64,000 nucleotides of DNA. Origin: a virus. This document shows positions 1 through 64,000 of this stretch, piece by piece (positions within the stretch are counted from its first letter, which is position 1; each line of letters begins with the position of its first letter). The notes under the pieces are model-generated. The model saw only the letters and a program-made list of their open reading frames with translations. It was not told the DNA's origin and searched no databases. The position numbers and the translations under genes were made by a program. Location of the stretch: positions 46,364 through 110,363 of IMG/VR virus record IMGVR_UViG_3300033064_001806, one strand, 5' to 3'.

Positions 1-2
1 CT

Positions 3-1187
3 GTTAATAAATATTTAGATTATATTGGCATTGGGTGGCCATTTCAAGATAGTGAACCAGACGAAGAAGAAGTTGATGCAAAAGACCCACCAGATGACCC
101 ACCAATAGATGGTGAAGGTGCAGCGGTAAAACCATTTTGGTATATTACAGTTGCAACACTTGTGGATTTTACAAATATGTTGGTAGAAAAGTTTGAAGGT
201 ACAGGGAATGCTACTGCACTTGGCAGAATAATAGAAGTGAGTTGTAACAAGAATTACACACAAGGATATACAGATGGTTCTGTAAAATCGGCATACCCGA
301 TAGATGTTATTTTTCCCAACACCGCCATGGGTTCTTATGGAGATTGCGTACCAGTATATGGTTTAGACGGTCTTTTCGGTACTGGTAATAAAATTTATAT
401 AGATGGTATTTTACTTGGAGTTGACTGGGTTAAAAAGGCGTATGATGAGTTTGTGGTAGACAACGCTGCAAATATACCATATAAGAATATTACAAAGTTT
501 CTTGAAAGTGTATTAAAGCGAATAAATATTGCTTCTGGTGACATATACCAAATATCAGCAGTCTTATGTGAACCACCGAATAATTTTGATGGTGCTGTTA
601 GTGGTGGTATATCAAAAACAATATTATCGATTGAGGACGCAAATATTGGACAAGCTATTACAGAAGCGGTTGACAGTAAGGCAATCAAATTTGAAGCAAC
701 TATATTCAAGCCACTTATAAAATCTGTTAGTATATCATCGAAACCACCTGCAGCAATGACTGCTGCTGCTTATACACAGGTTCGGGGTGGTAAGGCTGCC
801 AATCTTGAAACACCAACTGGTGCGGATGGTGGTAGGAGTTCAGTACTTAATGAAATGAAAAAGGCAGAAGCAAATTTTACAAAAACTGGTTTTAATTTAT
901 CTTGGTGTGAGGCATATCGTGGTTTACAGAGCAAGATGAAAAAATTAGGAAACGGAAAGGGTGATCATTGGATTAATCAAGCGCTGTATCCAGTTGACTT
1001 TACGGTAACTATTGATGGTATTAGTGGATTTAGATTTGGTGATGTTATAAAAACATCGTTAATTCCGTCAGCATACAGTAATGCAGGTTTAGTATTTGTT
1101 GTTACTAAAATAGATCATAAAATTACTGCAGGTGGTTGGGAAACTACATTATCAACTGCTGCCAGACTTACCGGTAAATTAGGATAA
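3..1187 (+). CDS. 5'-truncated virion structural protein, baseplate hub / tail (gpD/gp27-like C-terminus)
   Basis: Frame is open from position 3. The C-terminus 'VTIDGISGFRFGDVI...VVTKIDHKITAGGWETTL' resembles the last beta-barrel of contractile-tail hub proteins. Confidence 0.55.
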   Translation, partial: VNKYLDYIGIGWPFQDSEPDEEEVDAKDPPDDPPIDGEGAAVKPFWYITVATLVDFTNMLVEKFEGTGNATALGRIIEVSCNKNYTQGYTDGSVKSAYPIDVIFPNTAMGSYGDCVPVYGLDGLFGTGNKIYIDGILLGVDWVKKAYDEFVVDNAANIPYKNITKFLESVLKRINIASGDIYQISAVLCEPPNNFDGAVSGGISKTILSIEDANIGQAITEAVDSKAIKFEATIFKPLIKSVSISSKPPAAMTAAAYTQVRGGKAANLETPTGADGGRSSVLNEMKKAEANFTKTGFNLSWCEAYRGLQSKMKKLGNGKGDHWINQALYPVDFTVTIDGISGFRFGDVIKTSLIPSAYSNAGLVFVVTKIDHKITAGGWETTLSTAARLTGKLG

Positions 1188-1195
1188 GGAATACT

Positions 1196-1888
1196 ATGGC
1201 AAAAAGAAGAAAAATATATTATCCCGATGAACAGATAGAGAAAAATCTCTTTACTGCCGGTAGGGAATATATGCTTTTAGATAATTGGCAAGAATATTCT
1301 GGATATTATCATAGGTACGCAGGTAAGGAAGTATTTACTGAAAAGGAATGGGATCCTAACAAATCAAACAGATTAATCCGCTTCAAAGAAGGAACAAATA
1401 CATATTTCAAATATTTGGATTTGAAACAATTTACTGTATTATCAAACGGTGATAAAAGAAAGATAATTGGGGAAACTACTCAATTTTACAGATACCGTGC
1501 ACCAAGAGTTGTTGTAGTAAAACCAACTTCTGAAAACTTGAAGAAAGGGAAGATACTAAGATATTTCGTTTATAAAAGAAATGAACCAGAACGTGTATTT
1601 TTTGAAATAGATGCAAATCAAGTAAAAAATTACTCTTCACTTAATAAAGGAATAAATCATATATTATATGGATTAGTTAACATTACTTGGAAAGTAGATG
1701 GACCAGAATACGATATTTATAGTGGTTCTATTTTAATGAAGCCTGGTGTACACGATACAAATAAAAGAATTGTATTGAGGAATTCAAAAAAATACCCTAT
1801 GTTAGCGAAAGTAGTAACTAACTTTAGAAAATATTCTAAATATGATACTGGCTTATCACAAAGTACCGGTTGTATTAATTGTAAATAA
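1196..1888 (+). CDS. hypothetical phage protein (230 aa)
   Basis: ORF with GGA-type RBS, directly after the hub-like gene. Confidence 0.6.
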   Translation: MAKRRKIYYPDEQIEKNLFTAGREYMLLDNWQEYSGYYHRYAGKEVFTEKEWDPNKSNRLIRFKEGTNTYFKYLDLKQFTVLSNGDKRKIIGETTQFYRYRAPRVVVVKPTSENLKKGKILRYFVYKRNEPERVFFEIDANQVKNYSSLNKGINHILYGLVNITWKVDGPEYDIYSGSILMKPGVHDTNKRIVLRNSKKYPMLAKVVTNFRKYSKYDTGLSQSTGCINCK

Positions 1889-1894
1889 AATTTT

Positions 1895-3115
1895 ATGTTT
1901 CAAGATAAATCGTGCGTTTGTGTTCCATTACTTTCAAATTGGAACAAACATTCTTCTGATACCGCAGTAATTGGTCTGTACTTTCGATTCACCGATGGTA
2001 CAGATAGGTATATTAACTTTACACATCCAGATGAACTAGATTCCGATATTCAATTAACTCAGATTAAGTTATCCTCAACTTCTCTTGTGTTTAACAAGAA
2101 GGCAATGCTTTATCATGGGTTCAATGAAGGTATTGATTTGAATTCATACTTACATTATTACGCTGGTGATAGTATTAATCCAAGAGAATTTTATCCAAAG
2201 GGGATGGAAGTTTTATCCACTAAGTTCTTTAGAATAGAAGATTTAGGTCATGTTATACCGTTGGCGAATCAATTGGAGTGGGCAAAGAAGATTGGGGAAT
2301 ATGTTTTGGGGTTTGAACAGTTTAGAAGTGAAATGACAATAACTGAACAATGTATTGATTATTGCAATGACTTTACTAATGTTTTTTATGAAATAGAAAA
2401 GAATGAAATTCTTGTTGGTGATGAACGTAAAAAGCAAAACTATATGTGGTATACCGCAACAAGTAGACCGAGCAATGCGTGGAATAACTTTAACTTTTCT
2501 GCATTGAATAAAAAAGACGGTACACGGAATAAAATTCACTCAAGATTTGAAGGTGGGAAAATAGTTCAGTTTGATTATGACGCTTTCCATATTAAGTTAT
2601 TAGCAAAGATTTTAGATTATAAATTCGATTACCACCCATATGAACAAATAAAAGCAGAATTAGGAATGAATGGTGAGTATGACGCATTCAAAACAAGAGT
2701 GTTTCAAAACATCTATGGTAGAATAACACCAGACTTTATTCAACATCCATTCTTCCAACGTGTACAAGTGGTTATAGATCAGTTGTGGGAAGGGTATGAA
2801 AAGGATGGTTATGTTGATTCTCACTTCTATGGCAAACTATTCAGAGGTATTCAAGATCCAACACCGAATAAAGTATTTAATTATATACTTCAATCGTTAG
2901 AAACTGAATATAATGTGAAAAAGATTAAAACTGTTTTACCTGTTATTAACGATAAAAAGTCCATTTTCTCTATGTATTTGTACGATGCGTTCGTGTTTGA
3001 TATACATCCAGACGAAGAAAACCTAATAAATCTATTAAAAAATATTTTTGAAACTGATGGAATGACAGTAAAAGTTTATGCTGGTGATGACTTTGGTGCT
3101 ATTAAAAGAATTTAA
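1895..3115 (+). CDS. short family A DNA polymerase (PolA palm/fingers, no 5'-3' exonuclease)
   Basis: TATSRPSN; motif A 'QFDYDAFHIKLLAKI'; motif B 'KTRVFQNIYG'; 'FNYILQS'; motif C 'YLYDAFVFD'. Confidence 0.75.
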   Translation: MFQDKSCVCVPLLSNWNKHSSDTAVIGLYFRFTDGTDRYINFTHPDELDSDIQLTQIKLSSTSLVFNKKAMLYHGFNEGIDLNSYLHYYAGDSINPREFYPKGMEVLSTKFFRIEDLGHVIPLANQLEWAKKIGEYVLGFEQFRSEMTITEQCIDYCNDFTNVFYEIEKNEILVGDERKKQNYMWYTATSRPSNAWNNFNFSALNKKDGTRNKIHSRFEGGKIVQFDYDAFHIKLLAKILDYKFDYHPYEQIKAELGMNGEYDAFKTRVFQNIYGRITPDFIQHPFFQRVQVVIDQLWEGYEKDGYVDSHFYGKLFRGIQDPTPNKVFNYILQSLETEYNVKKIKTVLPVINDKKSIFSMYLYDAFVFDIHPDEENLINLLKNIFETDGMTVKVYAGDDFGAIKRI

Positions 3116-3163
3116 TTTGATATTTATGTAAGTACAATTTATGTAAAAATTGAGAGAGAATTA

Positions 3164-3553
3164 TTGAAAACGCAGTTGGTATGTACTTTTGCTAAAAAAT
3201 ATCAAATAGAAAGAACGCTGGATAATATAAAAGAAAATTTTAATGTATTAAACAACAAAGTTTTCTTATTCCGTTCTTTTGATGTTAAAGATGAATGCAT
3301 CCTTTCTTATAATATTATAATGGATACATATAAAAAGTTTTTACCCAATTCAATCATGGTTCATCAGAAGAAAGAAACAAATACGATATATACGATAAAC
3401 GCTTTAAACGAACTGATTATGAACTTGAATAATGGTGTATTGGATAAAACGTATCCTATTGAATGGGAAAGATATAGAAATTGTGCTTTATTGAAAAATA
3501 AAGACGGTTTCAAGGTTGTTAAAATAATACTAGTTAATATATATAATTTATAA
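3164..3553 (+). CDS. conserved hypothetical phage protein
   Basis: 129 aa, TTG start; 'HQKKETNTIYTINALN' block; ATATTTAT motif at 3120. Confidence 0.6.
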   Translation: MKTQLVCTFAKKYQIERTLDNIKENFNVLNNKVFLFRSFDVKDECILSYNIIMDTYKKFLPNSIMVHQKKETNTIYTINALNELIMNLNNGVLDKTYPIEWERYRNCALLKNKDGFKVVKIILVNIYNL

Positions 3554-3559
3554 ACAATT

Positions 3560-3568
3560 ATATTTATA
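3560..3568 (+). promoter_or_regulatory. putative phage late-promoter motif ATATTTATA
   Basis: Intergenic; the same ATA(T/C)TTAT motif recurs at 3120, 10883, 10998, 13949, 21233, 33328, 45679, 50980, 57519, 60291. Confidence 0.5.
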
Positions 3569-3601
3569 GTATATGTATTACATTATATATTAGAAGAAAA
3601 T

Positions 3602-3919
3602 ATGAAAAAAGAAGAACTTGTAGAAGTAATTACACAGAGAGTACTTGAAACACTCAGCGAACGAATTTCATTATTGGAATCGAGTGGATTTGATATTATA
3701 TTCAGTTCTCTTAGAAAAGAGTTGAATAAAATAACTATACTTCCAGATAATGTAATTGACGCAAGCCAGTATAAAGAACACGAATTAGTCGATGCTTTGA
3801 AGAAAATTGGTTATGAGTATAAAAAACCAATGGGTAATAAACTACATTTTTTTAATAAAAAAACAAGTATAAGTCTTTATCTAATTCAGAAAACTTTGAA
3901 AATAACACTTATGCCATAA
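3602..3919 (+). CDS. hypothetical protein, possible head-associated protein
   Basis: 105 aa; N-terminal amphipathic helix ending 'RVLE...LLE'. Confidence 0.55.
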   Translation: MKKEELVEVITQRVLETLSERISLLESSGFDIIFSSLRKELNKITILPDNVIDASQYKEHELVDALKKIGYEYKKPMGNKLHFFNKKTSISLYLIQKTLKITLMP

Positions 3920-3929
3920 GAGACATTAA

Positions 3930-4799
3930 ATGAAAAAAACACAGACTAAAAAAGTACGTATTATTAAAGAAGATGTTTCTTCTGCAAATATAAGCCCCAT
4001 AAGTTACATGGTGTTTATAGATATTTCTAGTTATCTATCCAAAGGTCGTGGTTTATTAAATTCTATGTTTTCAAGTAAAGCAACTGAATCTATTACAAAA
4101 TGGTTTGGTAGAGTAAAAGAAGACGAAACTTATAAGGAAAATGAAGAGGCATTCAAAGCCATTTCTTCAAGATTTATGGGCAATCCTATTTTGAAAAAAC
4201 TTTATAGTTCAATAGACAAACTTAAAACCATTTCAACTGGCGAAACAGATCAAAGTGAAAGAGATAAAGATATTGAAAACTTATTGGGTAAAATAAGTTT
4301 ATTTATTAAAAATAGACTTACAAAAAAAGACAGGGAACTTATTGGTAAAATTTCAACTGTAGTTAATTCGATTGGTAATAATATTTCTTCTACCATAAAA
4401 TCAGACTTAGAAGTAATGACAAAAGCAGAAGCACCTGCACCAATCCAGTCAAAATCTAATGAAGAAAAACCAAAAGTAGAAGGAAAAGTAAATGAAAGAC
4501 TAAAAAATAAGTTGCGTAAGAAAATCAAAGAAATAATTAGAACTCAGATGCTAACCCCAAAATTAACTAAAGAAACTCCATTGTATGACATTGCAGCCCT
4601 TATTAGGAAAGATTGGAAGAATGTTTATCTCGGTGCTAAACCTTATCTTGATGCAATGAGTAAGCTCACTAATATATCAGATAGACATGGTGCAGATGAT
4701 GCTAAAACTATTGTTCTTTATTTTCTTTCTAATGCTTCTGCATGGAGAGGAGATACAGCAAAGGCAGTAAAGGCTCATCTTAAATCATTAGTCAAGTAA
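3930..4799 (+). CDS. hypothetical multi-domain protein
   Basis: 289 aa; distinct C-terminal domain 'PLYDIAALIRKDW...PYLDAM...YFLSNASAWRG' after a basic helix 'LKNKLRKKIKEIIR'. Confidence 0.6.
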   Translation: MKKTQTKKVRIIKEDVSSANISPISYMVFIDISSYLSKGRGLLNSMFSSKATESITKWFGRVKEDETYKENEEAFKAISSRFMGNPILKKLYSSIDKLKTISTGETDQSERDKDIENLLGKISLFIKNRLTKKDRELIGKISTVVNSIGNNISSTIKSDLEVMTKAEAPAPIQSKSNEEKPKVEGKVNERLKNKLRKKIKEIIRTQMLTPKLTKETPLYDIAALIRKDWKNVYLGAKPYLDAMSKLTNISDRHGADDAKTIVLYFLSNASAWRGDTAKAVKAHLKSLVK

Positions 4800-4894
4800 A
4801 TATTATTTTACATAACATTATTAAATTAAAGTAAATTGAGAGTGGGTATAATGAAAAAGCAAAAAGACTTAGTGAAAAAAAACAATAAATGTAC

Positions 4895-5524
4895 GTGATA
4901 AAGTTAATAGATATATTAAAAGAAATGGGGATTGATAAAGGTGCGTTCCATGGATTTGGAATGAAACCACAAGATATGCGTGTTGATAGTTGCAATGTGG
5001 AATGGACAAGTCCAGACCAAGATACTGGTTGCCCTGCGTTTTCTGATTCAACTAAAATTACAGAAGAAGATATTACCAAGGCAATCGAATATCTAAATAC
5101 GGAAAAACTAAAAACATTAATAGCATATTCAAGGGGTGGTGCAATATTATTACAAGCGTTATCTATGGGTGCTAAGAAACCATCAACAGTTTATTTAGTG
5201 GCTCCTGCTTGGAATAGACAATGGCCTACTGTGAGTTTAACTGGTTCTGAAGTAAACGGAAGTGGTGCAATAATTCATGGTGGTAGTGATAATGTAGTTC
5301 CATTAAAACATTCTGTAATATTAGCAAAGGCAAGTGGTATGCCATTATATGTGTTCCTTGGAATGAATCATGTTAGCATATTAAAAAACAAAGATAATCC
5401 AACTTCTGGAATACTATTGAAAAATTTAGAAAATGCTATGGAGGTTTTGCCAGATTGGGGTGCAAGTGGAAAAGCAACGGAAGAAGAGTTAAAAATGCAA
5501 GAAGAGTTTATAAATAATATTTGA
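4895..5524 (+). CDS. alpha/beta hydrolase with N-terminal KL..IL.E leader
   Basis: Likely GTG start giving MIKLIDILKE; nucleophile elbow 'AYSRGG', acid 'HGGSDNVVP', His 'MNH'. Confidence 0.75.
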   Translation: MIKLIDILKEMGIDKGAFHGFGMKPQDMRVDSCNVEWTSPDQDTGCPAFSDSTKITEEDITKAIEYLNTEKLKTLIAYSRGGAILLQALSMGAKKPSTVYLVAPAWNRQWPTVSLTGSEVNGSGAIIHGGSDNVVPLKHSVILAKASGMPLYVFLGMNHVSILKNKDNPTSGILLKNLENAMEVLPDWGASGKATEEELKMQEEFINNI

Positions 5525-6432
5525 GAAAAATTATCAGTAAATTAAGTGTATTATTAAATGAAGTTAGAGACTTCAGAAAAAATGCAATAGATAATGCTAA
5601 ATTTCGCCTTAGAGAAACATTCATTAATGAAGAAGGTGAAGACAAATCACAAGATGAAATAAAGGCAATTCTGAAAAAAGATTACTCTTCTTTTGTTAAA
5701 GAGTTGGGTGATAATATAAAAGATGAAAAATTTCTAAACGCTATAAAATCACTTTCTAACACATCACCTCTTAAAGTATCAGGAATGTCTCCCGTAGTTA
5801 CAGATTTACAACCAACACAGAATGAAGTTATAATGGATAAATCTTTAAGTTATCCACTAACAGATGTACCAAGTGCCGAACAATACTTAAAAGGTGGAGT
5901 GGTTGCCGTTGCAGGTAAATCAATTATAACATCAGGTGGTGGTAAGTATGTAATAGATGGACATCACAGATGGTCGCAAGTGTTGTGTATCAATCCAGAC
6001 GCTAAAATTAAAGCATTAGATTTAACAGACATTAAAAAACCGATTGAAGCATTAAAAGCAACACAGATTGGAATAGCTGCACAAACAGGTGCAGTTCCAA
6101 CCGCAGCAGGTGGTGGAGTAAACCTTTTTACAGTTGGTGAGGGTGAGTTAAAAAAATATGTTATTGATAAAATAAAAGAACCAGTTGTTGCTGTATTTGA
6201 AAAATATGGTAAAGGTGATACACCAGAAACAATTGCAGATTATATTTGGGAAAATGTTCAAATACTTAAAAAACAATCTCCCCCAGTAGCAGGTGCACCT
6301 AAACGTGATGTGATGCCACAAACAGATGATGCACCACAATGGGTTGACAATACTTTCAATGTAGAACAAATACCAGAAGAATTAACTAATCGATTCAAAG
6401 AACTATTACGGTATAACAACAGAAATAAATAA
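5521..6432 (+). CDS. ParB/sulfiredoxin-like domain protein with leader
   Basis: 'LQPTQNE' and 'YVIDGHHRW' ParB-N motifs; N-terminal 'KLSVLLNE'. Confidence 0.7.
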   Translation: MRKIISKLSVLLNEVRDFRKNAIDNAKFRLRETFINEEGEDKSQDEIKAILKKDYSSFVKELGDNIKDEKFLNAIKSLSNTSPLKVSGMSPVVTDLQPTQNEVIMDKSLSYPLTDVPSAEQYLKGGVVAVAGKSIITSGGGKYVIDGHHRWSQVLCINPDAKIKALDLTDIKKPIEALKATQIGIAAQTGAVPTAAGGGVNLFTVGEGELKKYVIDKIKEPVVAVFEKYGKGDTPETIADYIWENVQILKKQSPPVAGAPKRDVMPQTDDAPQWVDNTFNVEQIPEELTNRFKELLRYNNRNK

Positions 6433-6438
6433 AATCAC

Positions 6439-6467
6439 TGGGGACAAAATGTCCCCATGTTTATTTT
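6439..6467 (+). terminator. intrinsic terminator
   Basis: TGGGGACA-aaa-TGTCCCCA stem followed by a T-rich tract. Confidence 0.7.
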
Positions 6468-6475
6468 ACATAAGA

Positions 6476-6507
6476 TTTGAATATTAAACATTAAAACATT
6501 ATATTTG
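6476..6507 (+). promoter_or_regulatory. Bacteroidota-type sigma70 promoter (-33 TTTG / -7 TATATTTG) for the replication operon
   Basis: TTTG 6476-6479, 20-nt spacer, TATATTTG 6500-6507. Confidence 0.7.
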
Positions 6508-6567
6508 TACTAACATATTGAACGATATGAGTTCAACATTATTTATTATTTATTAAGGAGTTACATC

Positions 6568-7338
6568 ATGGCTATCAATCTTGATGCAATTAAAAATCGT
6601 TTGTCTTCATTAAAAAACACAAACAATCGTGTTTCAAACATTTGGAAACCAGAACCAGGTGAACATCAAATCCGAATTGTTCCTTATGTTCACAACTTAG
6701 AAAATCCATTCATTGACCTTTACTTTCATTACAACATAGGAAAGCGGTCTATTCTTTCTCCTGTAACATATGGTCGCCCTGACCCTATTCTTGAGTTTGC
6801 TGAGAAGTTAAAACAAACAGGTGACAAAGAAGATTGGCTAATGGGAAGAAAGCTCGAACCAAAAATGAGAACATATTTACCAGTTATTATCCGTGGACAA
6901 GAATCTGAGGGTGTAAAGTTTTGGGGATTTGGTAAAATGATTTATGAAGAACTTTTAACATTTTTTGCTGATGAAGATTACGGTGATTTATCCGATCCTA
7001 AAAATGGGCGTGATATTGTAGTTACTGTTAAGTCAGCAGAAGAAATCGGTAAGTCTTATGCAGAAACATCTATTCGTGTTAAACCAAAACAAACACCACT
7101 TACAGAAAATGCTGCGGTTCTTGAGAAAGTTAAACAGCAACCAAAAATCAATGAACTTTATCCAGAACCAACTTATGATGAATTAAAATCCCAATTACAA
7201 ACTTGGATGGGAACTACACACGAAGATGTTGTAAAAAGTTCTACAAACAACACATATGGTAAAACCAGTAATTCAGAAGAACATACAAAAGCGGTAACTT
7301 CTTCAACAGTTGCTTCTTCTTTCGATGACTTATTTTAA
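6568..7338 (+). CDS. single-stranded DNA-binding protein (T4 gp32-like)
   Basis: 'WKPEPGEHQIRIVP', 'VKFWGFGK', 'DPKNGRDI', acidic C-terminus 'SFDDLF'; first gene of the recombination/replication cluster. Confidence 0.8.
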   Translation: MAINLDAIKNRLSSLKNTNNRVSNIWKPEPGEHQIRIVPYVHNLENPFIDLYFHYNIGKRSILSPVTYGRPDPILEFAEKLKQTGDKEDWLMGRKLEPKMRTYLPVIIRGQESEGVKFWGFGKMIYEELLTFFADEDYGDLSDPKNGRDIVVTVKSAEEIGKSYAETSIRVKPKQTPLTENAAVLEKVKQQPKINELYPEPTYDELKSQLQTWMGTTHEDVVKSSTNNTYGKTSNSEEHTKAVTSSTVASSFDDLF

Positions 7339-7352
7339 TAGGGATATACGTT

Positions 7353-8498
7353 ATGGCAAAATCAAAGAGTGACTTATCCGATGAACTCGGTGGAGTTATT
7401 GCAGAAACAATAAATAAAAAGTTCAAAGAACAGCATTTTAAAACCGCTTATTTTCTTGAGGGTGATAGTGATGCACCCACGATTGTAAAAGAATGGGTTG
7501 GTACTGGCTCAACAATTCTTGATTTGGCAATTTCAAATCGTAAGAATGGTGGATTTCCAGTAGGTAGAGTGTGTGAAATAACAGGATTAGAACAATCAGG
7601 TAAATCTCTATTAGCAGCACACGCTCTACTAAACACTCAAAGAAAAGGCGGACTTGCAGTTTACATAGACACAGAAAATGCTATCTCTACTGAATATCTA
7701 ACCGCAATTGGTTTGAACCTTAAAGACATGCTCTACATTCCATTGGATACAATGGAAGATGTGTTTGAAGCGGTTGAGGTTATTATTGAGAAGGTTCGTT
7801 CTTCCGATAAAAATAAATTGGTTACAATAGTTATTGATTCTATTGCCGGTGCATCTACTAAAACAGAGATGGCTGCAGATTTTGATAAAGATGGTTATGC
7901 TACTGCAAAGGCACTTATCATTTCAAAGGCAATGAGAAAAATAACAAATTTAATCGGTAGAGAACGCATTTGTCTTATTATCACAAATCAACTTCGTCAA
8001 AAACTAAATGCACCTGCATTTTCAGACCAATGGACTGCACCCGGTGGTAAAGCACTTCCGTTTCATGCTTCCGTTCGTATTCGTCTCTCTTCAATCGGTT
8101 CAATTAAAGTAAAGGTTGAAGGACATGATGAAATCGTTGGTTCAAGAGTAAAGGCTAAATTAGTAAAGAACAGAGTTGGTCCACCACTACGAGAATGTGA
8201 ATACGAGATTTATTTTGATTCTGGCATAGATGACTACAGTAGTTGGCTTACCACGATGAAAGATTATAACCTTGTTGCACAAGCAGGTGCTTGGTATTCA
8301 TGGACAAACAAAGAAACGGGCGAAGTTATTAAATTTCAATCGAAAGATTTTGTTGAAAAAATTATGAATCATCCAAAATTAAAAGAAATGGTTTATGATG
8401 AAATTGCTGATAAAGTAATTATGAAATACCAACAACTTGACTCTGCTCGTATTGATGAAGTAATTATTTCAAATCAGTCAATTGATACAGACGCATAA
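7353..8498 (+). CDS. recA: RecA/UvsX recombinase
   Basis: 'GGFPVGRVCEITGLEQSGKS' Walker A, 'YIDTE', 'IDS', 'TNQLR', 'GGKALPFHASVR', 'KNRVGPP'. Confidence 0.95.
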   Translation: MAKSKSDLSDELGGVIAETINKKFKEQHFKTAYFLEGDSDAPTIVKEWVGTGSTILDLAISNRKNGGFPVGRVCEITGLEQSGKSLLAAHALLNTQRKGGLAVYIDTENAISTEYLTAIGLNLKDMLYIPLDTMEDVFEAVEVIIEKVRSSDKNKLVTIVIDSIAGASTKTEMAADFDKDGYATAKALIISKAMRKITNLIGRERICLIITNQLRQKLNAPAFSDQWTAPGGKALPFHASVRIRLSSIGSIKVKVEGHDEIVGSRVKAKLVKNRVGPPLRECEYEIYFDSGIDDYSSWLTTMKDYNLVAQAGAWYSWTNKETGEVIKFQSKDFVEKIMNHPKLKEMVYDEIADKVIMKYQQLDSARIDEVIISNQSIDTDA

Positions 8499-9541
8499 TG
8501 AACAAGTATCAGAAACTACTTCAAGAAATAGAAACTGAGAAAGAACTACAAGGTAATTTACACCGCGATAGTAAGGTTTTGATTGTAGATGGGATGAACT
8601 TATTTATAAGAACATTCTCGGCTATTCCTTCATTAAATGAAGATGGTCAACATATTGGTGGTCTATCTGGCTTTCTCAAATCACTTGCTGCAACAATTCG
8701 TATGACGAATCCAACACGAGTCGTGATTGTCTTTGATGGGAAGGGTGGTTCACTAAGAAGAAAGAAAATATATTCAAATTACAAGGAAGGTAGAGCAAAT
8801 AAATCTAAATTAAATAGGGTTGCGGGTTTTGAGAATCTTGAGGATGAACAAAAGTCTATGAGGTTTCAACTGTTTCGTCTGTTTACTTATTTACAGAATT
8901 TGCCATTAACCATTATATCGATGGATAATATTGAGGCTGATGATGTTATTGCCTACCTTTCTTTTTATTTGAAAGAAAAATCTGTTATATTATCGAATGA
9001 TAGAGATTTTTTACAGTTGGTATCAGAACAAGTTTCTGTGTATTTACCAACGAAAAAAAAGTTATATACACCAGAAAATCTATTAGAAGAAACTGGAGTA
9101 TGGTGTGAGAATTTTATTTTATTCAAAGCATTATTAGGCGATAAGAGTGATAACATTAAAGGTATTAGTGGGTTTGGTGAAAAAACAATATTGAAACACT
9201 TCCCAATACTTTCAGAAAAAAGAAAAATTGATTTAGATATGTTCGTAGAATTTTGTAAATTGTATGATAATAAATCTAAAGCAATCAATGAACTCAAAAA
9301 TAACATTAGTGTATTAGAAACTAACTATAAGCTTATGCAATTACACGATGTTGATATTTCACAAAGTTTTAAATCATCTATACGTGGCATGGTCGATGGT
9401 GAAATCCAAAAACTAAATAAAATTGAATTGGACAAATTATTTATAGTAGATAAATTATACTCTGCTATACCTAATTTTGAACACTGGTTACAAAGAAATT
9501 TTGGAAATCTAAATACGATTCGGAATATATATGCAGGATAA
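8498..9541 (+). CDS. 5'-3' exonuclease / RNase H (T4 Rnh / FEN-like)
   Basis: 'IVDGMN', 'VFDG', 'YKEGR', 'EADDVI', 'SNDRDFLQL', 'GDKSDNIKGISGFGEKT'. Confidence 0.92.
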   Translation: MNKYQKLLQEIETEKELQGNLHRDSKVLIVDGMNLFIRTFSAIPSLNEDGQHIGGLSGFLKSLAATIRMTNPTRVVIVFDGKGGSLRRKKIYSNYKEGRANKSKLNRVAGFENLEDEQKSMRFQLFRLFTYLQNLPLTIISMDNIEADDVIAYLSFYLKEKSVILSNDRDFLQLVSEQVSVYLPTKKKLYTPENLLEETGVWCENFILFKALLGDKSDNIKGISGFGEKTILKHFPILSEKRKIDLDMFVEFCKLYDNKSKAINELKNNISVLETNYKLMQLHDVDISQSFKSSIRGMVDGEIQKLNKIELDKLFIVDKLYSAIPNFEHWLQRNFGNLNTIRNIYAG

Positions 9542-10883
9542 TTTATCCCAATACGGTCAAACGTTTCAAACAAAAGTAATTATTTCACTATTGAAAGATA
9601 GAGAATTCTTACAACAAGTGTCAGACCTTATAGATCCAACTTATTTTGAATCACAGGCAAACTCTTGGTTAGTTGAGAAGATTATTTCTTATTATGAGAA
9701 ATATAAAAGCCCACCAACATCAGATGTATTCAAATCTGAATTACTAGTGGTAGAAGATAAAATATTGAAAACAACGGTAGTTGATGCACTTAAACAAGTA
9801 AAAAAGTACACAGACAATTCAGATGATGAGTATGTTAAAAATACTGTACTTGAATTTTGTAAAAATCAAAAGATGAAAATAGCGATATTAGAATCAGTTG
9901 ATTTGTTAAGAAGTGGTAAGTATGATTTGATTAAAAAGAAAATTGATAATGCACTTAAAGCAGGAGCGGATAAAGATATTGGACATGAATATAAAATTGA
10001 TGTAATATCTCGCTATGCAGAAGGTGCGAGAGTGTGTGTTCCAACTGGTTGGAATATTATAAATGACATTATGTCAGGTGGGTTAGCAGAAGGAGAACTT
10101 GGTGTACTAGTTGCACCAGCAGGTGGTGGTAAGTCATGGGGCTTAGTGAGTGTTGCTGCAAATGCAGTTAAAGCAGGTAAACGTGTTATTTATTATACAC
10201 TTGAATTGAATCAACATTATGTTGCAAGAAGATTCGATGCTTACTTCACAAAGATTGCTTTTCAAAACTTAGGCGAAGAACACGCACAAGAAAAAATTAA
10301 ATCGGCAATGGAGAACTTAAAAGGTGAATTGATTGTTAAATATTATCCAACAAAAACTCCATCGATTAACACACTCACTTCACATATCGAGAAATGTATT
10401 AGTCAAGGCAAACCACCCGATTTGATTATTGTTGATTACGCAGACTTGATTAAACCCGCAAAAGCAGGTGATAAGAGATTAGAGTTAAACGATATTTACG
10501 AAGACCTTAGAGGAATTGCAGGTTTATATCAACTTCCAATTTGGACTGCTTCACAAGCAAATCGTTCTTCATTGGAAGACGATGTTATCGAAGGTGGTAA
10601 GGTTTCAGAATCATATAATAAAATGATGATTGCTGACTTTGTAATGTCACTATCAAGGAAGTTAGATGACAAAGTTGGTGGCACAGGTAGATGGCATATT
10701 ATTAAAAATAGGTTTGGTCCAGATGGCATGACGTTTCCAAGTAAGGTAAACACAATGACTGGCCATATAGAAATATACGAACCTAACTCCGATATGGGTA
10801 AAACTGTAACGGTTACTATGAAAGGTGAAAAGAATGTAAAGAAAGCACTTTCACAGAAATTCAAAGAATTAGAAGGATTCTAA
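9531..10883 (+). CDS. replicative DnaB-like helicase (gp41-like)
   Basis: Walker A 'APAGGGKS', 'YTLE', 'IVDYAD', 'TASQANR', 'KNRFG'. Confidence 0.92.
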   Translation: MQDNLSQYGQTFQTKVIISLLKDREFLQQVSDLIDPTYFESQANSWLVEKIISYYEKYKSPPTSDVFKSELLVVEDKILKTTVVDALKQVKKYTDNSDDEYVKNTVLEFCKNQKMKIAILESVDLLRSGKYDLIKKKIDNALKAGADKDIGHEYKIDVISRYAEGARVCVPTGWNIINDIMSGGLAEGELGVLVAPAGGGKSWGLVSVAANAVKAGKRVIYYTLELNQHYVARRFDAYFTKIAFQNLGEEHAQEKIKSAMENLKGELIVKYYPTKTPSINTLTSHIEKCISQGKPPDLIIVDYADLIKPAKAGDKRLELNDIYEDLRGIAGLYQLPIWTASQANRSSLEDDVIEGGKVSESYNKMMIADFVMSLSRKLDDKVGGTGRWHIIKNRFGPDGMTFPSKVNTMTGHIEIYEPNSDMGKTVTVTMKGEKNVKKALSQKFKELEGF

Positions 10884-10985
10884 TACTTATACAATGCTAT
10901 GTTATAAAGCAGAATTACCTAATTTTGAGTGGTGGGACGGTGAAAAATGGGTTATGAAATAATTTTATTAAAACCCAATTTTTTT

Positions 10986-11023
10986 AATCAAAACCATATA
11001 CTTATTCGTATATGGTTTTGATT
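10986..11023. repeat. perfect 16-bp inverted repeat upstream of RNR
   Basis: AATCAAAACCATATAC-ttattc-GTATATGGTTTTGATT. Confidence 0.85.
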
Positions 11024-11070
11024 TTTATAATAAAAATGACGTTTTCAATAAAAAAATGATGGAGAAATAA

Positions 11071-12924
11071 ATGAATATTAGCAATAGAATTCTTTCTGAG
11101 ATAACAGTATATATGAAATATGCTCGTTACTTACCAGAAGTAAATAGAAGAGAAACTTGGACGGAGTTAGTAACAAGAAACAAAGAAATGCACCAACGTA
11201 AATACCCTAAACTAGTAGATGAAATTGAAAATGTCTATAAGTTTGTTTATGATAAAAAAGTACTTCCATCTATGCGTTCTTTACAATTTGGTGGTAAGCC
11301 CATTGAAATTTCACCAAATAGAATTTACAACTGTGCGTATTTACCAATTGATGATTGGCGCGCATTTGCTGAAGTAATGTTTCTTTTACTTGGCGGTACA
11401 GGTGTAGGTTATTCAGTTCAAAAGCACCATGTAGAACAACTTCCTCCTATTCATAAACCAAAATCTAAAGAACGTCGTTATCTTATTGGTGATTCAATTG
11501 AAGGTTGGGCTGATGCGATAAAGGCACTTCTAAAGTCTTATTTCACAGGCGGTTCATCTATTCGCTTTGATTATTCAGATATTCGTCAGAAAGGTGCTCG
11601 TTTAATTACAAGTGGTGGTAAAGCACCTGGTCCTGAACCACTTAAAATTTGTATTGAAAAAATTCGTGCTATTCTTGATTTGAAAGGCGATGGTGAACAA
11701 CTCTCACCAATTGAAGTACATGATATAGTTTGCCATATTGCAGACGCAGTTCTTGCAGGTGGTATTCGTCGTGCTGCTCTCATTTCTCTTTTCTCCGCAG
11801 ATGATGACGATATGATTTCGTGTAAGTTTGGAAACTGGTGGGAATTAGATCCACAACGTGGTAGAGCAAATAATTCTGCCGTTCTTCTTCGTAGTAAAGT
11901 ATCTGAAGAATTCTTCAAATCACTTTGGAAGAAAATAGAATTATCTAATGCAGGTGAACCTGGTATTTATCTTTCAAACGATAAAGATTGGGGCACGAAC
12001 CCCTGTTGTGAAATTGCACTTCGTCCTTTCCAATTTTGTAACCTTTGTGAAGTAAATGTATCAGATGTTGTTGACCAAGAAGATTTAGAAGCAAGAGTAC
12101 GTGCTGCTACATTCATTGGTACACTTCAAGCGGGTTATACAGACTTCCATTATCTTCGCCCTATTTGGCAAAGAACTACCGAGAAAGACGCATTACTTGG
12201 AATTGGTATGACAGGTATTGGTTCTGGTAAAGTAACGAAACTGGATTTGAAAGCAGCCGCTAAAGTATCAAGAGAGGAAAATGAAAGAGTTGCTTCCATA
12301 CTTGATATTAATAAATCTGCTCGTACAACAACAATTAAACCAGCAGGTACATCATCTTTAACTCTTGGGTGTTCATCTGGTATTCATGCATGGCACAATG
12401 ATTTTTATTTACGTAGAGTGCGTGTTGGAAAGAATGAAGCAATTTATTCTTATCTTGCAATCAATCATCCAGAGTTGGTTGAGGATGAATACTTCAGACC
12501 ACATGATACTGCTGTGATTGGTGTTCCACAAAAGGCACCAGAGGGGTCGATTCTTCGTAGTGAATCACCATTGCAATTATTAGAAAGAGTAAAATTGTTT
12601 AATCAACAATGGATAAAACCAGGACATAGAACTGGTATGAACACTCATAATATTTCCGCAACAGTTAGTATCAGAGAAAATGAATGGCCTGCGGTAGGTC
12701 AATGGCTTTGGGATAATCGGGAACATTACAATGGACTTTCTGTATTGCCACATGACGGAGGATCTTATATCCAGAGCCCATTTCAGGATATTACAAAAGA
12801 AGAATACGAACGATTGATGGAAACACTACACGATGTTGATTTATCAAAGATTGTAGAAATGGATGATAATACTGATTTGTCTAATGAATTAGCTTGTGCA
12901 GGTGGTGCATGTGAGATAAAATAA
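11071..12924 (+). CDS. nrdJ: class II adenosylcobalamin-dependent ribonucleotide reductase (monomeric RTPR type)
   Basis: 'YNCA', 'GTGVG', 'GGIRRAA', catalytic 'TNPCCEI', 'TIKPAGT', C-terminal 'ACAGGACEI'; no adjacent beta subunit. Confidence 0.88.
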   Translation: MNISNRILSEITVYMKYARYLPEVNRRETWTELVTRNKEMHQRKYPKLVDEIENVYKFVYDKKVLPSMRSLQFGGKPIEISPNRIYNCAYLPIDDWRAFAEVMFLLLGGTGVGYSVQKHHVEQLPPIHKPKSKERRYLIGDSIEGWADAIKALLKSYFTGGSSIRFDYSDIRQKGARLITSGGKAPGPEPLKICIEKIRAILDLKGDGEQLSPIEVHDIVCHIADAVLAGGIRRAALISLFSADDDDMISCKFGNWWELDPQRGRANNSAVLLRSKVSEEFFKSLWKKIELSNAGEPGIYLSNDKDWGTNPCCEIALRPFQFCNLCEVNVSDVVDQEDLEARVRAATFIGTLQAGYTDFHYLRPIWQRTTEKDALLGIGMTGIGSGKVTKLDLKAAAKVSREENERVASILDINKSARTTTIKPAGTSSLTLGCSSGIHAWHNDFYLRRVRVGKNEAIYSYLAINHPELVEDEYFRPHDTAVIGVPQKAPEGSILRSESPLQLLERVKLFNQQWIKPGHRTGMNTHNISATVSIRENEWPAVGQWLWDNREHYNGLSVLPHDGGSYIQSPFQDITKEEYERLMETLHDVDLSKIVEMDDNTDLSNELACAGGACEIK

Positions 12925-12966
12925 TTTTATATAGTTATTGTATATGTAAACATCACAGTAATTAAT

Positions 12967-13338
12967 ATGGAGAATATAGTGAGAGATTTAGTTAATGAAG
13001 GCAGAGAACTGCAAAATAGAGTAACAAGTAAATTTTCAAAGATGGTAAAAGAAGCCGCTCAAGAAGAAGTTTCTTCACCAATAAGAAATCTTGTGAATAA
13101 AATGGAAAAATTTACAGATAATAATCAACATACCGATACATTGAGTGAATTGGCAAAACATTTAAAATCAAAAAAACATCAACTTTTGTTGCAAGCAATT
13201 GATGATATTCATGAAGTAGAAGGTTCTCTACCAAGTGAAATTAGTAAATATAGAGATCGTATATACAATGAATTGACAGCACTCGCTAAAAAAAGTATGA
13301 ATGCTAAAGAGTATTCTGCTATTATGGGTTCGATGTAA
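12967..13338 (+). CDS. hypothetical helical protein, paralog of 14216..14569
   Basis: Shared 'ELAK....KK.Q..L.A...I...E' pattern; start may be GTG 12979 (MRDLVNE). Confidence 0.6.
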   Translation: MENIVRDLVNEGRELQNRVTSKFSKMVKEAAQEEVSSPIRNLVNKMEKFTDNNQHTDTLSELAKHLKSKKHQLLLQAIDDIHEVEGSLPSEISKYRDRIYNELTALAKKSMNAKEYSAIMGSM

Positions 13339-13390
13339 ATTAAATAGTTAAAGGTGTTATAGTTCTTTGGAATAATGAAGGAGTATAGTT

Positions 13391-13663
13391 ATGGATATTA
13401 CATCATTTTTTATGGGTATATGTGCAGTTACAGTTTTAACGGCAGTTGCAGTTGTAGTTGTGGGTATGTTCAGAATTAGTAAATTAAACAAAGAACTAAA
13501 TAATTTAGTTAGAAACCAAGATACGATGGATAGAATTATTGTTGATAATGAAAGAGAAATCAGAAGAACAATAGATTCCAGAATTGACAGTTTCGGTTCA
13601 AAGATTGAAAAAGAAATAAAATTCATACATGAAAGAATTGATGGATTGAATAAAGTAAAATAA
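13391..13663 (+). CDS. small membrane protein with N-terminal TM helix and coiled coil
   Basis: 'FFMGICAVTVLTAVAVVVVGMF'; AGGAG RBS; flanked by a 13-bp inverted repeat. Confidence 0.7.
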   Translation: MDITSFFMGICAVTVLTAVAVVVVGMFRISKLNKELNNLVRNQDTMDRIIVDNEREIRRTIDSRIDSFGSKIEKEIKFIHERIDGLNKVK

Positions 13664-13729
13664 ATAATAATTTTTAAAATGAATTCATAGAACTATAACA
13701 CACATTTTTTATAAGTTAGGAGACTTGTT

Positions 13730-13909
13730 ATGAATAAACAAGAATTATTTGAACAGATTTCAAATTTGTTCAATGAGTTTGTGGCAGCACACAACTCAAC
13801 AAAAAAGAAAGACGCTGCAATTGCTCGTAAAGCAGCAGGTGGAATTAAGAAATTAGTTACACCTTATAACCAAGCGTCTGTGACGGAAGCTAAGGTAGCA
13901 AAGCAATAA
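13730..13909 (+). CDS. histone H1-like (Hc1-family) small basic protein; not in the ORF track
   Basis: MNKQELFEQISNLFNEFVAAHNSTKKKDAAIARKAAGGIKKLVTPYNQASVTEAKVAKQ; AGGAG RBS; 'K.AA..ARKA...IKK' pattern. Confidence 0.65.
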   Translation: MNKQELFEQISNLFNEFVAAHNSTKKKDAAIARKAAGGIKKLVTPYNQASVTEAKVAKQ

Positions 13910-13940
13910 AAAAGGGTGATGGAAACATCACCCTTTTTTA
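13908..13940 (+). terminator. intrinsic terminator (GAAA tetraloop)
   Basis: AAGGGTGATG-gaaa-CATCACCCTT followed by T-run. Confidence 0.85.
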
Positions 13941-14006
13941 TTTATCCCATATTTATATTTACAATAGTATTTTTCACATCAAGGCAAATATAAATGGGAT
14001 GGCGTA

Positions 14007-14213
14007 ATGTCAGTAAAAAAACCAAGAGAATACAGAAGTGTATTGGCAAAAATATGTTTAGTACTTGGGACATTCTTCAATCCTCTTGGATTCGATGCGG
14101 CTTTTGCTTTAATGATGAAATTTACAGGGAGCTACATACTTACCGATATTATATTTTATTCGGTAGCTCTATTATTTTTTGGACTTTATTTTATCTTATC
14201 TCGTAGGAGTTAA
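14007..14213 (+). CDS. small two-TM membrane protein
   Basis: 'LVLGTFFNPLGFDAAF...IFYSVALLFFGLYF'. Confidence 0.6.
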   Translation: MSVKKPREYRSVLAKICLVLGTFFNPLGFDAAFALMMKFTGSYILTDIIFYSVALLFFGLYFILSRRS

Positions 14214-14215
14214 AA

Positions 14216-14569
14216 ATGAACATATCATCAAGAAAACAACTGTTAGCAGAAGCAGGTGATGTATTAAAAAAGATTCGTGAAGAAGTTGAAGGCCTCGATA
14301 AAAAAGTAGAAACTTCTGTTAAAAAAATAATTAAGTTCTGTGAAGAAGATAAAGACATGGTATCAGGACTTCTTGAACTTGCAAAATTAGTTGGTGATAA
14401 AAAATACCAAAAAGTATTAGAAGCGGTAAAAGAAATTGTAAAAGCAGAAGAAGGCTCACACTATTTCATCGATCAATATATAACAGAAATTAAAAGTATA
14501 TTATTATCTGCTGCAAAAGAACAATTTAGCTCACAAGAGTTTGGTGTAATATATTCTGCAATCGGCTAA
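14216..14569 (+). CDS. hypothetical helical protein, paralog of 12967..13338
   Basis: Aligns by eye with 12967 ORF; N-terminal 'RKQLLAE'. Confidence 0.6.
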   Translation: MNISSRKQLLAEAGDVLKKIREEVEGLDKKVETSVKKIIKFCEEDKDMVSGLLELAKLVGDKKYQKVLEAVKEIVKAEEGSHYFIDQYITEIKSILLSAAKEQFSSQEFGVIYSAIG

Positions 14570-14592
14570 TTCAAATTCAATTATAGGTAGTT

Positions 14593-17292
14593 ATGAGAAG
14601 AAACATTACATACTTAAATGGTGTTACTGTTCAACAAGAAGATTTAGTACAAGATAAAAATGGTGCTATTATTTGGAATGGGATTGAATACGGTAATCCT
14701 GTTTTCTCTGGTATGCAAGCACTCAATGGAAATGGAGATATTGTAGATGTTTATAATATAACTTTATCTTTCTGTGAAAATACAAGATGGAAAGAAGTTG
14801 ATAGAGAATTTACCAAAGATGTTTTGAAATATAGACCAGTTGGATTTTATAAATATAGATTAAAATTTACATACGATAGAGAAACTGCAAGAATACGCGG
14901 CACTTCTCAAAATGTAATAGTTGAAGATTTCACAAAAGAAACTTCAAAAATATATAAAATCATGATAATAGATAACTATCGTCAATTACCGTTGGAAGAA
15001 GGAGTTCATTATACTATTGCACCAAATGGTTATGTTTGGTTTTTAGGTACTTGGCCATATCCTGAATTGAAAATAATGATTGATTGGCTTGATACCACTA
15101 CAAACGAAACAAAGACCACAGAATATATAACCAATACGATAATAGATAATGGTTATAGTGGAGCAGCAGAAAAAAGAAGTAATGTGTTTACTATTACACA
15201 AAGTGGACAATCCGTTCTGTTTAGTGAGAACTTAAATTTTGTTGCAAGTCTTTATTCAACTCCTGGTATAAATTCAATAATTGCATCCAATCCACTTGGT
15301 ATGTGGAGAGAACCACTTATATACACTATAAATGGTGGTGAGTGTTATGTGGAAGTGGGTATTGATGGTTCATTAAAATATTTAGATTCCAATAAAATAG
15401 AAACAACAGCAGAAGAAATACGGAAAAAAAGTTTATATCGTAATCCATTTGGCACTGGATTAGATTTAACACACAAGAGTGTAAGGGAATTTGAAACTGG
15501 TGAAAACATTTCTGGTAAACCTGCAATTGGCTTATTTCAGATAGTAGAGCCGTACATTCCAGGATTAAATTTTAATATTAAAAACAAGAATTTAGCAGCA
15601 ACATCTGGCATAAGAACAGTTGATGTACAACCAAAAGGTCTTGCTTTCAGAACATATTTTCCAATACCAGTAAATACACCAGACGCACCACTTCAAGTTG
15701 GTATGAGAATGTTCGTAGATAATAGAAGGATAGAAGCTGTTCCATATAGAAGGTGCTTTGAAGGACTTAGAACTGAGTATAGTTTGAATGAAGAATTCAT
15801 TGTTTATTTTGAAAAGGAAGAGCCTTGTTTTTCTGACTCAGCAGGAGCACCTGCAATGCAATTTTCTTCTAGTATTGAATTAGAAGAAGGTGTAGTTATT
15901 GATTGGGAAGGGCAAACAGTCAACAAAGAGTTACCAGATTGTGAATGTTTACGAGTTAGAGTTATAAGAGAACCATATGAAGAGCAAAGAACAGACTGTG
16001 GATGTAGACAAGTAACACGTTCTGACATTTATGAAATTTGTCCAGAATCAACACCACCTGCTATTTATGCTGATTATGAATCAAGAATAAGAACAGATGG
16101 TTCTACTATTTTTACAGTTCCACCAACTGGACTTACTCCGATAGTTTCAAGAGTAGAAAGAATTGAAAAATGTAAAGATAAACCATTGTTTGAAAGAACG
16201 GATTTTACTTACCATAAAATTCCAGATAGTGATATTATAATTGGAAACATACAAAGTGTAATCGGTGGAATGTTTAGTGCAGAAGAATCAGTTGATTGCT
16301 ATGTTACTAATTCAATTCAAACTGGTTCCAATGATTATTATTATAATATTACTGGCTGTAATACGTGTGGTAGTAGTTCTTATTTTACCGTTTCTTACGG
16401 TCATTCCGAAGGTTCTGGCTCAACATATGATTCACAATATGAATATAAATCACCAACAAAAGTAATATACAGTAAGTATAGATTAACGGCACTTGAATCA
16501 CCAGAAACAAATTTTAGTTTTTATTATACAGGAAGTATAGAAACACCAAAGGATATTTATAGTATAAATTTTTATCGTGAATCATACGGTGATAGAATAG
16601 ATCCAGGTAATTTTGAAATATCATTACAAGAACTAAATGGAACTGCTTATCCAAATATGTATTATACTGGTAGTAATGTTCAACCAAGTTCTTCAAATAA
16701 GATTATAAGTTTAGTAGATAATTCAGAATATATAAATGAATCAAATTGCGAAGAAGATCCGTATGCTTCCTATGATTTAGTAAGTGGTTCATTGATTCGT
16801 GGAATTTACAATACAGGTACAGGTAGTATTACTACAAATACACAATACACAACATACGGTAAAGTTTATCCAACCCTTGGTTTAATTGTATTAAATGGTA
16901 ACAGATTGAATGGAGAAGTATCATTCAATAGTGTGAGTGGTAGTAACATAGATGGCGATAATTCATTAAAGATATTTACCGCAATAAGTGGTGCTGCTTC
17001 GCTTGGTTATTCAATAAGAGCTAGAAAAGTAAAAGAACGAGGTGTATCACATTATATAGTTAGAGTACCTGCATCAGAAGCAACCTATACAAATAACCCA
17101 AGTGCCATAAATTCAATTGGTAGATTAAAATACGATTGTATGTCTGAGCAACCAATAACGTATGTTACAACCGTTGGTTTATATAATGATGATAAAGATT
17201 TAATAGCAGTTGCTAAATTTAATAAGCCTATAAAGAAAGAACACGATGATGATTTATTTATAAAAATAAAGATGGCTAAGCAAGATATATAA
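14593..17292 (+). CDS. large virion structural protein (baseplate/tail-associated)
   Basis: 899 aa, beta-rich; C-terminal 'TYVTTVGLYNDDKDLIAVAK' resembles tail-collar/baseplate attachment domains. Confidence 0.55.
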   Translation: MRRNITYLNGVTVQQEDLVQDKNGAIIWNGIEYGNPVFSGMQALNGNGDIVDVYNITLSFCENTRWKEVDREFTKDVLKYRPVGFYKYRLKFTYDRETARIRGTSQNVIVEDFTKETSKIYKIMIIDNYRQLPLEEGVHYTIAPNGYVWFLGTWPYPELKIMIDWLDTTTNETKTTEYITNTIIDNGYSGAAEKRSNVFTITQSGQSVLFSENLNFVASLYSTPGINSIIASNPLGMWREPLIYTINGGECYVEVGIDGSLKYLDSNKIETTAEEIRKKSLYRNPFGTGLDLTHKSVREFETGENISGKPAIGLFQIVEPYIPGLNFNIKNKNLAATSGIRTVDVQPKGLAFRTYFPIPVNTPDAPLQVGMRMFVDNRRIEAVPYRRCFEGLRTEYSLNEEFIVYFEKEEPCFSDSAGAPAMQFSSSIELEEGVVIDWEGQTVNKELPDCECLRVRVIREPYEEQRTDCGCRQVTRSDIYEICPESTPPAIYADYESRIRTDGSTIFTVPPTGLTPIVSRVERIEKCKDKPLFERTDFTYHKIPDSDIIIGNIQSVIGGMFSAEESVDCYVTNSIQTGSNDYYYNITGCNTCGSSSYFTVSYGHSEGSGSTYDSQYEYKSPTKVIYSKYRLTALESPETNFSFYYTGSIETPKDIYSINFYRESYGDRIDPGNFEISLQELNGTAYPNMYYTGSNVQPSSSNKIISLVDNSEYINESNCEEDPYASYDLVSGSLIRGIYNTGTGSITTNTQYTTYGKVYPTLGLIVLNGNRLNGEVSFNSVSGSNIDGDNSLKIFTAISGAASLGYSIRARKVKERGVSHYIVRVPASEATYTNNPSAINSIGRLKYDCMSEQPITYVTTVGLYNDDKDLIAVAKFNKPIKKEHDDDLFIKIKMAKQDI

Positions 17293-17313
17293 TGGTATCT
17301 GAAATATTTTTCG

Positions 17314-17321
17314 TATATTTG
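17314..17321 (+). promoter_or_regulatory. Bacteroidota-type -7 promoter element TATATTTG for the thioredoxin/modification operon
   Basis: Intergenic CGTATATTTGTA, followed by the palindrome at 17343-17361. Confidence 0.6.
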
Positions 17322-17395
17322 TATAAATAATAGATTTTCAACCCGTGACAATTTGTCACGGTTTCACTACCATCTATTTTCATTTAAGGACGAAC

Positions 17396-17653
17396 ATGAT
17401 TACCATTAAACATTACACAGCCTCTTGGTGTATGCCATGTAAACAACTTAAACCCATTATGAGTGAAATCTTACTTAAACGTCCAAATGTCAATTATAAA
17501 CTTATTGATGTGGACAATAATCCAGATGAAGCATCGATGCATGGTGTTCGTGGAGTTCCTACTGTAATATTTATGAAAGATGGGGTTGAAGTAAATAGAA
17601 TTATTGGTTTGGTTTCTAAAACAAATTACGAAATGGCAATTGATAATTTATAA
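17396..17653 (+). CDS. thioredoxin
   Basis: 'WCMPCK' CxxC, 'VRGVPT'; ATG 17396 after AAGGA. Confidence 0.92.
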   Translation: MITIKHYTASWCMPCKQLKPIMSEILLKRPNVNYKLIDVDNNPDEASMHGVRGVPTVIFMKDGVEVNRIIGLVSKTNYEMAIDNL

Positions 17654-17662
17654 TGGTGATAT

Positions 17663-18361
17663 ATGACAGTTATAGAAGCGGTTTCTCCCGGTGACGCTTG
17701 GGTAAAAGTTTCTAAGCATTTGTTAGAAAAAGGGGAAAAAGTCGGTGAATTAATTGAAGAATTAAATGTAATGATGGAAATTACTCAATTTGAAAGTGAT
17801 GATTGGTTTGATTCACACTTCAGAGAAATAATGGGTGATGATAGAATTGATTTTGCTTCTTCGGTTACTTTCGTAGAACCTAAACATAAAAAACCAATTA
17901 ACGATTTCTTTCAAGTAGAAGAAGGATTAGAATATCAGTTCATTAAAGACCATTGGCATCAGTCCTATTGGGGAAGAATGATTAGTTGGCAAGGTACGTT
18001 TAATCAAGTTGAAAACGTTATTAAGATTTTGAAACAAGGTAAAGCAGTTAAACGTTGTGAGTTAATTATATTTGACCCATCACGTGATTCACGCAATCCG
18101 TATTCTCAACCTTGTATGTTAATGATTGACTTGAAGCCACGGAATGGTAAGTTGTATTTAACTTCTGTTTTACGTTCCAATAGAGTTTCTAAAAGTGGTT
18201 ACGCTGATTATTCTGCTTTAGTTAGTATGGGTAAGTTTTTAGCAAAAGAAAGTGATTTGGAATTAGGAAAGGTTAGTGTATTAGCATGTTCCTGCCACAT
18301 CGGTAAGATGAACAATGAACTTAAAAAAACAAAAGAATTATTAAACATACTCAATAAATAA
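17663..18361 (+). CDS. atypical thymidylate synthase / dCMP hydroxymethylase-family protein
   Basis: 'SYWGRM', 'NQVENVI', catalytic 'QPC', 'LRSNRVSKSGYAD' (Asp at the E. coli Asn177 position), 'SCHI'. Confidence 0.75.
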   Translation: MTVIEAVSPGDAWVKVSKHLLEKGEKVGELIEELNVMMEITQFESDDWFDSHFREIMGDDRIDFASSVTFVEPKHKKPINDFFQVEEGLEYQFIKDHWHQSYWGRMISWQGTFNQVENVIKILKQGKAVKRCELIIFDPSRDSRNPYSQPCMLMIDLKPRNGKLYLTSVLRSNRVSKSGYADYSALVSMGKFLAKESDLELGKVSVLACSCHIGKMNNELKKTKELLNILNK

Positions 18362-18362
18362 T

Positions 18363-19868
18363 ATGTGCGGTATAATAGCAACCGTCGGTTATACTAAAAC
18401 TGACGTTGATAATATGTTGGAAACCATCGCTCACCGTGGTAAAGATAACCGTGGTATAAAAGAATTTTCTTGGGGCGATAGAAAAGTTATACTTGGACAT
18501 AATCGTCTTGCCATTAACGATACTTCTGCCGCAGGCAATCAACCGATGGAATGGGAAGGTATTCACTTAGTAGTTAATGGCGAAATATGGAATTATCCTG
18601 AACTAAGAAAAGAATACGAAGAAAGGGGATATAAGTTTAAATCAAATTCAGATTCAGAACTTATACTGTTTGTGTACAAAGAACAAGAATTGAAAAGACT
18701 TAACGGTATGTTTTCTTTTGTTATTTGGGATAACGGAAAGCTAATTCTTTCACGTGATTGGGTTGGTAAGTTACCACTCTATATTTTTAACAATAACACT
18801 TACATTATTGCAAGTGAAATAAAATCTATTGTTAAACAATTACCGAACGCTGACATTAAGTTTGTACCGAAAAATTCTTTGATTGAAATTGATCTGAGTA
18901 CCGATAAAATAATAGTTCATAAAGATTACTATTTTAACTTTTCAAACGAAACAACTTCACCCGAAACACATGAAGAATGCAGTACAACAACGTACAATCT
19001 ACTGGAGAACGCGGTAAGTAAAAGATTGTTATCTGATGTACCTATTGCAACTTCGTTGTCTGGTGGGATTGATTCCGCTGTTATAACGTATTTGTTATCT
19101 ACTAAAATACCAAACTTAAAAGCCTATACAATTGCTTTTGATGAAGATTCACCTGACTTGAAATATGCAAGAATAGTTGCAAAACATTTAGGTGTTCAAT
19201 TGGTTGAAGTTTTAGTTCCAAGAAACGTGGAACTCTTGAAGCAAAGATTTTTAGAATCAATACGAGTTATTGAATATCCATCTACAGTTCAAATGCAAGT
19301 TGGTATTCTACAATCGTTTATAGCAGAACAAATGGCAAAGGATGGAATAAAAGTTGCGTTTAGTGGTGAAGGTTCTGATGAAGCGTATGGTTCTTATGGA
19401 ATGATACGGATGTTTAGTAAGAAGCCAGACTGGTCGGATATTAGAAAGAAATTATTTGAAAAGCAATACTATGGTAATTTATTACGCGGTAATACTGTTT
19501 TCATGTATTACGGAACAATAGAATTACGTTGCCCGTTTTTCGATATTGATTTTTTAGATTACACTACTAACTTAACGAACGAATTTTTATCTGATAAATC
19601 TCAATGGAAACTTCCACTCGCAGATGCATTTAGACCGTACTTGCCTAAAGAAGTTATTGAACAAGAGAAACGTGCTTTTCAAAAAGGTACAAACTTCAAA
19701 GGATATATTGAAGATATAATTCTAAATGATAAAGAAATAAACTTTCGTAATAGAAAAAAGATGCTTCATGTAATTGGTGATAACTTTGAAAAGATTCATG
19801 GATTTTCACATAAGAAAATGAAGGGCGAACTTATTGGTAATAATAGTGGAATATTCAAATGGATTTAA
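18363..19868 (+). CDS. asparagine synthase-like glutamine amidotransferase (Ntn + PP-loop)
   Basis: N-terminal 'MCGI', 'HRGKD', 'HNRLAI', 'NGEIWN', 'SLSGGIDS', 'SGEGSDE'. Confidence 0.9.
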   Translation: MCGIIATVGYTKTDVDNMLETIAHRGKDNRGIKEFSWGDRKVILGHNRLAINDTSAAGNQPMEWEGIHLVVNGEIWNYPELRKEYEERGYKFKSNSDSELILFVYKEQELKRLNGMFSFVIWDNGKLILSRDWVGKLPLYIFNNNTYIIASEIKSIVKQLPNADIKFVPKNSLIEIDLSTDKIIVHKDYYFNFSNETTSPETHEECSTTTYNLLENAVSKRLLSDVPIATSLSGGIDSAVITYLLSTKIPNLKAYTIAFDEDSPDLKYARIVAKHLGVQLVEVLVPRNVELLKQRFLESIRVIEYPSTVQMQVGILQSFIAEQMAKDGIKVAFSGEGSDEAYGSYGMIRMFSKKPDWSDIRKKLFEKQYYGNLLRGNTVFMYYGTIELRCPFFDIDFLDYTTNLTNEFLSDKSQWKLPLADAFRPYLPKEVIEQEKRAFQKGTNFKGYIEDIILNDKEINFRNRKKMLHVIGDNFEKIHGFSHKKMKGELIGNNSGIFKWI

Positions 19869-20698
19869 TACAAACACCGATTGAGGAATACGAACTCAAA
19901 GGAAAGAAAGTTTGGGTTAAACGTGATGATTTAATAGGTGATGGGATAAATTATCCAAGGTGGGCAAAGATAGAAGGAATTAAACAAATTCTAAGAAGCC
20001 CTGCTGTTGATAAAAACAAACCATTAACTCACCTTTCAGTATACGGTAGTTGGACAGGCTGGGTTTTATCTAAACTTTGTAAAGAAGAAGGTATAGAATT
20101 TATTTCTTCTTATCCAGATACAAAGAAATTCCCACCGAGTTTAATTGAAAGAGTAATGGCAAATGGTGGAAAATTAAATCCACTTAAACCAAACATAATG
20201 GCAATACTAAACAATCGTGTAAAGAAACAGGCAATAGAAAACGGGTGGCAAATGTTACCATATGCGTTCAATCATCCAATGTACATTGCACACATGGGTA
20301 GTAGAATGAAAGAAGTATTGGCGGATAATGATTTTGACCACTTGGTTGTTTCAATGGGAAGTGGTGTAACGTGTTCTGGACTTATAAATTCATTCTTACA
20401 TTATACAGATTGGCGAGATGTTGTTAGTAACAGAAGGCAAGTTCATGGTATTACAATGTCATCGATAAAATCAACAAGAAAAATATTAGAACAAAATGGA
20501 GCAGGTGGTAATAATAATATTCACATTTATAAATCACCATTTGCTTTTGACGATATGATGTTGGATTATTCAGTACCGTTTGATTGTAATGAGTTTTGGG
20601 ATAAAAAAATGTGGTTCTGGTTAGAAGAAAACATTGGGAAATTAGACGGAAAAGTATTATTTTGGAATATTGGCGGTTCATATTTACAATCGATTTAA
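19859..20698 (+). CDS. PLP-dependent fold-type II enzyme (ACC deaminase / D-cysteine desulfhydrase-like)
   Basis: 'TPIE...VWVKRDDL...AK', phosphate loop 'SMGSGVT', C-terminal 'VLFWNIGG'. Confidence 0.75.
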   Translation: MDLIQTPIEEYELKGKKVWVKRDDLIGDGINYPRWAKIEGIKQILRSPAVDKNKPLTHLSVYGSWTGWVLSKLCKEEGIEFISSYPDTKKFPPSLIERVMANGGKLNPLKPNIMAILNNRVKKQAIENGWQMLPYAFNHPMYIAHMGSRMKEVLADNDFDHLVVSMGSGVTCSGLINSFLHYTDWRDVVSNRRQVHGITMSSIKSTRKILEQNGAGGNNNIHIYKSPFAFDDMMLDYSVPFDCNEFWDKKMWFWLEENIGKLDGKVLFWNIGGSYLQSI

Positions 20699-20714
20699 TA
20701 TAAATAAAGGAGTT

Positions 20715-21227
20715 ATGAAAATGGCACAGACGTGGCAAAGAAGATGGGATGAGAGTTTGGCTGAGGAATCATTTAAGAACAGATTAAATTTACCTATTAC
20801 GTATGTAAAGTTAAGTCCAGACGCAGTTAAACCAGAATACTCACAAGACGGTGATGCTGGTATGGATTTAACAGCGACTTCATTTAGAGTTACAGATACT
20901 TTTATGGAATTTGGAACTGGTATTGCGGTACAGATTCCAGCGAATCATGTTGGACTTTTATTTCCAAGAAGTTCAATTACAAAAGCAGCAGCAGGAGTTT
21001 CATTGAAAAATTCTGTTGGTGTTATAGATTCAAATTATCGTGGTGAAATCCTTGTGAGATTTGAATTGCCTTATTCAGGAGCGGTGGGTGGAACTATTCC
21101 AGTTGTTGGCGATAGAGTTGCACAATTGGTTATTATTCCGTATCCAAGAGTAAAATTCGTAGAAGTAGAGAAACTATCCGATACAAACCGTGGCCAAGGT
21201 GGGTTTGGTTCAACGGATAAACAATAA
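20715..21227 (+). CDS. dut: trimeric dUTPase
   Basis: 'DAGMDL', 'PRSS', 'GVIDSNYRGEI', 'RVAQL', 'RGQGGFGST'; start moved to ATG after AAGGAG. Confidence 0.95.
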   Translation: MKMAQTWQRRWDESLAEESFKNRLNLPITYVKLSPDAVKPEYSQDGDAGMDLTATSFRVTDTFMEFGTGIAVQIPANHVGLLFPRSSITKAAAGVSLKNSVGVIDSNYRGEILVRFELPYSGAVGGTIPVVGDRVAQLVIIPYPRVKFVEVEKLSDTNRGQGGFGSTDKQ

Positions 21228-21274
21228 ATTATATATTTATAGTAAACAAATTCGTTTACTCATAGAGAAGCATT

Positions 21275-21904
21275 ATGTCAAAACTAAGTAACATATTAAA
21301 AGAAAGTGGTTTATCGAGATTGGTTTACCACATGGAAATGCACGATTGCGGTACAATTACAGCCTTCCGCTCTAAAGAAGGGTGTGGTTTACCTGAAGAT
21401 TTACCGTATGCTCTACAAGATAACAAAAAAAGAAATGCACAATTAAAAGCAAAACTTGAAATGATGGGGTATGGAACAACAGCAGTTAAAGGTGCTTACA
21501 TTGAAAACTACGGAACACCTGAAGCAATTGAAGTACGTGAAGATGTTTTCTTTGTTGTGGATTTACAAGATAAAGGAAAACTTGAAGCAGATTTAAGAAG
21601 ATTGGGTGAAGAGTATATGCAAGATTCTATTTTGCTTATACCAAGGGGCGGTGATGGTTCTATTCTAATCGGTACAAACCAGTGTTCAGATTATCCAGGA
21701 TATGGAAGAACAATGCAATTCAATGATAGACAAATGGGCAAAGGTGGGCAATTCATGACAAAAGTAAAAGGCAGACCTTTTATATTTGAATCTGACTTGC
21801 TTGAACAAATTGGAAACCATAACTATTATAGTGTTGCAAACAACATGGGTAAGTGGGCAATGAAAACTATTGCAAATAAAAATTGGAAAGATATACAAAT
21901 TTAA
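21275..21904 (+). CDS. putative SAM lyase (T3 SAMase-like) with N-terminal leader
   Basis: Ordered motifs 'ITAFRS', 'NKKR', 'GAYIE', 'VRED', 'YMQDSIL' match T3 SAMase 'VSAFRS', 'NMSR', 'GCYRE', 'TEEK', 'WEQDCVL' as I recall them; leader MSKLSNILKE; ATATTTATA at 21233. Confidence 0.7.
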   Translation: MSKLSNILKESGLSRLVYHMEMHDCGTITAFRSKEGCGLPEDLPYALQDNKKRNAQLKAKLEMMGYGTTAVKGAYIENYGTPEAIEVREDVFFVVDLQDKGKLEADLRRLGEEYMQDSILLIPRGGDGSILIGTNQCSDYPGYGRTMQFNDRQMGKGGQFMTKVKGRPFIFESDLLEQIGNHNYYSVANNMGKWAMKTIANKNWKDIQI

Positions 21905-21926
21905 TTTTAATATTAAAGGTATTACT

Positions 21927-22211
21927 ATGAGTCGTTCATATAGAAAAACTTCCATAATTGGAAATGCTGGTTCTTCTGAAAAAATGGATAAAATTATAGC
22001 ACATCGTAAGAGTAGAAAACATATTAAAGACCATATTACAGCAACACATTGTAATTTAGAATTGTTAGAAGAAATAATGATGCCAAAAGACGATTATTTT
22101 TCTAATCCTTGGAATTCATCGAAAGATGGAAAAACTTATTGGGATATAACTGAAAATGAAAATGATGAAGATTGGCTAAAAAAATTAAAGAAAAAAATCA
22201 TGAGGAAGTAA
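21927..22211 (+). CDS. small basic hypothetical protein
   Basis: MSRSYRKT...'KDGKTYW'. Confidence 0.6.
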   Translation: MSRSYRKTSIIGNAGSSEKMDKIIAHRKSRKHIKDHITATHCNLELLEEIMMPKDDYFSNPWNSSKDGKTYWDITENENDEDWLKKLKKKIMRK

Positions 22212-22216
22212 TTGTT

Positions 22217-22516
22217 ATGGAAGTTTTATTAGTAGAACCGAAAACAAATAAGTTTACTGCTTATTTGTATGATGGTACAACCGCAGCAGCAAATGAAGCA
22301 TGCTTAAAGTGGCCATGTGTTATGACTGCAAGTAACAGTTATAAAGATAAATGGGTTTTGAAGTTTGAAGCATCGAGGGAAGAGTGCTTACCTGGTCAAT
22401 ATATTGTTAACGAAAGTAGAGGGTATTCCATTTATTCACAAAAGCAATTCTTAGAAAAGTACGAAGTGGTTTACGATAACCGAAATAAAATTGGTAACTT
22501 TTTAGCAGAAGATTAA
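22217..22516 (+). CDS. hypothetical protein (PGDYG/SH3-like)
   Basis: 'CLPGQYIV...YSIYSQKQFLEKYE'. Confidence 0.5.
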   Translation: MEVLLVEPKTNKFTAYLYDGTTAAANEACLKWPCVMTASNSYKDKWVLKFEASREECLPGQYIVNESRGYSIYSQKQFLEKYEVVYDNRNKIGNFLAED

Positions 22517-22528
22517 TATAGGAATGTT

Positions 22529-22630
22529 ATGTATTTAGATTACTTTGACAAGTTCAAAGGAATGAGTCCTTACCTTGCGATTGATAAAGCAAAATTTGCA
22601 GAACCAATGTGGATATTCAAAAAGGCATAA
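22529..22630 (+). pseudogene. 33-codon ORF, probable internally deleted methyltransferase remnant
   Basis: MYLDYFDKFKGMSPYLAIDKAKFAEPMWIFKKA; the C-end EPMWIFKK resembles the EPIFIFRKP / EPAFIFIKP ends of the two MTases. Confidence 0.45.
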
Positions 22631-25147
22631 ATGTATCAAAATATATTTGTTAAAACAAATACAAAAGAAGCATGGGTATGGGATGATGCTAAAGGACTTT
22701 TGTATTTTAACTATACTCCATATGCCTACCGTAGAGATTCAAACGGTAAGTTTGTTTCATTGTATGGCGATAAATTATCTAAGATAACTCAATTCACAAA
22801 GAATGATCCAGACTTATTTGAATCTGATGTTGCTGAAACTACGCGCATTCTTGTTGATATGTACCATGAATCCGATATTCCATCGAAAGGAATTGTTACA
22901 ATGACATTCGATATTGAGGTTGAAATGATTACAGGTACACCAGATGCAACTGAGGGTAACAATGAAATAACTTCTATAGCTTACCATGATTCAGCAACTA
23001 ACCATTACACTATGTTAGTGTTGGATAAACAGAAGCGATTGAAAAATAGAACTACGGATAATAAAACAATAGTTTCTTGTCCAGATGAAAAAACACTTCT
23101 ACTTAAATTCTTAGCAGGAATAGAAGAAATTCAACCGCACATTATGACTGGTTGGAATTGTGATGCATTCGATATTCCATATTTGCATAACAGAATAAAG
23201 AGAGTTCTTGGTAAGAAGCAAGCACATCGTATGTCACCTATAAATGAAATGTATTTTTCGCCTTATAGAAATCGATGGAGCATTGCTGGTATTTCTGTGT
23301 TGGATTACATGACTGTTTATAAAAAGTTCTCTTATAAAGAACTACCATCGTATGCACTTAATGCGGTTTGTATGACTGAGTTAGGACGTGGTAAGGTTGA
23401 GTATGAAGGTAACTTAGATGATTTGATGGAAAACGATATTGAAACTTTTATAGAATATAATATAACTGACGTTGAACTTGTTCTTGAATTAGACAAGAAG
23501 TTGCAGTATATAGACTTAGTGCGTGGTATTTGTCACGTTGGTCATGTTCCATACGAGGATTTTGTTTACTCTTCAAAGTATCTTGAGGGTGCTTTGTTAT
23601 CGTACCTTAAAAATGTTGGAAGTGTTGTAGCACCGAATAAGCCAGCTGATAGACAAGAGAAGATGGCAGAGTTACGAGAGAGTGGTCAACAAGGTTTTAT
23701 TGGTGCTTTTGTTAAAGACCCAATTCCCGGCCGCTACGAATGGATGTATGACTTGGATTTAACTTCTCTGTATCCATCCATTATTATGACTTTGAATATT
23801 TCTCCAGAAACAAAGATTGCTAAAATCGATAACTGGTCTGCTGAAGATTTTATTCGTGGTAACATTGAAGAATATTCCGTTGCTGGTGAAATGGTTTCAA
23901 AAGAAAAGTTAAAAGCGTTTTTGGATAAATACAAATATACCGTTGCTTCCAATGGGGTGATGTATAGTTCCGATAAGGTTGGATTGATTCCTGCAATTCT
24001 AAGTGATTGGTTTGACAAGCGGGTTCAGTATAAAGATGAAATGAAAAAATGGGGTAAAGAAGGTGATACAGCGAAGTATGAATTCTATAAGAAAAGACAA
24101 CTTGTTCAAAAGATTCTACTCAACTCACTCTATGGTGTGCTTGGTTTGCCTGCATTTCGCTTCTATGATATTGATAATGCGGAAGCAGTTACACTTTCTG
24201 GTCAGACTGTAATTAAGAAAACAGAAGCAGCGATTAACATGAAATATAACAAAGAACTGATAACAGATAATATTGATTACGTACAATATGTTGATACCGA
24301 TTCTGTCTTTGTTTCTTGTTTACCGTTGGTAAAGAATAGATTTCCTGATATTGATACTAACGATATTGAGTTGATGACTCCAAAGATTTATGAGATTGCA
24401 ACCGAAGTTCAAGATTATGTAAATGAGTTCTACAATATATTTGCAAAGAAAGTATTCAACACGGATAAACATCGCTTAGAAATTAAACAAGAGATGATTG
24501 GACGTACAGGTTTCTGGCAAAAGAAAAAGCGATATGCATTATGGATTATTTCTGACAACGGTGTTCCGATGGACAAGTTGGAAGTTAAGGGATTGGATAT
24601 TGTTCGCTCTTCATTTCCAAAATCATTTCAGAAGTTTATGAAGGCGGTACTAATTGATATTCTGAAAGGTAGAGATAAAGTAGAATTAGATGAAGATATT
24701 ATAAAATTCAAACGAGATTTAGGTACAGTTCTGTATGGTGAGTTGGCAAAGAACTCTTCTATAAAAGATATTAAGAAATATCAAGAACGTTTAACAGTTG
24801 ATGTTTTGGGTAAGTTTGGAAAAGGAACGCCTGCTCATATTAAAGCAGCGATGAATTATAATAACCTATTAAAGTTATTTAATTGTCCACCGAAGTTTCC
24901 AGCAATTAAAAACGGTGATAAAGTTAAGTGGGTATATTTAAAAAATAACTCATACGGTTTAGAACTATTAGCATTCAGAGGAGATTCAGATCCAGTAGAA
25001 ATTATAGAATTTATTAAAAATTACTTTGATGCAAACGAATTATTTGTATCGGAGTTGGATGGTAAACTAAGAGGTTTCTATGAATCAATGAAGTGGGAGT
25101 TCCCAACGGAAAGTAAAAAGGTTGCACAAAAGTTTTTTACTTTCTAA
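22631..25147 (+). CDS. family B DNA polymerase (gp43-like)
   Basis: Exo 'FDIE', 'GWN...FDIPY', 'YNITD'; pol 'DLTSLYPS', 'KILLNSLYG', 'YVDTDS', 'KKRY'. Confidence 0.97.
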   Translation: MYQNIFVKTNTKEAWVWDDAKGLLYFNYTPYAYRRDSNGKFVSLYGDKLSKITQFTKNDPDLFESDVAETTRILVDMYHESDIPSKGIVTMTFDIEVEMITGTPDATEGNNEITSIAYHDSATNHYTMLVLDKQKRLKNRTTDNKTIVSCPDEKTLLLKFLAGIEEIQPHIMTGWNCDAFDIPYLHNRIKRVLGKKQAHRMSPINEMYFSPYRNRWSIAGISVLDYMTVYKKFSYKELPSYALNAVCMTELGRGKVEYEGNLDDLMENDIETFIEYNITDVELVLELDKKLQYIDLVRGICHVGHVPYEDFVYSSKYLEGALLSYLKNVGSVVAPNKPADRQEKMAELRESGQQGFIGAFVKDPIPGRYEWMYDLDLTSLYPSIIMTLNISPETKIAKIDNWSAEDFIRGNIEEYSVAGEMVSKEKLKAFLDKYKYTVASNGVMYSSDKVGLIPAILSDWFDKRVQYKDEMKKWGKEGDTAKYEFYKKRQLVQKILLNSLYGVLGLPAFRFYDIDNAEAVTLSGQTVIKKTEAAINMKYNKELITDNIDYVQYVDTDSVFVSCLPLVKNRFPDIDTNDIELMTPKIYEIATEVQDYVNEFYNIFAKKVFNTDKHRLEIKQEMIGRTGFWQKKKRYALWIISDNGVPMDKLEVKGLDIVRSSFPKSFQKFMKAVLIDILKGRDKVELDEDIIKFKRDLGTVLYGELAKNSSIKDIKKYQERLTVDVLGKFGKGTPAHIKAAMNYNNLLKLFNCPPKFPAIKNGDKVKWVYLKNNSYGLELLAFRGDSDPVEIIEFIKNYFDANELFVSELDGKLRGFYESMKWEFPTESKKVAQKFFTF

Positions 25148-25156
25148 ATAATTCAG

Positions 25157-25164
25157 TATATTTG
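25157..25164 (+). promoter_or_regulatory. -7 promoter element TATATTTG
   Basis: Intergenic, upstream of the clamp gene. Confidence 0.55.
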
Positions 25165-25195
25165 TGGAAATTATTATTATAAAAGGATTCGTGTT

Positions 25196-25915
25196 ATGGA
25201 AAAATCAAAGTTATTAAACTTCATTAGTAAATATCACTTGGGTAAATTAGTTCAATCTGTTGCTTGGAATGCAAACGGTGGATTAGCAACTCGTTTTATT
25301 TCTGATGACAAATGCGTAGTAGGAGAAGTTAAGTTAAAAAGTTTCAGCGGTCAAGTAGCAAAGTTTGGTGTGTATGATACAAACTTACTTACAAGTCTTC
25401 TTGGTGTTCTTGGTAACACTATTGAATTTAAAATCAATGGTGCAGACGATAAAGCATTCGCTTTAACATTAAGTGATAAATCCACAACTGTTAATTATAT
25501 GTTAGCTGATTTGGCAGTTATTCCACCGGCACCGGAGTTGAAAGAACTTCCACCATTTGAATTAGAAATGTCAATTACAAAAGATTTTATTGATAAATTT
25601 ATCAAAGCTAAATCTGCTTTATCTGATATTGAGAAGTTTACTATTCTTAAAAACGGTAAGACTAATAAATGGCAAATTGTAATTGGTTATGCTAACATAA
25701 ACTCCAATAGAATTTCAATTGATATTGATTGTATTTGTGAACAAGATTTTGAACCAATTTCTTTTTCAGCAAAGTATTTCAAAGAAATTCTATCAGCAAA
25801 TAAAGATTTGAACGGTGGTTCAATGAAAGTTTCCTCACAAGGTTTAGCAAAAGTTGAATTTGATATTGACGATTTTGAATCAAGATATTTCTTAGTAAAA
25901 TTGGAAAACAATTAA
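25196..25915 (+). CDS. sliding clamp (gp45-like)
   Basis: 239 aa between PolB and clamp loader; 'FGVYD..LL..L', 'VSSQGLAKVEF...YFLV'. Confidence 0.75.
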   Translation: MEKSKLLNFISKYHLGKLVQSVAWNANGGLATRFISDDKCVVGEVKLKSFSGQVAKFGVYDTNLLTSLLGVLGNTIEFKINGADDKAFALTLSDKSTTVNYMLADLAVIPPAPELKELPPFELEMSITKDFIDKFIKAKSALSDIEKFTILKNGKTNKWQIVIGYANINSNRISIDIDCICEQDFEPISFSAKYFKEILSANKDLNGGSMKVSSQGLAKVEFDIDDFESRYFLVKLENN

Positions 25916-27549
25916 TGAAAAAGTATTTCTATGAAAAAAGTGATATTCTGTCCTGGCCATCAAACATAACGTATGGTGAACTGGTTACATTTGACGATAA
26001 CAGGTTTTATGAATGGGCAGAAGATTTACGAATGAGGATTCTAACTGATTGGGATAACAATGGGAAACCGCCAGTCGTTGGTAGAACTGAGGAAGAGATT
26101 AATCAATCATTCTCGAAACTCCGTCAGTTCAACGCTTCATCTATTTTTCATAGTGTGGAAGACGGCAATGACTCTGATATGATTGGAGTCATTGCTAATT
26201 TCACAAAAATTGGTTCTGCTGCAAATCAATTCTTTCCAACAATGCTAAAAACTAAAATTGCATCTGGCATGGGAAGTGATTCTGGTAAATCGATTTACGA
26301 TTATTTTACAGACTCTATGAAAGAAACATTTCATCATATTATGAAGAGAAGTGTTTACAACGATTCTATGTATTTGTACAGTAAGTCTTTATCTTCAAAT
26401 CAAGTAAAGAATCCTTACTTCAAAGAAGGTGAAACTCTTCGTGATTTCTTCATGGCGTATAAAAATGGTGATGGAAGATTCGATGGACAAGGTGTTCGTA
26501 TTTCTAAAATATCATGCACTCTACAAACTCAAAGTAAAAAATACAAAAAGTATTTAACTATAAAGGTAGATGAGATTAGACAGTTCTTAGCGGAAGGTTT
26601 GATTGATGACTTCATGTTATTTACTTTGGGTAGTCCAGCGGATTTAACTGATACATTTAATATACAAAAAGAAGGTTCGGAACCGAGGGCAAATGTTTAT
26701 ATTGTTCGTGTTTACGAAAAGAATATAAAACTATTTCCAAGTGCAATACAAGTATTTCGTATGTCATTTTGTCAACCGGCTGTAAACTTTCCACCTATGA
26801 CCGCAAAGTTTATTTATGAACACTTTACAAAACATATACCTGCAAGTGAAACAGTAACGGTATATGATCCAAGTTCTGGTTGGGGTGGAAGGATACTCGG
26901 TGCTATGTCTGTTGGCCGCCCAATGCATTATGTTGGAACAGACCCAAATACAGATAACTTTATTGATGAATTAGGAATAAGTCGTTATGAATACCTTGCA
27001 GACTTTTTTCTAAAATCAATAGGCGAGCGAGGCACAAATATATCTTCAAACTTCTTTGTTACAAATGAAAATCATACATACGAACTTTTTCAAGATGGTT
27101 CAGAAACAATTCAATTCAATCCTAAATTTCAAAAGTATAAAGGTAAGTTAGATTTTGTTTTTACTTCACCACCATACTTTAATAGAGAAATGTATTCCGA
27201 TGATGCAACTCAATCGTATAAAGCACATAGTGAGTATGCGGATTGGCGTGATAACTTTTTACGCCCAACATTAGAAACTGCGGTTGCTTATTTGAAATCA
27301 GACCGTTACCTTTGTTGGAATATAGCTGATATTAGAATTTCAACTAACAAAATAGTTCACCTTGAAAAAGATTCAATTGATATATTAGAATCATTGGGAA
27401 TGGAGTATGTAGGTAAATTTGGAATGGCAATGGGTAGAATGATTGGTAACTCTGACCAAGAAAAATTGGCTGAAAGAACTTCTAATAAAGTTTTTCATAA
27501 AGGTCAATGGTGGAAACAAGAACCTATTTTTATTTTCCGGAAACCATAA
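25915..27549 (+). CDS. amino-group (N4-C/N6-A) DNA methyltransferase
   Basis: 'AVNFPP..AK', motif I 'YDPSSGWGGR', 'GTDPN', motif IV 'FTSPPYF'. Confidence 0.8.
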   Translation: MKKYFYEKSDILSWPSNITYGELVTFDDNRFYEWAEDLRMRILTDWDNNGKPPVVGRTEEEINQSFSKLRQFNASSIFHSVEDGNDSDMIGVIANFTKIGSAANQFFPTMLKTKIASGMGSDSGKSIYDYFTDSMKETFHHIMKRSVYNDSMYLYSKSLSSNQVKNPYFKEGETLRDFFMAYKNGDGRFDGQGVRISKISCTLQTQSKKYKKYLTIKVDEIRQFLAEGLIDDFMLFTLGSPADLTDTFNIQKEGSEPRANVYIVRVYEKNIKLFPSAIQVFRMSFCQPAVNFPPMTAKFIYEHFTKHIPASETVTVYDPSSGWGGRILGAMSVGRPMHYVGTDPNTDNFIDELGISRYEYLADFFLKSIGERGTNISSNFFVTNENHTYELFQDGSETIQFNPKFQKYKGKLDFVFTSPPYFNREMYSDDATQSYKAHSEYADWRDNFLRPTLETAVAYLKSDRYLCWNIADIRISTNKIVHLEKDSIDILESLGMEYVGKFGMAMGRMIGNSDQEKLAERTSNKVFHKGQWWKQEPIFIFRKP

Positions 27550-27552
27550 TAT

Positions 27553-28632
27553 ATGAGACCTAACGGCGATAGTTTAAGTAAATTTTTTGATGTTGATCAG
27601 CTAGAAGTTCGTTTGTGGAAAGAAACAGGTGAATACTTTGCAGGTAAGAGAGAATTGGATGATACAATAGATTGTATCTTTCAGTATTACCGCAAACATG
27701 GTTATCCGTATATGAAAATCACCGAACAAGAAAAACATGAACACATGAGAAAACTTCAACAATTTAATTATGATTCTATTTTCAAAGACGGTGATATAAT
27801 TCAAACTATGAACGGACTTCGTTTGGCATGGTCTTACTTTCCACATGGAATGGAAATCAAGTGTGGTAATTCTAAAATGTCTCCTATGGATAATTTTTTA
27901 AATGACCAAACATTCAAAATGACTATTCGTAAATGTTTGAAGTGGTTGTGGAAACATTTGGGTGGTTCTTTTCAAGAGAATCGTCTTCGTCAATCACTTA
28001 AAATATATTCCGGTGTTCAAGGTGTTTCTAATTTCAGACCAACTGCTGCAGGTGCTATTTATAAAAGATTTGGTGGTGATGGTGTGATGTGGGATATGTC
28101 TTGTGGTTGGGGTGGTAGATTAGTCGGTGCACTTGCTTCACCGTATATCAAAACTTATATCGGAACAGAACCATCTACCAAAACATTTGAAGGTCTATGT
28201 AAACTTCGTGATGACTTTGCGTATCTTGGGAAAGATATTCAATTGAATATGATGGGTTCAGAAGATTATCTACCAGAAAAAGAAAGTTTAGATTTATGTT
28301 TCACTTCACCTCCGTATTTTGATACAGAAAAGTATGCAGATGAAGAAACTCAATCGTATAATAAGTTTTCAACTCGTGATACTTGGGGTTCTGGTTTCTT
28401 ACAAGAAACATTTAAGAATTGTTTTCATGGATTAAAACCGCATGGTTATATGTTGATAAACATTTCAAATACACCAAAGTATAAAGACTTGGAAGAAATG
28501 ACAATTCATTATGCAAAAGAAGTGGGTTTCATATATGAAGGTAAAATTAATCTAATTCTATCATCAGTTATGGGTGCTGGGTATAAAAGAGAACCTGCAT
28601 TTATTTTTATAAAACCCTTGGCAGTCTCATAA
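27553..28632 (+). CDS. amino-group (N4-C/N6-A) DNA methyltransferase
   Basis: 'SNFRPT', 'WDMSCGWGGR', 'GTEP', 'FTSPPYF'. Confidence 0.82.
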   Translation: MRPNGDSLSKFFDVDQLEVRLWKETGEYFAGKRELDDTIDCIFQYYRKHGYPYMKITEQEKHEHMRKLQQFNYDSIFKDGDIIQTMNGLRLAWSYFPHGMEIKCGNSKMSPMDNFLNDQTFKMTIRKCLKWLWKHLGGSFQENRLRQSLKIYSGVQGVSNFRPTAAGAIYKRFGGDGVMWDMSCGWGGRLVGALASPYIKTYIGTEPSTKTFEGLCKLRDDFAYLGKDIQLNMMGSEDYLPEKESLDLCFTSPPYFDTEKYADEETQSYNKFSTRDTWGSGFLQETFKNCFHGLKPHGYMLINISNTPKYKDLEEMTIHYAKEVGFIYEGKINLILSSVMGAGYKREPAFIFIKPLAVS

Positions 28633-28640
28633 AAAATTTG

Positions 28641-28648
28641 TATATTTG
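28641..28648 (+). promoter_or_regulatory. -7 promoter element TATATTTG
   Basis: Intergenic, upstream of clamp loader. Confidence 0.55.
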
Positions 28649-28677
28649 TACTATAATATAAATCACAAGGTTATAAT

Positions 28678-29622
28678 ATGTTTAATGCAACTCACACAAT
28701 TTGGAACGAAAAGTATCGTCCACAGACACTTGACACGTATGTAGGTAACGAAACTATCAAGACAACATTTAAACAATACATAGAAAACAATGATGTACCT
28801 CACTTATTGTTGTATGGCGATGCTGGTAGTGGTAAAACAACACTCGCTAAGATTGTTGCGAACTCTATCGCAAAAGATAATTATATTTACATTAATGCGT
28901 CAGACGAAAACTCCGTAGATACTGTTCGTGATAAAATCAAACAGTTTGCTTCTTCAATTGGATTTGGTGGATTGAAATTGATTATACTTGATGAAAGTGA
29001 TTATCTTACACCCAGTGCTCAAGCAGCACTTCGTAATGTAATTGAAACATTCAGTAAAACTACTCGTTTCATTTTAACGTGTAACTATGTTGAAAAGATT
29101 ATTGACCCGATTCAATCTCGTTGTCAAATCTTTAACATAGTACCACCATCAAAGAAAGAAGTTGCACAACACATCGTAAGCATTTTGGAGAGCGAGAAAG
29201 TTACATACAACAAAGAACACCTTGTTAGTATTATCAATTCAAACTATCCTGATATTCGTAGAGTTATTAATACAACTCAACGATGCGTAATCGATGGTAA
29301 ACTGAAATTAGATGAATCAACATTAGTGGAAACTAATTACTTTTCAACTATTGTTGATTTACTGAAATCAAATAAAAACAAAAAAGAGAAGTTTGAAGGT
29401 ATTCGTCAGATACTTGCAGATAATCATGCGAGAGATTTTAATCAACTGTTTCGTTATCTCTATGATAATGTAGATAGTTACGCAAGCGGTTTTGTATCAA
29501 CTATTATTTTAATCATCGCAGAAACACAATATAAAGATAGTTTTGTGGTTGACCACGAAATAAATGCAATGGCAATGTTTATTCAAATTATTATGGAAAT
29601 TGAACAAAGGAGGAAAGGATGA
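28678..29622 (+). CDS. clamp loader AAA+ subunit (gp44 / RFC-small-like)
   Basis: 'WNEKYRP', 'GDAGSGKT', 'NASD', 'LDESD', 'SRC'. Confidence 0.93.
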   Translation: MFNATHTIWNEKYRPQTLDTYVGNETIKTTFKQYIENNDVPHLLLYGDAGSGKTTLAKIVANSIAKDNYIYINASDENSVDTVRDKIKQFASSIGFGGLKLIILDESDYLTPSAQAALRNVIETFSKTTRFILTCNYVEKIIDPIQSRCQIFNIVPPSKKEVAQHIVSILESEKVTYNKEHLVSIINSNYPDIRRVINTTQRCVIDGKLKLDESTLVETNYFSTIVDLLKSNKNKKEKFEGIRQILADNHARDFNQLFRYLYDNVDSYASGFVSTIILIIAETQYKDSFVVDHEINAMAMFIQIIMEIEQRRKG

Positions 29623-29888
29623 GTGTATTTGATATTAATGGAGGTGGGCAACCACCAGGGCAAGAACAACAAAGAATTAATGTTGACTTAAATCAAGCAA
29701 GTGATATTGTTTGTTCTAATTGTGGCGGGAAGTTTTTTCATGCAGTAACATTCTTTAAGAAGATTTCTGCATTACTTTCACCAACTGGACAAGAAGGAAT
29801 TATTCCAATTCCAACATATGCTTGTCTTGAGTGTGGAAATATTAATGAAGAATTTTTACCATCAAAAAGACAACAACTAAACGATTAA
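29619..29888 (+). CDS. zinc-ribbon hypothetical protein
   Basis: CSNC...CLECG. Confidence 0.65.
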   Translation: MSVFDINGGGQPPGQEQQRINVDLNQASDIVCSNCGGKFFHAVTFFKKISALLSPTGQEGIIPIPTYACLECGNINEEFLPSKRQQLND

Positions 29889-29901
29889 TAGGATTTCAAT
29901 A

Positions 29902-30357
29902 ATGTCTGCTAAGAATATATTCGACCATTTAAAAGGTGTTACACTTCGTAAGACAAAGTGGGAAGACTTATCTGAAGAAGATAAGAAGAGTTGGAGTAAT
30001 TATATGATTTCACGTTTCTTCTCTATGGAGCCGGAACTTGTGGAAGTTATAAATGAATTTCAAAAATACTCGAACGGAATATTATCATCAGAAGATTATT
30101 ATAAACTATTATCGGATACTCTACCAAAGCATTCGTTCTTTCTAAAATATGTTAAAGCTAAGAATAGAGTTAACATAGAACCAGAAATGATTACTTTATT
30201 TTGTAACCATTTTCAACTTGGAAAGAGCGAAGTGTTTGAGTATATTCGTTTTCTGAAAACTACTAATCCAACTGAACTTACTACTATACTAAAGAAGTAC
30301 GGTACTAAAGAAGACGCAATAAAAGATTTTGAAAAGAAATTGAAGACTATAAAATGA
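29902..30357 (+). CDS. clamp loader small subunit (gp62-like)
   Basis: 'NYMISRFFS', 'LPK..FFLKYVK'; located near the AAA+ subunit. Confidence 0.65.
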   Translation: MSAKNIFDHLKGVTLRKTKWEDLSEEDKKSWSNYMISRFFSMEPELVEVINEFQKYSNGILSSEDYYKLLSDTLPKHSFFLKYVKAKNRVNIEPEMITLFCNHFQLGKSEVFEYIRFLKTTNPTELTTILKKYGTKEDAIKDFEKKLKTIK

Positions 30358-30737
30358 GGAATAAAATGTCAATTAAAGAAATAGACTTAGGTAGAAAACA
30401 AAATAGTGTTGTTTCTGAAATGGAAGAAAAGTTTCCTACTATGACTAAAGAATTTAAACGTATTCAACAAGAACAGTACGAACTATTCTGTGCAAAACAA
30501 AAAAACTATGGTCCAGATAATATATCAATGGGTACAACATTAGAAAGAGAGGAAGACAGAAAACTTTCTTTACAAGGTTTATTCTTTCGTATTAACGATA
30601 AAATAAACAGATACAAACAAATGATTATGTTTGGTTCACAAGATGCAGTTGGTGAATCCTTATATGACACATTCAAAGATATTTCTGTTTATGGAATTAT
30701 CGCACAACTTGTTCAATCTGGTAAATGGGGGAAATAA
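30354..30737 (+). CDS. nucleotide modification associated domain protein (DUF1599/Nmad1-like, MazG-like fold)
   Basis: 'KQKNYG', 'RINDKINR', 'ESLYDTFKDISVYGII'. Confidence 0.7.
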   Translation: MRNKMSIKEIDLGRKQNSVVSEMEEKFPTMTKEFKRIQQEQYELFCAKQKNYGPDNISMGTTLEREEDRKLSLQGLFFRINDKINRYKQMIMFGSQDAVGESLYDTFKDISVYGIIAQLVQSGKWGK

Positions 30738-31894
30738 TGAGTACATATATATGGACTTCGGAATATGTAAGTGAAGGTCATCCTGATAAAATAGCTGACC
30801 AAATTTCAGATGCAATTCTTGATTGGTATTTACAAAGAGATCCAGACGCAAAGGTTGCGTGTGAGGTTATGGTAAAGGATAGTGATGTTTATGTTTCTGG
30901 TGAAATAAAATCAACGGTTGATAAAGATAAAAGAACTTTAGAATTATCACTAACTAGATTAATTAAAGGACTTATAAAAGACATTGGCTATACAATAGAA
31001 GAATCACCATTCTTCAATTCAGAGTATTGCCGTATTCACTTTAATATATCAACTCAATCATCAGAGATTAATCAAGCGGTTGATAAAGGTGATGTTGTTA
31101 CAGCAGGAGACCAAGGTATTATGTTTGGTTACGCTACTCGTGAAACTCCAACATATATGCCGATAGCAATTTACTTGGCTAAAAAACTAATTGACGTTGC
31201 AACAGATATTAGAAAAAAAGGTAGTAAATTAGGTCATGTACAGAAACTTCGTCCCGATATGAAGAGTCAAGTGTCTGTTACGTATAAAGATAATAAAGCA
31301 GTAGGTATTCATTCTGTTGTATTTTCAACTTGTCATTCTGAAATGATTTCACTTGAACAACTTAGAAAGTATTTCCATTCTGATATTTTACCAACGGTAT
31401 TAGAAAGTATTCCAGAAGAACTTGCGGAACTATTTACAGATAAAACTGTTTACCATATAAATCCAGCAGGTGAATGGAATGTTGGTGGTCCAGTTTCTGA
31501 TTGTGGATTAACAGGTAGAAAGATTGTAGTTGATCAATACGGTGCTGATTGTGAAATTGGCGGTGGCGCTTTCTCTGGCAAAGACCCAAGTAAAGTTGAT
31601 AGAAGTGCAGCGTATATGGCTCGTCATATCGCTATAACAACACTTCATGAAAATGAAGAAGCAAATAAAATTAAAGTTCAATTGGCATATGCAATCGGTG
31701 AAGAGTTTCCTGTTTCATATCGTATATTTGATCCAACAACTTGCAAAGAATATGGACTTGGTAAATTTACTCACGCTGATTTAACTCCAAGTAGAATCAT
31801 TGAAAGATTAAAATTAAAAACTCCTATTTATTTACAAACTGCCAAGTATGGTCATTTTGGAAATAAAGATTTAGAATGGGAGAAAATTGGATGA
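30737..31894 (+). CDS. metK: S-adenosylmethionine synthetase
   Basis: 'SEYVSEGHPDKIADQISDAILD', 'AGDQGIMFG', 'GLTGRK', 'GGGAFSGKDPSKVDRS', 'YGHFG'. Confidence 0.96.
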   Translation: MSTYIWTSEYVSEGHPDKIADQISDAILDWYLQRDPDAKVACEVMVKDSDVYVSGEIKSTVDKDKRTLELSLTRLIKGLIKDIGYTIEESPFFNSEYCRIHFNISTQSSEINQAVDKGDVVTAGDQGIMFGYATRETPTYMPIAIYLAKKLIDVATDIRKKGSKLGHVQKLRPDMKSQVSVTYKDNKAVGIHSVVFSTCHSEMISLEQLRKYFHSDILPTVLESIPEELAELFTDKTVYHINPAGEWNVGGPVSDCGLTGRKIVVDQYGADCEIGGGAFSGKDPSKVDRSAAYMARHIAITTLHENEEANKIKVQLAYAIGEEFPVSYRIFDPTTCKEYGLGKFTHADLTPSRIIERLKLKTPIYLQTAKYGHFGNKDLEWEKIG

Positions 31895-32382
31895 AACTAA
31901 AAGACTTGATAATGGAAGCATTTACTCTTAGTGGTAGAGTTATGTTATATCACTTTTCAAAAGAAGATTTAGGAAATGTAGCAGTTCTCGATCCGGCATT
32001 ATCAAGTCAACGTCCATCTTCTTGGTCACGTAACGATTATAAATTATCGAAAGTACCAAGAGTATTTTACTATACAGACTTAACAAAAGTTGAGCATATG
32101 GTTAAAACTAATAATTTATATGCAGCAGAATATGATGGTACTAAAATACTAAACGTATCGCAGGTATTGAAGGAGTATCAAACAAATCCAGATTCACTTG
32201 CTATCAAAAATCCAAACGCTTTCAAAATAATGCAATCGTCCGTAAACCAATATGGTGTATTAGATTACGATGCTATGTTAAGAACAGCCGGCCAATTCTT
32301 TAGTGGTGTATTCTACGATACTGGTAACTTACCAATTGTCAATTTATTCGTACCATTAAGGGCAAAAAAACAAAATGTCTGA
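31891..32382 (+). CDS. leader-tagged protein, possible ADP-ribosyltransferase-like fold
   Basis: MKLKDLIME leader; 'LYHFS...LDP...RVFYY' strand pattern. Confidence 0.45.
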   Translation: MKLKDLIMEAFTLSGRVMLYHFSKEDLGNVAVLDPALSSQRPSSWSRNDYKLSKVPRVFYYTDLTKVEHMVKTNNLYAAEYDGTKILNVSQVLKEYQTNPDSLAIKNPNAFKIMQSSVNQYGVLDYDAMLRTAGQFFSGVFYDTGNLPIVNLFVPLRAKKQNV

Positions 32383-33286
32383 TAAAAAAATATCATTTTC
32401 ACAATATCAAATGTGGAAAGGTTGTTCTCACCGATGGAAACTTGTTTACAAAGATAAGGTTGGTATTTTTACCCCAAACATAGCAATGTTGTTTGGAACG
32501 GTAATGCATGAAGTTCTACAAGAATATGTAAAGACTATATATGAAAAGTCAATAAATGAAGCTAATGCCTTAGAATTAGATACTATGCTTCAGAATGGTT
32601 TGAAGGAACATTATAAAAAAATACTTACTGAAACAAATGGTGTACATTTCTCAAATCAAAATGAACTTGCTGAGTATTGTAATGATGGTATTGAAATTCT
32701 AAAATGGTTCAAGGCACATAGAGCAGACTTCTTCTTAAAGAAAGATTATGAGTTAGTTGGAATAGAATTACCTATTAATATAATTCCACTTGAAACTCAT
32801 TCAACTGTAAGACTTGTTGGATTTTTGGATTTGGTAATAAAGAATACAAAAACAGATGAGATTTATATTTACGATTTCAAAACAAGTACTGGTGGATGGG
32901 GTAAATATCAAAAGAATGATAAAGCAAAAGTATCGCAACTTGTTTTGTATAAAACATATTACGCAAAACAATACAATGTTAGTCCAGAAAATATTCACAT
33001 TGAATATCTTATTCTAAGAAGAAAGATACGGGAAGATGCTGAATATGAAGTAATGAAAAAAAGAGTTCAACGATTTGAACCATCGCACGGAAAAGTTTCT
33101 CAGAATCAAATTCAAAAAGAAATACACGAATTTATAACCACCAACTTTACAGAAGACGGTGAATTTAAGTTAGATGTTGTTTATACACCAGAAGGTGGTA
33201 ATGACTATTATAATTGTAAATTTTGTGATTTCAACAAGTCTGAAGAACTATGTCCAAAAGAAAAAAGAAATACCCTACCGTTCTAA
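32375..33286 (+). CDS. PD-(D/E)XK exonuclease with Fe-S staple (Cas4/AddB-like)
   Basis: 'SFSQ...C', 'GTVMH', 'GFLDL', 'DFKT', 'QL..Y', C-terminal 'CKFC.....C'. Confidence 0.85.
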   Translation: MSDKKISFSQYQMWKGCSHRWKLVYKDKVGIFTPNIAMLFGTVMHEVLQEYVKTIYEKSINEANALELDTMLQNGLKEHYKKILTETNGVHFSNQNELAEYCNDGIEILKWFKAHRADFFLKKDYELVGIELPINIIPLETHSTVRLVGFLDLVIKNTKTDEIYIYDFKTSTGGWGKYQKNDKAKVSQLVLYKTYYAKQYNVSPENIHIEYLILRRKIREDAEYEVMKKRVQRFEPSHGKVSQNQIQKEIHEFITTNFTEDGEFKLDVVYTPEGGNDYYNCKFCDFNKSEELCPKEKRNTLPF

Positions 33287-33290
33287 AATA

Positions 33291-33320
33291 TTTTCTACTA
33301 TTTTCTACTGTTTTCTATAA
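33291..33320. repeat. three tandem 10-mers TTTTCTA(CTA/CTG/TAA)
   Basis: ttttctacta ttttctactg ttttctataa, directly upstream of ATACTTAT and an RHH-like gene. Confidence 0.7.
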
Positions 33321-33371
33321 TTAGTACATACTTATGTATGTATGGAATTCATATAAACATTGGAGAAAATC

Positions 33372-33530
33372 GTGGATGAAAAATCAAAATATTCAAGTAT
33401 TCAAATTAGAATGCGAATAAAAGAAGAAATGTTAAATTACTGTAACAGTAATGGATACAAAGTTAGTGGTCTTTTAGAAAAACTAATTCAGAATCACCTA
33501 TCGGGAAGTTACGTTACGAATACTATATAA
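33372..33530 (+). CDS. small ribbon-helix-helix-like DNA-binding protein; not in the ORF track
   Basis: GTG start with GGAG RBS: MDEKSKYSSIQIRMRIKEEMLNYCNSNGYKVSGLLEKLIQNHL... Confidence 0.6.
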   Translation: MDEKSKYSSIQIRMRIKEEMLNYCNSNGYKVSGLLEKLIQNHLSGSYVTNTI

Positions 33531-33555
33531 GTATATTATTAATAAAAGGTTATGT

Positions 33556-34986
33556 ATGGCAAAGAAAAAGATACTATTATTATCAGATGATTTAAGATTA
33601 ACATCTGGAATTGCAACTGTGTCTCGTGATTTAGTTCTCGGCACAGTAAGAGATTTTGATTGGGTGCAAGTTGGTGCAGCAATTAATCATCCAGATAAAG
33701 GTAAAATATTTGATTTATCACAAGATGCTAAAGAACGAAGCGGTGATGATACGGCAAATATAAAAATATATTGTAACGATGGATATGGTGATCCATTTCT
33801 TATTCGTAGAATAATGGATGCGGAAAAACCAGACGCTATATTACATTTTACAGACCCAAGATTTTGGGGATGGTTATATAACATGGAACATGAGATTCGT
33901 AAAAAAATGCCGTTGATGTATTTGAATATATGGGACGGTGCAGGATTGGTTGGTGATACAGCAACAGACCCTATGTGGAATAAAGAAGCGTATGCTAGTT
34001 GTGATTTATTACTGGCAATTTCAAAACAAACATACGGTATTAATTACAGAGTGTTGAAAAAATTCGGTGAAGAAGTTCCAAAGCATAGAATAACTTATAT
34101 TCCGCATGGAATAGATACTGATATATTTTATCCTATAAATGAAGCATCAACCGATAATCAATGGAATGAATTACAAGAAGAACGTAATAAACTTCGTAAT
34201 GGCAATGATGATAAGTTCGTTGTTATGTGGAACAACCGAAACATTCACCGTAAGCATCCAGGTGATGTTGTTCTTGCTTATAAACATTTCTGTCAACTTG
34301 TAGATAAAAACGGTGGGAATGCTGCAGAAGATTGTGTATTACTAATGCACACCCAACCCATGGATCCAAATGGAACAGACTTAGTTGCTTTAGTTGGTGA
34401 ACTTTGTGGTGAGTATACTGTTTTATTTGACGATAAAATAGTTCCATCTACAAAATTAAATGTTCTATATAATGCAGTTGATGTTGTTCTTAACATGGCT
34501 TCAAATGAAGGTTTTGGTTTAGGAACAGCAGAAGCACTTGCAGCAGGTACTCCGATTGTAGTAAACGTTACCGGTGGGTTACAAGACCAATGTGGTTTTA
34601 TAAATCCAACAACTGGTAAATACTTTACAGAAGATGATTATTTGAAAATACATACACTCCATAGAAAAGATGAATGGGGACATTTAGAACATGGTGAGTG
34701 GGTCAAACCAGTTTGGCCATCAAACATTTCATTACAAGGTTCAGTACCAACTCCTTATATTTTTGATGATAGAGCAGATTTTAGAGATATTGGAAAAGCG
34801 TTGTATGATTGGTACATAACTTCAAAGGAAGAAAGAACATTTGCAGGATTAAAGGGAAGAGAATTTATTATGAATGTAGAAGTTGGCATGTCAAGAAATA
34901 ATATGTGTGAGCGAATTTCAACAAGTATCAACGATACATTTGAAAATTTCGTACCACGAAAAAGTTTTGAATTACATTTAGTGTGA
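33556..34986 (+). CDS. glycosyltransferase (GT-B, GT4-like)
   Basis: 'LLSDD...SG', 'IPHGID', 'NRN..RK', 'SNEGFGLGTAEALAAGTP'. Confidence 0.88.
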   Translation: MAKKKILLLSDDLRLTSGIATVSRDLVLGTVRDFDWVQVGAAINHPDKGKIFDLSQDAKERSGDDTANIKIYCNDGYGDPFLIRRIMDAEKPDAILHFTDPRFWGWLYNMEHEIRKKMPLMYLNIWDGAGLVGDTATDPMWNKEAYASCDLLLAISKQTYGINYRVLKKFGEEVPKHRITYIPHGIDTDIFYPINEASTDNQWNELQEERNKLRNGNDDKFVVMWNNRNIHRKHPGDVVLAYKHFCQLVDKNGGNAAEDCVLLMHTQPMDPNGTDLVALVGELCGEYTVLFDDKIVPSTKLNVLYNAVDVVLNMASNEGFGLGTAEALAAGTPIVVNVTGGLQDQCGFINPTTGKYFTEDDYLKIHTLHRKDEWGHLEHGEWVKPVWPSNISLQGSVPTPYIFDDRADFRDIGKALYDWYITSKEERTFAGLKGREFIMNVEVGMSRNNMCERISTSINDTFENFVPRKSFELHLV

Positions 34987-34993
34987 GGAAATA

Positions 34994-36295
34994 ATGAGTT
35001 ATAGACCAAAATTAGCTTTTTGTGGACCAGTTACAACTATGAGTGGTTATGGTTCTCATGCGAGAGATTTACTTTTATCACTTATAGAAATGGATAAGTT
35101 TGATATACAAGTAATATCAATAAATTGGGGCGATACACCCATGGATGTATTGGATTCAGATAATGTAGATATGAAAAAAATTAAAGATTTAATAATTCCA
35201 GGTTTACAATCACAGCCAGACATTTGGATGCAATGCACTATTCCAAATGAATTCCAAGCAGTTGGTAAATATAATGTTGGAATTACAGCAGGTGTGGAGA
35301 CTGATGCTTGTTCTCCCGAGTGGGTTGATGGTTGTAATCGTATGAACTTGATTATTGTTCCATCCAAACACGCTAAGTGGGTATTTGATAATACTCAATA
35401 CGATAAAATGGATAAACAAACAAATCAGAAAATAGGAAGTCTTAAAATAACTACACCAGTTGAAGTCTTACATGAAGGTGTTAGAACTGATATATACAAC
35501 AAGGATAATACTTTAGAAAAAAATATAACAGAAGTATTAGATTTGATTCCAAACAATTTCGTATATTTGTTTGTTGGACATTGGCTTAAAGGAGACTTCG
35601 GTCAAGATAGAAAAGATATTTCTGGACTGATTTACACTTTCTGCGAAACATTTGGTGATACAGTAAATCCACCAGCACTTCTTTTGAAATGCACAAGTGG
35701 AACATTCTCTGTCTCGGATAGAAGTAGAGTAATGGATAAAATAAATCTTATTAAGCGAATGAGTAAAAAGAAAAATCTACCAGAGATTTATTTACTTCAC
35801 GGTGAATTAACTGATAATGAAATGAATTCTCTTTACAATCATAAGAAAGTAAAGACGATGGTTTCATTTACGAAGGGTGAAGGGTATGGTAGACCAATTG
35901 CAGAATTTATGGCGTCTGGTAAACCTATTATCGTTTCGGGTTGGAGTGGACACATGGATTTTATAAATGAGAAATCTCATATTCCATTAAAAGGCACTCT
36001 ATTAGAAGTTCATCCAAGTGCGGTTTGGGATACAATTATAAATAAAGGAACACGCTGGTTTACAGTAGATTATCAATCTGCAGCAGAAACTATGAATAAA
36101 GTTCATAAAAATTATAATAAATACTTACAAAATTCTAAAATAGGTATTCGTGAACTAAAAAGTATTTGGTCATATAGTTCTATGTGTAGAAAATTTGAAA
36201 CTATGTTAGATGAAAAACTACCAAAGTTTGCAGACAGAATTGCTCTTAGTTTACCTAAACTTAAAAAAATTAGTAGTCCAGGGGAAACTAAATGA
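34994..36295 (+). CDS. glycosyltransferase (GT-B, GT4-like)
   Basis: 'SGYG', 'DRK', 'KGEGYGRPIAEFMASGKPII'. Confidence 0.88.
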   Translation: MSYRPKLAFCGPVTTMSGYGSHARDLLLSLIEMDKFDIQVISINWGDTPMDVLDSDNVDMKKIKDLIIPGLQSQPDIWMQCTIPNEFQAVGKYNVGITAGVETDACSPEWVDGCNRMNLIIVPSKHAKWVFDNTQYDKMDKQTNQKIGSLKITTPVEVLHEGVRTDIYNKDNTLEKNITEVLDLIPNNFVYLFVGHWLKGDFGQDRKDISGLIYTFCETFGDTVNPPALLLKCTSGTFSVSDRSRVMDKINLIKRMSKKKNLPEIYLLHGELTDNEMNSLYNHKKVKTMVSFTKGEGYGRPIAEFMASGKPIIVSGWSGHMDFINEKSHIPLKGTLLEVHPSAVWDTIINKGTRWFTVDYQSAAETMNKVHKNYNKYLQNSKIGIRELKSIWSYSSMCRKFETMLDEKLPKFADRIALSLPKLKKISSPGETK

Positions 36296-36915
36296 TTTCG
36301 TACACTATTACTGCTTGTAATGAACACACTCAGTTAAATACTTTATTAAATTATCTTAGTTCAAGAATATCTAAAAATGATGAAATCGTGTTACAGATGG
36401 ATAGTTTATCTGTAACTAACGAAGTAATAGAAGTTGTTAACCAATGTAAAGGAAAGCTACAAAACTTAATCGTTGTTGAATTTCCATTAAACAATGACTT
36501 CTCTAGCTTCAAGAATAATTTGAAAAAGCATTGTACTAAAAAATGGATTTTCAATATTGATGCAGATGAAATACCAGCTGAAAATTTAATGGTAGATATA
36601 CATGAAATTCTAAACGAGAATCAAGAAGTTGATATGTTTTTAATTCCAAGATGGAATACTGTTGATGGTATAACTGAAGATCATATAAAGCAGTGGAACT
36701 GGAACTATGATAAAGAAGGTAGAGTTAATTGGCCAGATTTACAAACAAGAATTTATAAGAATAACGAATCTATTGTTTGGAAAAACAAAGTACATGAAAG
36801 GTTGAGTGGTTTTACTACGTATGCCGTTCTACCAGAAGAAATAGAATATTGTCTGTTCCATCCCAAAACGATAGAACGTCAAGAAAAACAAAATGAATTT
36901 TATAGTCAGATATAG
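36292..36915 (+). CDS. glycosyltransferase family 2
   Basis: 'ITACNE', 'WIFNIDADE', 'WPD.Q.R', 'VHE'. Confidence 0.85.
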   Translation: MISYTITACNEHTQLNTLLNYLSSRISKNDEIVLQMDSLSVTNEVIEVVNQCKGKLQNLIVVEFPLNNDFSSFKNNLKKHCTKKWIFNIDADEIPAENLMVDIHEILNENQEVDMFLIPRWNTVDGITEDHIKQWNWNYDKEGRVNWPDLQTRIYKNNESIVWKNKVHERLSGFTTYAVLPEEIEYCLFHPKTIERQEKQNEFYSQI

Positions 36916-36923
36916 GAATTGTT

Positions 36924-38108
36924 ATGAAAAAAATACCCTTATTCAAAGTATTCATGTCTGAAACTGCACCGAAGGCAGTTACAGAAGTTCTTACAAGTGG
37001 ATTCATCGGGCAAGGTCCAAAGGTAGAAGAGTTAGAACGTAATCTAACTTCTTACTTTGGAACTACATCGTCTCAAGTTTTAACCCTTAACTCAGCAACT
37101 TCAGCAGAACATTTAATTTATCACCTCCTCAAGAAGCCATCAAGACTTACAACAACATATGATGTGGGTGAATCTTGGTACGATTGGAGAGGCTTACAAG
37201 AAGGGGATGAAGTTCTAACAACACCACTAACTTGTACAGCTACAAATTGGCCAATATTAGCAAACGGTTTGAAAATTAAATGGGTTGATGTTGATCCAAG
37301 CACAATGAATATATCTTTAGAAGATTTGAAATTAAAGTTATCGGAAAAAACAAAGATTGTTGTTGTTGTTCATTGGGGTGGTTATCCTGTTGATTTGGTT
37401 GAACTTGAAAAAATTAGACGAGATTTTCATACTAAGTACGGTTTTCCATTTATGATAGTAGATGATTCCGCACACGCATTTGGTTCTAAGTTGGACAACA
37501 AATTAATTGGTACATTCGATACCATTTCAACTTTCTCAATGCAAGCGATTAAACACATAACTTCAATTGATGGTGGATTCTGGTTGTGTCCTTATAGCGA
37601 GTTAAACAAACGTGGTAAGCTACAAAGGTGGTATGGTATTGATAGAGAAGGATCAAGAGGAGATTTTAGATGTGAAAGTGATATAGAAGAGTGGGGATTT
37701 AAGTTTCACATGAATGATGTTTCTGCTGCGGTTGGTATAGAAAATCTAAAACACGCAAATGATATAATCAGAAAACATAGAGATAACGCTGAGTTTTATA
37801 ACAAAGAATTACAAAATATAAGTGGTGTAACACTATTAGAAAACTCTCCAAGAAAAAAATCTGCTTATTGGTTATATACAATGCGAGTAGAAAGGAGAGA
37901 CGAGTTTATGCGTTATATGAACAATTGTGGTATTGTTACAAGTAGAGTACATGAAAGAAACGATAAACATACTTGCGTTAAAGAATTCGTTACTGAATTA
38001 CCGAATATTGAAATGGTAACTAAAGATATGATATGCATTCCTGTTGGGTGGTGGGTTACAGAAGAGCAACGTGAATATATTGTTGATTGTATTAAGAGAG
38101 GTTGGTAA
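36924..38108 (+). CDS. DegT/DnrJ/EryC1/StrS sugar aminotransferase
   Basis: 'NSATSA', 'VHWGG', 'DDSAHAFG', 'FSMQAIKHITSIDGG', 'GFKFHM'. Confidence 0.92.
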   Translation: MKKIPLFKVFMSETAPKAVTEVLTSGFIGQGPKVEELERNLTSYFGTTSSQVLTLNSATSAEHLIYHLLKKPSRLTTTYDVGESWYDWRGLQEGDEVLTTPLTCTATNWPILANGLKIKWVDVDPSTMNISLEDLKLKLSEKTKIVVVVHWGGYPVDLVELEKIRRDFHTKYGFPFMIVDDSAHAFGSKLDNKLIGTFDTISTFSMQAIKHITSIDGGFWLCPYSELNKRGKLQRWYGIDREGSRGDFRCESDIEEWGFKFHMNDVSAAVGIENLKHANDIIRKHRDNAEFYNKELQNISGVTLLENSPRKKSAYWLYTMRVERRDEFMRYMNNCGIVTSRVHERNDKHTCVKEFVTELPNIEMVTKDMICIPVGWWVTEEQREYIVDCIKRGW

Positions 38109-38335
38109 TGCAACATAATACTCCGGTAGATTTAAAATCATCTGTTAGTGATGTTGTTGGAAATTATGTAACTCAAATAATTCATTTTATTGGTGGAGAT
38201 AAAAGAACATTTCACAATATAGAATCTGCTAGTATTCGCCAAGGGCAATTCACAAAATTCAAACAAAAAGATGGCACTTGGATAATGATTAATGATAGAA
38301 ATGTTTTATGTATAGAAGTTTTTAATCAGGAATAA
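38108..38335 (+). CDS. hypothetical protein
   Basis: Short ORF within the operon. Confidence 0.55.
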   Translation: MQHNTPVDLKSSVSDVVGNYVTQIIHFIGGDKRTFHNIESASIRQGQFTKFKQKDGTWIMINDRNVLCIEVFNQE

Positions 38336-38337
38336 CA

Positions 38338-38904
38338 ATGATTGGATGGAATGAAGAAATAAAAAAAGAATTAGGGTACTGTGGTAATAATGTATTTATA
38401 GGACATAATGTTGTATTCACAAATCCAAAAGAAGTTTACCTAAGTGATAATGTTAGAATAGATCCATTTACCTTAATAACAACTAAATTAAAAGTTGGAA
38501 GTTATGTTCAAATTTGTTCTCATGCAGTTCTTGGTGGTGGTGCTTCTCACACAATTACGTTAGGTGATTGGACTTTCATAGGGTATGGTTCTAAATTATT
38601 CTGTGCTTCTGAAGATTATAGTGGGGAATTTGGCCCAGTCAATGAGTTTTGGGGAAGTAATAAAATATTCAGAGGTGATATTACGTTGAGTAATCACTCA
38701 GGTATTGCTTCCGATACAATGTTATTTCCAGGTGTTCATCTTCCAGAAGGATGTACAATCGGTGCTAAAAGTTTTGTTTATCCTAAAGTTGAACTAACCG
38801 AATGGAGTGTTTGGATTGGAAATCCTTTGAAGTTTCATAAAACAAGAAACAAAGAGAACGTACTTAAATTTGCACAAGATGATGAATTTTTAAAGAAACA
38901 TTAG
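38338..38904 (+). CDS. hexapeptide-repeat acyltransferase
   Basis: 'CGNNVFIG', 'DNVRIDPF', 'GCTIGAKS', 'GNP'. Confidence 0.85.
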   Translation: MIGWNEEIKKELGYCGNNVFIGHNVVFTNPKEVYLSDNVRIDPFTLITTKLKVGSYVQICSHAVLGGGASHTITLGDWTFIGYGSKLFCASEDYSGEFGPVNEFWGSNKIFRGDITLSNHSGIASDTMLFPGVHLPEGCTIGAKSFVYPKVELTEWSVWIGNPLKFHKTRNKENVLKFAQDDEFLKKH

Positions 38905-38914
38905 AATAAAATAT

Positions 38915-39661
38915 ATGAAGTGTTGTAAAGTAATATGCTTTTGGTTTGGTTGGAGAAGAAAAAGTAGTAATAATGTTGAGAATATTACTCAGCTAGTTCC
39001 TGCAATAATAGATACGGAACTTAATATAGAAAATGGAATTGATACTGATGTTTTGTTTGTTGTGAATAAATCTAATACAGAACTAGATAACTCACTTGAT
39101 CAGTATGAAGGAATGAAAACAAAGAATGGTACTATTAAAGTTATTAAACGAGATAACATTGGTTTGTCATTTGGTGCATATCTTACAACATTTTCAAAAT
39201 TGAAAGATGAATATGATTATTGGTTTTTCTCTGAAGATGATGTAATAATTTATCACGAAAATTATATGAAATCATTCGTAGATTTTTGGGAAAAAAATAA
39301 AGAGCAATTGGGATTTATCGCTTTAGCACCTATAAGTAATTACGGAAAATTACATTGTGGTGGTGGATGTGGATTGGTTTCTACCGATTGGATGAAACAA
39401 ACATATACTGATTCTGATATAGACCGTATTATAGATTCGTATTCCAAGTTTGAAGAACAGTATGATATTGCAGATTCTACATTGGGTAGTGAAAATGTGG
39501 AGATACGTTTTTCAAATGCATTTGTTCACGATGGAAAAACTATAATGAATCATTCCGAATATTCACCACTCGCAGCTAATTACAGACACCATAATAGTCA
39601 AAGAGCGTTTGAAAGCGCAGAGAATTTAAGTAAAACTTTTATATACACAGTTGGGGATTGA
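38915..39661 (+). CDS. GT-A-like glycosyltransferase
   Basis: 'RDNIGLSFGAY', 'YWFFSEDD'. Confidence 0.55.
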   Translation: MKCCKVICFWFGWRRKSSNNVENITQLVPAIIDTELNIENGIDTDVLFVVNKSNTELDNSLDQYEGMKTKNGTIKVIKRDNIGLSFGAYLTTFSKLKDEYDYWFFSEDDVIIYHENYMKSFVDFWEKNKEQLGFIALAPISNYGKLHCGGGCGLVSTDWMKQTYTDSDIDRIIDSYSKFEEQYDIADSTLGSENVEIRFSNAFVHDGKTIMNHSEYSPLAANYRHHNSQRAFESAENLSKTFIYTVGD

Positions 39662-39662
39662 T

Positions 39663-40535
39663 ATGAAAAATTATTTCACAGAAAAAACAGCAATGGATAT
39701 TCCTTGGATTGAATCTCCTTTTTTTGAAAAAATATTAAACAATTCAGATTACACTGAAGAAGAAAGAGAAACTTTAATAAAGTATAATAAAGATGGGTAT
39801 ATTGTAATTGATTTAGAATTAGATGATAATTTTATTAGTAATTTAATTAGTGGCGTTCAAGATGAATTAAATAAATTACCAACTCAAGATTCAAGATACC
39901 ACTACTCAGATTCACCTAGAGTTTTTGAAGCATGGAGAATTAACCCGTATGTTTTAGATTTAGCAAAGCATCCTAAGATATTGAAAACACTTGAGTTTCT
40001 TTATAATAAAAAACCAGTTCCGTTTCAAACTATAAATTTTTTGAAGGGTAGTAATCAACCATTACATCAAGACTCTATTCATTTTTATACTCAACCGGAA
40101 AGATGGATGGTTGGAACTTGGACTGCGTTAGAAGATATGAGTGAACTAAATGGTCCATTGAATATAGTACCAGGTAGTCACAGACATCCACATTACAACT
40201 TTCAAAACTTAAATTTACCAGTGGTTGAGTTTGGAAATCAATTTGAAAATTACGCTGAGTATGAAAACTTTCTTATTCATTTAGTAGAAACAATGAGTGA
40301 GAACAAGAAACAATGGATAGGTAAAAAAGGTCAAACATTAATTTGGGCTGCTAATTTATTACACGGCGGTGCTGAAATTATTGATAAAAATTTAACACGT
40401 CATTCACAGGCTACTCATTTTTACTTTGAAGGTTGTAACCATTACTACTCTCCTTTATTCTCAGACGCTACTAACGGAATATATTCAGATAAAGACTTAA
40501 CAAACAAAGATATATTAAATCATATAATTGGGTGA
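39663..40535 (+). CDS. PhyH-like Fe(II)/2-oxoglutarate dioxygenase
   Basis: 'HQD', 'W.ALED...NGPL..VPGSH', 'LLHGG', 'TR.S'. Confidence 0.88.
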   Translation: MKNYFTEKTAMDIPWIESPFFEKILNNSDYTEEERETLIKYNKDGYIVIDLELDDNFISNLISGVQDELNKLPTQDSRYHYSDSPRVFEAWRINPYVLDLAKHPKILKTLEFLYNKKPVPFQTINFLKGSNQPLHQDSIHFYTQPERWMVGTWTALEDMSELNGPLNIVPGSHRHPHYNFQNLNLPVVEFGNQFENYAEYENFLIHLVETMSENKKQWIGKKGQTLIWAANLLHGGAEIIDKNLTRHSQATHFYFEGCNHYYSPLFSDATNGIYSDKDLTNKDILNHIIG

Positions 40536-40538
40536 TGT

Positions 40539-41180
40539 ATGGCAAAGATAGTTTTTTTAGGCGGTACAGGTGGACTTGGTTCAAAAGTTATAGAACATTT
40601 AGGAACACATACTATAAAGCCAGTTGGTTCTAGGTTGGTTAATCTTGAAGAAGAATTAGAAATACAAAAATACTTTAACAGTAATACAGATTTAGATGTA
40701 CTTGTTATTTTTTCCAATTATAACTTTAATTCTTTCCTGCATAAGTACAAAGAAAATCAACAAGAGTTAAACAAACAGATAGCAATAAATATTGGAGGTG
40801 TTACTACTTGTATAGCAAACGCACTACCAAATATGAGAGAAAGAAATTTCGGTAGAATAATCCTTGCTTCAAGTATAACGGTTGATAATAATGTTATTGG
40901 TACATCCTTATATGCAGCAGCAAAAGCATACTATGAAAATATTGTAAAAACAATTTGTATTGAAAATGCACAAAAAGGAATAACTGCAAACTGCATTCAG
41001 TTGGGGTATATGGACGGTGGATTAACATATACATTGGAAGAAGAATTTCTAAAGAGTACTATTAAATCAATACCTACTAAAAGACTTGGTACACCAGAAG
41101 AAATAGCAATGACTATTGAATTTCTAATAAATAATCCGTATATTAATGGGACTACTATTAAATTAACAGGTGGTTTATAA
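40539..41180 (+). CDS. short-chain dehydrogenase/reductase
   Basis: 'GGTGGLG', 'YAAAK', 'YINGTTIKLTGG'. Confidence 0.9.
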   Translation: MAKIVFLGGTGGLGSKVIEHLGTHTIKPVGSRLVNLEEELEIQKYFNSNTDLDVLVIFSNYNFNSFLHKYKENQQELNKQIAINIGGVTTCIANALPNMRERNFGRIILASSITVDNNVIGTSLYAAAKAYYENIVKTICIENAQKGITANCIQLGYMDGGLTYTLEEEFLKSTIKSIPTKRLGTPEEIAMTIEFLINNPYINGTTIKLTGGL

Positions 41181-42157
41181 TGTTGTATTATCGTATACTA
41201 GATGATAAAGTTGTAGTGACGGATGAAGTTCATTACTTATTGTTTTCCAAAGAAGATAAAGAAAAACATTCTGTTCCAGGATTACCAGACGATTATGATG
41301 GATGGTTTCCTTTTTTAAGAATGTGCCACACTATTGGAGATTACGCAATAACAAGTGGAATCTTTGAAGCGTTGAAAACAAAATATCCTAAGATACAAAT
41401 AGCGTTACCAACTGATGAATATTTATTTAAGTTTTTTGGTGAAGCGGGTTTGGAATATTATTCATCTGGAACTAATAATGGTTTACAAAATTTTCATATT
41501 GTTAATGCTAATAATCCACATATAGATTATTATTATAACTTCGGAGAATTTGAAAATATATTTACAGATCACGAAAGATGTTATACGAGTTTAGTTAAAA
41601 GACCAAATGGTGATATTCGTTCATGTGATGAACCTTTAGCAGAGCAAATACTTCGTAGGTTTGGGTTCACAGAAGAAGAGTTAAAAACCATTGATAGCAG
41701 ACCTAAGTTATACTTTTCCAATGAAGAAAAAGAAAAGGGTGATGCATTTATTAAATCACATATGGGAAATTCTGAGTATGGTTGTTTATTATTTTCTGCA
41801 AGAATAGAAGAGTATCGTAATGAATGGGAATACGATACTGAGTTATTCAATGCGTCTGAACAATATTCCGATTATCCTGTGTTTTATTATGCCAACGCTT
41901 TTGATTTAGAAACAACAAAGTGGAAGAAACGATTTAATACTGCTATTGATTTCTCTAAAACAGATTTAACAATACGTGAACAACTTTATGTTAAGAGTAA
42001 AGCAAAATTTAATATCGGTTATCAAGCAGGAGTTACCGATGCAATATCAGGAACAAATACAGAATGTCATGTTCTAACTCCATACTATAACATTGCGGAA
42101 TGTTGTATTAGAGGAGTTACTTATTATTTCTCAGACGGTTCAATTAAAAGGTTTTAA
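41180..42157 (+). CDS. GT9/heptosyltransferase-like glycosyltransferase
   Basis: 'IGD......ALKTKYP', 'NNPHID', 'IREQL..K..A..NIG'; paralog of the next gene. Confidence 0.6.
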   Translation: MLYYRILDDKVVVTDEVHYLLFSKEDKEKHSVPGLPDDYDGWFPFLRMCHTIGDYAITSGIFEALKTKYPKIQIALPTDEYLFKFFGEAGLEYYSSGTNNGLQNFHIVNANNPHIDYYYNFGEFENIFTDHERCYTSLVKRPNGDIRSCDEPLAEQILRRFGFTEEELKTIDSRPKLYFSNEEKEKGDAFIKSHMGNSEYGCLLFSARIEEYRNEWEYDTELFNASEQYSDYPVFYYANAFDLETTKWKKRFNTAIDFSKTDLTIREQLYVKSKAKFNIGYQAGVTDAISGTNTECHVLTPYYNIAECCIRGVTYYFSDGSIKRF

Positions 42158-42159
42158 TT

Positions 42160-43071
42160 ATGGCGATTTTTTATAGAATATATGATAACACAATTAGACA
42201 CGCATTTGAAACTGACAAACTTGGTTTTGATGTAAATGATCCATCTTATATACCAGATGAATATTTAGAAAATAAAAAGTTCATTGTATTAAGAACTTGT
42301 AACTCATTGGGTGATTGGGGAATTATATCAGCAATGCCTCGATTGTTAAAGAAGAAATATCCAGATTGCGAAGTGTATGTACCATCTGTTAATTTATTAA
42401 CTAATATGTTTGCAGGTAGAAACACATGGAATCAATGGAATAATCCATTTGAGAATGTTGAGCAAATATTTCATAACAATCCATGGGTTGATGGATTCAT
42501 AGATAATATAGATGATGAAGTTTTCCACGATCATTATAGAATATATGATTTAGATAATCCAGAAGTGCCACTTGTAAAACAAATGTTAAAGTTTTGGCAA
42601 TTCACAGATTCAGAAATGGAAGATTATTTACCAGAGATTTATTTCACACAGGAAGAAATACAATTAGGAAATGAAATAATAAATTCTTATATTGGTGGAA
42701 ATGAGTTTGGATCATTGTTATTGGCTAATACTACACAAGATTTTTATGACGATAATATAAATGAATTACTTATTAGTGCTTTAGAATTATACAAAGATTT
42801 ACCTTTCTTCTATTATGGAAGTAAAGACATAAATGAAACTATGTTTAATTTTGTTAATGTTAAAGGAAACTTCAAGGATATAGAAATTCCACTAAGAGTT
42901 CAGTTATATATAAAGTCAAGAGCAATTGTTAATATTGGTTATCACAGCGGTATTAATGATATATTATGTAGATACACAAATGTAATATGCACACCAATGT
43001 ACCCAACGAGCAAAGAAACTATAAGAGAAAATTATTTACACACTATAAATTATTTACGTTATGATCTTTAA
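42160..43071 (+). CDS. GT9/heptosyltransferase-like glycosyltransferase
   Basis: 'LGD......LLKKKYP', 'NNPWVD', 'PEIYFT.EE'. Confidence 0.6.
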   Translation: MAIFYRIYDNTIRHAFETDKLGFDVNDPSYIPDEYLENKKFIVLRTCNSLGDWGIISAMPRLLKKKYPDCEVYVPSVNLLTNMFAGRNTWNQWNNPFENVEQIFHNNPWVDGFIDNIDDEVFHDHYRIYDLDNPEVPLVKQMLKFWQFTDSEMEDYLPEIYFTQEEIQLGNEIINSYIGGNEFGSLLLANTTQDFYDDNINELLISALELYKDLPFFYYGSKDINETMFNFVNVKGNFKDIEIPLRVQLYIKSRAIVNIGYHSGINDILCRYTNVICTPMYPTSKETIRENYLHTINYLRYDL

Positions 43072-43618
43072 TGAACCAAATATTGAATCGAGTTATTCTA
43101 TAAATAATTTAGGGCGTACCATTTACCAAACAGTTTTGGATTACAAACCAGAACGAGTTATTGAATTTGGTGCACTCTATGGTTATTCTACTATTTGTAT
43201 TGCGTCTGCTCTGAGGGAACTTGGTAGGGGTAAACTTGTATGTTATGACATTTGGGACAAGTATCAATACAAACACGCATCTATAAATGAAACTTATGCT
43301 AATGTTATTAAGTATGATTTAACTGACTATGTTGAATTACAGGAAATGGATTTTTATGAATGGGTATCGAACCCAACTGATTTTGATTTAATGCATTTGG
43401 ATATTTCTAACGATGGTTCTACAATTGAATTAGTTCATGATTCACTTATTAAGAACAGAAAGTCCGGTGTAGTTTTATTTGAAGGTGGTACGGTTGAACG
43501 AGATAATGTTGAATGGATGATTAAGTACAATAAAAAACCATTCAGTTCAATACAGAAAAAAGTTCAGTATGAAATTGTTAACCCTATGTTTCCTTCACTT
43601 TCCAAAATAGTTTTATGA
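43061..43618 (+). CDS. class I SAM-dependent methyltransferase (Methyltransf_24-like)
   Basis: 'VIEFGALYGYST', 'YDIW', 'DLMHLD'. Confidence 0.8.
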   Translation: MIFNEPNIESSYSINNLGRTIYQTVLDYKPERVIEFGALYGYSTICIASALRELGRGKLVCYDIWDKYQYKHASINETYANVIKYDLTDYVELQEMDFYEWVSNPTDFDLMHLDISNDGSTIELVHDSLIKNRKSGVVLFEGGTVERDNVEWMIKYNKKPFSSIQKKVQYEIVNPMFPSLSKIVL

Positions 43619-44532
43619 AAATAGCGTTCTTTACAGAAATGGAGTTCAACGGTAAGATACTAAGAACACATGAAAATATGAGAACTGAATTTGCTTGGAT
43701 GTGTGCATTGAATGCAACTCATTATACCATTGGTCAAATTCCAAATGAAGAATATGATTTGGGTGTAATTATTATTCCTAAGAATAATCCAAACTTTAAT
43801 ATAGATGACTTAAAATCAAGTTGTAAGCAAGTAGCAATAATGCAAGAAGGACCAAATTGGTTCTGGCAAGATTATGATTTAGCAAAACAGATTTGGTATT
43901 TTAACACATTAACTTCAGCAGATATTATATTTACTCACAATAAAGTTGATCAAACGTATTATCAAGGATTAACTTCCCATCCCGATGTTCGTGTGTTACC
44001 ATCACTCATGATAGAAGAAGCAGTTGGTAATATTCCAAGTGTAGAAAGAAGTGGTGTTATAATAGGTGGTAATTTTGTATCTTGGTATGGTGGATTTGAT
44101 TCATATATAATTGCTTCTGATTTAAGTGATGAAATCCATGCACCATCTATGGGCAGACGGCAAGAAGGTGAAGAAAATTTAATCAAACACTTACCTTACA
44201 TGAATTGGAAAGAATGGATTCACACACTAAATAAATTTAAGTGGGGTGTTCATTTAATGCGAACTCATGCAGCGGGTACGTTTTCATTGAATTGTTCTTA
44301 TCTTGGTATTCCTTGTATTGGTTATAACGGATTAGACACGCAAGAAATACTTCACCCAAACCTTACAGTTGATATTGGAGATTTACAAACAGCACGTAAG
44401 TTAGCATTAGAATTAAAGAAAGATAGCGATTTTTATAAAGAGCAGAGTGATATTACTAAAAAAATGTATAAGGAGTTTTATAGTGAAGATAAGTTTTATT
44501 CAACCTTCAAGAAACAATTTAAAATATCTTAA
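43615..44532 (+). CDS. GT-B-like glycosyltransferase
   Basis: 'AGTFSLNCSYLGIPCIG' C-terminal GT-B motif; operon context. Confidence 0.6.
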   Translation: MKIAFFTEMEFNGKILRTHENMRTEFAWMCALNATHYTIGQIPNEEYDLGVIIIPKNNPNFNIDDLKSSCKQVAIMQEGPNWFWQDYDLAKQIWYFNTLTSADIIFTHNKVDQTYYQGLTSHPDVRVLPSLMIEEAVGNIPSVERSGVIIGGNFVSWYGGFDSYIIASDLSDEIHAPSMGRRQEGEENLIKHLPYMNWKEWIHTLNKFKWGVHLMRTHAAGTFSLNCSYLGIPCIGYNGLDTQEILHPNLTVDIGDLQTARKLALELKKDSDFYKEQSDITKKMYKEFYSEDKFYSTFKKQFKIS

Positions 44533-45667
44533 ATGGTCGTATGATGCAATAAGAAAAAATCAAGGAAACCATACAGTAGAAATATGTGTAGCAGATGACT
44601 TTAGTAATGATGGTACATGGGAATGGTGTAAAAAGAAAATGGAAGTTGATTCTAACTTCAAAGCCATTCGTAATGATGGACCAACAAGAATTGGTCATAC
44701 AATTTTATACGATAAATTAATTAATGAAGTTTCTTCACATGATATATGTATGATTTATCATGCCGATATGTACCTGTGTCCAGGTGCGTTGGATTCTATT
44801 GAAAAGTATATAGCACCTAAAACTATTGTTTCACTGACGAGAATTGAACCACCACTACATCCTAAAGGTCCAGAAAAAGTTTTATTGGATTGTGGAATTG
44901 AACCAGAAGAATTTAATGAAGAAAAATTATTATCCGAATTAAATTTATTACAAATTGGTGAAAAAATAACGGAAGGTATATTCGCACCGTGGGCATTTAT
45001 GAAAGCTGATTTTCAAGAAATTGGTGGCCATGATCCATTGTATGCTCCTCAATCAAAAGAAGATAGTGATATTTTCAATAGGTTTCAATTGAACGGTGTT
45101 AAATTTATTCAAACATGGCAGGGGTTTGTATATCACATGACTTGCAGAGGAAGTAGATTTAATCCAACATTAACTGAACCAGGCAAGAATAGTTCAGAAT
45201 GGGAAGAACAAAACTTACGTTCAACTAGAAACTTTATTCGTAAGTGGGGTAGTTTTGTTTTGCATGATGAACTATTGAAACCAATAATTACTCACAAATA
45301 TGATATTGGTATAGTTCTACGTAATTGTACATTACCATTATTAGAACTGTCTGAAATATTCTGTTCAAACATTTATGTAGATTTAGATTCAGAATTGATT
45401 AAAAGCTACATAGTTAAGGAACAACCAAATACTAAGTTTGCTTTATCATATAGAATCCGTTCGATTGATGCAGAAAAAGATAATGATATTGTCTTTGAAT
45501 TTGATGGAAATAATTGGACACAACAGGTAAGAGATATGATAATACACTTACCAAATGTTTTAACTGCAAATGAAATAGAAATCGGTGAATATGAACTTGA
45601 TTTCTGTAATGTAAGTGTTAAAAAGGTAAAATACTACGAGAATAATTTGATAAAGTTGCATCAATAA
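44483..45667 (+). CDS. glycosyltransferase family 2
   Basis: GTG start after AGGAG; 'ISFIQPSRN', 'DDFSNDGT', 'HADM', 'GGHD', 'EDSD'. Confidence 0.88.
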   Translation: MKISFIQPSRNNLKYLKWSYDAIRKNQGNHTVEICVADDFSNDGTWEWCKKKMEVDSNFKAIRNDGPTRIGHTILYDKLINEVSSHDICMIYHADMYLCPGALDSIEKYIAPKTIVSLTRIEPPLHPKGPEKVLLDCGIEPEEFNEEKLLSELNLLQIGEKITEGIFAPWAFMKADFQEIGGHDPLYAPQSKEDSDIFNRFQLNGVKFIQTWQGFVYHMTCRGSRFNPTLTEPGKNSSEWEEQNLRSTRNFIRKWGSFVLHDELLKPIITHKYDIGIVLRNCTLPLLELSEIFCSNIYVDLDSELIKSYIVKEQPNTKFALSYRIRSIDAEKDNDIVFEFDGNNWTQQVRDMIIHLPNVLTANEIEIGEYELDFCNVSVKKVKYYENNLIKLHQ

Positions 45668-45717
45668 TAATTCATTATATATTTATTGGTATATGTATTA
45701 AAAAAATATGAGAGACA

Positions 45718-46077
45718 TTGATGCATCAAGTAGCAGCGCAATTAGTTCAAGTTGAAACACAGCTTCGTTTTTTTCATTGGCAAACCAAGTCATATGCACG
45801 TCATAAAGCATACGGAAAAACTTATGATGCAATTACTGGCAAGATTGATACATTTGTGGAAGTATTGATGGGTAAATATGGACGTGTTCCTGCGATGCCT
45901 ATGAAGATTTACAATAGCAATGAGAAAGATATAAATTCGTTTATAGAAGAAACCATTACATTTTTGATTGGGTTTTCTACTATGTTCGATCCAAATACTG
46001 ATTCAGATTTATTGAATATAAGAGATGAAATGTTAGCAGAGTTTAATAAGCTCAAATATTTGATTACATTAAAATAA
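45718..46077 (+). CDS. ferritin/Dps-like four-helix protein (DUF5856-like)
   Basis: 'HWQTKSYARHKA...D.FVE', 'LLNIRDEM....KYL'. Confidence 0.7.
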   Translation: MMHQVAAQLVQVETQLRFFHWQTKSYARHKAYGKTYDAITGKIDTFVEVLMGKYGRVPAMPMKIYNSNEKDINSFIEETITFLIGFSTMFDPNTDSDLLNIRDEMLAEFNKLKYLITLK

Positions 46078-46088
46078 TAAGAGGTGTT

Positions 46089-46271
46089 ATGATGAATGAA
46101 GAAATTAGAAACAAAGAATCAAAGGGGTTCGGTGATACTATTGCTAAAGTTACAAATGCATTAGGTTTAGATAAAGTTGCTGAAACAGTAGCACATGCAG
46201 TTGGTAAAGAAGATTGCGGTTGCAATAAAAGAAAAGAAAAATTAAATGATATGTTTCCATACAATAGATGA
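46089..46271 (+). CDS. small hypothetical protein
   Basis: 'SKGFGDTIAK...DCGC..RKEKLN..FPY'. Confidence 0.6.
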   Translation: MMNEEIRNKESKGFGDTIAKVTNALGLDKVAETVAHAVGKEDCGCNKRKEKLNDMFPYNR

Positions 46272-46462
46272 CACCTAAATCTATACATAAGATAGCTACT
46301 AAGATGGATGTAGCATGGGATGGCGATAAAAATTTTATGTCATGGTGTCAGACAATTGTTGGTAAAGAACATTTAGATGATATGTCAGAAGTTGAACTCA
46401 TTATGATTTACAATAGATTAAAAAATGGTAAATTTCCAGAATCACTAAGAGCAAATGAATAA
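46268..46462 (+). CDS. hypothetical protein
   Basis: 64-aa ORF overlapping both neighbours. Confidence 0.55.
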   Translation: MTPKSIHKIATKMDVAWDGDKNFMSWCQTIVGKEHLDDMSEVELIMIYNRLKNGKFPESLRANE

Positions 46463-46886
46463 TATCAATTACATAACACCTGAAGAATTGTCTAATATAA
46501 AGAAGCCAGCAGCGTCAGGTGTACTTGTTATGAATAGTGCCGATGAGTTTCTTTTAACAAAAAGAACTTCAAAAGCACAATATCTTGGTGGGTATTGGTC
46601 AGTACCGTCTGGCGAATCAAACGTAAATGAATTAGAATCTTTAGAAGATTGTGCTCGCAGAGAGTTCTTTGAAGAAACAACACACACTATACCAAAGAAT
46701 GAAAAAATAATATGTATTGATAGATACTACGCTGATGAAAGATTATACTTTCTTTTTTTATACAGAACTAAAAGTAGATTTTTTATAAAGATAGATTGGG
46801 AACATGAAGATTTGGGTTGGTTTACCAAAGACAATTTGCCGCAACCGATTGCTCCTCAAATTTTAGATGGAATTAATAGGATATAA
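46455..46886 (+). CDS. Nudix hydrolase
   Basis: 'WSVPSG...ESLEDCARREFFEET', 'EH...GWF'. Confidence 0.88.
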   Translation: MNNINYITPEELSNIKKPAASGVLVMNSADEFLLTKRTSKAQYLGGYWSVPSGESNVNELESLEDCARREFFEETTHTIPKNEKIICIDRYYADERLYFLFLYRTKSRFFIKIDWEHEDLGWFTKDNLPQPIAPQILDGINRI

Positions 46887-46887
46887 A

Positions 46888-47232
46888 ATGAAAAATAAAA
46901 ATCCATATAAAGAAATTAATGACGCTAATTATATAATAGATATGATGAGAGAGGATGTATTTGGACATAGAGTAACTATGGTAACTGCTAAAGATACTAA
47001 CAAATTGAAAAATAAGTTATATCAGCCAACTACTGATGCAGAGAAAGAAGATTTTGTTGCAATAGTCGAACCGATTATGAATAGAAAATCTTACATTTCA
47101 AAGGAAAGAGATCCAAACTTAGATTCATTTATAGATATTGATACGAGAGTAAGTCAACAAGATTTTACAGGTGAACCTGATATGGATGAATTAGATTTTG
47201 ATGAATTGCTTGGTGATGAAGATTTAGATTAA
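46888..47232 (+). CDS. hypothetical protein with acidic C-terminus
   Basis: Ends 'EPDMDELDFDELLGDEDLD'. Confidence 0.55.
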   Translation: MKNKNPYKEINDANYIIDMMREDVFGHRVTMVTAKDTNKLKNKLYQPTTDAEKEDFVAIVEPIMNRKSYISKERDPNLDSFIDIDTRVSQQDFTGEPDMDELDFDELLGDEDLD

Positions 47233-47261
47233 GATGTATTGTTTATTTAATAAATTTTTAG

Positions 47262-47269
47262 TATATTTG
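47262..47269 (+). promoter_or_regulatory. -7 promoter element TATATTTG
   Basis: Intergenic. Confidence 0.5.
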
Positions 47270-47289
47270 TAACCTCATTGGAGAGTATA

Positions 47290-47871
47290 ATGAGTGAAAT
47301 TAAAAAGTTCGTAATAAAAGAAATACGAGATGTATTGCGAGAAGAAAAACACAAACAGAAAATTAAAGAATTATCTGGCATACTTTTTGAAGCAATTGAA
47401 ACAGCAAATGTTGTTAAGAGTAATCCAAAAAGATTTGCAATTGCAAAAAAAATTATTAAAATAACAGAGGGTGATTTAATAAAAGAATATCATAAAGAAG
47501 GTGAAGGTAAAATGTTCAAAGCTCAATTACTTTCTATTATGCATAATGCAAAACAGATTTATGAAATGATCGATGAGCATGATGAGTTTGAAGATTGGTT
47601 ACAATCAAAAGTTACAATAGCAGAAGATTATTTAAGAGCAATTCACGGTTATATTAAGTATTATAATGGAGACGAAGACATGGGTACTGAGTTTGAAGAC
47701 GAGATTGAATTAGACGGTGAGAAGGCGAACTTCAGCGATGAAGAATCAGCAGAGTATTCAGATGCCGCATTTGATGAAGATGGTGTAGTTTATGGTGATG
47801 ATGAATGGGAAGATGATGACGAAGCCTTTGATTACTTCATAGAAGATGAAGAAGACACTTTAGCATTATAG
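47290..47871 (+). CDS. hypothetical protein, 'EG.M...QL...WLQSK' domain plus highly acidic tail
   Basis: 'EGKMFKAQL...EDWLQSKVTIAEDYL'; last ~65 aa strongly D/E-rich. Confidence 0.6.
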   Translation: MSEIKKFVIKEIRDVLREEKHKQKIKELSGILFEAIETANVVKSNPKRFAIAKKIIKITEGDLIKEYHKEGEGKMFKAQLLSIMHNAKQIYEMIDEHDEFEDWLQSKVTIAEDYLRAIHGYIKYYNGDEDMGTEFEDEIELDGEKANFSDEESAEYSDAAFDEDGVVYGDDEWEDDDEAFDYFIEDEEDTLAL

Positions 47872-47877
47872 GAAACT

Positions 47878-48084
47878 ATGATAACTACATTTTTATTTTC
47901 GGACGGTTGGCGTTTTATTTCTAGTGATGGTAGTTATATAAGCATTTCAAAAGATGAATTGGAAAATTATAGACTCAACGAAATTACAGACGATGAGATA
48001 AAAGCGTTATGTTATGGTTATATTACTGGAAAATCATTTTTGAATTTTTCAACAGAAGGAATTGAACAGAGTTATGAATTTTAA
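47878..48084 (+). CDS. hypothetical protein
   Basis: ORF with AGGA RBS. Confidence 0.5.
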   Translation: MITTFLFSDGWRFISSDGSYISISKDELENYRLNEITDDEIKALCYGYITGKSFLNFSTEGIEQSYEF

Positions 48085-48361
48085 TACAAGAACTATTATT
48101 GATTTAATTACCCTTGACGATGACTTAAAAGATAAATTAAATAGAATAGTAGATGATGAGAAGTTATTCTTACTTAGTATGGGTGACAGTTCAATTGATG
48201 AAGCTGAATTTATTGCCTCGGTCTCTCCATTAATACATGATAATCTTAAACGATACGTTAAACTCGATTTAAGAAGTACGGATTTAAGTTTTTTGAAAGG
48301 AATAATTAATCTAAATAAGGTTGATTACAAATTGGTTTTTGAAAGTATCAAACAGGTTTAA
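48074..48361 (+). CDS. hypothetical protein
   Basis: ORF in an operon-like array. Confidence 0.5.
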   Translation: MNFNTRTIIDLITLDDDLKDKLNRIVDDEKLFLLSMGDSSIDEAEFIASVSPLIHDNLKRYVKLDLRSTDLSFLKGIINLNKVDYKLVFESIKQV

Positions 48362-48366
48362 TTGTT

Positions 48367-48534
48367 ATGTTAAATAAAATATTTGAATTTATTGGTGTTG
48401 GTATATTAACACCTATATTATATACAATGTATTTTCTGATGGTTGTTATCGCTACATTTATATTCGCATTACCGATTGGTGTTGGCATATATATAATTGA
48501 TTTAACAATAAAAAGATTCTTTGGTGGTTTTTAG
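48367..48534 (+). CDS. small hydrophobic membrane protein; not in the ORF track
   Basis: MLNKIFEFIGVGILTPILYTMYFLMVVIATFIFALPIGVGIYIIDLTIKRFFGGF. Confidence 0.5.
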   Translation: MLNKIFEFIGVGILTPILYTMYFLMVVIATFIFALPIGVGIYIIDLTIKRFFGGF

Positions 48535-48724
48535 TTATGCCATCTATGATTTTAAGTGTGAAGAATGTGGAAATATAAAAGAGTATTATGTTCCATCAAC
48601 AACTTCAATTCCAGAAAATTGTTATTGCGGTAAGAAATGTGAATTAATAAAAGTGGAATCGTTCAGTTCAAGTAAACCCATACTAAAGGGAAACGGATTT
48701 TACGAAACCGATTATAAAACATAA
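48521..48724 (+). CDS. FmdB-family zinc-ribbon protein; natural ATG at 48537 is out of frame by 1 nt
   Basis: 'IYDFKCEECG...C.CG...KGNGFYETDY'. Confidence 0.75.
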   Translation: MVVFSYAIYDFKCEECGNIKEYYVPSTTSIPENCYCGKKCELIKVESFSSSKPILKGNGFYETDYKT

Positions 48725-48736
48725 AATGAGGTTGTT

Positions 48737-49069
48737 ATGAATTATCCTAAATATAGGACAAGTAAAAGCATTCAAGTAAAATTAGCACCACAAGTTGCTG
48801 TTATGGGATGTGAATATAAACATTTAGTTAGAGCGTTTGGTAATCCAAATTTGGCGGCAGATTATGGTGACGAGTTTGATGGTGTAGAAAAATGTGCTTG
48901 GCATATTCAATTTGAAACAGGTCAGGTTGCTATAATTTCAGATGTTCGACCATTTGGTATTCATGACATGGATTATAGAATTGTAAAAGAATGGAGAGTA
49001 AACGCACATGACACACTAGTTTACGATTGGATAAAAGAGATAGTTAGGGATATGAACCCAAACGCATAA
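48737..49069 (+). CDS. hypothetical phage protein
   Basis: 'YKHLVRAFGNP...K..W.I.F...W' pattern. Confidence 0.6.
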   Translation: MNYPKYRTSKSIQVKLAPQVAVMGCEYKHLVRAFGNPNLAADYGDEFDGVEKCAWHIQFETGQVAIISDVRPFGIHDMDYRIVKEWRVNAHDTLVYDWIKEIVRDMNPNA

Positions 49070-49097
49070 ACAATATTAATTAAAAAAGGAGTCAATT

Positions 49098-49259
49098 GTG
49101 AAAAGTATTATATTTCTAATAGTATTATTATGCTGTATTACGGCACATTCAAACGAAAATCCAATTAAGTCTAAACAACATAAAAAAGATCATTCGTGTT
49201 GTAAAAAAGATACAACAAATAATAAATCAAATAAACAAGATATACCAAAGTTTCAATAA
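49098..49259 (+). CDS. small secreted Cys/Lys-rich protein; not in the ORF track
   Basis: GTG after AAGGAG; signal-peptide-like 'MKSIIFLIVLLCCITAHS'. Confidence 0.5.
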   Translation: MKSIIFLIVLLCCITAHSNENPIKSKQHKKDHSCCKKDTTNNKSNKQDIPKFQ

Positions 49260-49282
49260 ACATTTAGAAGGAGTAAAACACA

Positions 49283-49711
49283 ATGAAGTATATCATTGTA
49301 GTGTTTCTCGCAGTTATGTCAATGACTGCAGGAGACACACAACCATATCTATTGAAAAAAATAGTTAGTGGTGGAAACGGTAATGCAACTCTCGGTCAAG
49401 TAGTTGCTGGTTATAAGAATGGCTATCATGTTGGAATACGCACACCAAGGGTACTTACAACTTCTGTGAACGAACCAATTCCAATGAAATTATCAGGATT
49501 AGCGTTTCCTAATCCAACATCAGATGGAATAGTAAGAATAGATGTGCCAAACCCAATGCGAATTGAAGTGTCTGATTTGAAAGGATTTACAATCGGTGAT
49601 GGAATTGATTTATTATCAAAACAAATTCAACTTCCATATAGGGGCTCATTCTTTGTAAGAGTTATTACAACAGACAATCAAGTTTACAAAACAATAGTTA
49701 TTTTTAATTAA
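49283..49711 (+). CDS. secreted protein with T9SS type A C-terminal sorting domain
   Basis: Signal peptide; 'AFPNPT...I.VSDLKG...G.FFVRV......KTIV'. Confidence 0.75.
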   Translation: MKYIIVVFLAVMSMTAGDTQPYLLKKIVSGGNGNATLGQVVAGYKNGYHVGIRTPRVLTTSVNEPIPMKLSGLAFPNPTSDGIVRIDVPNPMRIEVSDLKGFTIGDGIDLLSKQIQLPYRGSFFVRVITTDNQVYKTIVIFN

Positions 49712-49725
49712 TCAATGAGGGAAAG

Positions 49726-50901
49726 ATGAAACAAGTTTTTTTAGCAATATTTGCTTTATTATCGGTTACATTATCGGCACAAACAAATCTTCAGTATCAA
49801 GCACACGTTCCTGCTGGTACACCAACAGAATCTAAGTTTTCGGTTTATATTGCGAATGAAACATTCGATGAAAACTCACATTTGAATTCATCTGCTTTCT
49901 GGTATCGTGAAAATAGAGAAGTAGAAATTCAAAACGGTATATTAAATTATTTACTTGAAAGTGTACCCGATAGTGTATTCATCAACAATTATGGTAAACC
50001 ATTATTTGTATACGCATACGTAAACGGTGTAACACTCGGTAGATTAAGAATTCAATCTGTACCGTATTCTTTACTGTCTAAATATTCTTTAGAAGCAGCA
50101 GAAGCAAGAACTGCTAACTTTGCAGAAAGAGCTAACCTTGCAAAGAGAGCAACCCTATCTGATACAGCAACATTCTCACGTAGTTCAATCAGAGCAGTAT
50201 ATTCAGATACCGCATTAGTTTCAGATACAGCGAACCATGCGAGGCACGCTAATACATCAGATTCTTCTATCTCGTCTGCATACTCTGATTTGGCTGGGTA
50301 TTCGGCAAATTCTACACATTCCTTGAAATCAGATACAGCAAAGTTTGCATTGAAATCAAAACAATCTGCATACTCAGATACCACTTTATATTCATTACAA
50401 TCTGGTATTTCATTATATTCAGAAACAAGTGCTTTTGCAATGAACGCAAAACATGCTTCTGTTACAGACACGGCTAGGTTTCTTAGAGATTCACTTCTTT
50501 TTCCAAGAAATTTCACACGTGGTTCAGTTACCATTCTTTCACTTGATGGTGCAGAGACCGCTCAAGTCGGTTCAACTCTCACACGTGGAACTAATGGAAT
50601 TTCGTGGGAAGTTAATCAACACCACAGAACAAGTAGTGTTTCCATTTATACGTCCGCTCCAGCGAGTTTACCTTCGAGTTCAAGATGGATTGTTTCCCGC
50701 GTTGCTGTGGATTATAACTTGGTCACGGTATCAAACCCAGTTATCGGTCAACTCGTTACAATCTACAATGGTTCAACTGCAAATACAGTTACACTAAATA
50801 ATAATACGTGGATAATCGATACAGCAATTAGTTGTGTGATTTTACCAAATCAATCGAGAACACTTTGGTTCAATGGTGGGTTTTGGATTGTAGTACAATA
50901 A
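49726..50901 (+). CDS. secreted Ala/Ser-repeat fibrous protein
   Basis: Signal peptide 'MKQVFLAIFALLSVTLSAQ'; 'LQYQA', 'SVPYSL'; many 'SDTA..S' repeats. Confidence 0.7.
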   Translation: MKQVFLAIFALLSVTLSAQTNLQYQAHVPAGTPTESKFSVYIANETFDENSHLNSSAFWYRENREVEIQNGILNYLLESVPDSVFINNYGKPLFVYAYVNGVTLGRLRIQSVPYSLLSKYSLEAAEARTANFAERANLAKRATLSDTATFSRSSIRAVYSDTALVSDTANHARHANTSDSSISSAYSDLAGYSANSTHSLKSDTAKFALKSKQSAYSDTTLYSLQSGISLYSETSAFAMNAKHASVTDTARFLRDSLLFPRNFTRGSVTILSLDGAETAQVGSTLTRGTNGISWEVNQHHRTSSVSIYTSAPASLPSSSRWIVSRVAVDYNLVTVSNPVIGQLVTIYNGSTANTVTLNNNTWIIDTAISCVILPNQSRTLWFNGGFWIVVQ

Positions 50902-50927
50902 TCAAGTAATATATTAGTTAAATTATA

Positions 50928-50960
50928 AAGTCGCCAGATATTATGTCTGGCGATTTTTGT
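50928..50960 (+). terminator. intrinsic terminator
   Basis: TCGCCAGATA-tta-TGTCTGGCGA followed by TTTTT. Confidence 0.8.
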
Positions 50961-51020
50961 TTATTTTAATTTTTATTATATTTATTGGTATGTTCCTCGT
51001 TTACATTGGAGATATTTTAA

Positions 51021-52268
51021 ATGAATAGGTATAAAGTACTATTAGAAAATGAAAGAAAAATACTCACTTCTGTTAACAGATTAATAAGTGAAGGTAGCAA
51101 ATTAACCGATGCTGAAAAGGCAGAAAGAGAAGCTGAAAAAGCAAGAATAAAGGCTGAAAAAGAAGCTAAAAAAGCAGACAGATTAACTGCCACAGAATCA
51201 GAAGATGTTATAGTTGATATGTGGAATACCGCTGTCAAAGGTAAAGATATACCAAAGAAATATGCAGATAGAGGATTTGAACCATTGTTCAATTCTGTAA
51301 AACCGTATGCTAAAAGTCCAGCTACTGTATATGGAAAAAAGAAGTTAGCAACTTCTGATTTATGGAAAGATGTAACTGGTAAGAAGACTGATACTTCGAA
51401 AACGGATGTTATTGGAGACAAAAACTATTCAGTTAAGTATGGACCAGCACAACTAATGTCAGGAGCACCAAACGAAGCAATAGCAACTTTACTCGCTGCT
51501 TCAGATAAGTGTGGACTTTCTGATGCGGCACAACAAAAAGCACATGATTTATTAGATGAATTAAAGGGATATTCAATAAGAACAATTGGTGAAACAATGA
51601 ATCTTGCAGCTATTAGAAAACTTGGGGATAAAGAATCGATTACTAATGCATTAAATAAAAAGGCATACGGCTTTATTACAAAGGGAGAAGAACTTCAAAA
51701 AAAACTAACAAGCGAAATGCAAAGTATGTTTGATAGTAGTCAAGAATTTGAATTAGAATTTATATATGAAGCAATGACTGGTGCAGCAAAATTCACAGAT
51801 GCAAGCGCAATAGCAGATACAATGTTGTGTATTGATAAAGATGCAACAAGTATAAAAATAGAATCTGTTGCTGACTCTTCAAGTCCTTACGTAAAAAAAG
51901 TTATGGGTGCAACTACTATAAAAGCAAGTTATAAAGGAAGTTCATATACCTTGAAAACCGGTGTTACTGGATATACATTTAATACTGCGTTGAGGTTAAT
52001 TACTAAAGATTTAACCAAAGCAACAAATGAATGTATAATAGCTGTTAATTCGTACAACGGTAATATTATCAATGAAAATTTCTTTGATTTTGTTAAAAAA
52101 GCATGGGACAAGTTGAAAAATGTTTTTAATAAGATAAAACAATTTATAGTAAAATCTATTGAGTTTATTAAATCTGGATTTAAAAAATTACTTGAATTCT
52201 TCGGAATAGATGTTAACGTGGAAGGTTGGCAGGAATTGGATACTATTGATTTATATGATGTAGCATAA
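51021..52268 (+). CDS. hypothetical protein with possible PD-(D/E)XK-like core
   Basis: 'E...TSKTDV......SVK...QL' pattern; ATATTTAT at 50980; 'LLE/ISE/INE' sites. Confidence 0.45.
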   Translation: MNRYKVLLENERKILTSVNRLISEGSKLTDAEKAEREAEKARIKAEKEAKKADRLTATESEDVIVDMWNTAVKGKDIPKKYADRGFEPLFNSVKPYAKSPATVYGKKKLATSDLWKDVTGKKTDTSKTDVIGDKNYSVKYGPAQLMSGAPNEAIATLLAASDKCGLSDAAQQKAHDLLDELKGYSIRTIGETMNLAAIRKLGDKESITNALNKKAYGFITKGEELQKKLTSEMQSMFDSSQEFELEFIYEAMTGAAKFTDASAIADTMLCIDKDATSIKIESVADSSSPYVKKVMGATTIKASYKGSSYTLKTGVTGYTFNTALRLITKDLTKATNECIIAVNSYNGNIINENFFDFVKKAWDKLKNVFNKIKQFIVKSIEFIKSGFKKLLEFFGIDVNVEGWQELDTIDLYDVA

Positions 52269-52270
52269 TT

Positions 52271-52552
52271 ATGTTAAATTCGTTTTGGGCAAGTTTAGAA
52301 ATAGATGATGTTTCCGATTTGAAATATACAGACTATGTTCAGTATAAAACGTCGGAACAAAAAGAAGAAGTATTGGAAAAAATAGATTGGGTAATACTTA
52401 AATTACATAAGATTAAAGATATTAGAAAGTATGACTTTGATATTGTTAGTAGGATGAAAGATAAAATTAAATATGGCGATAGTTCTCTCACTTTAAAAGG
52501 TGTAGAATATTTGAATTTAATAACGGTAGATTTGAAACAAGATACATTTTGA
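52271..52552 (+). CDS. hypothetical protein
   Basis: 93-aa ORF. Confidence 0.5.
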   Translation: MLNSFWASLEIDDVSDLKYTDYVQYKTSEQKEEVLEKIDWVILKLHKIKDIRKYDFDIVSRMKDKIKYGDSSLTLKGVEYLNLITVDLKQDTF

Positions 52553-52562
52553 GGAAGATAAA

Positions 52563-53981
52563 ATGATAAAATTAAAAGACCTGTTGACAGATGCAAAGCA
52601 GACGCTTACAGAAACAGGAATCCGAAACATTAACGCATTAACAGCAACGAGAAACGAGGCTGTTATGTACTTTCACATGGACTTAGATGGTGTAACAACT
52701 GCAATCGGTATGAAAGCATACTTAGAAAAATATGGTGTTAAGTTAATAAAATGTGAAAAAATTCAGTATGGTGGTATGGAATTTGCAGTTCAAAAACCAG
52801 CACCTGGTTTATTAGTCGTTATCGTTGACTTTGCCCACGGTAAACCAATGGTACACATTCATACCGATCATCACCAATCACAAGCAGGTGTTGCTCCAAC
52901 TACATCGGGTGCATTCAAACACGCACCTTCAAATGTTGCAGCAATGTCTCAGGAAATTTCACCAACTGATTTATTTCCTACACAAGATATTCAAATTATA
53001 TCAACAGTTGATTCCGCTGACTTTGCTTCACAAGGTATTAATCCAGACCAAGTAATGCGTTCAGTATTTGAGTTCGATCCAACTATGTCTGCTGTACCAA
53101 ACCGTTTAGCAATGGGATTGGTAGTTAATAAAGTTCTTCTTGCATTCAAGAATAAACCTGGCTTCTTAGAAGCGTTAGTAATGAAAGCACGTCCTTCACT
53201 TGTTTCTATCTACAATGTAATTAAACACGAAGTTACAGCACGTGGTTTATCATGGGCAGATTTACCTGCTAAAACAGCATCATACCTTGCTTCACAAGCA
53301 CCTGGTATTAAGTTAAAACAAATAACAAGCCCACGGGAAATACAATCACTCGGTAGTGGTCAATACGCAATGTTTGGAACTTGCTTAGTTCAATACGGTG
53401 GTGGTACAATGACTAAAGGTGGATATGATAGATACACTCCATTCAAGATGAACCCAACTGCTGAGTACCTTGTAATTGGCTGGCCAATGGGATTGGTACA
53501 AGCAGCGAAGAATCCATTCAAGAAAGGTACAAATCCAATTAACTTGGGTGAGTTAGCGATGGGTATATTGAATAAGCACAAATCAGAACTTCAAGCAATG
53601 CAACTTACAATAGGTGATGTTAAGAGAATGATGGAAATGGATATTGCTAAAAAAGGAAGTTCAGAATCTGTTGGTTTCACTATGGATGACTTCATGGCTT
53701 TATTCGGTGAGGTTGCTATGAATTTACCTAAGAGTCCAGGATTTCAAAATATGGTAAAAGATATTGCAGGTAAACAATATAAATTCCTTTCATCAAAGCA
53801 AAAATCAATACTCGATGGTATAACAACAACGGTGTATGATGTTATAGTAAAAGGCTCAGGTGGGCATCGTGATATTACAAATATATCTGGTTTGAATTTC
53901 ATTGGTAAAGGTTACACAACATTCCTCAAACAATTGATGGGTGAGTTAGCGGAAGCGTTGGCAGACGCTCGATTACAATAA
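52563..53981 (+). CDS. DHH-family phosphoesterase with MIKLKDLL leader
   Basis: 'HMDLDG', 'VDFA', 'TDHH', C-terminal 'SGGH'. Confidence 0.8.
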   Translation: MIKLKDLLTDAKQTLTETGIRNINALTATRNEAVMYFHMDLDGVTTAIGMKAYLEKYGVKLIKCEKIQYGGMEFAVQKPAPGLLVVIVDFAHGKPMVHIHTDHHQSQAGVAPTTSGAFKHAPSNVAAMSQEISPTDLFPTQDIQIISTVDSADFASQGINPDQVMRSVFEFDPTMSAVPNRLAMGLVVNKVLLAFKNKPGFLEALVMKARPSLVSIYNVIKHEVTARGLSWADLPAKTASYLASQAPGIKLKQITSPREIQSLGSGQYAMFGTCLVQYGGGTMTKGGYDRYTPFKMNPTAEYLVIGWPMGLVQAAKNPFKKGTNPINLGELAMGILNKHKSELQAMQLTIGDVKRMMEMDIAKKGSSESVGFTMDDFMALFGEVAMNLPKSPGFQNMVKDIAGKQYKFLSSKQKSILDGITTTVYDVIVKGSGGHRDITNISGLNFIGKGYTTFLKQLMGELAEALADARLQ

Positions 53982-53994
53982 GAAATTAATAATA

Positions 53995-54030
53995 GAAAAA
54001 AGCATCACTAATTAGTGAGGCTTTCTTTTT
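53995..54030. terminator. probable bidirectional terminator between convergent genes
   Basis: AAAAAAGCATCACT-aatt-AGTGAGGCTTTCTTTTT. Confidence 0.7.
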
Positions 54031-54036
54031 TATCTT

Positions 54037-54234
54037 TTATTGGAAATAGATATTTGAAATAAAAGAAACAAACTCTGGATTTATTAAGTTTGAAACACCA
54101 ACTGCTCTTTTAATTGCGTTCTTGTGCGAGTTGGCAACTACCGTAACAATTTCTGTTGCTTTTTCTGGACCAAATTCACCTTCTTCGATACCGCTAACAA
54201 CTACGTCAAATTCCTTTTCTCCAACTCTTTTCAT
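54037..54234 (-). CDS. small early hypothetical protein (only well-supported minus-strand gene)
   Basis: Preceded on the minus strand by the promoter-leader cassette 54235-54279. Confidence 0.7.
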   Translation of the reverse strand: MKRVGEKEFDVVVSGIEEGEFGPEKATEIVTVVANSHKNAIKRAVGVSNLINPEFVSFISNIYFQ

Positions 54235-54279
54235 AACTTATTTCCTTTTTGGTTGTTCTTAATCTTACATACAAAGATA
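54235..54279 (-). promoter_or_regulatory. early promoter-leader cassette copy
   Basis: Reverse complement reads TATCTTTGTATGTAAGATTAAGAACAACCAAAAAGGAAATAAGTT-ATG. Confidence 0.8.
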
Positions 54280-54376
54280 GTGAATTTATTTGAAATACCA
54301 AAGTTATTTTTTTAGTTGGTTGTGAACAGAAAAAATCGTATATTTGTGTGTTGATGTTTAACACTATTAGGAAACG

Positions 54377-54595
54377 ATGAAAAACGCATTTAATATCTTT
54401 ACACTTGGTTTAACTCTTGGAGTTGTAATAACGTTGGTTATCTGTTATCAGAACCACGTGTTAGGTAGCGTGATTAACACTAATGACTTAAATAAAAAGT
54501 TGAGAGTTCTTCAAGCAGCTTCACGTAAGTCGTTGGTAGAGGAAGTAGTTCAATCTGCTCCTCGTGTTTATAATTCAGAATATATTTCTAAGTAA
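54377..54595 (+). CDS. small membrane-anchored protein
   Basis: N-terminal TM; TATATTTG at 54339. Confidence 0.55.
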   Translation: MKNAFNIFTLGLTLGVVITLVICYQNHVLGSVINTNDLNKKLRVLQAASRKSLVEEVVQSAPRVYNSEYISK

Positions 54596-54738
54596 TTTAT
54601 GTATAAGGATTTAGGTATGAGTAAGATTAAGGATTTAGCAATGGGTATTGGTATGGCAATATTATTTTATTGTGTACTTTACTTTTTTATGATGTTTGAT
54701 GTTATCGGATAATTTTAGGATATTAACGAATAATTTCG

Positions 54739-54799
54739 TATATTTGTAATGTAAGATTAAGAACAACCAATTAAGAACAACCAATAAGGAAAAAATATC
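54739..54799 (+). promoter_or_regulatory. early promoter-leader cassette copy with duplicated TTAAGAACAACCAA
   Basis: TATATTTGTAATGTAAGATTAAGAACAACCAATTAAGAACAACCAATAAGGAA...ATG. Confidence 0.8.
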
Positions 54800-54970
54800 A
54801 TGGAAATAATTGATGCAATTATGAACATTGAATGTAATAATGAATGTACAGAAGAACTTTATATTCAATCATTTCAAACACTAATAGATAGTGGACATAT
54901 TTGGGGATTACAGGGCTTCTATGGTAGAACTGCAACTGACCTGATTGATGCAGGTTTGTGTACCAGATAA
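54800..54970 (+). CDS. small conserved phage protein; not in the ORF track
   Basis: MEIIDAIMNIEC...FQTLIDSGHIWGLQGFYGRTATDLIDAGLCTR. Confidence 0.7.
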   Translation: MEIIDAIMNIECNNECTEELYIQSFQTLIDSGHIWGLQGFYGRTATDLIDAGLCTR

Positions 54971-54994
54971 TTTTGTTATATCCAAAAAATTTCG

Positions 54995-55038
54995 TATATT
55001 TGTATGTAAGATTAAAAACAACCAAAAAGGAAAATGTT
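54995..55038 (+). promoter_or_regulatory. early promoter-leader cassette copy
   Basis: TATATTTGTATGTAAGATTAAAAACAACCAAAAAGGAAAATGTT-ATG. Confidence 0.8.
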
Positions 55039-55251
55039 ATGATAAGAAAGAAAACGAATGGTCCATTAGTTATTGATTTAACAGGTCCCCAAGGAAATGC
55101 TTATTTTCTACTTGGAACAGCAAACAATATCGCAAAACAATTAGGCCTTAATCCGAATGAAATCACAAATGAAATGAAGGCTGGTAATTATGAAAATCTT
55201 CTTCAAGTCTTTGATAGATATTTTGGAGAATATGTTGTTCTTGAAAAATAA
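55039..55251 (+). CDS. small conserved phage protein
   Basis: 'IDLTGPQGNAYFLLG...M..GNYENL...FD..FG'. Confidence 0.7.
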   Translation: MIRKKTNGPLVIDLTGPQGNAYFLLGTANNIAKQLGLNPNEITNEMKAGNYENLLQVFDRYFGEYVVLEK

Positions 55252-55277
55252 TGATTTGATTATATTCAAAAATTCCG

Positions 55278-55322
55278 TATATTCGTATGTAAGATTAAGA
55301 ACAACCAAAAGGAACAAAAGTT
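55278..55322 (+). promoter_or_regulatory. early promoter-leader cassette copy
   Basis: TATATTCGTATGTAAGATTAAGAACAACCAAAAGGAACAAAAGTT-ATG. Confidence 0.8.
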
Positions 55323-55709
55323 ATGTTAAGAGAAATTAAAAAATTCGTTGAAATATTGGAACAAGTTCGTAAAGAACACTATGATACTGCGTTTGGCTTA
55401 CAACCATTTCCCGAACATTTACGTGAACACATAGAAGTTAAATTTGGTAAAAAATATGCTAAACTTGTGTGTGTTAATAAGAGTGGTAATGTTGCCTCTG
55501 CTTGGGGATTCATAGCTCTTGAGGATGGTTCTATCAATGGCCATAAACATTGTGTAGGTGACTTACTTAAACCCGCTTCATTCAGTAGACCCACTGCTAT
55601 CTCCCGTGGTTCAATATGTGTAACGATTGGTGAGAAGAAAGGTGCGCCCGCTTCTTTCAATGTATACGGCCCAGACTACGTGAAATCTTTAAAATCTGTA
55701 AACGGATAA
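55323..55709 (+). CDS. conserved phage early protein
   Basis: 'GKKYAKL...SAWGFI...GDLLKPAS...P....RG'. Confidence 0.7.
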   Translation: MLREIKKFVEILEQVRKEHYDTAFGLQPFPEHLREHIEVKFGKKYAKLVCVNKSGNVASAWGFIALEDGSINGHKHCVGDLLKPASFSRPTAISRGSICVTIGEKKGAPASFNVYGPDYVKSLKSVNG

Positions 55710-55789
55710 TATGAGAATAGAGTAATAATTTATTTGGTTATTACTCTATTATTTAGTATATTAGTAGATGAAATATAAAGGAGTATAAT

Positions 55790-56128
55790 ATGTTATGGCA
55801 ATTAAAAACAGGTAAATGGCTTGCTGATGGTGAAGTTCTAAAAAATCAGACGTTATTTAAAAACAAATCACGTGCTATGCAAGAAGTGTTTAGAAAAGTA
55901 AAGGAAATGAAACAAGATGGAATACCGCTAATTCAAGTAGTTAATGGTTTGAGTGGACACTTAATGTGGCAGACATGGAACTACAAGGACAATGATGTTT
56001 TCATTGAACTAAGACCATTGGTTAAAACGGAACGAAGAAAAATACTTAATAAAAAATCTGAACACACTACAGCATGTGAATCGAAAAATTCAAATTATAT
56101 GAATCATACGGTAGAAGTATGGAGATAG
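55790..56128 (+). CDS. hypothetical protein
   Basis: AAGGAG RBS. Confidence 0.55.
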   Translation: MLWQLKTGKWLADGEVLKNQTLFKNKSRAMQEVFRKVKEMKQDGIPLIQVVNGLSGHLMWQTWNYKDNDVFIELRPLVKTERRKILNKKSEHTTACESKNSNYMNHTVEVWR

Positions 56129-56264
56129 GTTTATACTTGATTGCTTTTCTATTTGTTGCAGCAATGGCATCGAATATATGGACACTCGTAAAGGCGTTAT
56201 ATGATTTATACACAACTATGAAAAACAAACAAAATTAACAGTTGGTTGTTATAAATAAAGTTCG

Positions 56265-56319
56265 TATATTTGTATGTGAGATTAGTAAACAAACAAACAA
56301 CCAATTTAGGAACTTAGTT
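56265..56319 (+). promoter_or_regulatory. degenerate early promoter-leader cassette
   Basis: TATATTTGTATGTGAGATTAG...AAACAACCAATTTAGGAACTTAGTT-ATG. Confidence 0.7.
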
Positions 56320-56550
56320 ATGAAAAACAATTTATATATCGATGAAAAACTTAATCAAGCAAAAGAAGATTTTATTACATATAGTAGACGTGTTAGACTT
56401 GGTGGAGTACCAGAAGAACAGTTAAATGATTATAAAAGAATTCTTGAAGAATCGATTAATAATTTTCAAATATATTCTCAGATTATAGAAGAAGTGAAAA
56501 GCATTAGAAAAACAAAAATTAGAATTCAACGTAGTTTGGTAGGAGTTTAA
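56320..56550 (+). CDS. hypothetical protein
   Basis: Start moved to the ATG after the cassette. Confidence 0.55.
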   Translation: MKNNLYIDEKLNQAKEDFITYSRRVRLGGVPEEQLNDYKRILEESINNFQIYSQIIEEVKSIRKTKIRIQRSLVGV

Positions 56551-56551
56551 T

Positions 56552-56746
56552 ATGCGTAGTGCAATGAAAAATTTACAATGGTATTTGTTAGGATTGCATG
56601 ATTCAAAAGCAACGAGCGAAGAATGTAAAGAATTACTAAGTATGATTCTTGATAGGATAGCTGATGAATATATAAAACAAGAAGCAGAAATCATGCAAGA
56701 ACATGAAATGGATGATTATAATTTTTACCCGGACACAGATTTATGA
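56552..56746 (+). CDS. hypothetical protein
   Basis: AGGAG RBS. Confidence 0.5.
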   Translation: MRSAMKNLQWYLLGLHDSKATSEECKELLSMILDRIADEYIKQEAEIMQEHEMDDYNFYPDTDL

Positions 56747-57099
56747 ACAGACCTAAAACAATAATACTCGATATTGATGGTACATTGGTTGAACACGCTA
56801 TTCCAACTGATGCTCAAACATTTAGACACACCATGAAATTGTTACCTGGCACTATAGAAAAAATTCTTGAGTGGGATACGAAAGGGTACAATATTATTTT
56901 ACTAACAGGTAGAAGAGAAAGTGTGCGTAGGCAAACCGAAAGACAGTTGGATGAGGTTGGTATTATTTATGACCAACTAATAATGGGCGTTGGTGGTGGT
57001 GCAAGAGTTTTAATTAATGATAAGAAAGTAGATGGAACTTCAACTGCATTCTGTTTTAATCCAGATAGAAACGAAGGTATATCGGAGATTTCTATATGA
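56743..57099 (+). CDS. minimal HAD-superfamily phosphatase
   Basis: 'LDIDGTL', 'LTGR', 'LINDK'. Confidence 0.85.
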   Translation: MNRPKTIILDIDGTLVEHAIPTDAQTFRHTMKLLPGTIEKILEWDTKGYNIILLTGRRESVRRQTERQLDEVGIIYDQLIMGVGGGARVLINDKKVDGTSTAFCFNPDRNEGISEISI

Positions 57100-57167
57100 T
57101 AGAAGACTTTATTATTGGCGTAGGTATTATTAACGCTATTATATTTATGCTTATTTAGGATTTAGTT

Positions 57168-57500
57168 ATGATTACAAAAGAAAGTTTTATGTATTGGGCT
57201 GATGAATTAAATGAAGAAATCATTCGTCTTGGGCATGTTTCTAATTATATAAAAAAACTTTATTACTTAGAAGACAAAATAACTTCAGATTTACATGAAG
57301 ATTTGGATGATAAGGTAGATTTTGAAATTGAAAAGCGAATGATAATAACAGACTTTATTATGAATGCGATTGATGTGATTGATGGTTTTAAACATACACC
57401 GATTGGTACACTTTCAGTTACTCACTCAAGAATAAACGAAGATATACAAACGGAAATTAATTCCATATTAGATACAGAAAGTTCAATGAAAGAAAAATAA
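57168..57500 (+). CDS. hypothetical protein
   Basis: 110-aa ORF. Confidence 0.5.
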   Translation: MITKESFMYWADELNEEIIRLGHVSNYIKKLYYLEDKITSDLHEDLDDKVDFEIEKRMIITDFIMNAIDVIDGFKHTPIGTLSVTHSRINEDIQTEINSILDTESSMKEK

Positions 57501-57561
57501 ACATTTTATACTACCCTTATATTTATATACGTTATGTTATATATTCTTAGGATATAGTGTT

Positions 57562-58260
57562 ATGAATGAAAGGCACGGAAGACCGCCTATTAGTCTAACC
57601 GAATCTCAATTGCGTTATGCAATGGAAAACTCATTCGGTAATAAAGACGCTGCAAGATTTCTCAATATAGATTACCGTACATACAAAAAGTATGCTAAAA
57701 CATTTATTGATTCAGAAACAGATAAAACCTTATTTGAAATTCACTCCAAAGTTGGTGTAGGAATTAAGAAAATACAAAAGGATCATAAATGGAACGGTAA
57801 AAATTTTGATTGTAACAAAGGTTACACAGAAAGATTAGAGGATATATTGGATGGAAAACATCCAGGTTATGATTCAAAGAAACTACGAAAAAGATTATTA
57901 CTATCGGGTTGGGTCCCGTGTGTTTGCGCTGCTTGTGGATGGGACGAGCCAAGGATGACTGATGGTAATTATCCCCTATTGATAGACTTCATAGATAATA
58001 ACTGGATAAATACCACGTTAGAAAATCTAAGGTTACTTTGCTTTAATTGTTATTTTAACTTAGTTAGAACACCTTCAACTTCTTATCAGGGTTGGACTTA
58101 TGGAACTGCTAGTAAAATACCATGGTATGGTGAAAGCAGAAAACACGATGGTAGATATAGACGTAGGTTAGAAGAAAGAATAAAACAACAAGAAGAAAAG
58201 AAGAAAGCAGAACAAGAAAAGTTTTTTGATTGGAACGAAGAAAAACAATTGGATGTTTAA
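57562..58260 (+). CDS. HTH plus degenerate HNH zinc-finger protein
   Basis: 'KDAARFLNIDYRTYKKYA' HTH-like; 'CAACG...LLIDFIDNN....LENLRLLCFNCY'. Confidence 0.65.
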   Translation: MNERHGRPPISLTESQLRYAMENSFGNKDAARFLNIDYRTYKKYAKTFIDSETDKTLFEIHSKVGVGIKKIQKDHKWNGKNFDCNKGYTERLEDILDGKHPGYDSKKLRKRLLLSGWVPCVCAACGWDEPRMTDGNYPLLIDFIDNNWINTTLENLRLLCFNCYFNLVRTPSTSYQGWTYGTASKIPWYGESRKHDGRYRRRLEERIKQQEEKKKAEQEKFFDWNEEKQLDV

Positions 58261-58271
58261 ATTAAAATTAG

Positions 58272-58279
58272 TATATTTG
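58272..58279 (+). promoter_or_regulatory. -7 promoter element TATATTTG for groES-groEL
   Basis: Intergenic. Confidence 0.55.
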
Positions 58280-58304
58280 TAGATATTATTTAAGGAGACG
58301 TTAT

Positions 58305-58598
58305 ATGAGATTAGCACCATTGCAAGATCGTGTGGTTATTAGTCCTAGAAAAGAAAAAGAAGTTACCGTCGGTGGAATTATCCTACCAGAATCACAAGAA
58401 GCCGGTGCTGTAAGAGGAGAAATTATTGCAGTAGGTCCAGGTAAGAGAGACGATAAAGGAAATTTAATTCCAATGGAAACGAAGGTTGGTGATAAGGTTA
58501 TTTTTGGAACTAAACTTTATGGAACAACTATTGCCATGGATGGAGAAGAAGTTGTAGTAATGCATGAATCGAACATATTAGCAATTATAGAAAATTAA
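58305..58598 (+). CDS. groES: co-chaperonin GroES
   Basis: 'PLQDRVV', 'GGIILP', 'AVGPG', 'KVGDKV'. Confidence 0.95.
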   Translation: MRLAPLQDRVVISPRKEKEVTVGGIILPESQEAGAVRGEIIAVGPGKRDDKGNLIPMETKVGDKVIFGTKLYGTTIAMDGEEVVVMHESNILAIIEN

Positions 58599-58616
58599 TT
58601 TTAGGAGATTATATAA

Positions 58617-60245
<1,629 letters not shown>

Positions 60246-60254
60246 TTATAGAAT

Positions 60255-60282
60255 AAACCCCTTGGATTCAAGGGGTTTTTTG
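60255..60282 (+). terminator. intrinsic terminator
   Basis: AAACCCCTTG-gatt-CAAGGGGTTT followed by T-run. Confidence 0.85.
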
Positions 60283-60302
60283 TTTATATCATATTTATAG
60301 TT

Positions 60303-60533
60303 ATGATAAAACTACTAAACATATTAACCGAAATAAACTTGATTCTAAAAGATAGAAGAGGTTTGCCCATTGGTATAGTTTCAATAGATAAAGATAAAAA
60401 CCAAACTCTAAGAAATAGAGCAGGTAGAATTCTTGGCTATTATAATAGTAAGCAAAACATAACAAGAGATCATACTAAAACTATTGTTGGTAAAGGTAAT
60501 TTACTAACATACTTAATAATAATATATAAGTAA
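60303..60533 (+). CDS. small leader-tagged protein with short beta-hairpin repeats
   Basis: MIKLLNILTE; 'LKDRRGLPIG', 'LRNRAGRILG', 'TRDHTKTIVG'; ATATTTATA at 60291. Confidence 0.65.
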   Translation: MIKLLNILTEINLILKDRRGLPIGIVSIDKDKNQTLRNRAGRILGYYNSKQNITRDHTKTIVGKGNLLTYLIIIYK

Positions 60534-60537
60534 CGCC

Positions 60538-61317
60538 ATGTCAATACCATCATTAGCATCGTTAATAAAAAGAAGAGATTTAAGTGGAGTAGTATCTGAT
60601 ACTGTTTCATATTTGGCTTCTTATCAACAAAAGAAAGTTCTATTTTTAACTACATCAACACGTTATCCATTTAACACCGGATATGATAAAGGTGGTGTAG
60701 AAGATGAACTACCTAAGTCAACTGAACTTGCTTTATTTATTACAGATAATATACCGAACAAATCAAGTTGGATTGATATTCCTCAGCTCAAAATTGTATC
60801 ATGTGAAGGGAATGTATCACATAAAACTGGTAATTCATGTGGGGTAATGGATTCGGTACTTAAAGATAAAAAGAAGAATCCAAGTGGAAATCACAGATGC
60901 TGGGCAAGTGTTAATGATAAATCAGACCAACTTTGGAAAGTATCTGATGAAATATTCAATGCAGATATTATATTATTCTTTGGCTCTATTCGTTGGGGAC
61001 AAACAAATGCACAATATCAAAAGCTCATTGAACGCCTAACTTGGTTAGAGAATCGCCATACTTCATTGGGTGAATCGAATTTACTTATGGGAAAACAAGC
61101 AGGATTTATTTGTATAGGGCAAAATTGGAATGGAGCAAACGTAGTTGGTGTACAGAAAAATGTATTGAACTTCTTTGGATTTGATACACCTGATAATCTA
61201 TTTTGGAATTGGCAATATACAACCGATGTAAATGATGAAACTCAAGAATCATATAAAATGTCTGATAAACAATTTCATTTAGATTTGGGAATACCAATGG
61301 AGATAAATTATGATTAA
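60538..61317 (+). CDS. flavodoxin-like NADPH-dependent FMN reductase
   Basis: 'TTSTR...S..LA', 'CEG', 'ADIILF..SIRWG', 'GKQAG'. Confidence 0.75.
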   Translation: MSIPSLASLIKRRDLSGVVSDTVSYLASYQQKKVLFLTTSTRYPFNTGYDKGGVEDELPKSTELALFITDNIPNKSSWIDIPQLKIVSCEGNVSHKTGNSCGVMDSVLKDKKKNPSGNHRCWASVNDKSDQLWKVSDEIFNADIILFFGSIRWGQTNAQYQKLIERLTWLENRHTSLGESNLLMGKQAGFICIGQNWNGANVVGVQKNVLNFFGFDTPDNLFWNWQYTTDVNDETQESYKMSDKQFHLDLGIPMEINYD

Positions 61318-61903
61318 GTTAAAAAACTTATTAGAAAACATGATGAGTGAAGATATACACAAAATGACTGATAAGGTGAAAAACTTTAAGCAGTTTGTAA
61401 ATGAACAAAAAATAAACGAAGATTTAGATTTATCTAAAGATTACGCTATACGAAATTTGTTTAGTAACTACGAAAAACAATATGAAGATGAATATAACGA
61501 AGATAATTGGGTAAAATACCATTATGGTAGTGAACATAAAGGTGGAGTTGATGCACTTAAAGAATCACTTGAATTAATAGGTGATGGTGAGATAACCGAT
61601 AAAGGTAATAAAAGTTTTATGTATAAGGAAATGTTAAAGAATGATTCATTAATTTTAGTGGTTCACGGCAGTTTAACAAAATCACCTTATGGTGGTATGG
61701 AAGGATATAAATATAGTTTAGGTGTATATAGAAATAATCCAAGAACACAACAAATTGGTGGCGGTTATGGTGCAAGTGGCATAATGAGTATTGAACATAC
61801 TAGATTATTGTCTTATGATGACTCATATATGATATTGTACAATCGTAATATTATATCAAAAGTATGTGATGATATTAAAAAATATGCGGTGAAAAATTTT
61901 TAA
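61310..61903 (+). CDS. leader-tagged hypothetical protein
   Basis: First 32 aa nearly identical to those of 61996..62562. Confidence 0.65.
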   Translation: MIKLKNLLENMMSEDIHKMTDKVKNFKQFVNEQKINEDLDLSKDYAIRNLFSNYEKQYEDEYNEDNWVKYHYGSEHKGGVDALKESLELIGDGEITDKGNKSFMYKEMLKNDSLILVVHGSLTKSPYGGMEGYKYSLGVYRNNPRTQQIGGGYGASGIMSIEHTRLLSYDDSYMILYNRNIISKVCDDIKKYAVKNF

Positions 61904-61995
61904 AAAGTGTTGTATTTGATAAATTAGGAATATCCATAGACCTTTTACCTGGATGGAAATACTATAAGTATAGAAAAAATTATTGGAGATAGATT

Positions 61996-62562
61996 ATGAT
62001 TAAGTTAGTAGACTTATTAGAAAACATGATGAGTGAAGATATACACAAAATGACTGATAAGGTTAAAAACTTTAAGCAGTTTGTAAATGAGAATTTAAGT
62101 AAAGAAATAGACACAGACTTGCGTGAATATGCTCAAGAATTTGTTTCTGACGAGTATGATTCAGATTTTGAACAAGAAGAAGCGTTAGAAAATATTTATT
62201 CTTTTATAGATAGTAAGTTCCCGTGTGGATTACAAAATATGCCAAGTAGTATTTTATTATATAGAATTTTAGATGTTAATATTAAAGATTTGAATAAAAA
62301 AAATATAGGTCAGCATTTTGTTGGGGACAAAAACAAACTGAAAGATGAAGTTTTTTTGAATTCAATTGAATTTATTGATAAATCCGAACTTCCATATAAA
62401 GTAAAAGAATATGGTACTATAGTAACAGTATCGGTAAACTTTTCTGATATTGATTTGTATGAAACAATTAGGACAAAAGGAAATTATCTAAACGAATGTG
62501 AATATACTGTTCGTAATATGAATTATGTTATTAAAAATGTTGAAAAAGCTAAATTAAGATAA
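61996..62562 (+). CDS. leader-tagged protein, possible ADP-ribosyltransferase-like fold
   Basis: 'LLYR', 'IGQHF', C-terminal 'ECEY' (E-x-E) pattern. Confidence 0.5.
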   Translation: MIKLVDLLENMMSEDIHKMTDKVKNFKQFVNENLSKEIDTDLREYAQEFVSDEYDSDFEQEEALENIYSFIDSKFPCGLQNMPSSILLYRILDVNIKDLNKKNIGQHFVGDKNKLKDEVFLNSIEFIDKSELPYKVKEYGTIVTVSVNFSDIDLYETIRTKGNYLNECEYTVRNMNYVIKNVEKAKLR

Positions 62563-62642
62563 GGAGATTATAATATGATTAAGTTAGTAGAATTCTATTG
62601 GATGGGTAAATAATAGCACTTTGATTGTATTGAAAAAATCCT

Positions 62643-62689
62643 TATATTTGTTCTGTTAGATTAATAACAGCCAATTAAGGAAATAAGTT
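62643..62689 (+). promoter_or_regulatory. degenerate early promoter-leader cassette
   Basis: TATATTTGTTCTGTTAGATTAATAACAGCCAATTAAGGAAATAAGTT-ATG; TTTG about 20 nt upstream. Confidence 0.7.
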
Positions 62690-63010
62690 ATGAAAGTATA
62701 TGATGATTCTGTAAATATTAGTGATTACACTGGTCTACTTATTTACAAAGGACATGAGTTCGTTCGTGAAGACATTGAACAGATGTTTTCGGTATTAGGT
62801 AAAAACACTTCATTAAACGTAATGCGATTACAACAATCGAAATGGGATTGGTGGTATGACTCAGAACGTAATGTTATTACATTGCAAGAAGTTATAGATG
62901 ATAATGAATCGGAAAAAATTGAAATGTGTTATGATGATATGTTACATATACTTAACTTTATGGATGAACATCCAGATGTGATAGTTGCTTCATATAAAGA
63001 TTTCCAATAA
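62690..63010 (+). CDS. hypothetical early protein
   Basis: Follows the cassette. Confidence 0.6.
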   Translation: MKVYDDSVNISDYTGLLIYKGHEFVREDIEQMFSVLGKNTSLNVMRLQQSKWDWWYDSERNVITLQEVIDDNESEKIEMCYDDMLHILNFMDEHPDVIVASYKDFQ

Positions 63011-63036
63011 TGTTTTGTTTATATCCAACAATTCCT

Positions 63037-63098
63037 TATCTTTGTAATGTAAGATGATGAACAACCAATTAAAAACAACCAATTAAGGAAAATATTGT
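63037..63098 (+). promoter_or_regulatory. early promoter-leader cassette copy
   Basis: TATCTTTGTAATGTAAGATGATGAACAACCAATTAAAAACAACCAATTAAGGAAAATATTGT-ATG. Confidence 0.75.
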
Positions 63099-63296
63099 AT
63101 GAAACTATTTCAAACAGAAGAGATACATGGCGTGGTATCGTATGTAAATCCAGAATACATCATAGATATACGTGATAACTATAATAGACAAAAAATTTCA
63201 GTCGGTAGTAAGATTCATGTTCAAGGTGCTATGGTATCTACATTCTATGATGTTAGAACACCTGAAGAGATTGCTGAGATATTAAGGGCTTTATAG
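63099..63296 (+). CDS. small hypothetical protein
   Basis: 'YVNPEYI...V.TPEEI'. Confidence 0.6.
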   Translation: MKLFQTEEIHGVVSYVNPEYIIDIRDNYNRQKISVGSKIHVQGAMVSTFYDVRTPEEIAEILRAL

Positions 63297-63359
63297 TATT
63301 ACCACTAACGTTTTGCAGCTAACAGAAGGGCGGGAATTATTAACAAATTAAAATAAAAG

Positions 63360-63812
63360 ATGAAAGATTTGAGAAAGTTTATTAAGACAACAATACGAGA
63401 GTTTTTGAATGAAAACAATCAAAAGTATGAAGTTGTATATAGAGGACAACCTTCCGATGTGGAAGATATTTCACCAAGAGATTCTATTTGGGTTACTTAT
63501 GATTATGATTTTGCGAATGAATATGGAAATGTAAAAGAATACAAACTACCTAAAAATCTTAATATTTTAGATACTGATTATTATAGTGAGTGGGAAAGTT
63601 TGGTAGATGAATTTGATGAAAACGGTGACTATGATGAATATAAATATGAACCAACAGATGAATTTATATTGTTTTTAAGTTCAAAAAAATATAATGGATT
63701 TATGAATGGTGATAATATTTTGATATTTAATAAAGCTTCATTTTATAAACAAATGCTTGTGCAGCCATTTTTGTTAGGTGCTGTTATAGGTAGTAAAATT
63801 TACGGATTATGA
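63360..63812 (+). CDS. leader-tagged ADP-ribosyltransferase-like (ART-PolyVal-like) protein
   Basis: Leader 'LRKFIKTTIREFLNE'; 'VYRGQ', 'IWVT....A..YG.V', 'NILD', 'YNG'. Confidence 0.55.
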   Translation: MKDLRKFIKTTIREFLNENNQKYEVVYRGQPSDVEDISPRDSIWVTYDYDFANEYGNVKEYKLPKNLNILDTDYYSEWESLVDEFDENGDYDEYKYEPTDEFILFLSSKKYNGFMNGDNILIFNKASFYKQMLVQPFLLGAVIGSKIYGL

Positions 63813-64000
63813 AAGTAGAAACTAAAGAAAATCAGATTATTTTGAAAGAGGTGTATAATTCAATTACACTTGAAACACGAGAAGGAAAGCAATTACATAT
63901 CTGTATGAGAGATATGGGATTTGAAATGAAGATTGATGATGGTGAGTGGCACTTGCTAACTAATGAATCTGATTTTCTGATTAAACCAAAAGGATTTCAA
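63809..64000 (+). CDS. 3'-truncated hypothetical protein
   Basis: ATG overlapping the previous stop; open to the end of the window. Confidence 0.5.
   Translation, partial: MKVETKENQIILKEVYNSITLETREGKQLHICMRDMGFEMKIDDGEWHLLTNESDFLIKPKGFQ

Follow-up and report, generated by a model that had tools for sequence, protein, structure and literature searches.

Why should proteins that share nothing else begin with almost the same ten residues in the genome of a single phage? The window, by which we mean the whole 64,000-nucleotide stretch of viral DNA analysed here, lies in a contig (about 62% complete, 132 ORFs, 32% GC) that belongs to a T4-like phage whose host is probably one of the Bacteroidota. 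In the window, eight ORFs begin M-(I)-K-L-x-(D/N)-(L/I)-L-x-E, and all eight core N-termini listed in the initial annotation, which had seen in them a capsid-targeting tag of injected effectors, were confirmed in the sequence. They are the following, where late-type and early-type refer to the promoter-like motif found upstream:

4895..5524, plus strand: MIKLIDILKE on a 209-aa protein, in a late-type unit
5521..6432, plus strand: (MRKI)ISKLSVLLNE on a 303-aa protein of ParB/Srx fold, in a late-type unit
21275..21904, plus strand: MSKLSNILKE on a 209-aa protein of the S-AdoMet lyase family
31891..32382, plus strand: MKLKDLIME, a nine-residue form, on a 163-aa protein of ART fold, in an early-type unit
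52563..53981, plus strand: MIKLKDLLTD, then AKQTLTE, on a 472-aa DHH phosphoesterase-like protein, in a late-type unit
60303..60533, plus strand: MIKLLNILTE on a 76-aa protein, with a late-type motif 12 nt upstream
61310..61903, plus strand: MIKLKNLLE, then a 22-residue extension with FVNE at its end, on a 197-aa body without assigned function
61996..62562, plus strand: MIKLVDLLE and the 22-residue extension of 61310, on an unrelated 188-aa body

The leader is hydrophobic at positions 1, 4, 7 and 8; its third residue is Lys and its tenth Glu, this Glu falling at 9 where residue 2 or residue 9 is missing. Among 21 distinct leaders, Lys at 3 and Leu or Ile at 7 occur in 21/21, Leu at 4 in 20/21, Leu at 8 in 19/21 and Glu at 10 in 18/21, with Asp at 10 in three. 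Some of these N-termini begin at unusual starts. We take the GTG at 4895, two codons into an ATG ORF from 4889, as the true start because the orthologue in the related genome G001 starts ATG-MIKLIDLLKE. The gene at 5521 starts with TTG and carries its leader from four codons in, its close homologues starting MSKLSVLL, and that at 31891 uses an internal ATG of an ORF from 31876 and overlaps the final bases of ORF 30725-31894; nearly all of the 18 homologues of the latter start at or near MKLKDLI, in the form MKLKDLI(K/R)E.

The tagged set had been described as a library of unrelated enzymes. Its bodies are indeed unrelated: BLAST sorts the 32 leader ORFs of six genomes into 23 mutually unrelated groups, and the leader is the sole similarity among the tagged proteins across BLAST groups, Pfam families and folds. 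Enzyme identity is more uneven, as some bodies have no known function and the protein at 4895 is a weak match to hydrolases (Pfam Abhydrolase_1 at E 1.2e-4, below the cut-off; a PDB alpha/beta hydrolase at E 0.014). The protein at 21275 belongs to the S-AdoMet lyase family (PF23780 S-AdoMet_lyase, E 1.2e-10, 41.9 bits vs a curated cut-off of 28), its activity being predicted. Among 150 representatives of this family, about 90% have (L/I)-x-E at the end of a variable N-terminal piece, with Glu before the domain start S(S/G)LSR in 108/115 and L or I at P3 in 94/115; examples of this piece are MKTYKDFLNE and MELITE, the latter identical to residues 1-6 of T4 Alt. In other phages the S-AdoMet-lyase module also occurs in fused forms.

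For the protein at 52563, no Pfam match was found at E < 0.01, and many of its homologues, at 48-56% identity, carry PF01368 DHH; its own sequence contains HMDLDG, VDFAHG and TDHH. Near homologues read MIKLKDILKE-x4-E|SGIRN and distant ones MNILEKID...NE|SGIRN. The Glu preceding SGIRN here, like that preceding SSLSR in the lyases, could belong to the folded domain. The ParB/Srx-fold protein at 5521 has an invariant DGHHRW and an AF2 model (pLDDT 86.5) that matches SerK, ParB and sulfiredoxin at Z 5.2-4.9. The AF2 model of the 31891 protein (pLDDT 85.8), where the leader stands apart as a helix of low confidence spanning residues 3-11, matches MbcT and ParT (Z 7.0) and AcrIF11 (Z 6.1), with an ART-PolyVal lead at 0.91. 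Without its leader, the product of 60303 would have 66 aa and a pI of 10.4, and would be IP-like; its orthologue in the genome G002 starts MIKLMDILLE.

Beyond the eight core genes, further N-termini of more doubtful status were considered:

14216..14569, plus strand: MNISSRKQLLAE on a 117-aa protein, preceded by a late-type motif at 13949
51021..52268, plus strand: possible member, MNRYKVLLE, 415 aa, first gene of the late-type unit of 52563
63360..63812, plus strand: doubtful variant MKDLRKFIKTTIREFLNE, in an early-type unit
8498..9541, plus strand: look-alike MNKYQKLLQE on a 5'-3' exonuclease (flap endonuclease), in an early-type unit

Among the three variants that the initial annotation had added to the core set, 14216 is a probable member because its orthologues in G001 and G002 start MKSLKLKSLLIKE. 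Those at 63360 and 12979 are left without support, since the search yielded no orthologues for them and each sits in an early-type unit; for 63360, no orthologue was detected in five relatives and no Pfam or PHROG match. For the possible member at 51021, the homologue in W01 was aligned from residue 55 only, that is, outside the leader. The exclusion of replication genes from the tagged set does not strictly hold: the exonuclease at 8498 (PF02739 at 2.3e-32, from residue 26) starts with a look-alike whose Y-x-x-L-L-x-E is kept in G001, G002 and G004 and absent in G003 and W01.

Comparison with relatives indicates how the leader behaves over time. Orthologues retain it while its sequence drifts, and G002 carries two other leader-tagged, unrelated ORFs in the syntenic position downstream of its GroEL gene. 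Within the window, 61310 and 61996 share about 108 near-identical nt, from the RBS to codon 32, and this module joins bodies that are unrelated (BLASTP E 6) exactly after V-N-E. The leader is thus portable, as judged from the swapping of cargo at a syntenic locus and from a module boundary directly after V-N-E. Through their common 32-residue N-terminal module, 61310 and 61996 are not independent cases of the leader.

Could such a resemblance arise by chance in an AT-rich genome, or go back to an N-terminal domain inherited within a single family of paralogues? At 32% GC the common residues include I, K, L, N and E, and 61310 and 61996 do have 32 residues in common. However, in the 132-ORF genome five canonical 10-mers stand at fixed positions where 0.03 would be expected (Poisson P = 2e-10), K[LF]xx[IL][ILM]xE occurs six times in the first 15 residues vs 0 in 33,349 internal positions, and nine proteins have the motif in their first 16 residues, whereas 2000 shuffles averaged 0.73 and never exceeded 5; a reversed-pattern control in relatives gave 0. 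With bodies that BLAST, Pfam and fold comparison leave unrelated, chance or common descent is scarcely credible. An element working as nucleotides, be it an enhancer of translation starts where the host is SD-poor or a cassette for recombination or homing, in either case with the peptide as a side effect, would fit the A/T-rich 5' codons and the near-identical 108-nt module of 61310/61996, which includes the RBS. Nevertheless, synonymous codons vary freely: at conserved leader columns, codons differ in 45% of identical-residue pairs, Ile is written ATA 8 times vs ATT 8 times, and the Leu at position 8 uses five codons, while positions 4, 7 and 8 stay hydrophobic and position 10 stays Glu across families that drift in sequence. 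Selection on the leader acts on the peptide and not on the codons, which makes a nucleotide-level element extremely improbable.

The expression class of the tagged genes was read from two promoter-like motifs. An 8-mer, ATATTTAT, lies ahead of all structural operons, including those of the portal, sheath, tube and tape measure, and an early-type motif, ATATTTGT, ahead of replication genes. Copies of ATATTTAT ahead of leader units stand at 3120, 3560, 13949, 50978 and 60291, and upstream of the lyase gene:

21233..21240, plus strand: late-type promoter-like motif ATATTTAT, 42 nt upstream of 21275

With units assigned by the nearest upstream motif and terminators ignored, a procedure that mislabels at least the 899-aa ORF at 14593 (an early replication gene, as the layout suggests), seven leader genes count as late and one as early vs 15 and 58 of the others (Fisher P 3e-4), 'late' meaning that the motif precedes structural operons, from which we infer timing. 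The lone core leader gene in an early-type unit is 31891.

Directly upstream of the window lies a T4-type head module:

upstream of the window: Portal_T4 (gp20 portal), Pfam 1e-73
upstream of the window: Peptidase_S77 (gp21-type protease), PF03420, 1e-29 and 5.5e-31
upstream of the window: Gp23 capsid protein, Pfam 1e-78

Peptidase_S77 was found in 5/5 relatives, and the His and Ser aligned to T4 gp21 His85 and Ser140 are invariant in the alignment. The T4 gp23 cut site FLTE|A aligns to QL(I/V)xE|(S/A) in six genomes, so that the predicted cut site of the capsid protein fits the (L/I/V)-x-E rule. In T4, targeting by the capsid-targeting sequence (CTS) depends on its residues 4 and 7, and processing on its residues 8 and 10; with Asp as residue 10, cutting is stopped but targeting is not (PMC9026906). 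T4 propeptides, as read from NC_000866, are MAKINELLRE (gp24), MKTYQEFIAE (IPII/III), MLKEQLIAE (gp22) and MNEPQLLIE (gp21).

We consider it probable that the leader works in the manner of T4, as a capsid-targeting sequence and as a propeptide for the prohead protease, a reading drawn from sequence comparison. Because the tag resembles the head-loading tag of T4, the tagged proteins are probably packed, trimmed and delivered with the DNA. A tagged protein would be produced alongside the head proteins; its leader, a 9-10 residue N-terminal helix, would dock it on the scaffolding core during prohead formation; the S77 (gp21-like) protease would then cut behind the Glu, as (L/I/V)-x-E predicts, and the freed protein would remain in the head and enter the cell along with the DNA. 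Docking, cleavage, presence in the virion, injection and a role of the tagged proteins in anti-defence or host takeover are steps that we infer. As candidate roles, the lyase may deplete SAM, the ART-fold protein may ADP-ribosylate targets as T4 Alt does, and the DHH protein may hydrolyse nucleotides or signals. On each point that sequence analysis could address, the capsid-targeting idea of the initial annotation agreed with its predictions; it gains from the S77 protease, the (L/I/V)-x-E capsid cut site, the T4 CTS/gp24 layout, the unrelated bodies, peptide-level selection, the late-type link and portability, and loses by two of its three variants and the exonuclease look-alike. Also weighed against it were the early-type unit of 31891 and the commonness of (L/I)-x-E, a tripeptide with 423 internal copies in the genome. 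A literature search found no paper or virion proteome for this phage or its relatives.

The same signal could also direct proteins to the prohead core and its protease only for them to act in assembly, or to be degraded in the head. The protease itself and scaffold-region proteins have similar N-termini (MLKMKQLLVD, MNDLLKE), and T4 gp22, gp67 and gp68 bear such sites and are degraded; yet a S-AdoMet lyase, an ART fold and a DHH protein are cargo without an obvious role in assembly, this cargo turns over among close relatives as accessory conflict genes typically do, and T4 Alt and Ips are injected, all of which renders this version unlikely. A site for some other partner, either a modifying enzyme or the phage's own GroES/GroEL, would draw on the position of the GroES and GroEL genes, which adjoin the 60303-62562 leader cluster directly on its upstream side. 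These genes, however, sit behind an early-type motif, and Mel-JY01 has leaders yet gave no GroEL or GroES match by BLAST. As for a modifying enzyme, Radical_SAM PF04055 is absent from G000, G001, G002, G004 and Mel-JY01 (one of these genomes being complete) and G003 has a single sub-threshold PF04055 match, whereas the S77 protease is in all of them; we regard another partner as very unlikely.

The resemblance to T4, on which the capsid-targeting reading draws, covers several kinds of protein. As far as the 1994 work is reported in PMC3012670, PMC9026906 and PMC12373910, T4 internal proteins share with the present set a leader of about ten residues with hydrophobic 4/7/8 and Glu 10, its presence on otherwise unrelated proteins, a gp21/S77 protease and loci that are plastic between relatives. 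T4 Ip1-3 are anti-restriction factors against GmrSD (PMC12373910). The leader differs here (MIKLxDLLxE vs MKTYQEFIAE), as does the probable Bacteroidota host; the genes are scattered rather than held in one or two loci, and the cargo, known here from sequence, is mostly enzyme-like and of 20-50 kDa vs small GmrSD inhibitors. One cargo, that of 31891, has an ADP-ribosyltransferase fold, like T4 Alt. The gp24 propeptide follows almost the same pattern as the leader, and the protease N-terminus is homologous to that of gp21 (QLLVD-T aligned with QLLIE-T), but gp24, gp21 and gp22 are structural or core proteins, while here accessory enzymes carry the pattern. In phiKZ, 201phi2-1 and SPN3US, many inner-body and ejection proteins are likewise cut after Glu by gp21-related proteases (gp175/gp245-type) and delivered to the host. 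There, however, the context of the cleavage differs and the propeptides are long, without a short shared tag, and these jumbo phages carry RNA polymerases in the virion (PMC9026906, PMC5694885).

A further parallel concerns the ART-PolyVal (PF18760) lead of the 31891 protein. Iyer, Aravind and co-workers have reportedly described polyvalent proteins of phages and conjugative elements, in which conflict enzymes (ART, ParB-like and others) are proposed to travel with the DNA. Domains are fused there in giant proteins, whereas the present ones are mostly encoded by genes of their own, each with a leader.

Should the tag function as it does in T4, it would offer a sequence-only marker for phage proteins delivered with DNA, a class that is hard to find and that includes specific anti-restriction factors. 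The tagged set is enzyme-rich and extends well past T-even phages to abundant uncultured aquatic phages. It supplies concrete candidates for counter-defence of a pre-emptive kind, and for Bacteroidota phages a candidate natural tag for packaging proteins. More tentatively, and with somewhat less than even confidence, we suggest that short, lineage-specific N-terminal 'address codes' may be general in the large uncultured T4 superfamily, making the injected proteome readable from sequence and dominated by enzymes that act ahead of all phage gene expression. Were this so, SAM lyases could oppose SAM-dependent restriction or BREX and DHH proteins nucleotide-signal defences, alongside ART-fold and ParB/Srx-fold enzymes, and cargo would be gained via recombination at the boundary of leader and cut site. 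Such codes would read MIKLKDLLKE in this phage, MRLxxYLNE and MxIIEKID in other lineages, and MKTYQEFIAE in T-even phages. Other uncultured lineages do have a common leader of their own, M(R/K)(L/F)xx(Y/F)(L/I)xE, as in MRLxxYLNE, on 4-10 ORFs per contig; among cultured relatives, Flavobacterium phage immuto has MIKLIDLLTE and Mel-JY01 has three leaders. The DHH (more than 3000 homologues), lyase (more than 1000 representatives) and ParB-like (365 homologues) families bear a leader on most N-termini read, and among 120 read for the last of these most show variants such as MIKLMDLLKE and MKNSLKxLVNE.

Eight ORFs of the window open with an N-terminal peptide of the form M-(I)-K-L-x-(D/N)-(L/I)-L-x-E (the leader), complete or one residue shorter, followed by mutually unrelated bodies, as the initial annotation had proposed and as N-termini, counts and shuffles bear out. 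By start position, they are:

4895, + strand, weak alpha/beta-hydrolase match
5521, + strand, protein with an invariant DGHHRW and a predicted ParB/Srx-like core
21275, + strand, S-AdoMet lyase family (PF23780, 1.2e-10)
31891, + strand, predicted ADP-ribosyltransferase-like fold
52563, + strand, family of >3000 proteins, many annotated as PF01368 DHH; DxD, D and DHH motifs visible
60303, + strand, no match in Pfam or PHROGs
61310, + strand, no match in Pfam or PHROGs
61996, + strand, no match in Pfam or PHROGs

Beyond the window, the head region contains three more carriers:

the prohead protease itself, MLKMKQLLVD
a 182-aa protein, …IKLKKLLDE
a 762-aa protein, …KVLQLIKE

Several ordinary explanations of this pattern can be weighed together. 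Chance or composition is ruled out by the counts and shuffles, since, over 132 ORFs, the strict motif turns up six times within the N-terminal 15 residues and at none of 33,349 internal positions, canonical 10-mers at fixed positions number five against an expected 0.03 (P = 2e-10), and nine proteins carry the motif within their first 16 residues, compared with 0.73 on average, and never more than 5, in 2000 shuffles. The leader is present in 5/5 fetched relatives, with zero hits for a reversed-pattern control. Where its columns are conserved, the codons differ in 45% of the pairs with identical residues, which indicates that selection acts on the peptide, and this synonymous variation rules out a nucleotide-level signal. 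A single paralogous family is likewise rejected, because BLAST divides the 32 leader ORFs of six genomes into 23 mutually unrelated groups and because the bodies at 61310 and 61996 are unrelated. A tag linked to radical-SAM enzymes was also discarded: PF04055 is absent from the contig and from 4/5 relatives, while the S77 protease is found in all of them. As for the fate of the tagged proteins, they may be either delivered effectors or prohead-core components alone.

The limits of the set were less clear than first annotated. Variants at 63360 and 12979 are without support as members, whereas that at 14216 is a probable one, and a further candidate at 51021 is a possible one; the proteins at 63360, 51021 and 14216 have no match in Pfam or PHROGs. 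Nor does the claim that replication genes lack the leader hold strictly. The flap endonuclease/5'-3' exonuclease (PF02739) of an early gene at window 8498-9541 (+ strand) is extended at its N-terminus by 25 residues, of which the first, MNKYQKLLQE, are a leader look-alike whose pattern is kept in three relatives (G001, G002 and G004) and absent from G003 and Mel-JY01. Replication-type proteins are thus not entirely free of the leader pattern.

On the upstream side, the window adjoins what is by sequence a T4-type head and tail module, whose recognizable members lie just upstream of the window:

Portal_T4 protein, + strand, 1e-73
Peptidase_S77 (gp21) prohead protease, + strand, 1e-29
Gp23 major capsid protein, + strand, 1e-78

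The sheath, tube and tape measure are taken as ORFs 3' of the capsid gene, assigned by size and order. The contig, of which the window is the final 64 kb, has 110,363 bp, a GC content of 32%, a CheckV completeness of ~62% and all its real genes on the + strand. Among cultured phages its capsid protein is nearest to that of Microcystis phage Mel-JY01, at 70% identity, followed by Flavobacterium phage immuto at 56%, and many IMG/VR contigs are closer. The Bacteroidota -7 box has the consensus TAnnTTTG; the early-gene motif cgtATATTTGT fits it and, together with the relationship to immuto, makes a Bacteroidota host likely. Directly 3' of the capsid gene, a 334-aa protein (genome 21004-22008; L002:6004-7008 in the fetched locus) matches the same PHROG region as the 5521 cargo (phrog_2859, positions 361-459), and is possibly a second ParB-like protein, within the head module.

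A close parallel to the leader is found in the propeptides of T4 (taken from NC_000866; the arrow marks the cut):

IPII and IPIII, MKTYQEFIAE↓A
IPI, MKTFKEFTSTTTPVSTITE↓A
gp24, MAKINELLRE↓S
gp22, MLKEQLIAE↓A
gp21, MNEPQLLIE↓T
Alt, MELITE…

Leader and propeptides have equal length and a common layout of hydrophobic residues at 4, 7 and 8 with Glu at 10, and the gp24 propeptide is nearly identical in pattern. In the capsid-targeting sequence (CTS) of IPIII, residues 4 and 7 serve targeting and residues 8 and 10 processing, and Asp at position 10 blocks cutting and leaves targeting intact (PMC9026906). Three leaders here have Asp-10, among them the N-terminus of the protease itself, and two of these three (52563 and the G001 orthologue of the lyase) contain another (L/I)-x-E a few residues downstream, as T4 IPI also does. 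The protease retains a His and a Ser aligned to His85 and Ser140, the catalytic residues of T4 gp21, and when T4 gp23 is aligned with six capsid proteins, its cut FLTE↓A matches QL(I/V)xE↓(S/A).

Read from sequence, the mechanism would be the same as that of the T-even CTS. For T-even phages it is established that diverse internal proteins have the CTS alone in common (Repoila 1994, as cited in PMC3012670, PMC9026906 and PMC12373910). The system described here differs in its leader, in a host that is probably of another phylum, and in its scattered, enzyme-rich cargo. Our literature search found no paper extending the CTS principle to this lineage and none on Mel-JY01 or the virion proteomes of the lineage, and internal proteins go unmentioned in Petrov 2010 (PMC2993671).

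Among the cargo bodies, the 31891 protein was modelled with a pLDDT of 86, its leader appearing as a detached helix of low confidence, and its fold matches MbcT and ParT (Z 7.0) and AcrIF11 (Z 6.1), with an rmsd of 3.5-3.9 over 114-123 residues; a language-model search returned ART-PolyVal with a score of 0.91. The 5521 model matches SerK, ParB and sulfiredoxin at Z 5.2-4.9. Both fold calls are based solely on consistent match lists at Z 5-7, the Foldseek E-values being weak for the two models (0.011, 0.047). PDB sequence searches with 52563 and 5521 gave no useful match, and no homologue of the DHH protein appeared in cultured-phage records, except for two huge uncultured-phage genomes. Without its leader, the 60303 protein would have 66 aa and a computed pI of 10.4, and would resemble a T4 internal protein. 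In an early-type unit, 31891 begins before the ORF ahead of it (30725-31894, + strand) has ended; that ORF, in the same type of unit, is presumably MetK (SAM synthetase), judged from its N-terminal residues alone. The phage has both this MetK-like ORF and a late-type, leader-tagged gene of the S-AdoMet lyase family (21275-21904, + strand).

Independent lines fit a reading of the leader as a portable peptide tag. On orthologues it is retained despite sequence drift, as seen, with arrows at the putative cut, in the N-termini of the ParB-like family (MRKIISKLSVLLNE, MKSLLKGLVKE, MGILKQLLKE), of the lyases (MSKLSNILKE↓SGL, MAKLKHLLPDKQLNE↓SGL, MQFKQYILGE↓SSL) and of the DHH family, where near relatives have MIKLKDILKE-x4-E↓SGIRN and distant ones MNILEKID…NE↓SGIRN. 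When 150 representatives of the lyase family were compared, the domain start S(S/G)LSR was immediately preceded by Glu in 108/115 cases, P3 was L or I in 94/115, and the region upstream was hypervariable, either a leader of 5-25 residues (MKTYKDFLNE and MELITE among them) or a module of 150-200 residues. In other phages (P0261, P0267-P0269, P0277, P0290 and others), the lyase module forms the C-terminal part of 350-570-aa proteins, and its link to the module upstream is again (L/I)-x-E↓S(S/G)LSR, which points to fusions that a protease could cut.

If the tag is portable, recombination should also leave its boundaries at motifs resembling cut sites, as observed for 61310 and 61996. These genes have ~108 nt in common with few differences, a block (window 61270-61405 and 61956-62091) that starts at the ribosome-binding site, runs through codon 32 and encodes the leader plus 22 residues that end in F-V-N-E. 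Identity stops directly after the V-N-E codons, beyond which lie unrelated stretches of 165 and 156 codons (body BLASTP E = 6). Between our genome and G002 (capsid 88% identical), the region 3' of GroES/GroEL has common flanks and a common 76-aa leader protein, after which the same slot holds differing, unrelated leader-tagged ORFs.

More distant contigs encoding the DHH protein carry common leaders of their own. A pattern search of G005-G009 for an MNILEKI-type leader gave no match, and direct reading of the contigs then uncovered a class M(R/K)(L/F)xx(Y/F)(L/I)xE, which heads 4-10 unrelated ORFs per contig against 0-1 internal matches and is closer to the T4 IP form than the leader here. In the uncultured phage contigs G005-G008 (L143-L159; GC 29-32%), as many as 10 unrelated ORFs in 50-60 kb of sequence carry MRLxxYLNE. 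A second class in DHH-encoding contigs is MxIIEKID (MxIIEKIDxxxxE). Neither class was found in G009, where a T4-like head module is present.

Two promoter-like classes occur in the genome, labelled late-type and early-type from the neighbouring operons:

ATATTTAT, late-type, window 3120, 3560, 13949, 21233, 45679, 50978, 57141, 57519, 60291
ATATTTGT, early-type, window 6501, 17315, 25158, 28642, 47263, 54340, 58273, 62644

Operons headed by the late-type motif include those of the portal, sheath, tube and tape measure; wherever a structural operon is preceded by an intergenic gap, the motif lies 26-63 nt upstream of it, and 21/29 of the motif's genome copies are ≤80 nt upstream of a gene. The early-type motif is upstream of replication genes, and cgtATATTTGT, of the Bacteroidota -7 type, precedes replication, clamp, GroES and small early genes. 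The suggested correlation between leader and late-type motif was recovered: in the non-structural part, 7/8 leader genes stand behind it versus 15/73 others (Fisher P 3e-4, by a crude assignment that ignores terminators).

GroES and GroEL are encoded behind an early-type motif (window 58305-60245, + strand), with the densest cluster of leader genes directly 3' of them, and the phage GroEL has 66-67% nucleotide identity with Bacteroides phage genes. In two cases (window 60291-60305 and genome 8839-8853, locus L001), the late-type motif starts just 12 nt before the ATG, so that the transcript would begin at or near the start codon, and leaderless mRNAs are possible at both sites.

Follow-up and report, generated by a model that had tools for sequence, protein, structure and literature searches.

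A cassette of thymidylate-synthase-like, asparagine-synthetase-like and PLP enzymes as a candidate DNA-base hypermodification module in a viral genome

The window, which is the whole 64,000-nucleotide stretch of DNA that was analysed and comes from a large, uncultured phage, contains three contiguous genes encoding a thymidylate-synthase-fold (TS-like) protein, an asparagine-synthetase-like (AsnB-like) amidotransferase and a PLP enzyme. The features of this region are as follows:

17396-17653, plus strand: thioredoxin (Pfam E 3e-15)
17663-18361, plus strand: TS-like (thymidylate-synthase-fold) gene, 232 aa
18363-19868, plus strand: AsnB-like, glutamine-dependent asparagine-synthetase-like amidotransferase, 501 aa
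19859-20698, plus strand: fold-type II PLP enzyme, 279 aa
about 20721-21227, plus strand: trimeric-type dUTPase (Pfam PF00692, E 3e-16)
22529-22627, plus strand: remnant of the cassette-adjacent 410-aa SPPY gene (blastn, tblastn)
25915-27549, plus strand: SPPY amino-methyltransferase-like protein, 544 aa, with motifs SSGWGGR and FTSPPYF
27553-28632, plus strand: second SPPY amino-methyltransferase-like paralogue, 359 aa, with motifs SCGWGGR and FTSPPYF
33556-36915: glycosyltransferases

The TS-like stop and the AsnB-like start are separated by a 1-nt gap, and the AsnB-like and PLP genes overlap by 10 nt, which confirmed the abutting and overlapping arrangement described in the initial annotation. 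The thioredoxin and dUTPase genes do flank the trio as had been described, but neither is a member of the module, and the earlier assignment of the dUTPase to the operon was not borne out. In particular, thioredoxin precedes the cassette in the majority of lineages and is also found in Microcystis phage Mel-JY01, which is without the cassette; it is a fellow traveller of ribonucleotide reductase. The dUTPase adjoins the cassette in near-identical relatives only, and in loci that are more distant no dUTPase match lay within 8 kb of it.

The TS-like protein matched Thymidylat_synt (Pfam PF00303) with a score of 26.7 bits, slightly above the cut-off of 24.3. Its best full-length family was the equally compact short archaeal-type thymidylate synthase NCBIfam TIGR03283, which covered residues 7-215 with 73 bits, well short of the cut-off of 174.55. 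The protein has a short archaeal-type TS scaffold with the catalytic Cys151 and with Arg171-Ser172, and the best Foldseek matches of its AlphaFold2 model (pLDDT 94.8) were AfhB (9iqc/9iqu), MilA and ThyA, with TM-scores of 0.6-0.7. The sequence contains QPC, LRSNRVSKSGYAD and CHIG, and the PC, RSNR and HIG motifs listed in the initial annotation are all present, as is GYAD. Gap-free HMMER alignments to MilA (RANDAFRGAVSD) and AfhB (RSQNCAVVMQLD) revealed Arg at the position of E. coli residue 169 and Asp at that of residue 177.

Residues at the key positions were counted in 44 distinct variants of the TS-like protein drawn from viral contigs. Asp occupied position 177 in 44/44, which supported the dCMP-type signature originally proposed for this homologue. 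At position 169, 38 variants had Arg, 6 had Ala and none had Asp or Asn, and position 209, which is Gly in the window protein, was Gly, Arg, His, Thr or Phe and Tyr in 0/44. None of the 44 variants had the residues that give ThyA its uracil specificity (Asn177) or that contact folate (Asp169) and the 3'-OH (Tyr209), and the alignments support an enzyme that would lack the usual folate and 3'-OH contacts. Equivalents of the ThyA catalytic Cys146 and phosphate-binding Arg166-Ser167 were kept; Cys151 was nearly invariant in the family alignment, Arg171 and Ser172 were invariant, and the Arg/Lys phosphate-binding pair was also retained. Distant homologues with both Asp169 and Asn177 fall apart from the TS-like clade. 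TS homologues altered at positions 169 and 177 are known for new C5 chemistry on dCMP.

The role of an ordinary dTMP synthase, which the initial annotation had set against its own reading, was rejected: the complete relatives carry a separate normal enzyme besides the TS-like gene, namely a canonical ThyA (300-316 bits) in G001-G003 and a ThyX (158 bits) in G004, which is ~98% identical. Assignment as a dCMP or CMP hydroxymethylase (T4 gp42, MilA) was not supported; Asp177 is present, but Asp169 and an acidic L143 equivalent are not, the latter position being Ser, Gly or another residue and never Asp or Glu. The flavin-dependent 5-hydroxy-dCMP synthases include HY126 AfhB (PDB 9iqc/9iqu), RB69 gp48 and DLP3 gp80 (PMC13326640, NAR 2026). 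Like these enzymes and the CMP hydroxymethylase MilA, the TS-like protein has a short TS fold, Asp177 and an altered position 169, and AfhB and MilA are its best structural and profile matches. However, its identity to these proteins is only ~17%, and the diagnostic D169N is missing (Asn169 in 0/44, with Arg or Ala instead; RSQN...D in AfhB versus RSNR...D here), so that this assignment was not supported either. The cassette also differs from AfhB systems in that no dedicated DNA glycosyltransferase cluster, arabinosyl or other, is linked to it.

The AsnB-like protein comprises an N-terminal Cys2 glutaminase followed by a PP-loop SGGIDS synthetase (Pfam GATase_7, E 1e-32; Asn_synthase, E 2e-42). 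It scored 292 bits against TIGR01536 (asparagine synthase; cut-off 267) and 251 bits against the PRK09431 AsnB model (cut-off 499), and matched E. coli AsnB (1ct9) with an E-value of 1.7e-41. The motif set that was examined, consisting of the catalytic Cys, glutamine-binding Arg, Asn-Gly-Glu, Asp, PP-loop SGGxDS and SGEGSDE, was complete (MCGI, HNRLAI, NGEIWN, SDSE, SGGIDS and SGEGSDE). Asp384 of E. coli AsnB, which presumably helps aspartate binding, aligns with Asn, and Arg387 is conserved. The nearest phage homologue is gp124 of Streptomyces phage TurkishDelight (32% identity over the full length), which is flanked by CmoX and CmoA homologues. Additionally, the synthetase domain matched CmoY of Synechococcus phage S-B43 (E 5e-9), and in sister phages the place of AsnB is taken by PP-loop-only proteins of 280-320 aa, one of which (L026) is CmoY-like with an E-value of 2e-11 to the S-B43 protein. 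This grouping with CmoY and with the GATase-bearing TurkishDelight homologue favours the amidation role suggested at the outset, and supports placing the AsnB-like protein among enzymes that amidate a carboxyl on C5-modified cytosine.

The PLP enzyme scored 24.3 bits against Pfam PALP, under the cut-off of 35, and matched PHROG 7093 over its full length (residues 4-272, E 4e-26). Its alignment with M6 gp52 covers 96% of its length at 29% identity. It has a GSGVT phosphate loop and, within a P-x-W-x-K motif, the invariant Lys37; in the family alignment, Lys37 corresponds to the predicted PLP lysine K36 of gp52. M6 gp52 uses PLP to decarboxylate C-alpha-glycinylthymidine in DNA (PMC8989533). The beta-replacement chemistry first suggested for this protein was not upheld, as its closest characterised relatives, M6 gp52 and ViI gp226, are decarboxylases of amino-acid-bearing DNA bases.

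The initial annotation had missed a fourth conserved component of the cassette, the SPPY amino-methyltransferase-like protein. In other lineages, orthologues 44-48% identical to the 544-aa protein lie directly upstream of the TS-like gene. The 544-aa protein showed a weak match to Pfam N6_N4_Mtase, and its model (pLDDT 76) had the m2G10 methyltransferase Trm11 as the best Foldseek match; the 359-aa paralogue scored 30.9 bits against N6_N4_Mtase. In this record the SPPY gene next to the cassette has been lost through a clean in-frame deletion, as seen against 98%-identical relatives that retain the ~1.05 kb concerned. Comparison by blastn with L003 and L004 revealed the junctions, at which window position 22588 joins L003 12926 and window position 22582 joins L003 13979, and tblastn found only the first 24 codons of the gene.

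The TS-like, AsnB-like and PLP genes are found together in over 100 viral contigs, among which identity falls to 41% for the TS-like protein and to ~55% for polB; some lineages have TS-like proteins that are 75-81% identical where polB is only ~55%. In every locus with enough flank, except L056, a gene of the AsnB or PP-loop-only type lies close to the TS-like gene, and such loci also encode a PLP enzyme, a radical-SAM enzyme or the two together, the radical-SAM enzyme being added to the cassette or standing in place of the PLP enzyme. Fusions join TS-like to radical SAM (P0161) and radical SAM to SPPY methyltransferase (L074). The cassette always lies in the replication and nucleotide-metabolism block beside polB, and SPPY methyltransferase-like genes co-vary with it. 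The closest cultured relative, Mel-JY01 (polB 61.7% identical), has the same layout of thioredoxin, polB and clamp-loader, and its TS-like, AsnB, PLP and SPPY genes are all missing together. About 23 loci (type B) keep SPPY, PLP and AsnB and carry a 2-hydroxyacid-dehydrogenase-like gene in place of TS-like; the AsnB and PLP proteins of the two types are only 32-50% identical. Since the TS-like gene can be exchanged in this way, it is not indispensable to the SPPY, PLP and AsnB trio, and its product may not be a universal first step. As evident from these comparisons, the initial interpretation stood with regard to a conserved unit with a dCMP-type TS homologue, and had to be revised for the PLP role and the membership of dUTPase and thioredoxin.

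No paper describing the TS-like, AsnB and PLP combination was found in the literature searched, in agreement with the first impression that the pathway was unfamiliar. The CmoA/CmoX/CmoY pathway of phage S-B43 makes 5-carboxymethylcytosine and its glycine amide, CmoY ligating glycine to 5-carboxymethylcytosine in DNA, and a cluster of GATase-bearing CmoY homologues is predicted to use ammonia (PMC12783734, Nat Commun 2025). The cassette appears to share with it an Asn-synthetase-family enzyme forming an amide from a carboxyl on C5-modified cytosine, and sister cassettes use a PP-loop-only ligase of the CmoY type. TS-fold, PLP and SPPY proteins are found here instead of CmoA and CmoX; CmoA (TIGR00740) and C5 DNA methyltransferases of the CmoX type (PF00145) were absent from the five genomes searched, and the arrangement of a CmoY-type ligase gene beside CmoA and CmoX was not found, despite the homology. 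The thymidine pathway of Pseudomonas phage M6 and Salmonella phage ViI uses a dUMP hydroxymethylase, a 5-hmdU DNA kinase, an amino-acid:DNA transferase, a radical-SAM isomerase and the PLP decarboxylase gp52/gp226 (PMC8989533, NAR 2021). Both systems have a TS homologue and a fold-II PLP enzyme of the gp52 family, with radical SAM in some relatives of the cassette, and in both the genes form a cluster within the replication region. In contrast, the cassette has a cytosine-type Asp177 in its TS homologue, an additional amidotransferase and a radical-SAM enzyme with no similarity to M6 gp53. The 5-hmdU DNA kinase (PF18748) and amino-acid:DNA transferase (PF18724) were absent from G000-G004, and a phmmer search with M6 gp49-gp59 returned the gp52 homologue as the sole match.

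Judged from sequence comparison, we consider the chances slightly better than even that the three genes are central to a mobile module for DNA-base hypermodification that comprises four types of enzyme. In its favour we count the conserved linkage and the fusions, the joint absence of the genes from Mel-JY01, the TS-like active-site signature alongside a separate ThyA or ThyX, and the homologies of the AsnB-like protein to TurkishDelight gp124 and of the PLP enzyme to M6 gp52. One other reading is that the SPPY, AsnB-like and PLP proteins modify an exocyclic amino group on a DNA base, for instance by creating an N-carboxyalkyl group and then amidating it (compare Mu Mom N6-carbamoylmethyladenine), with TS-like, 2-hydroxyacid dehydrogenase or radical SAM as interchangeable accessories for donor supply or a second change. 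The persistence of SPPY, PLP and AsnB in type B loci is consistent with this, as are the SPPY motif and predicted Trm11-like fold, which are typical of exocyclic-amino methyltransferases, the SAM synthetase gene of the phage, and CmoX with CmoY as a real pairing of a SAM-analogue transferase with an Asn-synthetase-like ligase. We nevertheless regard it as unlikely: the five genomes lack a CmoA homologue, the adjacent SPPY gene is deleted here with the other three genes intact, and the TS-like protein is better conserved than polB in some lineages and keeps its full catalytic and nucleotide-binding signature. Furthermore, AsnB and PLP have diverged between type A and type B cassettes, so that their products may differ.

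The nearest solved structures, AfhB and MilA, together with Asp177, would also suit a dCMP hydroxymethylase or hydroxylase whose 5-hydroxymethyl- or 5-hydroxy-dCMP is decorated by the glycosyltransferases at 33556-36915, AsnB and PLP being used otherwise; two GT4, one GT2 and one DegT aminotransferase gene lie 12-17 kb downstream. We find this rather improbable, given Arg or Ala in place of either Asp or Asn at position 169 and a non-acidic L143 equivalent. In Mel-JY01, glycosyltransferase genes occupy the matching downstream position and the TS-like gene is absent, and the reading does not account for the close linkage and the fusions involving AsnB, PLP, radical-SAM and SPPY genes. Least probable, and in our view very unlikely, is an auxiliary metabolic role in supplying asparagine or another amino acid, together with a nucleotide-salvage enzyme and no DNA modification. 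The score above the TIGR01536 cut-off with retained glutaminase and PP-loop residues, the type B dehydrogenase as a typical amino-acid-pathway enzyme, and asparagine synthases annotated in other phages would fit such a role. It is at odds with the constant position beside polB, the co-varying SPPY genes, the replacement of AsnB by small CmoY-like ligases, the Asn at the Asp384 position, and the fact that the nearest studied phage relative of each member acts on DNA bases.

For the hypermodification module, the observed gene linkage, homologies and active-site signatures make the following chemistry plausible; we infer the substrate, the order of steps, the side-chain donor and the level, nucleotide or DNA, of the later three steps. 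The TS-fold enzyme would bind a cytosine mononucleotide, most likely dCMP, and its conserved cysteine would activate C5 without the usual folate contacts, so that C5 gains a carbon substituent carrying, or later acquiring, a carboxyl or amino-acid group. The AsnB-like enzyme would then adenylate the carboxyl and form a primary amide with ammonia from glutamine, a reaction that has been predicted for CmoY homologues with a glutaminase domain in the 5-carboxymethylcytosine pathway. The PLP enzyme would trim or build the alpha-amino-acid part of the side chain, and the SPPY protein would modify an amino or amide nitrogen. Because one carboxyl cannot be both amidated and decarboxylated, an order of carboxylate, amide and decarboxylation fails as written; the PLP enzyme may catalyse a reaction other than decarboxylation or act on a donor molecule. 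A dCTPase, a dNMP kinase signal and a dCMP deaminase were not consistently present in the complete relatives, so full dC replacement at the nucleotide level is unsupported. The type B loci without a TS-like gene, the AsnB-like score above the asparagine synthase cut-off and the loss of the adjacent SPPY gene here also count against the scheme. Since the closest studied relatives decorate pyrimidines of phage DNA and the combination is undescribed in the literature searched, the product is probably a new amide-bearing modified cytosine, which would shield the phage DNA from host nucleases.

The window comes from an IMG/VR viral record of 110 kb (CheckV completeness, 62%), of which it forms the final 64 kb. 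Its G+C content is ~32%, all long ORFs lie on the + strand, and no near-identical DNA was found in the phage collection. Pfam, PHROG and NCBIfam assignments concurred with the gene labels of the initial annotation. The TS-like and AsnB-like genes are 1 nt apart and the AsnB-like and PLP genes overlap by 10 nt, in a region flanked by ribonucleotide reductase on one side and polB on the other. A scan for promoters and terminators gave a number of sites no higher than chance. The relevant features are as follows.

Features of the cassette region and its surroundings
17396-17653, + strand, thioredoxin (Pfam)
17663-18361, + strand, TS-fold protein, 232 aa (Pfam/NCBIfam)
18363-19868, + strand, asparagine-synthetase-like amidotransferase, 501 aa (Pfam/NCBIfam)
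19859-20698, + strand, fold-II PLP enzyme, 279 aa (PHROG)
about 20721-21227, + strand, dUTPase (Pfam)
21275-21904, + strand, S-AdoMet-lyase-like protein, 209 aa (PF23780, E 1e-10)
25915-27549 and 27553-28632, + strand, two SPPY paralogues just after polB
30725-31894, + strand, SAM synthetase (MetK), full
33556-38108, + strand, sugar cluster: two GT4 and one GT2 glycosyltransferase, DegT/DnrJ aminotransferase

The presence of both MetK and an S-AdoMet-lyase-family protein in one phage suggests heavy or unusual use of SAM. The replication block also contains an 899-aa ORF (14593-17292) with no family match; it is only ~30% identical to its counterpart in locus L003, which is elsewhere ~98% identical to the window. 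This ORF resembles a variable gene that has been exchanged, perhaps in connection with host range. A phage-encoded GroEL chaperonin is located at 58620-60245 (PHROG 5725, E 9e-181).

The Pfam Thymidylat_synt match of the TS-like protein was marginal (26.7 bits), and its top full-length family match was the short archaeal TS model TIGR03283, with 73 bits, far under the cut-off. The AlphaFold2 model had a TS fold with a pLDDT of 94.8, and the nearest solved structures were those of the flavin-dependent dCMP hydroxylase AfhB, MilA and ThyA, with TM values of 0.6-0.7 and ~17% identity. In HMMER alignments with MilA and AfhB, which contained no gaps, the residues at positions 169, 177 and 209 (E. 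coli ThyA numbering) were Arg, Asp and Gly, respectively, as the initial annotation had read these motifs. The family alignment revealed conservation of the catalytic Cys, of Arg166/Ser167 and of the Tyr-Trp-Gly-Arg segment; at the Arg126'/127' position, a Lys/Arg pair was also kept. Together, these residues point to a nucleoside 5'-monophosphate as the probable substrate. Across 44 distinct viral-contig variants, Asp177 was invariant; residue 169 was Arg in 38 of them and Ala in the other 6, never Asp or Asn, and none had Tyr at 209. In the study of 5-hydroxy-dCMP synthase, changes at 169 and 177 were found to mark TS homologues with new dCMP chemistry (PMC13326640). None of the published signatures is matched by the clade described here. 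A role as the dTMP synthase of the phage was rejected because complete relatives have ThyA or ThyX: three of them encode a canonical ThyA besides the TS-like gene, and a ~98%-identical complete relative (177 kb) encodes ThyX in a genome segment that the window's record lacks.

Two IMG/VR scans anchored on the TS-like protein recovered 46 and 77 loci. An AsnB-like gene was near the TS-like gene in every locus with sufficient flanking DNA; at L056, it was not found. With this pair came a gene for the PLP enzyme, one for a radical-SAM protein, or the two together. Co-occurrence of the three genes elsewhere was found across both scans, with the PLP gene sometimes replaced by radical SAM. Even in loci with a polB identity of only ~55% and a TS-like identity of 41-53%, this linkage held. 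In several lineages, a 280-320-aa PP-loop-only protein stood in for the 501-aa amidotransferase at the same position. Radical-SAM proteins with class-B-like matches were added to the cassette or took the place of the PLP enzyme in five loci; such proteins include P0161, L074:4486-6891, L055:8902-10272 and L090:2447-3868. Two of these are fusions, P0161 joining the TS-like protein to radical SAM and L074 joining radical SAM to an SPPY methyltransferase-like domain; no other fusion of the TS-like protein was found. An apparent TS-AsnB fusion (L045:8001-10130) was a deletion product and was not counted as evidence; the TS C-terminal helix and the glutaminase's catalytic Cys are both lost, and the joined gene probably reflects either damage to this copy or faulty assembly. 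The dUTPase, previously listed within the pathway, was set aside because its position beside the cassette is not conserved.

We also found a fourth member, the amino-methyltransferase-like SPPY protein (motifs SxGWGxR and F(T/S)SPPYF), which nearly always adjoins the cassette; its gene precedes the TS-like gene or sits in the PLP-polB interval. The adjacent copy in the window was lost through a clean in-frame deletion of ~1.05 kb. In 98%-identical relatives, it is a 410-aa gene preceding polB (compare L003:12867-14021), of which a 32-codon ORF remains at 22529-22627. In other lineages, orthologues with 44-48% identity to the first of the two paralogues after polB (25915-27549) immediately precede the TS-like gene. 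The predicted model of this paralogue resembled Trm11-type amino-group methyltransferases, and it showed no similarity to CmoX of phage S-B43. Some relatives that are jumbo phages have an insertion between SPPY and the TS-like gene, coding for a 390-aa protein that resembles a P-loop ATPase plus a GNAT acetyltransferase (L019:6766-7938).

The closest cultured phage was Microcystis phage Mel-JY01 (L195, PP395634.1:64198-84738), with a 61.7%-identical polB and the same order of thioredoxin, polB, clamp loader, SAM synthetase, PD-(D/E)XK nuclease and glycosyltransferase genes. The TS-like, AsnB-like, PLP and SPPY genes are all missing from this genome, which is syntenic around polB, and the module is thus acquired or lost en bloc. 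Thioredoxin, a neighbour of the module, does not belong to it, as it is also present in the cassette-free Mel-JY01. This phage is a natural negative control and a ready comparison for cassette carriers.

With the PLP enzyme as anchor, scanning identified about 23 further loci (L165, L170-L192; e.g. L172:4539-9085 and L187:3568-6807), some of them from the same polB lineage and in the same thioredoxin-polB slot. This sister cassette (type B) combines SPPY, a PLP enzyme (45-50% identical), an AsnB-like protein (32-35%) and a ~285-aa D-2-hydroxyacid-dehydrogenase-like protein, and none of the about 23 loci contained a TS-like gene. Thus, SPPY, the PLP enzyme and an amide-forming enzyme constitute a constant trio, and the fourth enzyme is exchangeable, being TS-like, dehydrogenase or radical SAM. 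Such an exchangeable enzyme suggests that the base chemistry diversifies through the swapping of parts.

To place the remaining enzymes, we compared them with studied relatives. The PLP enzyme is a full-length homologue of M6 gp52, and its invariant Lys37 adjoins the predicted PLP lysine K36 of gp52. Both M6 gp52 and ViI gp226 catalyse the decarboxylation of thymidines in DNA that carry an amino acid (PMC8989533). The AsnB-like protein retained every glutaminase and PP-loop residue. Its nearest homologue in the phage collection was TurkishDelight gp124 (32% identity over the full length), the gene of which is flanked by a CmoX homologue (37% identical to S-B43 CmoX, with an SPPC motif) and a CmoA homologue. 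The Asn-synthetase homologue CmoY of S-B43 ligates glycine to 5-carboxymethylcytosine in DNA, and a cluster of CmoY homologues that bear a glutaminase domain was predicted to make the primary amide (PMC12783734). Homology to CmoY was detected for the PP-loop-only protein of L026 (E 2e-11) and for the AsnB-like synthetase domain (E 5e-9). The enzymes that initiate the known pathways, namely the 5-hmdU DNA kinase, amino-acid:DNA transferase, CmoA and C5 DNA methyltransferase, were absent from the window's record and the four complete relatives, and no homologue of the M6-type radical-SAM isomerase was found. Tet/JBP dioxygenases gave no match, which carries little weight because control genomes were also unmatched. 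Complete replacement of dC is not supported, since no dCTPase or dCMP deaminase was consistent among the complete relatives (MazG only in G002, deaminase only in G002 and G003).

Only the linkage, the homologies and the signatures are established here; the donor, the sequence of reactions and whether these take place on nucleotides or on DNA are inferred. In the most likely mechanism, the TS-like protein would activate C5 of a cytosine mononucleotide and add a carbon substituent to it, the folate contacts usual for TS being absent. The AsnB-like enzyme would then adenylate and amidate a side-chain carboxyl, the PLP enzyme would process either an alpha-amino-acid moiety of this side chain or its donor, and the SPPY protein would modify an amino or amide nitrogen. 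It is possible, and in our estimate somewhat unlikely, that a TS fold forms a folate-independent C-C bond at C5 of dCMP with a donor new to the fold, followed by amidation and trimming to an undescribed amide-bearing cytosine in widespread aquatic large phages, with interchangeable first-step enzymes yielding a family of related bases. The donor could be a carboxyalkyl group derived from SAM, a 2-oxo acid (glyoxylate, for instance) or PLP-bound aminoacrylate; the products would be, for example, 5-carbamoylalkyl- or 5-(amino-carbamoyl-ethyl)-cytosine, and the first-step enzymes would be the TS-like protein, the 2-hydroxyacid dehydrogenase and radical SAM.

The simple form of the four-step mechanism is weakened by the fact that one carboxyl cannot undergo both amidation and removal, and by the dispensability of the TS-like gene in the sister cassettes. 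The constant trio might instead perform a Mom-like modification of an exocyclic nitrogen with the TS-like protein as an accessory, although the latter retains its catalytic Cys. The TS-like protein might also be a plain hydroxymethylase or hydroxylase, in keeping with its nearest structures, providing a handle for glycosylation; glycosyltransferase genes occupy the corresponding downstream position in Mel-JY01 without the cassette, and the downstream glycosyltransferases are independent of the module. Auxiliary amino-acid metabolism would be a further, unlikely explanation. The cassette is classed with phage pyrimidine hypermodification. Full-text literature searches, which did return the M6/ViI, RB69/DLP3 and S-B43 pathways, found no description of the combination, in agreement with the initial annotation, which did not recognize it as a characterized pathway.

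Phage DNA hypermodifications have yielded hydroxymethylases, glucosyltransferases, amino-acid:DNA transferases and carboxymethyltransferases as novel enzymes and tools, and the success of restriction and CRISPR defences depends on them. Here, three enzyme families from three known pathways are recombined and all initiating enzymes are missing, so a base not yet catalogued should result. Aquatic viromes commonly contain the cassette, with protein clusters in the hundreds and contigs as long as 289 kb, and sequencing, cloning and host-range work on the phages that carry it may therefore be affected.

Follow-up and report, generated by a model that had tools for sequence, protein, structure and literature searches.

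A T3 SAMase-like lyase with a putative capsid-targeting leader, encoded near two methyltransferases and MetK in a T4-like phage

A SAM lyase family gene and its neighbours

The window analysed here, a stretch of 64,000 nucleotides from a viral record (IMGVR_UViG_3300033064_001806), carries on its plus strand a SAM lyase family gene, two methyltransferase genes and a gene for methionine adenosyltransferase (MetK). Judged by its gene content, the phage is T4-like: gp23, gp20 and a gp21-type Peptidase_S77 protease are all encoded, and profile searches returned these T4-type head genes with scores of 265 bits (Gp23), 249 bits (Portal_T4) and 103.8 bits (Peptidase_S77, PF03420). No gp55 homologue was found in the phage by sequence. 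The host is probably a member of Bacteroidota, because the phage has promoters of the TAnnTTTG type and Flavobacterium phages are among its nearest cultured relatives.

The lyase ORF (21275..21904) encodes 209 amino acid residues and matches the Pfam family S-AdoMet_lyase (PF23780) over residues 47-150 with 41.9 bits (E 1.2e-10, cut-off 28); T3 SAMase itself scores 143 bits on this model. The same family was present in all of the more than 498 homologues of the ORF. An initial sequence-only reading had recognized T3 SAMase-like motifs here, and their positions and order are borne out by the alignment: TAFRS (residues 29-33), N50..R53, GAYIE (73-77), RED (88-90) and QDSIL (116-120) correspond to SAFRS, N..R, GCYRE, EE and QDCVL in T3 SAMase. 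The AlphaFold2 (AF2) model (pLDDT 71) has a PII-type fold, and its top PDB match is T3 SAMase (7ock, entry 7ock_L; VIA Z 10.7, rmsd 3.5, 130 aligned residues), followed by Svi3-3 (6znb, Z 6.4) and generic PII/CutA matches (Z about 5). A direct hhalign comparison with T3 SAMase alone gave a probability of just 26%, and the lyase profile had no match among PDB sequences. In an alignment of 20 homologues, residues Y75, E77, E86, Q116, D117 and S118 are invariant and G73 is nearly so. E86 aligns with E68 of T3 SAMase, which is equivalent to E69 of Svi3-3, and the Y-to-E spacing equals the 11 residues between Y58 and E69 of Svi3-3, for which the roles of ligand residues have been described (PMC7877911). 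Because PF23780 scores above its cut-off, the model matches T3 SAMase with a Z of 10.7 and the G-x-Y, E and QDS residues are conserved, we conclude from sequence and model that the ORF encodes a genuine SAM lyase family protein with intact active-site residues, as the sequence-only reading had proposed; its likeness to T3 SAMase and Svi3-3 holds at both profile and structure levels. Catalysis is predicted: the enzyme would convert SAM to methylthioadenosine and homoserine lactone.

The likeness to T3 gp0.3 SAMase and Svi3-3 (PF23780, PII-like fold, G-x-Y, the glutamate and Q-D/E-S) leads us to expect that an anti-restriction and anti-BREX role via SAM removal would apply here too. There are also clear differences. 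T3 gp0.3 has 152 residues, whereas the longer lyase described here is extended by an N-terminal helix (SSLSR...H.HD) and by about 35 residues at its C-terminus. T3 gp0.3 belongs to T7-like podoviruses and is the first early gene, whereas the present lyase is found in T4-like myoviruses and lies behind a structural-class promoter motif. Finally, it differs from T3 SAMase in its propeptide-like leader ending in (L/I)xE and in being encoded together with SAM-dependent methyltransferases.

A different substrate has to be considered, since the SAM lyase family includes enzymes that cleave SAM-AMP but not SAM, and SAM-AMP signalling has been described in Bacteroides fragilis (PMC12255297), the host of this phage likewise being a likely member of Bacteroidota. 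An enzyme acting on SAM-AMP or another sulfonium compound would be an anti-type III CRISPR enzyme that does not conflict with MetK or the methyltransferases, and its presence next to them would no longer be paradoxical. SAM-AMP lyases (from C. botulinum, and the phage candidate AcrIIIB4) belong to the same superfamily, share the catalytic glutamate and the B-loop glutamine, and include a phage-encoded member with an added N-terminal region like that of the lyase studied here. Their hallmarks are an extended AMP pocket, the T-loop conformation, W64/F84 stacking and T110/Y122 phosphate contacts, and they do not cleave SAM; the present phage is not known to have any type III CRISPR setting. We nevertheless regard this substrate as unlikely: T3 SAMase is by a wide margin the best structural match of the model, the G-x-Y...E...QDS set corresponds to SAM-binding residues of Svi3-3 and T3 SAMase, and the SAM-AMP lyase entries 9GAD and 9GAB were not among the matches listed, although this last point is weak evidence.

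Methyltransferase 1 (MT1; 25915..27549, 544 residues) contains D.S.GWGGR followed by TSPPYF, with a PF01555-type catalytic region at residues 413-493. Methyltransferase 2 (MT2; 27553..28632, 359 residues) is its paralogue (31% identity) and has both D.S.GWGGR and TSPPYF. The PF01555 scores of the two proteins, 28.1 and 30.9 bits, are just above the cut-off of 26.7, and no PDB sequence relative was found for either. From their motifs we infer that both act on DNA and belong to the class that targets N6/N4 of the base. MT2 is missing from two nearly identical records (L007 and L013).

MetK (30725..31894) is full length, with PF00438, PF02772 and PF02773 all present and a score of 402.6 bits on the TIGR01034 equivalog model (cut-off 309.4). 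Its stop codon overlaps (ATGA) the start of a 163-residue ORF (31891..32382) with the leader MKLKDLIME and an ART-like (NAD-using toxin) fold. Host-type boxes of the sequence TATATTTG lie at 25157..25164, before the clamp, MT1 and MT2 genes, and at 28641..28648, before an operon that runs from the clamp loader to DUF1599 and MetK; in the form TATATTTG(T) these boxes precede 25196 and 28678. Both the methyltransferases and MetK would thus be early genes, transcribed with the replication genes from host-type promoters, a timing suggested by promoter type. The presence of two SPPY methyltransferases and a full MetK behind host-type promoters, as originally claimed, is upheld by PF01555, TIGR01034 and the TATATTTG boxes.

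Promoter motif and possible timing of lyase transcription

The lyase is preceded by a phage-specific promoter motif, ATATTTATA (21233..21241, plus strand, 42 nt before the ATG), which we place in the structural (late) gene class. Genome-wide, this motif has 16 copies on the plus strand and 3 on the minus strand. Twelve of the 16 plus-strand copies are intergenic, a category that makes up 5.8% of the genome (binomial P 2e-12), and each of these is followed by a start codon at a distance of 12-53 nt (25-53 nt in 11 cases). The same class of motif precedes the lyase and the genes for portal, sheath and tube, as well as some non-structural genes (13994, 57562). Among relatives, all 22 distinct regions upstream of the lyase keep the core ATATTTAT unchanged (background 0.015 per 80 nt), while their flanks vary. 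T4's TATAAATA occurs within 80 nt upstream of 7 of 36 distinct distant lyase homologues, where 0.25 would be expected. The putative late motif noticed earlier is therefore non-random and shared with structural operons. An inverted repeat (GTAAAC N6 GTTTAC plus flanks; 21236..21266, plus strand) overlaps the 3' end of the motif, with a folding energy of -7.8 kcal/mol (z -2.66). In the alignment, relatives have other palindromes at this position, and RNAalifold found no consensus structure for the region in relatives.

A second route of transcription may exist. The upstream operon, which encodes thioredoxin-like, TS-like and AsnB-like proteins, a PLP enzyme and a dUTPase, begins behind a host-type box, TATATTTG (17314..17321, plus strand; Bacteroidota-like TAnnTTTG). 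Between this promoter and polB (22631) we found neither a terminator-like site nor a host-type promoter; the next host-type box is that at 25157, and no terminator-like site precedes it. Because nothing of either kind separates 17314 from polB, the lyase may also be transcribed early by read-through. This arrangement, together with the presence of a leader-bearing ORF (31891) in an early operon, speaks for a cytoplasmic, unpackaged SAM lyase, expressed early (and perhaps later too) and working within the infected cell, as T3 gp0.3 does. The structural-class motif placed exactly upstream, its core preserved while the flanks vary, and the occurrence of T4's motif ahead of several distant homologues argue against such an enzyme. 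In the roughly 30 relatives lacking MetK, it would also collide with the two SAM-dependent methyltransferases encoded in the same genome.

The N-terminal leader and the proposed packaging of the lyase

The first ten codons of the lyase gene (21275..21304, plus strand) encode the leader MSKLSNILKE, which ends in L-x-E and is a predicted propeptide; the predicted mature protein would start at S11 (SGLSR...). The AF2 model gives residues 1-10 a pLDDT of 35, suggesting disorder, and its first helix begins at residue 12. The leader consensus, M-x-K-L-x-(D/N)-(I/L)-L-x-E, has at its end the (L/I)xE motif at which gp21 cleaves, and this motif is kept in virtually every lyase homologue. Position P3 is L, I or M in 111 of 115 distinct leaders; the glutamate at P1 was imposed by the search anchor and is also invariant in a separate alignment (A1). 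Within the first 22 residues, the tag was found in 9 of 127 phage proteins against about 0.44 expected from the internal frequency of the pattern, which was defined post hoc, once the leaders were known. This roughly 20-fold N-terminal enrichment concerns unrelated families, and other ORFs in relatives bear the same tag. The capsid protein has LIKE, LLE and IDE in its N-terminal region, ahead of the Gp23 domain. Given this enrichment and an encoded gp21-type protease, the leader noted in the sequence-only reading is real and non-random.

A known parallel is found in the T4 internal proteins IPI, IPII and IPIII and in Alt, capsid-targeted cargo processed by gp21, in which a leader of about ten residues ending in (L/I)xE is likewise common to unrelated proteins; a Peptidase_S77 prohead protease, gp23, gp20 and a late-class promoter are also shared. 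In IPIII, residues 1-10 are enough for packaging (PMC9026906). The T4 leader, MKTYQEFIAE in IPII and IPIII, differs from the consensus given above, and packaging and cleavage in the present phage are predictions from sequence. The leader of a Paraglaciecola phage homologue of the lyase, MKTFSEFLGE, has 6 of 10 positions in common with the T4 leader. The delivery of an anti-defence function at DNA entry would follow the same logic as T4 IPI* acting against GmrSD.

In 13 of 15 fused forms that were inspected, the motif also persists at internal junctions and between tandem copies. For example, the lyase of Mel-JY01 is fused, through a junction reading '..IINE' and then S, to a homologue of the window ORF 3930-4799, which lies in a virion-gene region. 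The strong conservation of (L/I)xE-SSLSR, even internally, could mean that it caps the domain structurally and is not a cleavage site. Retention in fusion proteins, as would be expected of a structural element, fits the cytoplasmic enzyme considered above, for which (L/I)xE-SSLSR would be an N-terminal cap and the shared leader would stem from an AT-rich 5' coding bias or a preference in translation initiation. The occurrence of the tag on unrelated families and the predicted disorder of residues 1-10 point the other way.

The only virion proteome we found for a phage with a lyase homologue is that of Campylobacter phage IBB_35, in which 38 proteins were identified, including the products of the neighbouring genes 5-10, 5-12 and 5-13 (PMC3322345, Table S2). 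The lyase homologue, gene 5-9, is not in this list, which favours the cytoplasmic enzyme; the survey relied on gels, was of low sensitivity and failed to list several structural proteins that are known, and the phage is a distant one. Among the other ten records with distant lyase homologues, Peptidase_S77 is present in seven: all five large ones (three of them complete) and two of the five small fragments.

Taken together, we consider a lyase that is made late, packed into the virion and injected to be the best single reading, with a probability of about one half, because an (L/I)xE leader tag, a structural-class promoter and a gp21-type protease come together; a purely cytoplasmic enzyme is an unlikely but serious competitor. 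The earlier proposal of late synthesis, packaging and injection is thus upheld in part: leader, motif and protease tie the gene to the virion module, whereas the IBB_35 list and possible early read-through weigh against it. As we envisage it, the precursor would be made late and brought into the prohead core by its leader (about ten residues, common to at least eight unrelated phage proteins), in a role comparable to the capsid targeting sequence of T4 internal proteins. The gp21-type protease would then cut the precursor to leave S11 as the N-terminus, and the mature lyase would enter the next cell along with the ejected DNA. By cleaving SAM in that cell, the enzyme would disarm defences that need SAM (type I/III restriction, BREX) ahead of any phage gene expression. 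Sequestration in the prohead would spare the phage's own SAM-dependent methyltransferases from SAM starvation. To our knowledge, within the literature that could be searched, a SAM lyase as capsid-targeted cargo has not been reported.

MetK and the wider lyase family

The original proposal coupled the lyase to MetK in a switch that destroys and then rebuilds SAM. In its full form, an injected lyase would deplete SAM and block host MetK, and a co-adapted, putatively lyase-resistant phage MetK would restore SAM for methylation of progeny DNA. Such a switch has a partial precedent in T3 SAMase, an inhibitor of host MetK as well as a SAM-cleaving enzyme (PMC8406200; bioRxiv 10.1101/2023.02.27.530186). 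It is also consistent with early MetK and a late-class lyase promoter, and with the co-occurrence of lyase and MetK in this phage and in Mel-JY01, whose MetK orthologue has the same position. The phyletic distribution of MetK is at odds with it. MetK and the following ORF were co-inserted as a two-gene insertion that, outside the nearest clade, occurs only in Mel-JY01. About 30 syntenic relatives, L090 and L091 among them, have the lyase and both MT1 and MT2 but no MetK at the corresponding position, and most relatives with a lyase lack MetK. Three complete genomes whose lyase homologues are distant do not have it either, and it occurs in many phages that have no lyase, such as Streptococcus phages. 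The 'rebuild' half is therefore optional and the coupled switch does not stand as claimed; we rate its full, co-adapted form as doubtful. Judged by this distribution, MetK is a lineage-specific add-on, loosely linked to the lyase and not its obligatory partner. It probably raises the SAM supply for the methyltransferases and would offset the injected lyase. Full-length MetK beside DNA methyltransferases in Streptococcus phages and Faecalibacterium phage FP_Brigit is the same enzyme, presumably sustaining methylation; here, unlike in those phages, it coexists with a SAM lyase and was co-inserted with the leader-tagged ART-like ORF, a leader-bearing gene within a host-promoter operon.

The lyase subfamily of about 200 residues has hundreds of environmental members and is found in Campylobacter, Alishewanella and Paraglaciecola phages as well as in Lak megaphages. 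A bolder and decidedly less probable extension is that this subfamily in T4-like phages consists of capsid-targeted, protease-matured ejection proteins. If this is true, SAM depletion would be delivered as a pre-made enzyme along with the DNA. In the present phage, the lyase would then be one item of a leader-tagged effector library that also holds an ART-like protein and a hydrolase, and an early, lyase-tolerant MetK would restore SAM for progeny methylation.

The lyase and its genome setting

Sixty-four kilobases at the right end of a viral contig (110,363 bp) make up the window; every gene is on the + strand, and GC is ~32%. The left 46 kb hold a T4-type virion module comprising a large terminase, Portal_T4, a gp21-like prohead protease (Peptidase_S77) and a Gp23 major capsid protein. 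Judged by the capsid protein, the closest cultured relatives are "Microcystis" phage Mel-JY01 (70% identity) and Flavobacterium immuto phages (56%). No phage record matched the region by Megablast, and the genomic contexts of lyase relatives were taken from IMG/VR loci (L-numbers). A complete 177-kb IMG/VR record encodes a 100% identical lyase (tblastn). Upstream of the dUTPase gene, a TS-like gene, an Asn-synthase-like amidotransferase and a PLP fold-II enzyme (17663-20698) may constitute a base-modification operon; this trio is complete in the nearest clade, and relatives at 61-69% show only a weak PLP-enzyme match (21-24% identity).

The lyase ORF (21275-21904, +, 209 aa) matches the Pfam model S-AdoMet_lyase (PF23780) with 41.9 bits, above the cut-off of 28; T3 gp0.3 scores 143 bits on the same model. 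When a profile of 20 homologs was compared with T3 SAMase, 92 columns were aligned with an hhalign probability of just 26%, a single sequence being the target. This alignment confirmed the T3-like motifs in the order proposed by the sequence-only reading, pairing TAFRS with SAFRS, N..R with N..R, GAYIE with GCYRE, E86 with T3 E68, and QDSIL with QDCVL. Residues Y75, E77, E86, E89, Q116, D117 and S118 are invariant in the 20 homologs, and G73 is nearly so. Ligand binding in Svi3-3 involves the conserved residues G56, Y58, E69 and Q104, with E105 adjoining Q104, and the E68Q mutant of T3 SAMase loses complementation (PMC7877911). The 11-residue spacing from Y to E is the same in the lyase and in Svi3-3.

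The AlphaFold2 model of the lyase (pLDDT 71, pTM 0.74) has T3 SAMase and Svi3-3 as its best Foldseek matches; VIA Z scores are 10.7 to 7ock_L (rmsd 3.5, 130 residues), 6.4 to Svi3-3 and ~5 to generic PII/CutA folds. Neither protein was found when PDB sequences were searched by direct phmmer or with the family profile, so it is Pfam, hhalign and fold comparison that link the lyase to them; neither the lyase nor the methyltransferases of this genome have an NCBIfam model. Taken together, the Pfam score, motif alignment, conserved residues and fold matches make membership in the SAM lyase family well supported. Some members of the family cleave SAM-AMP and not SAM (PMC12255297); from the much closer likeness to T3 SAMase, we infer that the substrate is SAM.

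The lyase has matches in more than 498 protein clusters, about 200-215 aa long, and PF23780 is present in 120 of 120 among the matches listed, all of them unnamed. IMG/VR contains 188 lyase loci, and cultured carriers include Mel-JY01, Paraglaciecola GD virus 1, Alishewanella phages, Campylobacter CP220-type phages and Lak megaphages.

Promoter class and leader of the lyase gene

The putative late-class motif ATATTTATA occurs genome-wide in 16 copies on the + strand and 3 on the - strand. Twelve of the 16 are intergenic, in a genome with an intergenic share of 5.8% (P 2e-12), and lie 12-53 nt upstream of a start codon (11 of them at 25-53 nt). The genes behind them encode portal, sheath, tube and a 2545-aa virion protein, as well as the lyase, whose copy (21233-21241) is 42 nt upstream of its start codon; a few non-structural genes are also preceded by this class. 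All 22 distinct upstream regions from relatives with 61-95% identity have the core ATATTTAT unchanged amid variable flanks, and the canonical T4 late promoter TATAAATA lies within 80 nt upstream of 7 of 36 distinct distant homologs (expected 0.25). This combination of motif distribution, invariant core and T4-type promoters indicates, at the level of predicted promoters, that the lyase is tied to the structural-gene class in several lineages. T4 gp55 had no tblastn match in this genome or in the complete 177-kb relative, a result that is uninformative because late sigma factors diverge fast.

An inverted repeat (21236-21266, GTAAAC..GTTTAC) begins within the late-class motif; since no T-run follows, it is not an obvious terminator. 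At the same place, relatives (L008-L037) have TGTAAAA..TTTTACA or TGTATAT..ATATACA, so that the palindrome is kept and the sequence changed. RNAalifold found no consensus structure in the 60-nt upstream regions, each sequence having its own palindrome.

The host-type box TATATTTG(T) has ten intergenic copies with A/T-rich upstream context, and these fit the Bacteroidota -7 element as generally known, TAnnTTTG. Behind them are recombination, nucleotide-metabolism, clamp, clamp-loader and GroES/EL operons. Matches to TATATTTG within the lyase gene (21781) and within metK (31723) were rejected as internal promoters, both having neither the trailing T nor the A/T-rich upstream context of the intergenic copies. 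The phage-encoded GroES and GroEL genes (58305-60245) have a host-type TATATTTGT promoter upstream at 58272. Another TATATTTGT box at 35562, inside a glycosyltransferase gene (34994-36295), has the full extended context of the intergenic promoters and may be an internal promoter. Neither a terminator nor a host-type promoter was found over the stretch from the early promoter at 17314 to polB at 22631; early read-through across the lyase gene is therefore likely.

The ten-residue leader MSKLSNILKE is disordered in the model (pLDDT 35), with the first helix beginning at residue 12. Nine of 127 proteins have, within their first 22 residues, a leader pattern composed from this and similar N-termini, compared with 0.44 expected from 5 internal matches in 31,857 residues. 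The N-terminal half of the tag recurs on other ORFs of close relatives. In the 61-69% relatives (L010-L037), the tag is found within 10 kb of the lyase on a 291-aa ORF (MIKLKKLLTE...; MIKLKKLLTEGGN...), a 107-aa ORF (MKSLKLKSLLIKE...) and others. Around distant homologs (+/-10 kb), only 1 of 822 ORFs shares the last seven leader residues, too few to use. In all 115 distinct lyase leaders the residue before the predicted cut (P1) is E, which was imposed by the search anchor yet is invariant in the lyase alignment A1 too; P3 is L, I or M in 111, and leader length peaks at 10-15 residues.

Among the longer forms, 13 of 15 examined have at least one lyase domain behind another domain or as a tandem copy, and (L/I/V)xE|SSLSR directly precedes every lyase copy found with the anchor. 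The environmental proteins P0141, P0142, P0152 and P0088, for example, are tandem pairs or have an unrelated N-terminal domain, with (L/I)xE|SSLSR before each domain. Such internal copies suit both a cleavage site and the alternative, a motif that caps the lyase domain structurally. In Mel-JY01 (L005:13983-15269), the lyase occupies the first ~184 residues of a 428-aa ORF in the virion-gene region and is joined through '..KKIINE|S' to the homolog of window ORF 3930-4799, whose own N-terminus ends in '..RIIKE|D'; this fusion looks like a polyprotein of head cargo. ORF 3930-4799 itself (289 aa, no assigned function) lies in an operon behind a ATATTTATA copy at 3560.

The N-termini of T4 IPII and IPIII read MKTYQEFIAE|A, that of the Paraglaciecola lyase homolog MKTFSEFLGE|S, and the first ten residues of IPIII are enough for packaging (PMC9026906). 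In this phage's capsid protein, LIKE, LLE and IDE occur N-terminal to the Gp23 domain. Peptidase_S77 is encoded in 5 of 5 large records with distant lyase homologs (three of them complete) and in 2 of 5 small fragments. Given the leader statistics, junction motifs, likeness to T4 internal proteins and Peptidase_S77, the best reading of the leader is a putative capsid-targeting propeptide processed by a gp21-type protease.

Methyltransferases, MetK and the downstream ORF

The sequence-only reading placed a full MetK and two SPPY methyltransferases behind host-type promoters, and all are present: promoters at 25157 (clamp, MT1 at 25915-27549, MT2 at 27553-28632) and 28641 (the operon with MetK, 30725-31894). 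MetK is a full-length equivalog match. MT1 and MT2 are paralogs, each with a glycine-rich motif followed by TSPPYF and a PF01555 score just above the cut-off; no PDB sequence relatives of either were found. The order dUTPase, lyase, two small ORFs, PolB, clamp, MT1, MT2, clamp loader, DUF1599 is kept in ~30 IMG/VR contigs, which makes the pairing of a SAM lyase with SAM-dependent methyltransferases a conserved one. Two loci with a 100% identical lyase by tblastn (L007, L013) differ from the window over 22500-28650: ~1,060 extra bases separate small ORF 22217 from the clamp gene, MT2 is missing, and a weak MT2-like match (26% identity) precedes PolB. From these differences, the methyltransferase set seems to vary among near-identical strains.

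MetK is confined to the nearest clade and Mel-JY01, in the same position. It was not found in four syntenic records (in L090 and L091 a PD-(D/E)XK nuclease directly follows DUF1599) nor in three complete genomes with distant lyase homologs, and many phages with MetK have no lyase. Because it is absent from lyase-bearing relatives and present in lyase-free phages, MetK is best regarded as an optional addition that boosts SAM supply; a coupled destroy-then-rebuild switch, as proposed earlier, finds no support as a conserved system, MetK being missing from syntenic relatives that keep the lyase. T3 SAMase acts on host MetK (PMC8406200; bioRxiv 10.1101/2023.02.27.530186), and insensitivity to the lyase would thus be desirable for the phage enzyme.

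A 163-aa ORF (31891-32382) with leader MKLKDLIME overlaps the MetK stop codon (ATGA); the two genes arrived together. For the AF2 model of this ORF (pLDDT 86), the best matches are ART-fold proteins that use NAD (MbcT, AcrIF11, ParT, RES toxins), and an Atlas lead points to ART-PolyVal. It may be an Alt-like injected ADP-ribosyltransferase. A direct tie to SAM metabolism, considered since a homolog lies near the lyase in L053, was rejected in view of the ART-like fold.

Proposed packaging and injection of the lyase

For the Campylobacter phage IBB_35, a virion proteome of 38 proteins includes the products of genes 5-10, 5-12 and 5-13 and does not include their neighbor 5-9, the lyase homolog (630 bp, 24.19 kDa) (PMC3322345). 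This absence weighs only lightly, since the survey used gel bands, reached 2.5% coverage for the portal protein and left several known structural proteins undetected (PMC3322345). In the literature searched, no paper connects SAM lyase or SAMase with internal proteins or capsid targeting. The proposal that the lyase is made late, packaged and injected stands as a substantial, purely computational case built on promoter class, leader and protease; strictly late expression is tempered by the likely early read-through. Both kinds of component are already known, and the new element would be their combination, a SAM lyase as T4-type capsid-targeted cargo.

In T3-like podophages, SAM lyase is known as the gene that comes first among the early genes, and these phages can afford to make an anti-restriction enzyme while most of their genome is still outside the cell. 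DNA injection by T4-like phages is fast, so a pre-made, co-injected SAM lyase would, if true, be a different solution to the same problem. A metabolite-destroying enzyme would then be added to the few ejected proteins with an anti-defence role (IPI*, Alt, DarA/B). Packaging would also explain a SAM-destroying enzyme beside SAM-dependent methyltransferases in one genome, the two being separated in time and by sequestration in the prohead. The lyase family is large and annotated so far solely as "hypothetical protein". The shared leader would serve as a capsid-targeting tag that can be tested in T4-like phages of Bacteroidota, and with it their injected effectors could be listed.
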